Shown in pieces: positions 1 through 64,000 of a DNA stretch of 64,000 bases. Origin of the DNA: Asterias rubens (Eukaryota); assembly GCF_902459465.1 (NCBI RefSeq), contig NW_022985699.1, positions 62,001 through 126,000 on the forward strand. The letters are read 5' to 3'. Positions within the stretch are counted from its first letter, which is position 1. Every line of letters begins with the position of its first letter. A model generated the notes under the pieces. That model was not told where the DNA came from, searched no databases, and saw only the letters and a program-made list of their open reading frames with translations. The position numbers and the translations under genes are program-made.

Positions 1-301
1 AGATAACGACACAGTAATGTATATAGGCGGTAAATCCCTCAATAATATAACCGCCGAACAATCAAACAACCGACACAACACATTATAAAGCTATTAATCA
101 AACAATCAGCTGACAAAAACCGAAATACGCAATACGCAATGCTTCATTCCTAGGACCAATTCTGGCAAATACTGTCACAGAGTGAGTTCACCATTCAAGA
201 CTATGTGTACTTAATAAAGAAAAAATCGTTGTTTGTAGACTTCCTCATTCAACAAAAAAGGGTTAACTACAAGAAAATACAAAAACCGCTCTTTGTCATA
301 T

Positions 302-1795
302 TTAATTTCTTAATTTCTTACTTCTTGATTGAAGGCAGTCTTCGATGGGGAACTCTTCAACCATAACTTCGCACAGTGTTAGGACGTTGTCCTCAAATTC
401 ATTCGAATGATCTTCGTCGTCCACACTGACGTACTGCGCAATCACGGGAGGGTCACACACAAACTGTATATGTGCCCCAGGGATCGATGCTTGGGCCGAT
501 GAGACTGGTAATCCACAAGCGGCATTGCTATAAATGTCACTCTCTATGCCTGCTCTTACGACAGCACCAATCAACCGACCCTCTGCCAATGAAAAATCCA
601 TTCTTATTACCTCATTTCAATTAAGGATGCATTAACTTCAAACTATCTTCATCTGGGTGTAAAACTTGATTTTTAATAATTAAGGGAATCAATGTGTGGT
701 GAAGAGGTGTTCAACTAGTGTAAACCCGCCGAGGCCTGGTTCTTGATAATTTTATTATAAATGGACGACCGTGTTAGTTCGCAAAGTAAAAGGAAAACCA
801 CGCAATTTCGAGGCAAATTTGTGTGGATCATTGTATTCTACTTTTAAAACATCCTTATATCAATATGCATATATAACAAACGGTTACAAACGCTTTTCAA
901 AGACCAACTCGACCGATCCAAGGCGAAGAATGGTAAGCGGAGAATGGTAAGCGTAAGCGCAGAATTCGGCGGTAAGCAGAGCCCTGAAACTAGCCCCAGG
1001 TCTGGCTTGCGATTAAATTTGATCGCTAGCTAGGTCAGCATGCACCTCTTTCCACGCACTGGAAAGCGCCCCTATGTTTTTTCAACGTGGACTCGTGTCT
1101 CGGTGATTGATGTGGGGTTTCGCGCATATAATAATTTAGATCAGAAATATGAAAAAAAATAATTTGTTTTAATGCCTGAGTAGTTGTGGGTGGTATTTAT
1201 TTAATGTTGGAATAATTGTATTATTATTACTTTTTTGTTTTACCATTCAACAACTGTATAGTGACAGCAACCACCAATTAGACTTGCACTTATGGACTAA
1301 CGAGTTTTATTTTCCTAACCCCATGCTAAATTGGGCGCCAAAGTCTGCGATGCCACTTTGAGGTGTTGACATATGCCCCAGTACATGATAAACTGAAATA
1401 GCATGGCCAGTGGATGTGGCAGATGAAAAACCAATTGGTCGGTGACAGCTGTCACAGTAGTGACTTGTCCGAGGGTTAAACCCCCTTTCCAAGCCTTTCC
1501 GGTATCACACCGCGCAAGAGCGAGTGATACAAAACCACAATTTCAGAACTACATTTCGTTAGTACAGTAAGTCAAGAATGCTAAAAACAATTTGATTATA
1601 ACCATAATAATCTCGCTGATTATCAGATACCTCGACCATATAACCTCAAGATCACGTCAGTTATTATTAACCAACAATTTCGAAGCATTAACGTTTAGAA
1701 CTTGCGACAACATGCTCCTTTGTTGACAAGGGTGATACGACCGAGGCAGTGGTTTGCGCCCAGGTCCACCTTCCACCAGGGATGGGAGTTAAGGC
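302..1795 (-). CDS. F-type lectin (fucolectin/FTP domain) protein, last two coding exons
   Basis: Exon 1795-1706 encodes LNSHPWWKVDLGANHCLGRITLVNKGACC. Exon 582-302 encodes (Q)GRLIGAVVRAG...NAACG.PV...FVCDPPVIAQYVSVD...LTLCEVMV and ends at TAA 304-302. PWWxVDLG, CC-x-x-RL and LxLCEV are FTP-domain hallmarks. Phase 1/1 join through a GC donor (GCAAGT, 1705) and a cag acceptor. Confidence 0.8.
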
Positions 1796-1926
1796 CTACA
1801 ACAGAAACGACGTAAGGAGAGGTCTGGATTACATGAAAGGTTGAAACCTAACGGTATGGATGTTTTTCAACCACTATATCAAACACTGTTTAAGACCCTA
1901 ATACCGGTACATGTACATGTAATTAC

Positions 1927-2008
1927 GTGTATACAACACATGCTGACAATCATTCTCTGTTTGCTAAATTGCCTTCCATGAGTGCAAGGGCAGTTTGCTT
2001 TTGATCAT
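1927..2008 (-). pseudogene. Candidate upstream FTP exon containing an in-frame stop
   Basis: Flanked by ttttttcag and gtaatt. It ends in DCQHVLYT with phase 1, matching the next exon and resembling the CTHT motif, but that frame has TAG upstream (KAI*). The other two frames also stop. Confidence 0.3.
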
Positions 2009-2373
2009 CTGAAAAAACATAAAAAGGTTTTGATTGCGATTATCAATTGCTGAAATTTCATTTTTCAAATTTGATTCAAAACAGTAGATTTTGGAGATTT
2101 GATTTTGTGAAAAATAATGTTCTTTTTCATGGGGAGGTCATTTGGAATTTTCCAGAAGTGAAGACGTTTGGGACATTTTGTTTGAGAATTCAAGGGAGTT
2201 GGTTAATACGCAAGTTTGAAGTGAAATAAAGGGTTTCTACTTGTTCTTTATTTCCATTGAAGATGGTAATTTGAAGTGAAGTTCAGAACGTTTTAAATTC
2301 GAAGCTATCAGATTTGGTGCAAAAGTAAGGATATATTTTTTTTCGTTTGGGTACTGAAGAAACATGTCCTTAA

Positions 2374-2731
2374 AGGCAGCGGACATTGGTCATTACTCAA
2401 AATAATTATTAGCCTGAAACCTTACTAGGTATCGAGTAAGGGGGAGCTGTTGATTTTGAGAAACGGCTCCCTCTGAAGTGACTTAGTTTTCGAGAAAGAA
2501 GTAATTTTTGACAAATTTGATTTCGAGATCTTAGATTTAGAATTTGAGGTCTCGAAATCAAGCATCTGAAAGCACACAACGTCATGTGACAAGGTGTTTT
2601 TTCTTTCACTATTATCTCGCAACTTCGATGACCAATATTGAGCTCAAATTTTCACAGGTTTGTTATTTCATGCATAATGTTGAGATACACCAAGTGAGAA
2701 CGCTGGTCTTTGACAATTGCCAGCAATGTCT
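2374..2731. mobile_element. Family A MITE, diverged copy
   Basis: Homologous internal sequence with degenerate TIRs. Further partial copies near 26580-26915, 50365-50720, 54549-54900 and 63824-64000 (cut by the window end). Confidence 0.75.
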
Positions 2732-5300
2732 TTAAAGAAAATCAAAATACTGCAGCTGTAACAGTAAATTGAAAGTGTTTCCAACCCTCTTTTTTTTTAA
2801 TTAATCCGTTAATGAGTTATTCAAACGTCCTCATTTGAGGACACTGCGCCATGATGACATGAAACCAACACCACTAACAATACACTGTTCACATGCGAAT
2901 ATGCCATTATAGGTATGCTGCAGTGTTTTGTTCAAGAAGTTTGACTCTCCCTATCCTCTCCCCACCCCATTCCCCCTTCCTCATTCCCCCTACCCCTCAA
3001 TTCCCCCTGAGCTGGTAGTATAGGTACTATAACAACAAAACACACTTTGAGGACATTATAAGTGGCTGCCTAGGGTTTTATTGTTCAGAAATGTTTTTCT
3101 TCCTTCTCCTCCTTACCCCTCCATCCATCCCCTCCCCATGCAGCCCCGCCCTCTTTACTATGGTATGTGTGTAAACAAATTCAACACTTGTTGTCCAGTG
3201 TCCTTATACGAGAACGTGAGGGTGCTGTTCATATTGCAATGTTTATTGCAGTTACGACAGTTACATGTCCTCAAATGATGGACCCCTCACAAATGTGACA
3301 TGAATTGAGATTATTATGTCGACATATAGATTTTAAAGAGTACATGTCAACCAATAATAATTGTTTTACCTGCTAATCTTTGCATGGAAGATGGAAAATA
3401 TTCGCTAAAGAGAGGGTTTTAATATAATTATCTCATAATTTTATGGCTTGCTCGTCTTTCTTTATTGTTGCATAATTGAAAATACGATGGCAGATGTACA
3501 AAGGAGGACATTAGTTTTACCATAGAGCAAGGAATGGTTTAACTTTGAACTGCTAAAAAATGTAAGCAGTCTTATTTATTTATTTCCTTTATTTACCCAG
3601 GGTAAGCAAAATCAGTAAAAAAAATCAGTCTTCTATAACAGTACTTTGAAAAATCACGAGTTCAACTGCGATTTTCTCCAAACAAAGGCAGTGGACACCT
3701 TTGGTAATTGTCAAAGAACAGTCTTCTCTCTTGGTATATCTCATCATATGCATAAAATAACAAAATTGTGAAAATTTGAGCTCAATCAATCATCGCGACT
3801 CCGATGACCGATTGAGCTTAAATTTTCACAGGTTTGTTATGTTATATAAGTTGTGATACACGAAGTGTGGGACTTGGACAATAATGTTTACCGAAAGTGT
3901 ATATGGCTTTAAGTGGCAACAACATTCTTGCGAGCAAACTTTGTAAATAATCTCTACTTAGAAGCAGTGTTGGCTCCGAAAAGTAGAGCCGGTTGGTTTT
4001 GTCAGGCTCAGGGCTTTTTATTGACTGTTCAAACTGCCCTGCCTTCGACGAAACTAACTTCTGCTGTTGCAGAGTCAATGTTAGGCTTCGGTCCGTCAAA
4101 CCTGTCCCTATTCCACATAACAATTATTTCTAGAATAGTTACCACAATGGCAAATTCTCTCTCTCAACTTTGGATACATCCACTCAACTGTTCTAAGATA
4201 TTTGCCCCGTACGTTTCGTAGGCCTCTTCTAATTGGAAACCTGTATCAATGTCCAAGCGTTGATTACTTGGCCTGCCACGATAAGCTATACAACTTTGTC
4301 GAGTTTCATTTATCTGTCTTTAGCTTGTTTAGAGAGCCACTTTGTGATTCGTGGCTCCCGGAGTTTGACTTTAATTTGTTTAAAATTTAAAATTATTTGA
4401 CTTGAGCCGAAATTTGGCAAAGTGATATTTTGAGGACGTAGTTAAAGTCATGGTGCGCACATAAATGATTTGTTGAAATCGGGCGTAGAGTAAACGTTTT
4501 GGACTAATTATTCGCGTTATGCAAATTTTTAGTCACGTGACTTTTTAAAGTGAATAATTATTTTAAAACGTTTATCATACGCCCTATTTCTTACTTGGGC
4601 ACCATGACTTTAAGTACGTACCCAAAAGACCACCTTGCCAAATTTCAATATGGACCTTTAACAATTGCGGATAAATACTTCATGTTAAAAATATATCCAT
4701 CCCCGGGAGCCATGAAGAACAAAGTGGCCCCCTAAAGAAGCTAAAGACAGGTGAAGACACTATTGGTAATTGGCACTCTTTGAAAGACATTGGACCTTTG
4801 GATAGTTCAACATGTGTTATAACAAACCTGTGATTATTGAAGCCCAAACGGTCATCGAAATTGCGAGAAAATAATTTAGCCACTGGGCCGCCCGGCCACC
4901 TGAAGCGATACACTGTATTATGCGGTAGGAGGAAACCTCGCTATAGCTTTTGTTTGAAGAATAAAAAGAAACATCAAAATAAAACTAGATAGTCATTAGT
5001 AGGTCTACGCATTGGTGAATCCATCTAGTTTTGTATAGATCATTATTGATTCATCCCTTCACAGTTGACTTGTCGAAGCTAATGATGATGAAATAATTTT
5101 AGCTCTTACCCAACAAAACGATCATTAGTAAACACAAAGGAAACGGTATTATCATTTATGGTGATATTGTCGAAAAGTAACGCCTTCGCAAATAATCAGC
5201 ACTGAGCCAGATAAAAGCCTTGAAAAGCTATTGTGTCCATTTTATCATTATACAACAATAATCGCCAAAAATACTACCGTAGGCGTTTAACGAGGGGGTT

Positions 5301-5355
5301 TATTGTGTGCCACCCCCCCCCCCCCCCCCACCCCCCCCCCCCCCCCCACCCCCCA
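5301..5355. repeat. Poly-C tract (G-rich on the minus strand)
   Basis: About 50 nt of C with a few A interruptions. Confidence 0.9.
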
Positions 5356-5639
5356 TAAGGACTTGTACAAATATCACCGAAAGGGTCAAAAATTGTGCAT
5401 TTATTTATAAATAATCAGCCTTGGTAAATGTTGAACTATGATTCCAGTAATTTACTGCAAGAATCTTGAAAAATCATTTCGGCAAACCAAGGAAACACCC
5501 TTATCGCACGAGGTTTGTGTGATTTCAGATACTTGTTCCGGGACCCCAAAATTTAGGAACGATGTCTCGAAATGAAAATCGTGGAAATTATTTCTTTCTC
5601 CAAAACAACGTTTCTCACAACGTGTCATACTATCAACAG

Positions 5640-6551
5640 CTCCCTGGACTCTAGCGTCGCTTTGAAAATCCCCATAGCGCTAATTTTTATACGAGAGGAA
5701 AGCCCTTGAAATTGTCCATCCAATGGTGCTAAACTTGTCTAGATTGAGCAATGATTTTGGGTGAAATTGACCCGTTTTACTTTTGATTTTCTCTGTGCAC
5801 AAAAATCCCGCAGGGAGGCTTGTTGAGTTCGTTTCGGAGGACAGCCGCCTACTTTTAATTTTCGGTATCAAGAAGTCTGGAAGCCGCTCTAAAACTTTGA
5901 AATTTGAATGCAGGGATATGTCAGGATGACGCAGGTATCAACTGCGTCTCTCTAGCATTTTTAGTTCTAGAATGGTTCAAGAGTATAGCTGGAAGTTTTT
6001 ATAAGTCCGGGCTTTTTTTTCAATGAATATTTTTTTCTTTCTCCATTAATCACCACATGCCGTGTGTTTCATGCATTAAATGTCCTAAATTTATGGGGTG
6101 TGTCGGGTCTACTCCCTGGCCTCTAGCGTCGCTTTGAAAATCCCCATAGCACTAATGTTTGTACGAGAGGAAAGCCATTGAAATTGTCCATCCAATGGTG
6201 CTAAACTTGTTTAGATTGAGCAATGATTTTTGGTCAAATTGACCCGTTGTACTTTTGATTTTCTCTGTGCACAAAAATCCCGTAGGGAGGCTTGTTGAGT
6301 TCGTTTCGGAGCACAGCCGCCTACTTTTAATTTTCGGTGTCAATAAGTCTGGAAGCCGCTCTAAAACTTTGAAATTTGAATTCAGGGACATGCCAGGATG
6401 ACGCAGGTACAAACTGCGTCTCTCTATCGTTTTTAGTTCCAGAATGATTCAAAAGCATAGCTGAAAGTTTTTATAAGTCCGGGCTTTTTTTTCAAGGCAT
6501 AATTATATTTGTTTTTTCCAATAATGACCACATGCCGTGTGTTTCATGCAT
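5640..6551. repeat. 472-bp tandem duplication
   Basis: 5640 aligns with 6112; about 90% identical by eye. Confidence 0.9.
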
Positions 6552-6989
6552 GGGGGCTGCCATTGCCTATCTCCCGTGTACATTTTCTGTGCGTTGCCGT
6601 CAGCACGTGACTTTTTGCCGTCAGCACGTGACATTTAGCGCGTCAAAGGCCTATCTCCCGTGTTAATTTCCGCGCGTCGCCTTTCGAACGTGACATTTTT
6701 ACCGCGTCCATGGCGAACAAAAACTTGTTCTACACAGGCAATGGCGCGTATGTACGCGCTGCCGATCTAGTTATTATAATTCTATATCTATGGCATAGAC
6801 CTTATCGCAAATACCGGGGCGCGCGCGTAAAGCTTGGAATTAGGTGCATTGTGGTCTTGCTGGTATCAAAATTTCATCCATATCTATCCCACAATGCACC
6901 TCATTCAACAGTCTGCGCTTGCGCATTGGTATTTGCGATAAGGTCTATGCACTGAACCTATACCCAACGGCCGAACATTTCCCATGTTC

Positions 6990-7290
6990 TTCATGACATG
7001 CACTTAGCTTGTAAAAAATGGCGAACGTGTTCCGTCGACCAAGGGCTTTTAATTTACTGCAAGGACGGTTTTGCACGGGGGCGGACACAACTGCATATGC
7101 AAATGTATTCCCGGCGGACACAATTGCATTATGCAGCAGCGTCCGGGCGGACACGATTGCATATGCAAAACCGTCCGGCGGACATTATTGCATATGCAAT
7201 AATGTCCTCCGGATATTATTGCATATGCAATGCATATGCAATAATGTCCTCCGGGTAGTATTGCATAGGACATAATTGCATGCGACACCG
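6990..7290. repeat. Dispersed element with TGCATATGCA palindrome subrepeats
   Basis: Five TGCATATGCA copies in CGGACA-linked units. Homologous pieces in MRPL48 intron 1 at 19910-20060 and 20380-20470. Confidence 0.8.
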
Positions 7291-7836
7291 GGTAGGCCGA
7301 GCAAGAAAATGTTGATCCATGGAAAACTGGAAAGTGCAGGGACACTATAAAGCAAAAAAAATGCTACACAAGGTTGCATTTAAAAGAACGTCACACTATG
7401 GCACAGATAGGCCAAACATATTATATTTCAACCCAACCATGGGCTGCGCGTATCTCAATTTAAATTAATTAATATTAATTTCAAATTAAGAAGGGGCAAC
7501 AATTACAAATAAATAAATACTATTTGTTATTTGTTGTCTAATCTTTTGGAGAAGATGTCACTTGAACCCACTCCAGACGCCAACACTAATAGGGTTATAA
7601 TGGGGAGAAACGAGTGTACCATTCCTATGGGTATTTCTGGCCAATGAAACTGTAGTTTCCTTGTTTTTTGTTTTGTTTACAAGCCTTCGGCGCTCTTGAT
7701 ATGCCAGAGGGGCTACCCAATGGGAAGAGAGGGGGCGTCCCCCATAGCTATGCCATGGCCACGCCCCTAGACTTTTTCTTTTTGTGAGTGGAATGGACAC
7801 TTGAGGGCGCTGCGAGTAAAACAAGAAAACGTAAAC

Positions 7837-8935
7837 ATGGCGACTAACGAAAATGAAAGTAACGCAAACGGCCCCGACCTAGACCAAGATAACACTAGTT
7901 CTGCACCAGAAGAAGGCTCAAAAACGGCTGGTAATGAAGCTGAAGGTGTGACTGAGAATATGAAATGCGGGTGGTTGAGGAAGAGGACGAAACTCTCACA
8001 TAAATGGGAGAGGCGATGGTTTCTTCTGAAGAGCAATCACGGCAACACGCTTCAGTACGGCAATGATGCAGAGGTGTGTATTGGTATCGTTAACTGACTA
8101 CTACTTATTAATGATTCTGATTGTCACTGTCACTTGTCAACACAATAATCAGTGCATGAGTGACACAGTTTATCTCATATATTAGTTCTTCTAAATCTAA
8201 TTCTAATGCCTGGTATAATAAGTGGTAAAAATACAGACAGTTGCTAATTATTGAGGCAGCAGTCAGGTGCTGAGATGGGGATTCCTCCAATGACAGAAAT
8301 GTGTTGTTTTTGCCACACATCCATCTTGGTAGACTCTGTCATGTTATTTATATATTCAATGTACATATGACATAATTGGAGGTCCCTTAATGCTTAAGAA
8401 CCACAACTACTACTACTACTAGTACTACATTCTAGACTCAGCTAGAGCTCTTCGGCTTTGGGTAAAATAAATGATTTCAGAATACAGTTCCTGTGTAATG
8501 TCGCTAGGCAATGAAGTGTAATACTAACTGTATAAAGAGCATTTTTAATTTTGATTACCCTGTGGTTACAATGATAATTTTTAATAGAGCCCTCGCTCTT
8601 CTCTGGTCTCTGTTGCTGGGTGGCTAAAGATGACTGAGTGTTATTGACTGCTATTTTTTCACTTTAAGGTAAATCTCAATTTTCTTATTCTTAATCTCAT
8701 TGTAATCTTCCAACAGAGCCTTGATAAATCCATTCCACTTATCGGAACAGAAATAGCCGAGGCTGAGATCGATCGTAAGAAGTTTGTGTTTCGACTGAAA
8801 CCTAGCGACACCAGGCGGACATATTACCTCCAGGCTGAGTCGAAGGAGGAGCTGCAGGTTTGGATGCAGGCAATCTGCTTCGCTAAGGCCGCAAGTCATC
8901 AGGGTGATACATCTCAAGCGTGTTCTATACAATGA
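7837..8935 (+). CDS. Small PH-domain protein (151 aa) with C-terminal CaaX box (CSIQ)
   Basis: Exon 7837-8073 (MATNENES...KCGWLRKRTKLSHKWERRWFLLK...NDAE, gt donor) and exon 8717-8935 (cag acceptor; SLDKSIPL...FVFRL...RTYYLQAESKEELQVWMQAICFAKAASHQGDTSQACSIQ*). Phase 0/0. Classic PH motifs GWL.K, W.RRWF.L and Y.LQA.S.EE...W..AI. Confidence 0.88.
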
Positions 8936-9900
8936 GTCATCAGATTGGTACATCTCATTCTCAAGCATGTTTTATGAGTCATCACGGTGATACATGTACG
9001 TCTCAAGCTTGTTGTATACAGTGAGTCATCAGTTTTCTACTCAAGCGTGTTCCTTGAGTCATCAGGTTGATACATCTCAAGCATGTTTTATGAGTCATCA
9101 GGGTGACATCTCAAGCATGTTTTATGAGTCATCAGGGTGACATCTCAAGCATGTTTTATGAGTCATCAGGGTGACATCTCAAGCATGTTTTATGAGTCAT
9201 CAGGGTGACAGCTCAAGCATGTTTTATGAGTCATCAGGGTGACATCTCAAGCATGTTTTATGAGTCATCAGGGTGACATCTCAAGCATGTTTTACGAGTC
9301 ATCAGGGTGACATCTCAAGCATGTTTTATGAGTCATCTGGGTGATGTCAAGCATATACAATGAGTCATCAGGGTGATACATCTCATTCTCAAGGATGTTT
9401 AATGAGTCATCAGGGTGATGTCTCAAGCATGTTCTGTACAGTGAGTCATCAGGGTGATATCTCAAGCGTGTTCTATTCAATGAGTCATCAGAGTAACATG
9501 TCAAAAGTGTTCTTGACAATGAGTCATTAGATTGGTACATCTCATTCTCAGGCATGTTTAATGAGTCATCACGGTGATACAACTCTTAAAGCATGTTCAA
9601 TACAATGAGGCATCAGGGTCGGGTAAAATCTCAAGTGTGTTCTTTATACAGTAGTCATCAGATTGATCTCAAGTGTGTTCTTGAGAGTGTTTTCTTTACC
9701 ATGGATGTCCCGCCCCAGGCAATCTGCTTCGCCAAGGCTGCAAGTCATCAGGCATGATACATCTCAAGCATGTTTTACTAGGAATCAGGGTGATATGCAT
9801 GTTTCAAGCGTGTTCTTGACAATGAGTCATCAGATTGACATCTCTGTTCTATACCATCGAGTCAACAGGGTGAGATGTATCAAGCGTGTTGTGAGCCTGG
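8894..9900 (+). repeat. Minisatellite (34-41 bp units) derived from the PH-gene C-terminus and stop codon
   Basis: Seven near-perfect 34-bp units GAGTCATCAGGGTGACATCTCAAGCATGTTTTAT at 9092-9329, flanked by diverged 34-46 bp units. The first unit is the last 13 codons plus TGA of the CDS. Confidence 0.95.
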
Positions 9901-10989
9901 ATGATTGGGTCATCCAGCCATCTAGGTGGGGGCCTTAACGTCTCTCATGTGTGTGACCTTTATTGTGAAAAAGACAGTGTGCTGATCCAAACAGCCATCC
10001 CGCTCTTTTAGTACTTTGGTTGTACCATTTATACAAATTTCTCCCAGAAGTACTCGGAACTCGGTGTTTATGTGAATGTTTGAGAGACTGCTCCGGGTTT
10101 AAATAAGTTATATTGCACAAAATACTGTATGTATTGCACAAAATTTGCCTTGTAGAGTTTTGTTTCATTTCCAACATATATTTTGTAAAGAGTACAAATT
10201 GATTGTGATAAATACATGTACATTGTAGCTCTCATTTTGTTAGAAATGAAAATCTGAATTTTTGTCAAACAAAATGCATTTAAGCCCGTCGGGTTGTCAG
10301 GGAGAGAGGGGGGGATGGACACACCCTCTGCAACATATCACGCGTGGCACCCCAACCCTCTGCATGGTATTTTATAATGTGATTTTGAAACCAAAGACAA
10401 GACTTAAAAAAGTGAAAAAATAATTTTTTAAATTTGTATTTTATTTTTTACCTGAAAATCACTTTTACAAAAATCACTTGGAGTTATATTTGTACAAATA
10501 AACGTATTACACACTTTCACCTTTAAAACTTGGTGTTATCAAACTGCCTTTGGGGAATAGTTAGACGTTTTGGATCAAATAAAATGGATTTCATATCATA
10601 GTTGTACTTTTAAAATGTCAGGGAATATACGTGGACCTAACAAAATTATTATTTTTACAAATATTGAACTTCAATGCTGCAGTTTATTGATTTGAAAATG
10701 TACAGAAGGTTTACAACTTTACAATACGACTCGGGGTTAGGATGTAAATAATTCATTCAATCAAATAGTTTGACTATCAAATAGGCCTCCGGACCAGAAT
10801 TTAATATTGTTTCTTTTTAGCCAAGTACATGTACATGCAAATTAATTGAAACAAATGTAATTTAATTTTACAAAGAGCTTTCATGGAATCTTTTAAAGTA
10901 AACGTGACTACTGCTGTGCTTGTAAATAGTTCTTTAACCCTCCTACTGACTGGCCATTTAATGTCATTCACTGTGGTTTGGAATGATAG

Positions 10990-11231
10990 GGTGCGTTTGC
11001 GATTAGCTTCCCTGGGTCAACCCCGCGGTGCTCACTCGGGTGAGTTCCTGACAAGAGCTAATCGAACGATCACACTCACCCTCTCGTGGTGACGTCATGC
11101 ACCTCGGGTCACCCCCAAGTGACCCACTCCACAAGCAGGGCACTGGGGGCTGACCCGGGTGAGCCCCCGGAATAAGGTCAAAGCTATTCGAACGCACCGG
11201 GGGCAGACCGGGGAAGTTAATCGAACGCACC
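10990..11231. mobile_element. GC-rich MITE (TIR GGTGCGTT.GATTAGCTTCCC)
   Basis: Terminal inverted repeats; second copy at 21000-21253. Confidence 0.75.
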
Positions 11232-11740
11232 GATAGATAAACTATGTCAGCCAGCAGTGCAATGTAATACCATGTGGAGAAAGTACACCCATGTACACAG
11301 TTTTGTGCAAAGTGCTGCCACCCTACAAAACCCATGCAGTTGAAGGGTTTCAAATGGTTGAGCATACTCACTGGAAGATGATGCCGAGAGTAGGAGGGTT
11401 TGAAAATGTTCCGTCTTGTGTAAATATTCCATATTACTCTGTATTGTGAGGGTATTGAAAAGTAAATAAATGTAAAATGTGCAATTGTAGCTTAATGCGT
11501 GAATGATGTATCCTTATATTATATTTGTCCCCCCAGTGTACATGTGCACTTGTTGTGATTACTTCCATTAATAGTAATACAGCAGGAAACGTATTACATG
11601 TACAATACATGTTTAAAGTCTGGGCTACTCAAACTTTCTGGGGCAAGCAAAGTGCACATACTAGCCAGGTCAGTTAATGTATTTTACAAAAAGCTCAAGT
11701 TCAACTGCAAGGAAACAAAAATTCCCCGAAGTGTAGCCTT

Positions 11741-12011
11741 GTCTCAATCAGTACTTTGGAAAGTCAGGGTCGATGTGTGTAGTCCATGCTGATAGCCCTC
11801 CTCTGATATCCTTGATAACTGCTGGAACAGAGGCTAGCTTCTCTAGTAGCGTCTTCACAGCAATTTGTGAATTTAGGTCTTGTCTCAATCAGTACTTTGG
11901 AAAGTCTGGGTCAATGTGTGTAGTCCATGCTGATAGTCCTCCTCTGATATCCTTGATAACTGCTGGAATGGAGGCTAACTTCTCTCGTAACGTCTTCACA
12001 GCAATTTGGGA
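11741..12011 (-). repeat. 141-bp tandem duplication of the MOCS3 C-terminal coding region and stop
   Basis: 11741 aligns with 11882. The second copy encodes [40 protein letters not shown] with TGA at 11750-11748. Confidence 0.95.
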
Positions 12012-15000
12012 ATCGTTGCCTTGTTTACACACCACAAACACTGAAACAGAGAGACATAATTATAGAAGATAGAATGTAAAACAAATCATTTATAAATTTG
12101 ACAAGATAATCTGATGAAATTATTATTTTGTATCATGGTGTTTCTGATCAGCAGAGAGTGGGTTCAAATCCCAGTCGTGACACCTGGGTCCTTAAGCAAG
12201 ACACTTAAGCATGTTGCCTCGTCCTTCGGATGGGACGTAAAGCTGTTAGTCCCATATGTCGCGTAATACACATAAAAGAACACTTATCGAAAAGAGAAGG
12301 TGTTTGCCCCGGTGTTCCTGGTTTAGTGCCACAGCACCTTGTAAACCATTACATGGTGCTCTAGATGTAAAAGCAGTAGATCTTAATACAAACATAGTCC
12401 CACATTCTTTCAGGACAATGCTGTATGTTCGAGCGCCTTGAGCGTCACTTATGGGTATGCGCACTTTATAAGAAGCCACTACTTATTTATTTATTTGAGG
12501 TTGTCTGGTGTCTGTACCTCATACTGTACATCCATTTGATCGTTGCTTTATTTATATCACAAACGTTTTATGCGTGGACTTTCTACGTTACCTCTGGTTT
12601 GAGTCGATGTCTTGCTTCTCTTGGACACCTCCTCTGTAATTAGGTCCAGAGACTTGGATTTGTTCACTTCATCAATCGGAATGTCTGACTCGCAAGTTTA
12701 AGGACTAGTAATAAACCAATCATCATTACATGGTCGTTGTCATAAAGTTTGCATCTACACACCTAAACTGTTGGACCCTATGGTGGTACATGTATGCCTA
12801 ATCCCATGTAAAGCAATAATCAGTTTACTAACTCGTTCAGTCCTCAGTCCAACACCATTCAGTAACTCAAACAACCAAACTGTTGGACTCTGATTATGGT
12901 GGTATGCCCGATCCCATGTAAAGAAAAAATCAGGGCCCAATTTCATAAAGCTGTTAAGCAAAAAGTACCACTTGAAGCTTAGCAAAAACTGAGTGGGGCA
13001 CCAGTCACAACAATGTAAACTTGATTTACTTTTGGCTGGCAGCCTGTTTCTGTTGAGCAATACTTTTCTGTGCTTAGCAAATATTTCTGCTTACAGGCTT
13101 TACTAGTGCAGTTTACTAGTGCAGTCCTCAGTCCATCACCATACAGTAACTCAACACCCAAACTGTTGAACTCTTATGGTTGTATGCCTGATCCCATGTA
13201 AAGCACAGTCAGTTTACTAGTGCAGTACGTAGTTCAACATAACCAAGTAAAACAGGCAGTTGAACTTTGAAGGGTTGGGGTGGGTGAATGAATGATTTAA
13301 ACATCTGATTTGCAAGGATACTAATAAAATTTGGCAATCTGCAGATCTCAAATTCCACTGCAGGTCTGACATCAAGTAAAACTGGTACATCGTCGATATT
13401 GTCCTCTCGTAAAACTACCGAAAGGTCCTTCACACTCACTCGATCTTCAGCTGATAGAAGAAGAAGGCTAATGCACTGCAAAAACAAAAAGAACACCCTT
13501 GCATACACAAAACACTATGCTGAGGTCACGCACACATTTTTACTGCATATTTTTACGCACAAAGAACGGCTATTGTCCAATGATCTGCCTCCTTTTGGCC
13601 TCGGAGATGGCTCTCTTTGTGACATTGTACGCAAGGGGTTTATAAAATTAATTGTTTTAGGTATTTTTTGTGGCATTCTTGGTTGAGCGGTCTAGTTCAC
13701 CGGACCCAAGCTGTGGTGTTGTCAGCAGTAGAGTGTTGGTTCGATACCCAGTCGTGACACTTGTGCACTTGAGCGAGGCACTTAACCATAATTGCTTTGT
13801 AAAAAGTTGGGGAGGTAGTGCATTCGGCTCTACCAGCCAGGTTCCTAGTGGATGATACCCATGCCTACATCTTTACATACTGTGAAGGGGGTCTACCTTT
13901 AAGCTCTTGCAAACAAAACCAGCCTTCTAGGTCAACTGAAGTGACAAATGGTCATTTAAATGTCAGAGGTCAAATGTCATGCTTACTTTATCAGTGGCAC
14001 TTGCTCCACAGAACTGTTCGTAATCAATGAGTTGATGAATGGTGGGGTTGTTACCACACAGGACACAGTTTGGTTGTCTCGGGCGGAGTTTGATTGTACA
14101 CAGCCTTCCGTCTAATGCGTCTAAGATGAGAAGCTTCTGACTGAACGACGCTGTGGAAATTTGAAAAAGTTGGAATAAGTTTCCTTAAAAATAGCTAAAT
14201 TGGCCAACATTTCAAAAGTGGTTTGGACAGAAAGTAAGTAAGTGCCGAATGACTCATTTTGTCCCAAGTGAATGCTCAGTTGTATTAAAGAAAGCAATGC
14301 TATAAAATGTGGAATATTGTGGCGAGTTTTTACAGCATCTACATACTCTCAATTGGCAAATCATCTCGAACAAAGATATTGTCAAAATAGGGAGACCGCC
14401 AACATAGGGTTAGAGAGCTCAGATGGTGGAGCGCCGACACATTAGTTTGGGGGTTGTTGGTTCAAACTCCACTCTAGTAAATTTTTCTTTCTATTCAACC
14501 CAAAATCGAATTAAAATTTGAAAAACTTTTTGTCTCAAAAGTGATGAAGACCAAACCTTCTATTCCAGCAGCTATTTTCACTGCCTCTAAGGCCTGGAAG
14601 CAGCCAATGATTCCTGGAACTGTGAAAGAAAGATAAGAAAATGACTGCAAAACAGCAATATGGATTTCAATGGATGTGCGTTGTTGCGTCACCTTTCTGA
14701 TGACTAGAACTGCTGGCAAGCTAACCAGCCTTTTGTTTTGCCTATCAGTATTTACGTCGAGCGTATTTACGTCAAGCGTATTTCACAGGTTAGCAGGGAG
14801 TGTTTGTTGTGTGTGTGTGTGTGCACTCCACATTACTAGGCATACAAATTCGCTTACACAGCTAGCACAGACATTTTGCACTTGATGATCAGAGAATGGT
14901 GAACGTAAGCGCAGAATTTGGCTGTAAGAGCATAAAATTGGGCCCTGTGCTAAAGGCCATTCTATGTTTACTAGATAGAAGACATCTCCCCTGTACATGG

Positions 15001-18000
15001 TGTTTGATACTAGCCCAAGAACAACACAGCCTAAGAGTAATTTTCGTTTTACCTACTCCTAGGACTCCACCTGATGAGCAGTTAGTGACTGTTTCTGGCG
15101 GAGGTGGCTTGGGATACAGACATCTGTAGCATGGACCACCATTGTAGTTATAAATCGTCAGCTAAAACATAAGAAAAAGGAAAACCACATTGATACTAAT
15201 ACGTACCTGCTTTTTGATAGATATCTACCGGCGTGTCAATGTGCTTATTACTATTTATTTCCAGGCAGGTTATTGAAGTTTTTGAATGATGAGACCCTTT
15301 CATGTCAGGTTTACAAAGTACTGCGGTGCTTTCAGCAGCCACTGCCAAAAACACAGCGACAAACCCTTACTCGTAGTGATAAGTGTAGCTGTTTTTTTTG
15401 ACATTACACAACACACAGGACCAACCGCTATAGGTCCATACTGAAGGACAAAGCAGTAATGGTTCTTGCTAAAGGACTGGACTCGAACCCATACTCTGCT
15501 GATCAGAAACACCAGAGCTTGAGTAAAGTGTGCTTGACCGCTTGGCAATGACACGCCAACACAATGTCTTGGGGCAGATGTTTACAGAAGTACAATGTGT
15601 TATGACCGCTTGGCAATGACACGCCAATACAATGTCTTGGGGCAGATGTTTACAGAAGTACAATGTGTTAGATTAACAAATAATTGTCAAACTATCCGAG
15701 AAAGTCTGGTACCTGTCCTTCAAATCTGAGCGCACTCCCCGAGACCAGCGGCTTCCCTGCCAAGACACAGGCATCGTTTAGGAGATAACGAGTCGCCACG
15801 TTGTCAGTGCAGTCAAGCACTATGTCATATGTGAGCTGACAGGTTGCATTAAGGCTGTTCTGTAAAAGATTTTGCCCTTATGGAAGGTTTATGTTTGGTA
15901 ATCTCTCGTAAAATTAATGACAATAACAGTTTTTTTCTAAGGATGTAGGCAAGGGTATCATCCACTATGAGGCTGCCTGGTAGAGCAGAGTGCACTTTCT
16001 TCGAAGCAATTATAGTAAGGTGCGTTGCTAAAGGTTTCAAATGACATGAACTGGATTCGAACCCAAGCTTGGTGAACTTGACTGCTTGGCCATGACAATG
16101 ACATGACTTACGGTGTGAACATGCTTATATTTTCCAAGTATTCAAAGGATATTTCTTGATGACATCCATTGCATTCCCGCTGTCTAGTTGCATATGGTGA
16201 GGTACGCAGACAACCGCTGAATTTAATCTAAGCAAATAAAAACCAAAGAAATAATTATAAAAATTGGTACTGGTATTTTTCTACATTTTGTTGATATTGT
16301 GTACGAAAAAGCCTTTGGAGCACTACGATTGCCCACATTCTGTAAACTACATAACTTGATTCCTTCCTCCTAGACTGCCTGGCCACGATACCACATCCCA
16401 AGTAGGGTAACATTGTATCATGGACAGGAGCGCTGCTGGCCCCCGAGAGCCACCTCTCCGACGAGTGTAACGCTCGTGGGAGACGGAGCGCCGCTGGCCC
16501 CCACGAGCCACCTCTCCGACGAGTGCCTCCGACTCTGCACTTTGCCGTGCACCCAGAACACCGTCTTTCCACCAAGTCGGGGCCCCGTGCCGGGCCCCGA
16601 CTGCAGTCGGGCGAGAGCCCTGCAGCCCTCCTCGACCCAAGAAAGAAAGATACACAGAGCCTGAGATGTATACCTTGAAACACTTGCAGAGATTGATTGT
16701 GATTTAGGTCTTCCGATTCTATCCTCGGTGTGAAGAATCTGTCGATGGAGGTTGCCCAACTCTACCTCATCATAGTCCACTACACCGAGCTGGCCTGCAT
16801 ATCAAAACATTCAAATTGTCAGTACTGATGTTAAAGCTGCATCGGGGATAAAGAATATTATGTGGTATTACCACTGTGAAACTCTGTACTTTCCTGAGGT
16901 CTGTGAACAAAAATCACAAGCATATTACTCGGGTGGGATTCGACCTTTGCCAATGTAGAGCAGATGTTTATACTAGTTGTAATAAGATGTCTGCTCTAAA
17001 TTATATTCCAAGCCCGACTTTTAATGGTTGTAAGTCATCTGACTGGCACCCTTAACAAAGACAAAGACATGGAGACCGCCAACAAAGGGCTAGATAGCTC
17101 AGTTGATCCCAAGGGTTGTTGGTATGAGTCCCAATCTAGTATTAAGAGTTGGGGAAGATCCGAGTATATCTGTAAAACTGAAGAATTACACCTGGTTTTT
17201 TTTAACATCATACATCAAAAGACACAAGCCCTTAGCAAGAGCATACCTATCCCTGCTGCAGCCAGGTAGATGGCTGCAGGGCATCCCAGTCCACCTGCAC
17301 CAACAATCAGAACGGAACTGTTACATAACCTCAGCTGACCTGAAAATAACAAATAACAAGGATTAATACGAGTTCTTATACACAGTACTTTGTTCTCAAG
17401 ATGAGCATCTGGGCACTTTGTCCTTGGATTGGGCGCCGTTGAGCTCTGTTTGTTTGATGTGAATTTGGTGGGAAAGATATTTTCCAATATTGTGGAATGT
17501 GAGTAATTTCATGACAGAACACAGTCCGATATTTTGTAGAAACAAATTCTATTCTACAACCCAAAAAGGCTGGACTGAATATTCCACTGGTTGTAGTTCA
17601 AGAGTCAGATTTGTGTGTTTTTAATCACTACTCACTAATTAAAACACACAGTATTTTTGTGCCCGAGCAACTTTTAAAAAGAATAACAATTTCACCTTTG
17701 ACACCAATTTCCGGGAGGATGAGCTGTCGACTGTATCGCTCTATGCTGGTGTTGTCAAGCTTCTCTTTTTTTGTCTTGAAATCAGATTTAGGCAACTGAT
17801 GTTCCACATTATCTCCCTGCACCTTAAAAATTAGTGAACATAAAAATTAGCTCTTGCAAACTGCTTACCAACACCCAAAAACCTATGGTATAATTGCAAA
17901 ATATAGCATGGCCTGTTTCGACCCCAGCAGTCTTTTTCAAGACAGACTCTGCCAGGGTCAAAACGTCTTTAACTATTTTTGGTGAAAAAAAAACTTCACA

Positions 18001-19097
18001 AGATGTGCAATACATTACAAATTTAAAGTATTTGTCATGGCATAAAGGCCAAGACTTAGAGGCAACCAGAGACCATGCCCTCCAGGCCATGGCCCTCGTC
18101 TAATTCCAGCCCTGAAAGATTGGGGTCCTACTACTTGCCGTCAACTCACTTGCGCCGTCAACTCGCCGTCAACTCCTCTAAAATACATTTAAAATCCACA
18201 AAAGAAGCATAGAACTGTAAAGTATCAGCTCAAAGAGAATTCGCGTTAGTTTTAGGTCATATTTCGGAATAAAATTTGAGTTTTTTTCTCGTGACAAAAA
18301 TTATCTTAAAGCAGCAAAACCGTCGACCGCCATCTTGCTTTTTTCACATTGATTAGTCTTGGCCCAAGATGTCAATGATTGGTACTTTTTTTTATTAACA
18401 CAAAGTCGTTTTTGTGAATGAATTTTTACCGAAAACCATGAGAAATATGTAGTTTAGCCCAGACTTAACACTTCCGTGTCCCTTTTATAGATTTTTCATG
18501 TAAACTTAATGAGTTGACGGCGAGTTGACGGCAAGTCGGAGAGTTGACGGCAAGTAGTAGGACCGAAAGATTGTGGGTAGCGGTACAAGTGGCACTATCA
18601 GGCCTGTATGCTTCGTTTTTTAAAGGAAAGGGCACCAAGGCATTTTCTCCTTGTTAAAGGAAACAAAATTGTAAATTTCTACTGGAGCATTTCAAGGGCA
18701 CCAAGGCAATGACCAATCGCCTTCATTGCCTCCTTGAAGTATCGGGCAATGGTGCTGGTTCCAAACTTAGAACATGCTAGAACCGGGTAACTGTTGGAAC
18801 CCCCCCCCCAACATTGGAACCCCCCCCCCAGCCTTCTTGCAAAAACAATTCATTATAACTTAGAAAGTGAACAGTCAGGGCAGAGAATCCTAGTATAGTT
18901 ACAATAATTCGCCGGAGCCTTACAATTATTGTAACTAAGAGGATCCTAGTCCATAAATTAATACTTACTCCCTCCAACTTTCTTGTACTTGTTTTTGGGC
19001 CGTCTTGTTCGCACAGTCTTCTCTTCAGTACGTTGATTTCTTTGTGAGCTTCAGCTAGCTGAGCTCGCAGCATCTCCAGTTCACTCTGCTCAGCCAT
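11889..19097 (-). CDS. MOCS3: Adenylyltransferase and sulfurtransferase MOCS3/UBA4 (465 aa, 12 exons)
   Basis: Exons 19097-18969, 17822-17696, 17339-17247, 16794-16674, 16227-16153, 15830-15713, 15161-15053, 14619-14557, 14150-13987, 13475-13322, 12684-12592, 12040-11889 (1398 nt, all phases consistent). Motifs: [64 protein letters not shown] zinc site, and rhodanese [24 protein letters not shown]...DPDFPKY*. Confidence 0.96.
12685..13321 (-). other. U12-type GT-AG intron (MOCS3 intron 10)
   Basis: 5' site GTATCCTTG; branch TCCTTAAAC at 12704-12696 close to CAG; no pyrimidine tract. Splicing gives PNFI-N-IPID. Confidence 0.88.
15831..16152 (-). other. U12-type AT-AC intron (MOCS3 intron 5)
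   Basis: 5' site ATATCCTTTG at 16152; branch-like GCCTTAAT at 15855-15848; ends in AC at 15832-15831. Splicing gives VIK-K-YDIVLD. Confidence 0.93.
18123..18564. mobile_element. Mutator/foldback-like non-autonomous element in MOCS3 intron 1
   Basis: TIR GGTCCTACTACTTGCCGTCAACTC with three GCCGTCAACTC-type subrepeats per end; exact 9-bp duplication GAAAGATTG at 18114-18122 and 18565-18573. Confidence 0.85.
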
Positions 19098-19764
19098 TTG
19101 TTGAATTGGTGACAACTTCTATTCTAATATAAATTGTAAAACAAAACTATTTTTGTTGTAAAAAATTGTAAAAATTTAACAAAAGAACTAATGAATCAGC
19201 AAGTGTAACACAAGTACCAAGTAGAAATAACTAAGTAACTAATCAACCAAGTAAGTAAACAAAACATAAAGTCAGTAGTGCCGATTTCATTATAAGAAAA
19301 TGTAAACAAACCCACATGGCATGTTTGGATGGCCATGTCGTGTGGGTTTGTTTACTTTTTCTTTTTAGTAGCGTTGGTTGAATCTGGAAGCATTAACTTG
19401 AAATGTTTTAATAAATCGAAACCAGCATTTTAATAATTAACATCAGACGGTAGCCAATGAATCTATATCTCATCAATACTATGATTTATAGGCATAATAA
19501 AAGCTCTATACAAGCCGCAGTCAAGTACTAAAAAGTTGTTTCTTTTACCTTCACATGGAGAGCGCCATCTTGAAATACCGCCCTCTCTTGACAAATATTG
19601 TGCCAATTTGAATGACTTGCACCTAGACTTCCATCACGATCAACCAAGCGTTGATTGGTCCAAGTCACAGACTAAAATGAGAGCCCATACTTTTGCATGC
19701 ACACAAGTAGAGCAGAACATTCATTACTGTCTTCGGTTATTTTTGCTAACTTTATTGTCAAAAT
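19098..19764. promoter_or_regulatory. Putative bidirectional promoter, MOCS3/MRPL48
   Basis: Divergent ATGs 667 bp apart. YY1-type CGCCATCTTG at 19563-19572; CCAAT at 19454 and ATTGG at 19654. Confidence 0.55.
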
Positions 19765-22700
19765 ATGTTGAAACACACGGTATTTAGAAGTCTATTCAGC
19801 AGGAAAGTATACAGCAGACTTAGGTAAGTTTAAATTATCAAACCTTTGCAATTTTTAAACTGTGTAATTAAATTTACACACGATTTTTTTAAGGGAACAT
19901 TTAAAAAAAACAATTGCATATGCAATAATGTCCGCCGGACGGTTTTGCATATGCAATCGTGTCCGCCCGGACACATTTGCATATGCAGTTGTGTCCGCTC
20001 CCGTGCAAAACCGTCCTTGCAGTTAATTAACCGCCCTAGGTCGACAGAACACGTTCAATATTCGGATAACTTGGCGCCACCACTTTTTCACTTATTTTTA
20101 CAAAAATGGATATATCAATGAGGTAAATTAGATACTATATTATTTCATATCGAATGAAAAAGTGGTGGCGCCATGCGGAAACTTTTCCCAATATTCTTTT
20201 GTTCAAGCTAATTATAAGGGCATGTCATGAATGAATGACATTTGTTGACATGGGATTGGAAATGTTTGGCCGTTGGATATTCGCTGAAATCATAAAATAC
20301 ATGAATATTCATGCTGCATAATACATTATATGTAGGTTCAGTGCGTCCACGCTCGCTTACGCGCGCACATACATTGTCCATCGAACGGTTTTTGCGTAGC
20401 CCCGGACACGATTGCATATGCACAAGTGTCCGGAGCGGACAGTATTGCATGGCGGACACAATTGCATCTGACACCAAATTAGATTAGAGGAAGGTTTGTT
20501 GAATTTGTTAATGCATTTGTACTCTAGTGCATTGCACACATTGAAGGAGGAGCACAACGTCTGAAACAAAGTGGTGTTCCAAATCTACTCGATCCTAGAA
20601 CAGTAGTATGAGGTGCCTCCCGCTATCGTCTGGGTTCTAGGAGTACATGGAGTATGTTTGATCCAGATAAATTTGAAATGAATTTCTGTCCGACTAGCCC
20701 GACTCAAAAATGTGTCGAGATTTGCTCTATTTTTATCATGTTCAAAAATCAAAACACATATGGTGACAGGATTCCTGGTGACATCTTGAGGACCCATTTT
20801 TTTTTAAATTGTTGCAATTGGTTTAAATATACTCTATCTATAACTTCTCTCAGAATAATGAAGATATGTTCCTTGAATGAAGTTTATAAACTCAAAAAGC
20901 AAGCTTGTTACCAAAAGAAGAAAAACAAAATTAAACATACCTTCTTATTCATTTTGATTATAGTTTCAGCAATGACTCTGTATTCACCCACAGATACAGG
21001 GTGCATTTTGGTTAGCTTCCCCAGCTCTACCCCGCAGGGCTCATTCAGGTGAGCCCCTGACAAGAGCTAATCGAACGATCACTCGCCCTCTCGTGTTGAC
21101 GTCTAGCACATCGGGCCAGCACCAAGTGACCCGTCCCACAAGCAGGGCACTTGGGGCTGACCCGGGTGAGCCCCCTGGAATGACATCAAAGCTATAGGAA
21201 CGCACCGGGAGGCATATCAAGGTCGACCCGGCGGGAAGCTAATCCAATGCACCGGTAGATATAGGGTATAAACGTACACTCAACGAAAATTTACTTTTGA
21301 TTTCTACAGGAGTGGCAGGTTACTAGCAGTGGTTCATCCTGCTCGTCAAATCAGTAACTATGAAGATGAAATTGAAGATGTAAGTTTCTTATTGTCATTG
21401 AATTAATCCAGCTACCACTGTCTTGGAGAGTGTCACCAATCAGCATTGCTCTCCTGTACACTTTCTCAGAGATTGTCAGGTAGCTAGAAGCAGTTCCAGT
21501 TCCTATTCGAACTGCCTCTAGCTACCTGGGCCCAATTTCATAGAGCTGTATGAAATTACTTCCTTGATAAAAATAGGATTACAAACCAAATTTCCACGTG
21601 ATTTTCGGGATAAGTAAACAACAGCTGAATACCAGTAACAAGAAATATGCAACAAATGGAAATTTGATTGTTAATCCTGTTTTCATCAAGGAAGAAATTT
21701 CATGCTAAGCAAATTTTTGTGCTTAGCAGCTCTCTGAAATTGGGCCCTGGTCTACAGTAGTTGGTAAGACACTGCTCTAGAATTGCAAGGGTCGTGGGTT
21801 CGAATCCCACCCGAGTAATATGCCTGTGATGTCTTTTACAGAAATCGGAAAAAGTACTGATTATACAGTGCTAACACACATCGGTGTAAGGGTCAAAACC
21901 CAATTTTACCAAGAAACAATTTTTATTACTGTAATATTTGTTCACTGTATTGGTACCTCATATAATTTCTAATAAATAAATAGTAATTATGCGATTGAAA
22001 ACTGTCATTTTCGAGCAAGCTTTATTTGATCTCGAAGATTTCATTGTTCAATTAAGTAAAAAAAAACTAACACTGTGTGTAATGTTAACTAAACGTGACT
22101 TCTTTCTCTCGTCCAGCTCAAAATACAGCAGATACCTGAGCAGGTTATTCCTGAACCCAGTGACTCTAGAGTCCATGAGATCATGAACTTCTTCATTCAG
22201 GGGTATGATTGTTCGGCTGTAGAGCACTACGCTCAGTACACCCACAACCTGGCCAAGAACATGGATCTTATGATATTTGACAGGTAACATTGTCTCAATT
22301 ATATATGAAACTAGTCTTAGTTAGTAACCAATATGACTTTCCAAATTTTCTTTTCAAGAAACTGTGGGACTTTAAGTCTTACAAAATATCGCTCAAAATT
22401 TGTCCATTTCGGTCCAAATATTATATTTATACATGATTTACAAGTCATTGCGTCACACCATAGCTCCATGGAATTAGGCCCTGGATTGACTAACGGCATA
22501 ACATTATAATTTTGACTGTTTGTTATTTTCCAGTTATGCAATGCCCACCAAGAGGACTCTGGTACACACATTACAGACTCCAGGTCTCAAGGATAATATG
22601 AAGCCCAGAGACTTCACAATCAAAACCCATGAAAGAGTCATACAGGTAAAGACAGTGTTGTACACTCGCTCAGTATCTCAACCCTCTGGAACCCATTTAA

Positions 22701-24776
22701 CCCTGGATGATGAGAAGCAATATAGCTATAGAAGTATCTTGACTATGGACATGAGTGTCACGACCAGGGGATTTGAACCCACACTCTAACGACTCAGCCA
22801 CCAGGGGCCCAATTTCATAGAGCTGCTTAAAAGCAAAAAATGTGCTTAAAGGCAGTGGACACTATTGGTAATTGTCAAAGACTAGCCTTCACAGTTGGTG
22901 TATCTCAACATATGCATAAAATAACAAACCTGTGAAAATTAGAGCTCAATCGGTCATCGAACTTGCGAGATAATAATGAAAGAAAAAACACCCTTGCCAC
23001 ACGAAGTTGTGTGCGTTTAGATGGTTGATTTTGTGACCTCAAGTTCTAAATCTGAGGTCTCGAAATCAAATTCGTGGAAAATTACTTCTTTCTCGAAAAC
23101 TACGTCACTTACGAAATACCCGTTTCGCACAATGTTTTATACCATCAACCTCTCCCCATTACTCGTCACCAAGTAAGGTTTTATGCCAATAATTTTGTTG
23201 AGTAATTACCGATAGTGTCCACTGCCTTTAAGCACGAAAATAGCTCGCTTATTTTTCACATGTTACTGGCAAAAATTTCGTGCCATATACATTGCTTGTG
23301 ACTGGTATTTAGCTGTTGTTAACTTAGCATAACAATTGAGTGGAGTCTTGGCCGGTAATCTGATTCTACTAAGCAAGGATTCTTTTGCTTAAGCAAAATT
23401 TTGTGCTTAAGCAGCTCTATGAAATTGGGCGCAGAGCTTGAGTTTGATGCACTAGACTGTGGCCCTGATTCAATTCTGGCTACTTGTATAAGGCCATTAT
23501 GTGAGTTGTGTGTTGGTTCTCTTCTATGCCTCAAAAGAGTTTTCTTCAGGGCCCTCCGGATTTCCTCCCTTTCCTCCCTCCACTTTCAATCTCTGGCTGT
23601 GCTCTGTGTTCATATCTGGGTCGATGTGGCTGGCTGCCAAAGGCGCCCTGCCATGCGAGCAGCTCGAACACATTGTGGCCGATTTTTTGGCAAGGATGTA
23701 AGGATGATTACCCTCCCAAATTATTATTTATGACATTCTACAAAGATAGTTTTCATTTTGAATAGATCATAACCATATCATTAATGTATTGGTTACTCTG
23801 AAAGAAGCCCAGTGGTTTGTTCTGAAAGTTTTGACCAAGCCACATTAGGCAAATGCTTTTCATTGCTTTGTGCATCGTCTTCATTAGTTCTATTTCTGCG
23901 ATTATTTCTTTAGTTACAAGAACTTCAAGGGACGATAGCACCCATTTTTCTTGAATTACTCCAAGTGAATCTACCAGAAGGAGTTACGCTTAAAGTAGAA
24001 CCGGTAAATATCTCATTATTAACCCTCCCACTGTTTGACCATTCAATATTATCCACTGTTGTTATGAATGCGTGATAAACCATGCTAGTCTTCAATATGA
24101 TATTATGCAGTGAATGCATCTACACAGTCAACCCTCCTACTGTCTGACCAATCAATACATCCACTGTTGTTAAACAATAGCTACACTCTGCCAGCGTGCA
24201 ATATGATGTTATGTTGTGAATGCATACACAGTACACAGTCAACCCTCCCACTGTCTGCTCATTCAATATCGTCTGTTGTTTTGAATGATAGATGAATTAT
24301 GCGATACAATATAAGACAGTGAATGCATACACAGTACCTAGTCAACCCTCCTACTGTCTGACCAATCTATATCATCCACTGTGGTCTTGAATGATAGATA
24401 AACTATGACAGCCTGCAATATGTCATGTGGTGAAAGCACCTACATGTACACAGTACACAGTCAACCCTCCTACCACTTGCCCAATTAACATAATCCACTG
24501 TGGTATTGAATGATAGATCAACCATGACAGCCTGCCATGTGATACCATGCAGTAAATGCATCTACACAGTACTCAGTCAACCCTCCTACTGTTTGACCAA
24601 CTAACATCATCCACTGTGGTCTTGCAATATGATACATTGTGATGAATTACACGAACACATTGATCATTACTTCCACCAATGTTTTCTCCTATTATTTTTG
24701 TTCTTGTCTGTAGCACACACAGTACCACAACACGCAGAGATATATACAGAAAGAAATACCCAAGGATCTTTTGTGA
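19765..24776 (+). CDS. MRPL48: Mitochondrial large-subunit ribosomal protein mL48 (186 aa)
   Basis: Exons 19765-19823, 21310-21379, 22117-22283, 22534-22645, 23914-24003, 24714-24776 (561 nt, phases consistent). Arg/Ser-rich transit-like N-terminus, then GYD...VEHYAQYTHNL, SYAMPTK, THERVIQ, IFLELLQVNLPEGV.LKVE and HT..H...RY. The first two exons and the last exon are less certain. Confidence 0.88.
21529..21746. mobile_element. Harbinger-like MITE, family B (TIR GGCCCAATTTCAT, CWG target duplication)
   Basis: CTG on both sides. Other copies at 22805-23431, 37250-37490, 45421-45656 (CTG/CTG), about 46620-46825 and 62872-63119; partial copies near 12934, 43386 and 61227. Confidence 0.8.
22850..23227. 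mobile_element. Non-autonomous DNA transposon, TTAA target duplication (Kolobok-like), family A
   Basis: TIR AGGCAGTGGACACTATTGGTAATT at both ends, TTAA at 22846-22849 and 23228-23231. AG...CT termini with a TTAA duplication fit Kolobok. Confidence 0.85.
24010..24650 (+). repeat. Diverged ~115-bp tandem repeat in the last MRPL48 intron
   Basis: Five to six units containing CAGTCAACCCTCCTACTG...ATCCACTGTG. Confidence 0.85.
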
Positions 24777-38300: not shown

Positions 38301-41300
38301 TCAATCGGACCTCGGAGTAGGGAGAAAATAACGGGAAAACCCACCCTTGCATCTGCAGGTTTCGCCATGTCATGACTTGTGTTTAAAATAAATCCGTAAT
38401 TCTCGATATCGAGAATTAATATTGTTATATTGTTTTCTCAAAAAGTAAAGCATTTCATGGAATAATATTTCAAGAGAAGTCTTTCACCACTACCTGTGTA
38501 AACCCTGTAAGTTATTTGTAAATCTGTGATTTTTTTTTTTTCTGTACCGAAAGGGTCCAATGGCTTTTCAGTGTCTTGACTGAACCTGGAACCCACAATC
38601 TCATGAACAGAAACCCCCAAGTGTTTGAATTTCGGTGCTCTTAATTAACCGCTCGTACGCTGGGCCAAATTTCATAGAGCTACTTAAAGGCACTTGTCAG
38701 AGACCAGTGTATTCTCACTTGTTACCAAGGAAGTTTTTATGCAGAACAGAACATGTGCGCCTCTTTAATGCAATTCTGCACAACTCTGCCGCGCGCGCCA
38801 AGCATACTGGCACGCATGTCAGACCTTATTTTGTCAGACTTTTGGTTGAGCAATGGGTTGTGATTGGTCAATATGCAATGGGGCGGAGCTTAATGGATCG
38901 GTCTGTTACAATTTGAAGATGAGGCGGCCACAGATGCAAGTCTTTGCCAAATGATGATGATGATGATGATTGAATACCCAATTGTTTATTTGTATTTTTC
39001 AGGTGCAGATATCAACATAACCACTGATGATGCAACTCCTTTGTACACAGCCGCAAAGGAAAACCACCCAGATTGCGTGGAGCATTTGCTTGAGCAGGGT
39101 GCGTCGATAACGATTTCACGTGCAGTGGATAGTACTGATGATGAAAGCCTAGAGTTGGCACCCATTCACATTGCAGCTGGTAAAGGCCACATGACGTCAG
39201 TAAAGGTCGAGAATCTTTGGTTTTACCAATAAACACCGATGTGTGTTAGCCCTGTGTACTCGGTGCTTTCCCAAGCTCTGTGATAATAGTATCACAGTAT
39301 AACAAAATCACAGGCATATTACTCGGACGGGATTCAATTCCACAAACTTTAAATTTCTAAAACAGTGTCTTAAAGAAACGTTACAGAACTGGTAAGAAAC
39401 AAAAATCGTGAAGATCACAGATTTACATAAAACTTACACGGTCTAATGGTGATGATAGTAGAAAATATCCCTTGAAATATTTCTGTCTGAAATTTCATAT
39501 TTGACGAGAAATAAATAGTCTAATTTCGCGTTTGGAGTTTATCGCTCAGTAAGCATTAAATTCATTTTTGTTTTGGCATCGATGCCATGCAAAATTTGTA
39601 ATCGTTTTTTTTTTTTCATTATTCTCTCGAGACCCAGATGGCCGATCGATCTCAAACTTGTACAGGTTTGTCAGTTTATGTATATATGGTGGATTACATA
39701 AAGTGCTTACACAGCCAGCAATTCTTTTGCTAGCAAAACCAATTCTGCCCATCGAAGTTGCTCTGTAGCCAGTGGCAGTTCTAATCCTATATTAAAGCAG
39801 CGAACCTTTCTGAGAGACCCATCTTGTAGCCACAGCTGAAGCCATAAACTCACACAGATTTGAACATATACAAGTAAGCTTGGGCGATATCGATTTATTT
39901 TATTCACGATACATCACCGACAATATATCGGGAAATTCAATATAATCGCGATTAATGAAATTTGACATCATCAGTGTTCAAACTCCAAGTGAAAGTTGTA
40001 GAAGAGACAGTCATGGCATAGGAGAGGTGTTCTAAAGATCTATTCTTCTGGTTTGACTCCAAACCTATGGGGTGCAAGATGTCTCAGCTAGGAAATACAT
40101 CGCGATATTTAATCGATATTGCGATATATCGATATTTCGATTAAAACCAAATCCATCCGATATCGAAATCGTTTCCAAATTAATATCGCGATATTCGATA
40201 ATATCGTGATATCGCCCAAAGCTTATATACAAGCAATTATAGTGCAGCTACAGTAGTATATAGTCCCAGCCAATTTTCTATACTTTCCGCCAAGGTAATA
40301 CATGTAGTTACAAAGCAGGACAGTTCTTTGCAGAACTGAGAAGTGTCTCCCAAACAATCCAATAAATCTACTCCGCGATAGTAGAATATAGAAAGACAGT
40401 TCTCTAATGAACAAACTCTACTTGGCAAGTAGATACACACATGGTGTTACCGCAAACCAAATATATATTGATACCTCACCATGCAATGCCTGAAATCAAA
40501 TATAATCATAAAGAGTTTTTTTTTGTTTTTGTAATTCTCTCCTTTAGGTGTCTGAAGCTACTTTTACCAGTAAGTCTTGGAATGCTGCAGGATGATTATA
40601 TTGACTTTGACAAAGAATTACAGACACCAATGCATCTTGCCGCGAAGAAAGGTCACATCAAGGTCATCAAAGCCCTTCTCAAGGCGGGATGCGGTCCTGA
40701 TTTCGGCCTGGTAGATTTTCCTAAATATTATAGAAAGAAGTTGAGAGCTTCACAACCTGTGACGTTAGGTGCAATGTACAATCTACAATCTACAATTTAG
40801 TGTGGCCAAGCTGCTGTTGGACAAGGGTGCCTTTGTGTGCAATGCAGAGGGTCTACACTGCCTTGTCAAAGAGAGTGCCGGGCACTTACCATCTCTGAAA
40901 TTCATTCTAGAATACGGTGCAGATGTTGGATGTCACCACATGAACCTTGTGAAGCTACCAAAAAGTCTTAAATGTGTCATTTTACTCTTGAAATCCGGGA
41001 AGCGTTGGAGCTTTGACTGTTCGGACCATTGTGGTTTTTGCTACAGGTACTTGTCCCCTTGTTATTGGCGTGATAGGACATGGTGGCTTAAGATAATCAA
41101 GTTGGTGTACAACTTTGTGGGCAGGCTCAGACTGTGTCAACACACCAGCCGTTATATACAAGACCACAGTGAGTTGAGCGAGGTACTGGAATTAACAGGT
41201 AAATCTATTGTTCATGCTGGTGGCCCTGATTTTGTAGAGGTTTGACAATGCTCCTAGGGTAAAGTTGGAAAAGGGGGAGGAGGGAGGTCTTGGAATGGGG

Positions 41301-42198
41301 ATTCCACATCGATCCCCAGAAAAAGGGATGTTTGGAGCTAACATTCCAGTACCCTTTGTACCTCTTCATTACTACAATTAACAGGTAAATCTATTTTTCA
41401 TTCTGGTGGACCTGATTTTGTATAGGCAGTGGCATATGTTTGGCAATGTTGTTGGGGCAAGGTTGGAAAAGGGGGAAGGAGGGAGGTCTGGGAATGGGGA
41501 TAACACATCAATCCCCTGAGAAAGGGATGTTTGGAGCTAACAGTCCAGTACCCTTTGTATCTCTTCATGATGGAGCAATCAAAGCTTAACACAGTGTAAG
41601 TGCTTGTACTACTGTGCGAGCTACATGGAATGTCCAGACGTATTTTATCCCTGATGCAAATCTAACATCTATGAAATAGTTTGCAGTACCCACTGCTAAA
41701 GAATAGGATTCGAACTGCCTCTAGCCACCGGGCAATCTTGGTGGTCTAGTTGGTATGACACTGCTCTAGAATTGCAAAGATCGTGGGTTCGAATCCCACC
41801 CTAGTAACATGCCTGTGATTTTTTTTCACAGGACTCGGGGAAAGTACTAAGTTTACAGTGCTAACACACATCGGCGTATATGGGCACAAACCAAAATGAA
41901 CGTTCTTAAAGCTTGTCCACTAGATTTCCATTTAAAATGTCTGTAAAAAAAATATGCTTGTATCTTCTTGTGATAAGTTGTTGACTGACTTTTATTTTCA
42001 AACAATTTGATTAATGTTACATTGTGACTTTTTTTACATGCAGGGAAGCCGCACTCTCTGGAGCATCTCTGTAGAGTCGCATTCACAGAGCATGTTGGAA
42101 CGGTGCGTGCCACGAAGATCATCCCCAAGATGGACTTCCTTCCAAAGCTGGTCAGGGATTATCTCCTCTATGAAGATATCACTTTGCCAAGAACATAA
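35328..42198 (+). CDS. Ankyrin repeat and SOCS box (ASB-family) protein; frameshifted in this sequence
   Basis: Exons 35328-35535, 36174-36317, 37536-37781, 39003-39195, 40548-41198, 42044-42198. Many ankyrin repeats (GWTALHEAA, ETALLFAA, SLHKAAYSG, TPMYAAA, TPLYTAA, TPMHLAAKKG) and a SOCS box PHSLEHLCR...LPKLVRDYLLY. The frame is continuous only if one TACAATC copy at 40777-40797 is removed (529 aa); otherwise TAG at 40798-40800 ends it. Confidence 0.85.
35855..36060 (-). mobile_element. L2/CR1-type LINE 3' fragment
   Basis: Translates to ELLRVYTPSRNPLSSSMLLLIEPKSRHSWGDRSFSSAA, resembling the C-terminal end of L2 ORF2. A homologous copy lies on + at about 55885-56110. Confidence 0.65.
36577..36950. 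mobile_element. MITE copy in ASB intron 2 (inverted partner of 39374-39750)
   Basis: About 370 bp, near-identical reverse complement of 39374-39750. Confidence 0.8.
39374..39750. mobile_element. MITE copy in ASB intron 4
   Basis: Begins TTAA-AGAAACGTTACAGAA; reverse complement of 36577-36950. Confidence 0.8.
39875..40225. mobile_element. hAT-like MITE
   Basis: TIR TAAGCTT(T)GGGCGATATC; exact 8-bp duplication TATACAAG at 39867-39874 and 40226-40233; many CGATAT subterminal motifs. Confidence 0.85.
41186..41570 (+). repeat. 186-bp duplication containing the ASB exon-5 donor
   Basis: ATTAACAG|GTAAATCTA with GT at 41199 and 41385. Confidence 0.85.
41731..41905 (+). mobile_element. tRNA-derived SINE (family 1)
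   Basis: A-box GGTCTAGTTGG and B-box GGTTCGAATCC followed by a shared non-tRNA body. Copy at 21750-21905; reversed fragments near 16880-16970 and 39230-39340. Confidence 0.75.
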
Positions 42199-42317
42199 GG
42201 AGATTAACCCTCCCACCGTGGGTTCCATTCTCCAGTTGAGTTGACCAACCACTTGAAGCCTTTAAACAGTGTGGGTTGTGTGTACAGGCAATTCCATGCT
42301 CAGAACTAACTCTTTAC

Positions 42318-42980
42318 ATGTGTGTACTGTGTATTCACCACATGATATCATATTGCGGGCTGGTATGTTTATCTATCAATCATAACCACAGTGGTTGACA
42401 TTGAGTGGTCAGATAGTAGGAGGGTTAACTGTGTACTGTGTAGATGTATTCACCACATGATATCATATTGCGGGCTGGTATGTTTATCTATCAATCATAA
42501 CCACAGTGGTTGACATTGAGTGGTCAGATAGTAGGAGGGTTAACTGTGTACTGTGTAGATGTATTCACCACATGATATCATATTGCGGGCTGGTATGTTT
42601 ATCTATCAATCATAACCACAGTGGTTGAAATTGAGTGGTCAGATAGTAGGAGGGTTAACTGTGTACTGTGTAGATGTATTCACCACATGATATCATATTG
42701 CGGGCTGGTATGTTTACCTATCAATCATAACCACAGTGGTTGAAATTGAGTGGTCAGATAGTAGGAGGGTTAACTGTGTACTGTGTAGATGTATTCACCA
42801 CATGATATCATATTGCGGGCTGGTATGTTTACCTATCAATCATAACCACAGTGGTTGAAATTGAGTGGTCAGATAGTAGGAGGGTTAACTGTGTACTGTG
42901 TAGATGTAGTCACTACATTGTACATATCATATTGAAGGCTGGTATGTTTATCTTTCATTCATTTTTTATCACCACAGTGG
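42318..42980 (-). repeat. Homogeneous 115-bp tandem repeat downstream of the ASB stop
   Basis: Exact 115-bp period (42361, 42476, 42591, 42706, 42821). It is the reverse-complement homolog of the MRPL48 intron array. Confidence 0.95.
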
Positions 42981-44976
42981 ATGATGTTTCCACTAGAGCA
43001 TTTCAAGGGCACCAAGACATGACCAACTTTTATAGGCCTACCCTTATAACTTGAAGCTGTTTTTCTTAATGATTAATAATTAGTACACTTTATTTGCCAT
43101 TTGTACTTTCATTATTTTGTTACAACTGTTAGAGAAGATTACAAATAGTTGAGATAAAGATTATTGATGGCTATTTCACTTAATTTTGTTAATAAAACAT
43201 AATATTTTTATAAACCGAAACTTGTTCAGCAAATTTTAATTGAAGTTGTCAGATTTTACATTAGATTAATTTGTTTAGTTTAAATGATTGCTGTTTGCAT
43301 TGTTAAGTTATACTAAAAAAAATGCAGACCCAATTATTAAAGTTGTCATCTGCATTTGTATGTTTCTTAAGGATTCCCAAGTCAGGGCCCAGCTGCTTAA
43401 AGACAAATGTTGTGTTACTATACAATTTCCAATAGCACTGCTAGCCAGAAGCACACGAAAAGGCATGCTTACTGCATGAAAATGAATGACGTCACAGTGA
43501 ATGTTCAAGATGGCCGCCAACTACTAATCTGTGAAAAATATGCTTACACCTTCATGACCATTTTCTGCTACAGTGAGCAGGAAAATTTGCTTACTGTTAA
43601 GCGCTATGAAATTGGGCCCTGGTGCCTGATAGGTGTTACGTCCCCCCCCCCCCCCCTTTTTTCTTCAGAAGGTCTTGGAGGGGGTACTTCTGTTCAAGAG
43701 GGGTGTGTTCAGAGAATTTTACCCTTTTCTTAGGGGAGGGGGGCAAACACACACCCATCCACTGTCCCATCCAGGGGGCGTGGTATGTCCATACTCCACC
43801 CATAAAATTTAAATAAAAATGGCACTCGCGCCACAGTGGTACCCCCTCTATTGACCAACCAAAAACACAAAAAAACTGAAGACTCGTACCCAGACGTCTT
43901 TTACCTACATGACAATGTTAGATGGAAGTCTAGCCAGTCTATTTGCTTAAATCAACATCAGCTGTGGGATGATTTAATGATTGACGAAGTTACTCCCCTT
44001 TTTTTGGAACCTTCTGCGACCGGAAAAATTGGTCAAAGATACACAACTTGAAAAAAAATGATTGCATGTTGATTGAAGGTAAATGAGATTTCATTGAATT
44101 TTCCAGATTCTAGTTCGTTGTGCCCCCACAGAACTTCACCCCAAAAAGTTTACTGCCCGGTGACTGCTCTCCAAGCCACTTGCACTTGTTATGTCATATC
44201 TGTGATTCAGATTGTGTGACGATATCACTGCTAAATCAGACCGGGGACCGGTCTGCGTTTAAGTAATAGTTAATAATAGCTATAATAGTATAAGTATCAT
44301 TATGGATACATTGCATGGAAAGATTTCCATACTCTCAGTTCTGCCATCGCTTTTTCGGCTCATTTAAAATTAAATTTAAAAAAAAATGTTTTTGCAATGT
44401 ATTGGAATTGTATTTCATTGGCATTGACATTGAAAAGTGGGTATAACCACTTTTTAAACACTCCAATCCAATGATTGGATTGGAGTGTTGGACCCTTTCG
44501 GTAAAAAAATAAAAATAAAAGTTCACAGATTTACAAATAACTTACAGACAGGGTTTACAGAAGGTAACGGTGCTGAAAGACTTCTCTTGAAATATTGTTC
44601 CATAAGGTTTATCGCGAATAGCAAAATATCAAGAGAGGGCGCTGTTGAACCCACACAAAGGTATAGGTGTTGCGTGCGCGAGTCGTACAAACTGCATAGT
44701 AATCGCCCCATATTCCTTCCCACAATGCAGTGCGTTTCTGAATCACGATAAACCTTATGAAATGCTTTACTTTTTGAGCAAAATTAAAACAATTCTCAAT
44801 ATCGAGAGTTACGGATTTATTTTAAACACATGTCATGAAACATGCGGAAACAAGGGTGGGTTTTCCCGTTATTTTCTCCTGACTCCGACGTCCGATTAAT
44901 AATTTTAAAGAAAGCAATACCTCATCTTGCTTCATACCTTACTTCACAGCATAATGTCCCAAGGACACCAGAAACA

Positions 44977-47900
44977 ATGGACAATCACATTGAGAGCTAC
45001 AAGCCATCACAAAGCACCAAGTCCAATGACTCTAACCTGCTGAACGATGGGGCAACTCGTATTGTGCGTTCACGCACTGTGAGCTTCGTTAAGAACGAGA
45101 ATGGCGGGGAGATGGTCACAATCGACCTGGTCAACCAGCCAGAGGCTGAAGAGAGGACCGGCCAAACGGTCATGAATGACAGTGTAAGTTTTCCAAGTAT
45201 CAGGCCCGTATGCTTTCATTTTGAAATGGCAAGGGCACCAAGGCATTTATCCCTTGGTGGCACCCTATGAGGAAATTTTCAAGGGCACCAAGGCAATGCA
45301 AAGGGGGCATGGAGGCAATCGCCTTCGTTGCCTCCATGAAGTATCAGGCCTGCTGAAGTGTTATTCATTACTTGTGGGGTGTCGTGGCCGAGCGGATAAG
45401 ACCACCGAACTCGAGCTCTGGGCCAAACTTCATAAAGCCTGTAAGCATGAAAAATTGCTGGTAAACACAGAAAAATATTGCTTTCACCAGAATGTTTGTA
45501 AAAATCTGGTTCCCTGCAACATTTCCATGAATTTTACATTGTTGTAACTGGTGCCTCACTATTTTGTTGCTTATTAGCAAAGAAATTTACAAAGCAGCAT
45601 TTTTGCTAAGCAACATTTTCTGCTTTAAAACAGTTACAGCTTTATGAAATTGGGCCCTGGTGCTAAAAATGATCAACAAAGTGTTGGTTCGAGTCCCAGG
45701 TGTGACACTTGTGTCCTTGAAAGCAAGACACTTAAAACTATGATGCTTTGTCCTTTGGATGGGACGTAAAGCAGCCTGACGTAAAGCAGTTGGTCCCATG
45801 TGCTGTGTAACGCACGTAAAAGAACCTAATGCACTTATTGAAAAGAGAAGGGGTCCACCCCAGTGTTCCTGGCCTGTTTTGCTGCGTATTGCGTCACAGC
45901 ATATTGTAAACCATCACATGGTGCTATGTAAAAGGAGTTGTCTTCAAACAAAGCCCTCAAGAGTCTTCTTTCCCATACTGACAACTGGTGGCCGTGTGAT
46001 CTGTAATTTGGGGGTTTTACAACTGTTTTTTTAAAAGGGATTTAGACCGATTGCTAGCGACCGATCAGCGCATGAAAGAGTTGAACCGCCAGTGACGAGA
46101 GGCCAGTTTGAATCAAGTAGGCCCCCCATAGCCATGATAGCGGAGTATTTGCTGTTGATTTTGTTCAGACAATTTCTAAGACAATTTGTAATTGTCTGTC
46201 CGTTCGTTCTTGTCCCCGATTATTGTCTGTCCCCAGGCATCCCTACATAAGCCTCGGCTTCCAGATGATGCCTCCATACTCTATTTAAGGTTTTTCTAAG
46301 CCTCATTGAACAGCTTTTTTATTGGCTATTCCTTTAAAAAAAACCTTGTTTGTACTCTGTTTTCATGAAGTATGGAAATATGTTTGAATGAATGAATGAG
46401 AAGTTGACCTGTTGTCCTTTTTACATTTTTTCGTTACTCAGGACATCTATCTTGCCGCCACATACATCATCGACGCTGTTGAAACGCGTAACTACCAGTT
46501 CAACACCGATCCAGGGAGTTTAAGGTCAGTTGAATTTGAATTTTGATGATATTCCAGAAAACAGAACTACAACATTCGCCAAACCACTGGCCCAATTTCT
46601 CAGTTCAGTAGGCCCTACACATTGCAGCCAGGGTCCAACTTCATCAAGGCTGTAAGCATAAAAACGTCTTAAGCACAGACAAATCTTGCTTAGCAGAAAC
46701 AGGTTACCGGCCAACTTCCCATGAAGTTCATACTGTTGCCACTGGTGCCGCACTCAAATTTTGCTAAGCAAATAAATCTGCCGTGCAGCATTTTCCTGCT
46801 AAAAAGCTTCATAAAATTAGGCCCCCATTTTCTTGTTTTCATAGGGGGACTTTTAACAAATGACTTTAATTGTCACTTTTATTCATTTGTTTTGACTGTG
46901 GATGCCACATGATAAGGATCTTGGCTGAGGGTGAATGTGCCGGTAACCTCTCCATGGTAAACCCCTCTTCCAATTTTGTGTATTCTGTCGCTTTGACTGT
47001 GATCCGACATGTAATTGGAAACTTGTTTTGAAATTTTTGCATTTGTTGTGGTCTGCTTACTCTTGATATTTTGCTTGCAGATTTATGTATGAAATATATA
47101 TATGTTGATTGTAAAATGCTTTTATTTTATGTCTGATCTTGGCCCAAGGGTCAGTGTTGTAACCACGGTGGACGATTCTGCCCAGAACTAACAAATTCCG
47201 CCCCGACACAACACTCTGAGCAAAATACACTGAGCCACCCAGCACAGGTTTCTCCCAGATTGCACTTCAGCAATGGTGGCCTCTTATCTTAACATGAATA
47301 ATAATGTTGAACCGCTCAGCTTTGGTGGGCTGAATTTGAGGAGCCCACCACTAACATTGGTCTAGCTACAACACTGCCAAGGATGACTGTGCTGGTAACC
47401 TCAGCCAGATTCTAATTTGTGTATTTTGACATACATTTTGATTGTGGTTCTAATTGTAAACTTGTATATTTGCACTGTTGATTGTTAATTTTTTTAAATG
47501 TTCATGCCTGCATACTGTGTTGATATTTTGCTTGCAGATTTGTCTATGATATTCTGTATAGGATTCGAGGCATTGCATGGTGAGGTATCAATGTATTGGT
47601 TTGCGGTAACACCATGTGGACAGTTCTCTAAGAACAAACTCTACCTGGCAAGTAGATACACACGTGGTGTTACCGCAAACCAAATATATATGATATTCTG
47701 ATTGTAAAATGCTTTTTATTCTAATCATGACTCGAGTTTGAATGAGCTGCCGCTCCCCTGCTGTAATTTGTGTATTTTGACATTTTCATTGTGATTCTTT
47801 AGGCCCCTAGGTATTTGCACTACTGATATCTATTGTAATTGTACATGCCTGCATAGTGTGTTGATATTTTGCTTGCAGATATTCTGTATGAAATATATCT

Positions 47901-50900
47901 TGATTGTAAAAATGCTTTTAAGTTTGATCTTAGCCGAGGCAGGTGACTGTGCTGGTAACCTCTCCTCTCTTCAAATTTGTTTTTTTTTGGGTCATTTTTA
48001 TTGTGATTCTAATTGCAAACTTGTATTTGCACTGTTGATATTCATTTTAATTGTACACACCTGCGTACTGTGTTGATATTTTGCTTGCAGATGTTTGTGA
48101 TTCTCATTGCAAACTTGTATATTTTGCACTTTTGATATTTATTTATTTGAATTGTATGTCTGCATTGATATGTTGCTAGCAGATATTCTGTATAGAATAT
48201 TGATTGTAAAATGCTTTGAAGTCTGATCATGACCGGAGGTTGAATAAGTTGCCTCTCCCGCTCTTCATTTTGTGTATTTTGTCATTTTTATTGTGATTCT
48301 AATTTCAAACTTGTAGGCCCCTAGGTATTTGGACTTTTGATACTTATTTTAATTGTACGTGCCTGCATATTGTGTTGATATTTTGCTTGCAGATTTCTGT
48401 ATGAAAATGTTGTGTATAGTGTTGTTCAGTGCTTTATTTGTATTGTCACACTTTTATTGTCATGTTTGTACTTTTATGACTTTTCAGTATTGTGTTCTTG
48501 AACACCTTGTGTTTGAGGGAGCAAATACTTCATATCTGGTTTTTATTGCTGTTGTTATTGCTGACTTTTTTCTTGCATAATTTACTTCATCATATAATTT
48601 TCATTATTCCTGTTGTCACGCCTGCCTCCATCTTAGTCTTGTTGCAAATCGTTTTGCAAATAGGAACCAGACTATTTTGTTCTTCCAGCCTCGGTTTTGT
48701 AACATTAATATCAACTGGAGAAATTCACGATGGTGGCACTATGATAAAAGTCTATTGTGATAATCCTTTTAGTTAATTATTTTGTTTACTGTGTTGTCTT
48801 TTTGCAAAGCTATATTTGAAAAGGACTGTTCGTGTAGCTAACTGTTGTAATTTTATGTTCAAGATGGCGATTGTGCGTATTTACTGCACACCATCGGTGT
48901 TCACAAAATTTGATTGACATACTTCCGTGTTTTTGTTCCTCAGAAACTACCATCTGTATAATAACAGGTTCATGCAGTACGTCCTCTATTTCTTTGTGTT
49001 TGTGATACTCATGCTGGCCATATTTGAAGAGCCTGCAGTCAATGGTCTGAGCATGCCTTACTGGGTAAGTCATGCATTTCTGTTTTTTTATTTCTTTTTT
49101 TTTTAATCTAAAATTGAATAATTGAGCCTCAAGAAAACTTAAATGTCAATTAAAGGCAGTGGAAACTATTGGTAATTACTCAAAATAATTATTGGCATAA
49201 AACCTTTCTTGATTACGAGTAATGGGGAGAGGTTGATGGTATTAAACTTTGTGAGAAATGGCTTCCTCTGAAGTGACATAGTTTTCGAGAAAGAAGTTAT
49301 TTTCCACGAATTTGATTTTGAGACCTCAGATTTAGAACTTGAGGTCTCAAAATCAAGCATCTGAAAGCACACAACTTCATGTGACAAGGGTTTTTTTTTC
49401 TTTCATTATTATCTCGCAACTTCGATGACCGATTGAGCGGCAAATTTTCACAGGTATATTATTTTATACATATGTTGAGATACACCAACTGTGAAGGCTA
49501 GTCTTTGACAATTACCAATAGTGTCCACTGCCTTTAAGTTAATGACCAGGGACTAATTTCATAGCACTGCTTAGTAGTAAGCACATTTTCATGCTAACTA
49601 TGGCAGGGGGGTACCTCTACTGGACTTCTGGAGGCAAAATATATGGGTGTGTTAAAGTAATGGAACATTTGGTGTGGGGGCCCCCACACCCTCTGCAGCA
49701 AATCGGGCATGGTATAACTATATGACACACCAAAAACCTGGCCATAACCACTGATTATCAAAGTTGTTAAACTTGATCAATTAGTTGGGGCTTTGAGTTC
49801 TGTAATCAAATTTGTATTTTCATTCCTGACTCGTTTCTATCTATTGCACTTTAATTATTTGTATGCGTAGAGTACCCACGTTCTGGAGCTGGCCTGCTTG
49901 GCGTATTTCGTCTTTCGAATGCGTCATCATCGATCCTTCACACCGAGGAGAATATGGTGGACAGATGCTAAGAACATTATACTAGTCGTTGCTATCAGTG
50001 TAAGTACCTCCCTATGTTTGTTGTGTTTCTCATTTCTCAACCTAGCCTTGCTCAAGGCAGTCGGGAATATTCACTCTGAAGAAGGCCACCGCTGTAAAAA
50101 CCCGCCATGTAATCACATCGCACAACATGACGCCCCGTACACTATCCGCATGCGGAGGCCGTATTAAGTGTTGGCCTGACGGCCTCCGCATGCGAATATT
50201 TGGTACAAGTGCGGATGAATTGTGCACAAAACAGCGGGGGCTATGAGCGATTTGCCAGTGGATACGAGTGGGTTTACAACGGCGTCTTTTTCGGAGTGAA
50301 TAATGCGACTGCCTTGAGCAAGGCTATTCTCAACCGTGTTCTGTCCAATCACACACTAACTGTTAAAGGCGCTAGACACTATTGGTAACAACTCAAATTA
50401 ATTGTTAGCATAAAAACTTACTTGGTAACAAGCTATGGAGAGCTGTTGATGGTATAAAACATCTTGTGAGAAATGGCTCCCTCTCAAGTAACTTAGTTTT
50501 TGAGAAAAAGAAAATTTCTCACTCAAATATTAAAAGATTTCAGGCCTGAAGTCTTTTTTAGGCATCTGAAAGCACACAAATTTATTCAACAAGGGTGTTG
50601 TTTCTTTCTTTATTTTCATGCCACTTCCATGACCAATTGAGAACAAATTTTTGAAGTTTTTGGTATGCATATGTTGGGATACACTAAGTGACAATACTGG
50701 TCTTTGACAATCACCCAAAATTTGTTTTTGTTTGCAGGTGATGTGTGTGGATATGATACTAATGACCGTTCTAGTGGAGACTGGAGTGATTGAGAAACCC
50801 TTCCGCTGGTCCAGAATGCTCAGACCGCTCTTCCTCGTCAACTTCCCTGAGATGAGAGAGGTAAAGATTCAATTTGTCAAGTTTTTAAACAGGTTGTTGT

Positions 50901-53900
50901 TTAACCCTCCTACTAATTCCCTGAGATGAGAGAGGTAAAGATTCGATTTGTCAAGTTTTTAAACAGGTTGTTGTTTAACCCTCCTACTAATTCCCTGAGA
51001 TGAGAGAGGTAAAGATTCAATTTGTCAAGTTTTTAAACAGGTTATTGTTTAACCCTCCTACTAATTCCCTGAGATGAGAGAGGTAAAGATTCAGTTTGTC
51101 AAGTTTTTAAACAGGTTATTGTTTAACCCTCCGACTAATTCCCTGAGATGAGAGAGGTAAAGATTCAATTTGTCAAGTTTTTCAACAGGTTATTGTTTAA
51201 CCCTCCTACTGTTTGACCCTTCAATATTGTCCCCTTTGCTCATTATATATGATATTCCAGCCTGCAATACATGTTCAAAGTTGTCAAGTTTTTAAACAGG
51301 TTATTGTTAACCCTCCTACTGTTTGACCCTTCAATATTGTCCACTGTGCTTTTTAAATAGTGGATGAACTATGCCAGTCTGCAGTATGATACACTGTGGC
51401 AATGAAAAAAACAGTCAAGCCTCCAACCGTCCGACCATTTAATTTCATCCTCTTTGTTTTTGAATAAGGGAAATAAAAGTGCATGAAAGGTGCAGCTCCA
51501 GTGCACCTGGACTCTGCATTGAATTTCTATGTCTGTGTTGAGTGCTGAGTGGCTCCTTGCGAAAGTTTTAAACCTGTGCACTAAAGTTTAAAATTTGTGC
51601 ACATAAACGTTAAATTTGGACGCTCAGAACAATCATCTTATTAGTCCTTGTACGCACGTCACACGCGGGGACTGTGCTACGCTCACCATTTTGATGGTCA
51701 ATAGGTTTCTGTGTAAAGGCCACGTCGCCTAAAATGCGCACTTCACTGATTAACGCACAGTGACGTTGACCACAAAAATGGCGCCACGTCGCCTAAAATG
51801 CGCACTTCACTGATTAACACACACTGACATTGACCACCAAAATGGCACATCCAAGATTATTGATGATGGCGTCAGGTGAATTGGGTCAATTGGGGGGTTC
51901 TTTTTTTTTAACTGAATACAGTCAGGTCAAGTTTATCACTAACTGACTTCCAAAATTTTAATTCCGTCACAGCTTGAAATTTGACGCAGGTTATCTTACA
52001 TGTTTTATGGTCTTCATGTGATACAACAATTTAACATGCCAAGTGATAAACTACAAGGAAAACTGACTGGGTAAAGTTTAATGAAATTTTGGGATGAACA
52101 AAGAAAATTTTACCAGAAACTTCCTGTCATTTTTCAACTTGTTTCTTCTTCTAGATCCGGCGCTCATTCCGTAATATCCGCCACTCACTGAATGAGATTC
52201 TAACCGTTCTGATTCTTCTGTTCTTAATTCTCTTCTTGTTTGCTCTTCTTGGCCGGGAACTCTTCTCCGATGAGTAAGTAGAACTAAATTGGTAATTGTT
52301 TGTTCTCATCCTTATACTGTGGCTGTGCTGAGATGTAGAACAATGAGCTACTCCAGTAGCTTTTTCCCTCGTACTTCATCTCTTTGGAACTCCTTGCCTG
52401 GTGCATGTTTCCCTTCATCCTATAGATGATCTTCCATCTTTTAAAGGCAGTGGACACTATTGGTAATTGTCAAAGACTAGCCTTCACAGTTGATGTATCT
52501 CAACATATACATAAAATAACAAACCTGTGAAATTTTGAGCTCAATCGGTCATCAAAGTTGCGAGATAATAATGAAAGAAGAAAACACCCTTGTCACACGA
52601 AGTTGGGTGCATTTAGATGGTTGATTTTGAGACCTCAAGTTCTAAACTTGAGGTCTCAAAATCAAATTCGTGGAAAATTACTTCCTTCTCCAAAACTATG
52701 GTACTTCAGAGGGAGCCGTTTCTCACAATGTTTTATACCACCAACCTCTCCCCATTACTTATCACCAAGAAAGGTTTTATGCTAATAATTATTTTGAGTA
52801 ATTACCAATAGTGTCCACTGCCTTTAAGAGGAATATCAATTCCTACCTTCAGCTCCTCCTTCTTCCTTGTAGCCCTTTACCTAGATTGGCTTTAAGCCTT
52901 GTTTTGGGCGAACTTTTTTTTTTTTTAAACATGGTTGAAAATGAATTACTGATAGTTCAAACCTGAAGATATTACTTGTGTCTTTCTTATAACTAAACTT
53001 CAATAGCAATTATCAGTGTAACTACTGTATTGTTTTTCATGATGAAGCAGTCTGGCACTTAAAACTTGAGGCCTTGTTTTTAGAGTGTGCTTTCAAATCC
53101 CGCTTATGACAAGAAAGTTAACAACAAACACGTTTCTTAAACCTTAACCCTCCCAAGTTCTAGTCATGAAGTTGTAGGATTGTACATTAGATGATTGAGA
53201 GCGAAATAACAATTTGCACTACGCAATTCACAGTCAACCCTTCTACTGTTTGACCAGTTAATATTATCTACTGTGGGGGCGTTACAACTAAACAACTTTG
53301 AGGTGTATTTTAAAGTGAAATGTTTTACATAGTAGTTTTTTTTCCTTTTGTAGCGACCTGAAAGAAGTTCTATCATCGGAGCCTTACTTTGCACACTACA
53401 TTGAAAATATCTGGGAACTGTATATCCTTGTGACTACGGCCAACAGTCCTGACGTCATGTAAGTAGACAGACATGAACTCTGCCTAATTTCATAGAGCTG
53501 CTTAAGCAGAAAATACTGCTTTAAAAGTCTCTGCTAAGCATGATAACAGCCACAAGTTGTACATTGTTGAAGTGGGCACAACTTGGTTAGTGCGTATGGG
53601 TTTGGTTGGGTTAGGTTGGGTTTTACTGGCTTGGCTTGGATGGGGTTTGGTGAAGTTAGGATGGGTTTGCACAGTTGGGCCACCATAGGGCCTATACAAT
53701 CTGCAGTCAAATAGTTTTGAAGGATTGCTCAACTTAGAAATATAAAGTTACCCACCACCTCCTTTGACTGAACTAACCTAAGATCTAACCTGTGCCTTGT
53801 TTATTTTGTAGGATGTCAGTGTATGACCGGAATAGATTCTGCTGGGTTGAAGTGGGTACAACTGGGTTAGTGTGTATGGGTTTGGTTGGGTTTGGTTGGG

Positions 53901-56900
53901 TCAGGTTGGGTTTTATTGGCTTTGCTTGGATTGGGTTTGGTGTAGTTAGGATGGGTTTGCACAGTTGGGCCACAGATGGTTTTAAAGAGTCGGGCAACTC
54001 AGAAATAGATAACACCATGTTAAGTACCAACCTTCTTTGAACTAAACTAAGATCTAACCTATGTCTTCTTTACTTTGGTAGGATGTCAGGGTACGACCAG
54101 AATAGATTCTGCTGGGTTGAAGTGGGTACAACTGGGTTAGTGTGTATGGGTTTGGTTGGGTTAGGTTAGGTTAAGTTGGGTTAGGTTGGGTTTAATTGGC
54201 TTGGCTTGGGTTTGGTGTGTAGGATGGGTTTGCACAGATAGGCCACCATGCTTAATCAAAGCAGTTAAATGGTTTTGAAGGGTTGGGCAACTCAGAAATA
54301 GATAACACCATGGTTAGTACCAACCTTCTTTGAACTTACCTAAGATCTGACCTATGACCTTATATACTTTGTAGGATGCCAGCCTATGACTGGAATAGTT
54401 TCTACATAGTATTCTTTGTGATCTTCGTCTTGCTGTGTAATTACATCTTTATGAGTATCTTCCTTGCTGTTATATACAAGAACTACCGAAAACATCTCAA
54501 GGTAATTAAACTTTTGTTTGAAACTTTTTTTTTTTTCTTTTCTTTTAAAGGCAGTGGACACTATTGGTAATTACTCGAAATAATTATTCACATAAAACCT
54601 TACTTCGTAGGGAGTAATGGGGAGAGTTTGATAGTATAAAACATTGTGAGAAGCGGCTCCCTCTGAAGTAACATAGTTTTCCACGAATTTGATGTCGAGA
54701 CCTCGGACTTAGATTTTGAGGTCTCGAAATCAAACATCTGAAAGCACACAACTTCATGCGACAAGGGTGTGTTTTTCTTTCATCATTATCTTGCAACTTC
54801 GAAGACCAACTGAGCTCAAATTTTCACAGGTTTGTTATTTTATGCATATGTTGAGATACACAAATTGAGAAGACTGGTCTTTGACAATTACCAATAGTGA
54901 CCAGAGTCGTTAAATGTTTTCTTTAAAATTTGTATCACAATTAACTGATTTTAAGGACACACGTATCACGACTGGGACTAGTAGAACCCACACTCTACTG
55001 ATCAGAAATTCCAGAGCTTGAGTCCAGTGTGCTTGACCGCTCAACCACGCCATGTGACAAATAATAATATCAGATTTTCGCTGCACAGAACGAAGTTCAG
55101 ACCTCAGTGTTTCTGAAAAGAAGGAAGCTCGCCAAGGCGTGGGACATCCTGAAAGTCACAGTTGACAGCAAGTTTGTGCTGACGTGGGAGCGATGGAGAG
55201 CAGTGATGAAGTTTGTCATTCCAAAACACAGTGACATGCAAGTACATCTGCTGTGGAAGGTTCTTGATAACGATGACAATGGATCAGTTGGTGAGAGACA
55301 TTGAATGTTTTTATTGGGTTGTAGTGGGTTGAAGTGGGCACAACTGAGTGGGTGCAGGTGGGGTGGGGAGGGTTGGGTTGGGTTGGGTTGGGCTTTGTTT
55401 TGGGTTGGGCTTGGCTGGGTTATAATGTGTTGGGTTTTGGTGGTGTTGGGTTTGGTTTGGTTTGGTTTGCATTGGTTTGGGTTGGGTGTAGTTGGGTTTG
55501 GGTGGGTTGGGTTGTGTAGTATGGTTGAGTTTGGCTGGGTTTGGGTTGCACTGGTTTGGGTGGGTTGGGTTTGGATTGTATTAGTTTGGGTTGGGTTGCA
55601 CTTGGTTGGTTTGTTTTTGTTTTTGTATGTTCATGCTTATGATATTTTCTTCCTCACTCTTAAGTCTAGCAAATCCCTCTTCGATTGAGTGCATTATGTT
55701 TATGGATCCTAATGCTTTATCCCTCAGCCAAATGGGAGTTCCTACGCATTGTAGATCTCCTCAGTGTTAAGCTCTCGACCATCAACCAAAGCATGCCATT
55801 CTTCCAGAAGTATATGGCCACATGCTACAACTCTACACTCAGCGAATTCATCTGCAAATATGTCAAACATAGGTAAGTAGTTCAACCCATTTCTGTCTAA
55901 CTTCAAGTTTACACTTCATCTCAAGGAATCTTCGATCAAGTTCCATGCTTGTCCTCATTGAACTATAGTCTTGACACTCCTGCAGTGATAGGTATTTTTC
56001 TTCAGCTGCGCCACGCATCTGGAACTCTCTACCACTTAATCTTAGATCTTGTCTTTGTACCACAAAATTCAAACCTCTTCTCAAAACCGATCTTATTGTC
56101 ATGTTTGAATGTGTTGTGTTTTACGGTATACATTTACCTATAGTCGAGTTCCGGAGCCCAATCAGTACAAAGTGACACGATGTTGACTTGCTGATGGCTG
56201 GATTCGGACTATCACCAGCAGGGCTACACAAGGCTGCCTCGCTAGCGGTCACGCCCTAGTGGTTTATTACGTAACTGATAATAATGTCAATTCACTACAA
56301 ATGTTTTGTTCATATTTCCTCTGATGTGTCATTCGTTCAGATACTTCCGCTTCTTCTTTGACTTTGTGATCATGATCAATGCGTTTCTGATCATCGTCAA
56401 GGTTGATGAAGCAGAGTGGTACTTCTTGGGCATCTTCATGTTTGAGATCCTGATCAAGATGTACGTCTATGGTTTCTACAAGTACTTCAAAAGCGCTTGG
56501 AATGTGTAAGTAATCCTGCAGTGTTGCAGTACTCATACTACTCGATTACTACTCGGGTGGTACCTGAGTATCAAATAGTACTTGAGTACTATTCGGGTAC
56601 TACTCAGATAGTACTCAATTACTACTCCAGTAGTACTCAAATACTCTTTGTGTACTACTCGGGTACTACTGGAGTATTCAATATTTTTTGCTTATATTTT
56701 TTAATGGTGTATTTTTCTTAAACTACTTACTACATGTATGTAATTTTGTTATGCCGTTTTTAATGTTATGCGCCCTCAAACAGGCTGGTCCTGGAGAGAG
56801 CACAATACAAAACCAATGAATTATTATCATTATTATTACATATTTTTTCTCTTGTAGATTTGACTTTGTAATTATCACTGTAGCCTTTGTAATCAGCGCC

Positions 56901-59900
56901 ATAGAGGAAGTAGTACAGCAAACGTCAAGTAAGTTGTTTTTACTCTTTACTCTGGTTTTAATTTTGGGCCACTTTTTTTCTAACTTGACTCTTAGATAAT
57001 GTGTTTCTTACTATTAATTTGACAGTTGCGCTAATGTGATAAGACTTTTGAACGCTAAGAGTTTGGCTCTGGCTTGGAGTATAGCTCTGCGGCTTAGGAT
57101 CTGGCTCTGGCTAAGCGTGCCACTTTGGCTTGGGCTCTGGCTCAGGCTTATTTATTGTTTAAGGCTCTCCCGTTACAAACCGTGGCTTCTTATGTTAAGC
57201 AGCCATTGTTGTATACTCCTGTTAATATTTGTATTATTCTTTACTTATGAAATAGGTGAAGAAATTTGTACAAATTAAATGAAAGTAATGTGTGTATTTA
57301 CAGGTTAAATTCTTTGTTAGCTGCTCATTTCATTGTGTTTTTGGTTGTCTTGTTACCCTTTTTATGGTTGGAGTCTGATTCATAATATCAGCGTACTTTT
57401 ATTGAAGTTTATAGTAATTTTGATGTTCATTTTATACATTTGTATGCGTTCTTGATTGATTGAATTTTGGTGGTTTTTATTTCTAGTGGAATCTTTCAGT
57501 GTTCATTGTATGTATATTTATGATGTCTTAATGAATTGTTGATTCTCATTGTGTAGATCTGTATGCCTGATTGAATGATTTAATGGCATTTTTTGTGTCA
57601 TATGGAATTGTTATTGTTAAGCCTTATAAGATGGCAAGGTGCTACATAATTGAGTCTTAGAATGTATAACTTCAATATCTTATCTTTCTGTAAAATATGT
57701 ATATTTTTTTTACTTTAGTAACTTGTTGGTAGATACATGTACGTGTGTTATATAAGACTTTTCACACATGTCTGAAGGAATATGCTATATAAGACTTTGA
57801 TATTATTATTATTATTAAATATTGTTATTGGTTATCATGCTATTATTAGGATTATTGTTATAATAGAGTGGTAGTTGTAATCGAAAAATGTATCTACAAG
57901 TATTTTGTACTGCCTTAAAGCCATTATACACTTTCGGTAAACAGTATTGTCCAAGTCCCACACTTCGTGTATCACAACTTATATATAAAATAACAATCCT
58001 GTGAAAATTTAGGCTCAATCGGACATCGGAGTCGGGAGAAAATAACGGGAAAACCCACTCCTGTTTTCGCGCGTTTCACCGTGTCATGACATGTGTTTAT
58101 AACAAATCCGTAATTCTCGTTAACGAGAATTTATATTGTTTTACCGTTTTCTCAAAAAGTAAAGCATTTCATGGACTAATATTTCAAGAGAAGTCTTTCA
58201 CCACTACCTTCTGTGAACCCTGTAAATTTTTTGTAAATCTGTGAACTTTTTTTTTTTTTCCTGTACCGAAAGGGTCCAATGGCTTTAACTCTTGTAGTGT
58301 GCACCATTTACTATTTCAGAAGATTTCACAGAGCCCACATTAGACTTTCTCCTAGTCCTCAGAGTGTTGAGAATCTTAAGAGTCATTGGAGGCATTGAAA
58401 GGTGAGTTTTGTGAACATGTCAAGTTGAGTGCGCAAACATTTGATAAAAGGACTTACAGCATGCATTTTGAATTTCGATTGTGATGATTTTTATGCTGTT
58501 GTAGATTTTTGTAATGCGCTTTTGAACATTTTATGGTGAAATGTACATAATAAATGTGGTTTTGTTATTTTTATTATTATTTCTCTTTTTGTGGACAGGT
58601 ATCAAGTCATTATATCCACCATTAGCAACATCGGTCCGTCAATTCTAACGTTTGGTGGCGTCTTATTCGTAAGTTCTTAGTCGAATGTCTATGTTTGTCA
58701 ATAAGGTATTTATGAGTTCAATTTATATAACATAAGGTACAATTCCTGATCCCTATGGATTGCTAAATTGAAAGTCCTCTGGCCAATAATACTGTTGGTA
58801 TGTCATATGGTCCGTTGCAAGCTTTTGTATAGCAACCTTTTTTTGGGGGGGGGGGGGTATCATCTGCCCAATGTCGGGCATGGAATACTCTACAATTTTA
58901 CAGTTCAGATAGATTGTTTACTTTGTTAAATTTTTATACATCTTTATAAACATCATCATCATCAGTCGGCTGCACAGCATGTGGACACAAGCTTTTCCCA
59001 TTCTCTCCTGTCTTGTGCTATTCTCTGAATCTCAAAACGGGAAGAGCAGAAAATCCGCGGAGACTAATCTTCCTACGTATGTACTCAGGGTACAGCAGGC
59101 GCTGACGTCCTTGTTTGCGCCGGCCATGCGATGATAAACATAGGCATTTGAAAATATTATTTGTATAATTTGCTCTTGTTTTGCTTTATAGTTGTTTCTA
59201 CAGACCCATCTTCATGACCACATCTTCATTCAGTGCATTGCAGAGAGTCCACTTCAGCATTCCATCCTGCACACCATCATCAGCTACAGGTTCATGATAA
59301 CACATTTAACCTTAACCCCCCCCCCCCCTCTCCCCCACCCCTCAACACGTCCTCAGATTTAAATAAACTTACACAGTTTGAAAACGATGATTGTAGAAAG
59401 CTCCCCTTGAAATATAACGTGATGAGTACTCTAGCTTTTAAGAAATGACTAAAACAGTTTCATAAAAATAATTTTTGTCTCAGTTTTTAGTATGGAAACG
59501 TGTTTACCAGTATGGTGTAATTTTCATAACTGGTAACCACGTTTAATATTAATAATAATAATAATAACAAATTCTTATACAGTGCATTTCACAATAACCT
59601 TATCAATGCGATTTACATAAGTGCCCTGGTCGTAGCACAAATAACATCCCTTTTATCTTTCTCAGCTCCCGTGGGAGTATACAGCCCCAAGCTGTCGTGG
59701 CGCGCCAAAGGCTTTTTTATAGACAATATCAACCTCTACCCATACACCCACACAGGTACCCATTTATACCCCTGGGTGAAGAGAAGCAATTATAGTATCT
59801 TGCTAAAGGACACAAGTGTCACAACCAAGATTTGAACCCACACTGTGATTACTTAGCACCAGAACTTGAAATTGATGCTCTTAACCGCAAGGCCCTGACA

Positions 59901-62900
59901 CATGCTAAAGTATTTTTTGTCTCATGGAGACAAAAATTATTTTTGTGTGACTTGTTTAGTAATTTCTCAAAAATGAAAAGCACCTCAGCAAGTAATATCG
60001 TACTAACTCGCAAGAATGCATGTTGAATGTCCCCAACTTCCACATATGGTTCAGAACACTTTCCAATGCTTCACACACATATCAGGAATGTAAACTAATC
60101 TCAAAGGCTGATTGCCACAGAATCTCCCCTAAATCCATTTCTAATTTATTTTAAGAAACCCCCAATCCGCCTCAGAACTCATACCTGTTTTTAACATCAG
60201 CACTCTCTAGTATCAACTAAAACTTACATTGTCATTTGTAAGACTTCACACATCACAAGAACAATAGATTTACATGGTAGTCTGGTAGTAAATCAGCCTC
60301 AACACCAGTGCCTGCATGGTAGATGAAGACAGGGGACCAGACTAGGTAGTAGCTCAATGACCTTTCACATAGTTTTATTCAATCTTTGACCTTTGACCTT
60401 TGACCTTTGACAGGTTATCTTCTATGTGTTTGCCGTCATCGGTATGGGAATATTCCGCAGGCGGATTACCTTCTACGGTTACCTACCCGACAACGCGTAC
60501 ACGGACCCGACACAACTCTACTGCGGGACGGGCATCGCCAATTTCACCAAGTCGGAATTCTACAACCACCATTACTGCAGCAACAACTTCAACGACATCA
60601 CCAAGGCCTTCGTTGTGCTGTTTGAGCTGATGGTGGTCAACCAATGGCATGATATCCTTTGATTACAGGGAACCAGTGAATGACCTTTAACACTAGTGTT
60701 AATTTTTATAGGCTCTTTTTCACAAACAAAAAGTTAAAACCATGAAAAACGGATTAGTCAGCTGATGTGTTTATTCACCATTCCATCGTGTAGCCTGCAC
60801 AGGCAAACACTTTATTTAAGGGGCAGATGTAACTGGAATTCATGCTGAAAATCTCCCTTTGTCAAGGGTTATTGTGTTATCCCTGATCGAGGACCATTGT
60901 CCTTTTGTTATACAAATGAGGATGACAAGATCAGACAGCTTTAATGGAATGAAAACTTAATAAAATTTGGTGTTCTGTTTTAATATCAAAGAAACCTTCT
61001 CTTTGGTCCTTAATTGTTCACACTGATTGCCGATGGCTTTGTTCTCGTCACGCATAAAGCGGCGAGGATTTACTTCCTATCCTTTCATATCGTCATGGTG
61101 GTGATCATCGTCAAGTAAGTAAACGCAGCCATTTATTGGAAAATTTTGCGCTCAGTTGTTACCACAGACTTATGGATCTGGTTGGCTCGGTGTTTTCTTT
61201 CCCTGCCTTTCATCTCTGTGGACCCCAGTTCAAACTCTGTCTCGGAGCGAGCCTTTGCGCATAGATTGGGTTTTAACCCCAACGAGGGCCTAATTTCATA
61301 GAGCTGCTTAAGCAGAATGTTTTGCTTACTTTGTGCTTAGCAGAAAGTAGCAGGACACCAATCAAAAATTGTGTATGTGACATGGTATTTTGGCTGGTAA
61401 CTTTATTCTGGTAAGCATATGTTTTGGTAAGCATATATTTGTAGGCTAAGCAACTTTTTTGTGCTCTGTCTGAGTTTTCTCTATTTTAGATTTATTTAGA
61501 TTTATTTTAGGTGTTCCCCCGCATTTTGAAACTGACATGTTTTCATCTTCTGTTTGCAGCTATCAATAAAGAAAATGCATTGTTATGAAGGGCTTAAAGA
61601 ACCAAGTTAACATGGTTTGCTTGAGGACCTTTGTTGCTTGTTATGCTCTTGATTTGAGTGGGAAAACTCAAGTTGTATTACTGCTGTTATAGTACCGCCA
61701 TGACTTAAGTGATCACACTAAAACAGTGTCAGGGAATTTTGTGTTTCCCTTTTTGTAAAATGTTTCCTCTTTCGGTCAAAGACTGGTCTTTGAAAATTAC
61801 CAAAGGTGTCCAGTGTCTTTAAAGAACCAAGTTGAGCTCGAGGACCTTCGTTGCTTGTTATGCTCTTGATTTGAGTGGGAAAACTCAAGTTGTATTACTG
61901 CTGTTATAGTACCGCCATGACTTAAGTGATCACACTAAAACAGTGTCAGGGAATTTTGTGTTTCCCTTTTTGTAAAATGTTTCCTCTTTCGGTCAAAGAC
62001 TGGTCTTTGAAAATTACCAAAGGTGTCCAGTGTCTTTAAAGAACCAAGTTGAGCTCGAGGACCTTCGTTGTTTGTTATGCTCTTGATGCTCTTGATTTGA
62101 GCAGAAAATTTCAAGTAATGTATTATTGTCAGTATAATTACTCATGTGGTGATACTTAAAAAAGCATCGAGGAATTTTGTGTTTTCCTTATGACGATGTT
62201 TCCTTTTTCGTTTTTTTTTTGTTTTGGACACAGCATCTTCATTGCGTTCATCCTGGAGGTGTTCATGGTGGAGTATTCGCTCTCTAAGAGTAAGTACGAG
62301 GGCGCTATTGAGAAGAAGATTGATGAGCTGGGGCTGGGAGTTGACCTGTAAGTATCTTGCTTGGTGTAGCAGGAGATTCATACTTTTATCATGAACGTTT
62401 TGATGTACTATTACTGCATTTATATTTACCTTTTTTTTGTTGTCTGGTCAAAATGTGTTCCTTGTTCATCATAAATTTGGTTGTATTTTCATATATTTTT
62501 CATGAACATTTGAATGTTGTACTATTACTGCATTTATGTTTTGATGTTCCTTTTTATCCTGGTCAAAATGTGCTCATTTGTCATCAATAATTTTGTTGTA
62601 TTTTCATATTTATCATATGCATGATAATCATCCTACTTTTAAAGTGGTATTGTTCTTTTTGTCTTCTCTTTTTTTGTCTTTCTTCCATGGTTGCCTCGCC
62701 AGTTAGTTTAAAGTTCTTTGCATAGCTAAGGTTATGGGCCTCTGTCTCCTAAAGAGCTCAAAACATTACCAACGCCAGCAGGGATAGGCCTACATGTATG
62801 AAATATGTAACTTTTAGTACTCTGTTGGCGGGACAGACACATCCCAAAACTGTGGATCGGGCACTGGCCAGGACCCAATGTCATGGCTCTGCTTACCGCC

Positions 62901-63725
62901 GAATTCCGCGCTTACGATCACGATTCCCCGCTTACGTGCAAGCGCCGAATTTCTGCGCTAGCCTTGTAAGCGTAGAATGCCTAGTAACGCTGAGTACGCA
63001 TGCGCAGAAGCCAAAATTTGTCGCTAACCCGTGAAATACGCTTGCCGTAAGCACAGAATTCCCTGCTTCCGTAAGCGCCAATTCTGTGCTTACGGTAAGC
63101 AGAGCCATGAAATTGGGCCCTGGTGACCAGTTCTGTTTTATCCTTTTCTTCCATTCTGTGTTTTTCACTTTTGATCATTAGTATGAATTTTAAGTACTCT
63201 TATTGTATTCCCACCGTGCACAGTTGGAAATATTACTGTCAATTTATTTATATAGTTTAGAAATACCATTATAATATCTTATTTAATTCTTAATACTGTT
63301 TAACTTATTTGATAAATAATGTTGCTTTCTTGAGATAGGTTTTTAATGGGTTTTTTTTCCCCAGCTTTTTAACTGTAATCTTATGAAGTACTAATTAAAT
63401 CTGTATTTCGCGGTTTATAAATTTACTTAAGTAGGCCTATTTAATTTCTGAAGTCTTTTGTCAAAACTGTGAAGTAAGATCTTAAAAACATTTTCTGATA
63501 ATATCTACTGATGTTCAACTTCCCTCACTCGTATTGATATTGATATTATTTTATTTTTCCGTTTCTGCTAAAAAAATAAAAACAGAACTGAAGAGAATCA
63601 AGACAAGAAGAGCAAGCCAGTAAAACTAGACAAGCTTGGTCTGGTCAGTAATGCTGAGGGAGAAAACTCCACGGCTAGCGATAAAAGACCCAAGGATCCT
63701 GGTATTCGTTTCCGTATTGGCAAAA
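44977..63725 (+). CDS. TPCN3: Two-pore channel 3 (TPC3), 3'-partial, 18 coding exons in window
   Basis: Exons 44977-45183, 46442-46524, 48944-49064, 49871-49999, 50738-50860, 52155-52273, 53354-53458, 54375-54501, 55089-55290, 55728-55872, 56341-56505, 56858-56928, 58320-58401, 58599-58668, 60414-60651, 61024-61114, 62234-62347, 63586-63725 (phases consistent). Two 6-TM repeats, pore I TTANSPDVMMPAY, EF-hand-like linker DNDDNGSV, S4 LRVLRILRV, pore II VVNQW. The TANS and VVNQW filters are typical of TPC3. The start ATG is tentative. Confidence 0.93.
45378..45935 (+). mobile_element. tRNA-derived SINE (family 2), interrupted by a family-B MITE
   Basis: A-box TGGCCGAGCGG and B-box GGTTCGAGTCC, plus a body shared with copies near 12133-12365, 13675-13865 and 29305-29490 (+) and 15390-15545, 31430-31610, 33200-33400, 38010-38190 and 59620-59890 (-). 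Confidence 0.75.
47040..48420. repeat. Diverged local repeat in TPC3 intron 2
   Basis: TTGATATTTTGCTTGCAGAT recurs at about 47063, 47520, 47861, 48073 and 48375, with a degenerate copy at about 48166. Confidence 0.75.
49154..49533. mobile_element. Kolobok-like MITE, family A, full copy
   Basis: Same TIRs, TTAA on both sides, 380 bp. Confidence 0.85.
50844..51215 (+). repeat. 74-bp tandem repeat x5 containing the TPC3 exon-5 donor
   Basis: CCCTGAGATGAGAGAG|GTAAAG repeated, with GT at 50861, 50935, 51009, 51083 and 51157. Confidence 0.95.
52445..52823. mobile_element. Kolobok-like MITE, family A, full copy
   Basis: Same TIRs, TTAA on both sides, 379 bp. Confidence 0.85.
53560..54410 (+). repeat. 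Triplicated ~270-293 bp unit with TPC3 exon-8 acceptor and GGTTG-rich tract
   Basis: gtag|GATG acceptors at 53812, 54082 and 54375 (the real one). The copies encode decayed versions of MPAYDWNSFY. Confidence 0.88.
55310..55620. repeat. (GGTTG/GGTTT)n microsatellite
   Basis: Degenerate pentamer tract directly after TPC3 exon 9. Confidence 0.9.
57919..58284. mobile_element. Related TTAA-flanked MITE subfamily (TIR AGCCATT...)
   Basis: TTAA-AGCCATT...AATGGCT-TTAA. Other copies at 38205-38565 and about 29500-29757, and reversed at about 44485-44890. Confidence 0.8.
60652..61023 (+). other. U12-type AT-AC intron (TPC3 intron 15)
   Basis: Donor ATATCCTTTG; branch TCCTTAAT at 61007-61014; ends ...CAC at 61023; restores QWH-V-IADGFV. 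Confidence 0.94.
61597..62233 (+). repeat. ~217-bp tandem repeat x3 upstream of TPC3 exon 17
   Basis: AAAGAACCAAGTT at about 61597, 61821 and 62038. The third, diverged unit supplies the exon-17 pyrimidine tract. Confidence 0.85.
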
Positions 63726-64000
63726 GTGAGTTGGAAGCAGTCCTACCTTACTTTCTCTGCTAAATCTATACTTGTATCAAAAGTCATGCACTGAGTAATC
63801 ATTAGACTTTACAATAATATTAAAGGCAGTGGACACTATTGGTAATTACTCAAAATATTTATTAGCATTAAACGTTAAACGAGAAATGGGGAGAGGTTGA
63901 TGGTAAAAAAAACATTGTGAGAAACGGCTCCCTCTGAAGTGCCATAGTTTTTGAGAAAGAAGTAATTTTCCATGAATTTGATTTCGAGACTTCAGATTTA

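What the first reader, a model, noticed from the sequence alone, without database searches (positions are those of the whole stretch)
12685..61023. Cluster of minor-spliceosome introns: five U12 introns in three neighbouring genes
Seen in sequence: five of the ~48 introns rebuilt here carry the U12 5' site RTATCCT plus a CCTTRAC-like branch close to the 3' end. They are MOCS3 intron 5 (AT-AC) and intron 10 (GT-AG), VASH introns 2 and 4 (GT-AG), and TPC3 intron 15 (AT-AC). Each restores a conserved protein motif. Established: U12 introns are well under 1% of introns in the mammalian genomes studied and can be rate-limiting for expression. Inference: about 10% locally suggests either a lineage that kept many U12 introns or a neighbourhood co-regulated through the minor spliceosome, linking Moco/tRNA thiolation, tubulin detyrosination and endolysosomal channels.
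Basis: partly seen in the sequence, partly recalled or inferred. Interest (0 to 1): 0.7.

Follow-up and report, generated by a model that had tools for sequence, protein, structure and literature searches.

The report
Five real minor-spliceosome introns, neighbours by chance
Three neighbouring sea-star genes really do carry five rare "minor-spliceosome" introns, but at least four are ancient introns also found in distant animals, so their closeness looks like coincidence, not a regulatory unit.

Summary
All five introns exist at the stated coordinates. Each has a U12-type 5' site, a TCCTTRAY-like branch site 10-18 nt from the 3' end, no pyrimidine tract, and a frame-preserving junction.

- **MOCS3:** RNA contigs from four public runs show both junctions.
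- **VASH:** both junctions leave exactly one Pfam profile position for each split codon. They match the two minor introns catalogued in mouse and human VASH1 and VASH2.
- **TPC3:** the AT-AC intron sits at the same codon in another sea star, in a zebrafish-type TPC3 and in a third assembly. About 70 of 150 related database proteins read straight into RTATCCTT there.
- **MOCS3 intron 5:** it is U12-type in three other animal assemblies.
- **Genome:** it encodes U11, U12, U4atac and U6atac.

These are retained ancestral introns, but the one sea star named in a published survey has vertebrate-like minor-intron density. Nothing supports co-regulation.

Rough odds: three minor-intron genes in one window is expected 0.3-5 times per genome. 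Two double-U12 genes side by side is rarer (about 0.02), but that estimate is post hoc.

The scan has noted single U12 introns elsewhere in this genome, but not this cluster.

The parts
11890..19097 (-). MOCS3/Uba4-type gene (ThiF adenylyltransferase plus rhodanese), 12 coding exons
   Evidence: The spliced CDS of exons 4-12 is open and ends ...DPDFPKY-stop. Pfam gives ThiF at 5e-14 on exon 6 and a weak Rhodanese hit on exon 10. RNA contigs X1 record 2 and X7 record 16 carry the spliced form. Exons 1-3 were read from ORFs.
15831..16152 (-). MOCS3 intron 5, U12-type AT-AC, 322 nt, phase 2
   Evidence: 5' site AAGAA|ATATCCTTTG; branch motif CCTTAAT 18 nt from ...CTCAC|. A joint of 322 nt appears in runs X1, X2, X3 and X7. 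Of the five cut positions the 4-nt ambiguity allows, only +4 gives AT..AC. The join restores ...[16 protein letters not shown].
12685..13321 (-). MOCS3 intron 10, U12-type GT-AG, 637 nt, phase 1
   Evidence: 5' site TTATTA|GTATCCTTGC; branch motif TCCTTAAAC 13 nt from ...GAGTCAG|; no pyrimidine tract. RNA contigs X1 record 2 and X2 record 4 run 13322-13475 directly into 12592-12684.
27719..34005 (-). Vasohibin (VASH) gene, about 9 coding exons; start codon putative
   Evidence: Pfam PF14822 hits exons 2-5 with E from 6e-5 to 2e-19. The last exon ends ...DYQIRI-stop. The six other introns begin GTTTGT, GTAAGC, GTCAGT, GTCAGA, GTAGGT and GTGAGT.
32324..32942 (-). VASH intron 2, U12-type GT-AG, 619 nt, phase 2
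   Evidence: 5' site GCTGCA|GTATCCTAAAC; branch motif TTCCTTATC 15 nt from ...AAATCAG|. Pfam profile runs 47-75 then 77-94, with position 76 as the split Gln codon. The exon end (..GCA|GTATCCT) matches the catalogued mouse and human VASH1 minor intron.
30853..31691 (-). VASH intron 4, U12-type GT-AG, 839 nt, phase 2
   Evidence: 5' site TTTCATT|GTATCCTTTT; branch motif TCTTGAC 12 nt from ...CTTCAAG|. Pfam profile runs 96-119 then 121-170. The position (AVILx|x-YLTN) matches the mouse Vash2 minor intron CAT|GTATCCTCT.
44977..64000 (+). Two-pore channel 3 (TPC3) gene, coding exons 1-18; runs off the window end
   Evidence: tblastn of P0001 (825 aa) covers residues 1-776 in 18 exons. P0001 matches PDB 6v1q (TPC3) at 5e-178, against 8e-63 for TPC1 and 4e-50 for TPC2. 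Sixteen of the 17 introns are GT-AG, mostly GTAAGT.
60652..61023 (+). TPC3 intron 15, U12-type AT-AC, 372 nt, phase 1, just after the domain II filter motif VVNQWH
   Evidence: 5' site GGCATG|ATATCCTTTG; branch motif GGTCCTTAAT 10 nt from ...GTTCACAC|. This was the best-scoring junction against P0001. The same intron is in L005, L006 and L007.

Best explanation
These are five ordinary U12-type introns removed by the minor spliceosome. U11 and U6atac read the /RTATCCTT 5' site. U12 reads the TCCTTRAY branch site close to the 3' end. At least four of the five are ancestral: the two VASH introns and the TPC3 intron date at least to the deuterostome ancestor, and MOCS3 intron 5 is shared with other animals. 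They have simply been retained in this sea star. That the three host genes are neighbours is most likely coincidence, not a functional or regulatory unit.

Shown here: sequence signals, frame continuity, RNA junctions for MOCS3, and conservation in other taxa. Inferred: actual dependence on the minor spliceosome, and that the adjacency is due to chance.
For: - **Signals and frames:**
- **RNA:** four runs carry both MOCS3 junctions. The other MOCS3 joints are plain GT-AG.
- **Profile continuity:** each VASH junction leaves one Pfam Vasohibin position for the split codon.
- **Known counterparts:** MIDB Table S1 lists two minor introns each for mouse and human VASH1 and VASH2, and Table S2 gives their 5' sites (GCA|GTATCCTCT, CAT|GTATCCTCT, ACA|GTATCCTTC). 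These end on the same exon ends as here (PMC6717393).
- **TPC3 conservation:** the same G|ATATCCTT...AC| intron is in L005, which is assembly GCA_001949145.1 (Acanthaster planci from my memory of the accession). It is also in L006 (GCA_029721355.1) and in L007, whose product P0046 matches zebrafish TPC3 structure 6v1q over its full length at 1694 bits.
- **Read-through signature:** of 150 cluster representatives hit by exon 15, 49 continue NQWH-DIL, 9 continue -GIL and 14 continue -SIL, -NIL or -HIL. These are translations of x|RTATCCTT.
- **MOCS3 intron 5 elsewhere:** the same position and phase is U12-type in L010 (AAA|GTATCCTTA ... TTTTCTTAAC..CAG|). It is also U12-type in L011 (CA|GTATCCCTG ... 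TTTCCTTAACTATTAG|) and L012 (TTTCCTTAAC + 11 nt ending AC|).
- **Machinery:** the genome has U12 (126 bits), U6atac (124), U11 (92) and U4atac (90). U12 carries GTAAGGAAAA and U6atac carries AAGGAGAGA.
- **Lineage density:** Asterias rubens is comparable to vertebrates (PMC10639083).
- **Gene-level odds:** three minor-intron genes among 3-6 genes gives 0.3-5 expected windows per 418-Mb genome.
Against: - No RNA junction evidence for the VASH and TPC3 introns (one read-laying run was allowed).
- VASH intron 2 has a weaker 5' site (GTATCCTA) and branch site (TCCTTAT).
- MOCS3 intron 10 was not traced in any other species.
- At the intron level the coincidence is not trivial. Two double-U12 genes plus a third minor-intron gene among six genes has a rough expectation of 0.02 per genome under independence with human parameters.
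- No genome-wide permutation could be run.
Confidence: 0.85

Rival explanations
1. The neighbourhood is a functional unit. Minor-intron genes are kept together so that limiting minor-spliceosome activity co-regulates Moco/tRNA thiolation, tubulin detyrosination and endolysosomal channels.
For: Five U12 introns in 36 introns of three adjacent genes. The rough expectation for two double-U12 genes plus a third minor-intron gene in one window is about 0.02 per genome.
Against: - At least four of the five introns are older than any sea-star-specific arrangement.
- The genes lie on different strands and are separated by about 8.6 kb of repeat-rich DNA (MOCS3 to VASH) and by an ankyrin-repeat gene without a U12 intron (VASH to TPC3).
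- No known mechanism acts on minor splicing by chromosomal position.
- The estimate is post hoc, borrows human numbers, and the scan read 782 windows of this genome.
- From my own knowledge, human VASH1, VASH2 and MOCS3 are on different chromosomes.
Confidence: 0.06
2. The sea-star lineage is generally rich in U12 introns, so such local densities are common in this genome.
For: MOCS3 and TPC3 carry U12 introns here, while MOCS3 and TPCN1/2 are absent from the mouse/human minor-intron tables. The Chordata-Echinodermata ancestor is estimated at about 1.25 times the human density in aligned genes (PMC10639083). The scan noted other single U12 introns in this genome.
Against: The same survey states that Asterias rubens has a density comparable to vertebrates, about 0.3%. 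In this window the other genes and the other 31 introns of the three genes are U2-type.
Confidence: 0.05
3. One or more of the three GT-AG introns, most plausibly VASH intron 2, is in fact spliced by the major (U2) spliceosome despite its U12-like motifs.
For: VASH intron 2 has GTATCCTA rather than GTATCCTT, and a branch motif with a single A (TCCTTAT) 15 nt from the 3' end. Minor-like and hybrid introns are recognised classes (PMC11347168).
Against: Its exon ends CA|, not AG|, and positions +4 to +6 are TCC, a poor U1 site. The orthologous mammalian VASH1 intron is catalogued as minor, with scores of 92 for the 5' site and 74-82 for the branch site. There is no pyrimidine tract.
Confidence: 0.1

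Closest known systems
Minor introns of mammalian VASH1 and VASH2 (MIDB; Olthof et al. 2019, PMC6717393)
   Same: Two U12-type GT-AG introns per gene. They sit after ...ELQ (exon end ..CA|GTATCCT) and after ...AVILx (phase 2 before YLTN), the same positions and phases as sea-star VASH introns 2 and 4.
   Different: This is a single sea-star VASH gene rather than two paralogues, and the intron lengths and branch-site spellings differ. Nothing is mechanistically different.
Conserved AT-AC U12 intron in domain I segment 1 of Cav and Nav channels (Fux et al. 2018, PMC6259924)
   Same: An AT-AC intron with ATATCCTTT deeply conserved in a voltage-gated-like cation channel gene.
   Different: The TPC3 intron lies directly after the domain II selectivity-filter motif VVNQWH, not in D1S1, so it is not the same intron. 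TPCN1 and TPCN2 are absent from the mouse/human minor-intron tables. I found no paper that mentions a TPC3 U12 intron.
AT-AC intron of AMD1 in the same sea-star genome (scan finding s1-150279)
   Same: An ordinary, ancient U12 intron retained in this genome and judged unremarkable by its follow-up.
   Different: That is a single intron in a single gene on another contig. I did not re-check it.

Membership tests
U12-type (minor-spliceosome) intron | 5' splice site /RTATCCTT directly at the exon end, unlike U2-type GTRAGT | tested here: met
   Four introns have exact RTATCCTT and VASH intron 2 has GTATCCTA. The other 31 introns of the three genes start GTAAGT or similar.
U12-type (minor-spliceosome) intron | Branch site TCCTTRAY-like about 10-20 nt from the 3' end, with no pyrimidine tract | tested here: met
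   CCTTAAT at 18 nt, TCCTTAAAC at 13, TTCCTTATC at 15, TCTTGAC at 12 and TCCTTAAT at 10. Two of these motifs are imperfect.
U12-type (minor-spliceosome) intron | Termini AT-AC or GT-AG with an in-frame junction | tested here: met
   Two are AT-AC and three are GT-AG. Joined translations are open and match Pfam or the orthologue.
U12-type (minor-spliceosome) intron | The junction is used in RNA | tested here: inconclusive
   Met for both MOCS3 introns in four runs of contigs. The runs are only guessed to be RNA, but they carry spliced forms.
U12-type (minor-spliceosome) intron | Removal depends on U11/U12/U4atac/U6atac | not testable with these tools
   Only the prerequisite was checked: one gene for each of the four snRNAs is present above Rfam cut-off.
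U12-type (minor-spliceosome) intron | Positional homology to U12 introns in orthologues | tested here: met
   VASH x2 against MIDB mouse and human. TPC3 in three other assemblies plus about 70 read-through proteins. MOCS3 intron 5 in three assemblies. MOCS3 intron 10 was not traced (one search gave one hit).
Non-random or co-regulated cluster of minor-intron genes | Excess over the genome-wide expectation, by permutation of classified introns | not tested
   No annotation or classifier was available for the whole genome. Rough binomial estimates are 0.3-5 windows per genome for three minor-intron genes and about 0.02 for the 2+2+1 pattern.
Non-random or co-regulated cluster of minor-intron genes | Coordinated expression or intron retention of the neighbours | not testable with these tools
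   Contig depth cannot rank expression (notes).
Two-pore channel 3 (TPC3) | Closer to TPC3 than to TPC1 or TPC2 | tested here: met
   The orthologue P0001 (66% identical in exon 15 and collinear over 18 exons) hits 6v1q TPC3 at 5e-178, against 8e-63 for TPC1 and 4e-50 for TPC2.

The most novel reading that the evidence does not exclude
Minor-intron genes, and in particular genes with two U12 introns, are physically clustered in this genome beyond chance. That would reflect either regional protection of ancestral introns from loss or selection for joint control by limiting minor-spliceosome activity.
Probability: 0.07. Interest if true: 0.55.

Novelty: new member of a known kind. Interest (0 to 1): 0.22.

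Why it matters
The finding mainly gives well-documented examples:

- **MOCS3:** it joins the minor-intron genes with two U12 introns. Mouse and human catalogues cannot show this because MOCS3 is absent from them.
- **TPC3:** it carries an AT-AC intron conserved from sea star to zebrafish-type TPC3, at the domain II selectivity filter.
- **Practical point:** many public gene predictions read through that AT-AC intron (NQWH-DIL...). This truncates or corrupts TPC3 models, so the signature can be used to repair annotations.

The proposed regulatory neighbourhood would be interesting, but nothing here supports it.

Tried and rejected
**Other RTATCCT(T) matches, rejected as splice sites**
- 53422(+) is coding (E-L-Y-I-L-V-T in the TPC3 domain I pore region).
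- 11806 and 11947(+) are the reverse complement of a duplicated piece of the MOCS3 last exon.
- 37032(+) and 2334(-) follow no open exon and have no usable branch or 3' site.
- 11508(+) lies outside any gene I found.

**Rejected splice site**
- An alternative 3' site for MOCS3 intron 5 at 15843 was rejected by RNA contigs and by frame.

**Searches that led nowhere**
- MOCS3 exon 10 relatives, to trace intron 10: one hit, 98% identical.
- TPC paralogues in the own genome using exon 15: only the query itself.
- Papers linking VASH1, TPCN1/2, TPC3 or MOCS3 to U12 introns: none.
- The species table in the Larue & Roy supplement is not held.
- A search for statements on U12 clustering gave nothing usable.

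**Look-ups that gave no genomic DNA**
- P0020 is not on record.
- The P0083 look-up was not sent.
- P0049 and P0075 loci are uninterrupted contigs without introns.

**Not attempted**
- A genome-wide motif count. By my rough estimate, chance pairs of 5' and branch motifs without coding context would outnumber real U12 introns.
Full report
**What the window is.** The window is contig 29, bases 62001-126000, of a 417.6-Mb genome. Earlier notes of this scan describe the genome as a sea star. I recognise six genes:
- a fucolectin/F5-8-like fragment (-, 1-2400);
- a PH-domain gene (+, about 7.7-9 kb);
- MOCS3 (-, 11.9-19.1 kb);
- vasohibin (-, 27.7-34.0 kb);
- an ankyrin-repeat gene (+, 35.3-41.2 kb);
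- TPC3 (+, 44,977 to beyond the window end).

**The observation.** RTATCCTT occurs 10 times against 4.27 +/- 1.87 expected, and none of 100 shuffles reached 10. The 7-mer RTATCCT shows no excess.

Four of the ten matches, plus one GTATCCTA, sit exactly at the ends of coding exons. Each is followed by a TCCTTRAY-like motif 10-18 nt before an AG or AC, with no pyrimidine tract. The introns are:
- MOCS3 intron 5, 16152..15831, AT-AC;
- MOCS3 intron 10, 13321..12685, GT-AG;
- VASH intron 2, 32942..32324, GT-AG;
- VASH intron 4, 31691..30853, GT-AG;
- TPC3 intron 15, 60652..61023, AT-AC.

The remaining motif matches are not splice sites. One is coding sequence, two lie in a duplicated MOCS3 exon piece, and the others lie in non-exonic sequence.

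- Long spliced contigs (X1 record 2, 1117 nt; X7 record 16, 1370 nt) run 13322-13475 straight into 12592-12684. That is exactly intron 10.
- The same contigs skip 322 nt between 15826(+4) and 16149(+4).
- Of the five cuts the 4-nt ambiguity allows, only +4 gives ATATCC...AC. This also rules out the nearer AC at 15843.
- Every other joint in the gene is CT..AC on the plus strand, which is GT-AG. Their 5' sites are GTATGC, GTATAC, GTACCA, GTAAAA, GTTTGG, GTAAGC and GTAACG, and their 3' ends are pyrimidine-rich.
- Exons 4-12 join into an open frame ending in the conserved C-terminus.

**VASH.** Exons 2, 3, 4 and 5 match Pfam Vasohibin at profile positions 47-75, 77-94, 96-119 and 121-170. Each junction therefore leaves exactly one position for its split codon. 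The other six introns are U2-like.

MIDB Table S1 lists two minor introns each for mouse and human VASH1 and VASH2. Table S2 gives their 5' sites as GCA|GTATCCTCT, CAT|GTATCCTCT and ACA|GTATCCTTC. These end on the same codons as here: Gln of ...ELQ, and the residue before YLTN (PMC6717393). The VASH pair is therefore already known and at least as old as the deuterostome ancestor.

**TPC3.** A search of 1.84 billion cluster representatives with exon 15 gave P0001 (825 aa). P0001 matches PDB 6v1q (TPC3) at 5e-178, against 8e-63 for TPC1 and 4e-50 for TPC2.

Aligning P0001 to the window gives 18 coding exons and 17 introns. Sixteen are GT-AG, mostly GTAAGT. Intron 15 is GGCATG|ATATCCTTTG ... GGTCCTTAATTGTTCACAC|, and the spliced reading is NQWH-V-IADGF, as in P0001.

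The genomic locus of P0001 is L005, from assembly GCA_001949145.1. From memory of the accession only, this is the crown-of-thorns sea star. It has the same intron (G|ATATCCTTTT ... TCCTTAAC..CACAC|). So do L006 (GCA_029721355.1) and L007. The product of L007, P0046, matches the zebrafish TPC3 structure over its full 773 residues at 1694 bits.

There is also an indirect signature across many species. Among the 150 best representatives:
- 49 continue NQWH-DIL;
- 9 continue NQWH-GIL;
- 14 continue -SIL, -NIL or -HIL.

These are the translations of x|ATATCCTT or x|GTATCCTT read through by gene callers. The intron is thus widely conserved and frequently mis-annotated.

It is not the known D1S1 AT-AC intron of Cav and Nav channels (PMC6259924). 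TPCN1 and TPCN2 are not in the mouse/human minor-intron tables.

**MOCS3 intron 5 in other animals.** Exon-sized ORF fragments 85-98% identical to exon 6 were found in many assemblies. Several carry the peptide translation of TCCTTAAC (F-L-N or S-L-T) a few codons before YD. DNA of three of them confirms a U12-type intron at the same position and phase:
- L010: ...IIKK, AAA|GTATCCTTA ... TTTTCTTAACAACCCCAG|A;
- L011: CA|GTATCCCTG ... TTTCCTTAACTATTAG|A;
- L012: TTTCCTTAAC + 11 nt ending AC|A.

The subtype differs among taxa (AT-AC or GT-AG), which is a known behaviour of U12 introns. Intron 10 could not be traced.

**Machinery.** The genome has one gene each for U12 (126 bits), U6atac (124), U11 (92) and U4atac (90). 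U12 carries the branch-site-pairing GTAAGGAAAA, and U6atac carries AAGGAGAGA.

**Is the clustering meaningful?** A pan-eukaryotic survey states that the starfish Asterias rubens has a minor-intron density comparable to vertebrates, about 0.3%. It estimates the Chordata-Echinodermata ancestor at about 1.25 times the human density in aligned genes (PMC10639083). So the lineage is not unusually U12-rich.

Using human figures (722 minor introns in 699 genes; PMC7507305 abstract) and independence, I get these rough numbers:
- three minor-intron genes among 3-6 genes in a 64-kb window: expected 0.3-5 times per 418-Mb genome;
- two double-U12 genes plus a third minor-intron gene among six genes: about 0.02 per genome.

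The second estimate is post hoc and borrows human parameters. It must also be set against the 782 windows of this genome, and many more elsewhere, that the scan has read.

At least four of the five introns predate any sea-star-specific gene order. The genes lie on both strands, with an unrelated gene and repeat-rich DNA between them. No mechanism is known that would couple minor splicing to chromosomal position. I therefore read the adjacency as coincidence (about 85%) and give a real, non-random cluster about 6-7%.

**Verdict.** These are new, well-documented members of a known kind (U12 introns in MOCS3 and TPC3), alongside the already catalogued VASH pair. Interest is low to moderate.

Noticed in passing
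P0027, P0033, P0111, P0020, P0062 and about 65 shorter proteins; L006:25137: Public gene predictions read through the TPC3 AT-AC intron (NQWH-DIL.. or -GIL..) and then truncate or go out of frame. This is a systematic annotation error at AT-AC introns, recognisable from the peptide.
   Followed up: partly
window 11741-12040 (RTATCCTT matches at 11806 and 11947): Part of the MOCS3 last exon (...AVIKDI...) is duplicated 141 nt downstream, behind the stop codon. RNA contigs cover 11800-11967 with two variant positions (11913, 11937). The scan also noted this as s1-150977.
   Followed up: partly
L010, L011, L012 versus window 15831-16152: The MOCS3 intron 5 position is AT-AC in the sea star and apparently in L012, but GT-AG with a U12 5' site in L010 and L011. 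That is subtype switching at one orthologous intron. L011 has the variant GTATCCC.
   Followed up: partly
window 12168-12351, 12720-13271, 15480-15663: Intronic stretches of MOCS3 have very high summed contig depth in all four runs (up to about 72,000), and many contigs run on into unlike sequence. These look like dispersed, transcribed repeats.
   Followed up: no
window 32845-32905 (-) inside VASH intron 2; 41735-41808 (+): There is a tRNA-like T-arm motif (GGTTCGAATCC on the plus strand) inside VASH intron 2. ARAGORN calls one tRNA-Ser(AGA)-like element at 41735-41808, probably SINE-related.
   Followed up: no
window 60380-60413: The 3' end of TPC3 intram 14 is a fourfold CTTTGAC repeat running into the acceptor (..CTTTGACCTTTGACCTTTGACCTTTGACAG|).
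   Followed up: no
window 19100-27700: About 8.6 kb between MOCS3 and VASH has no recognisable gene, only repeat-like ORFs.
   Followed up: no
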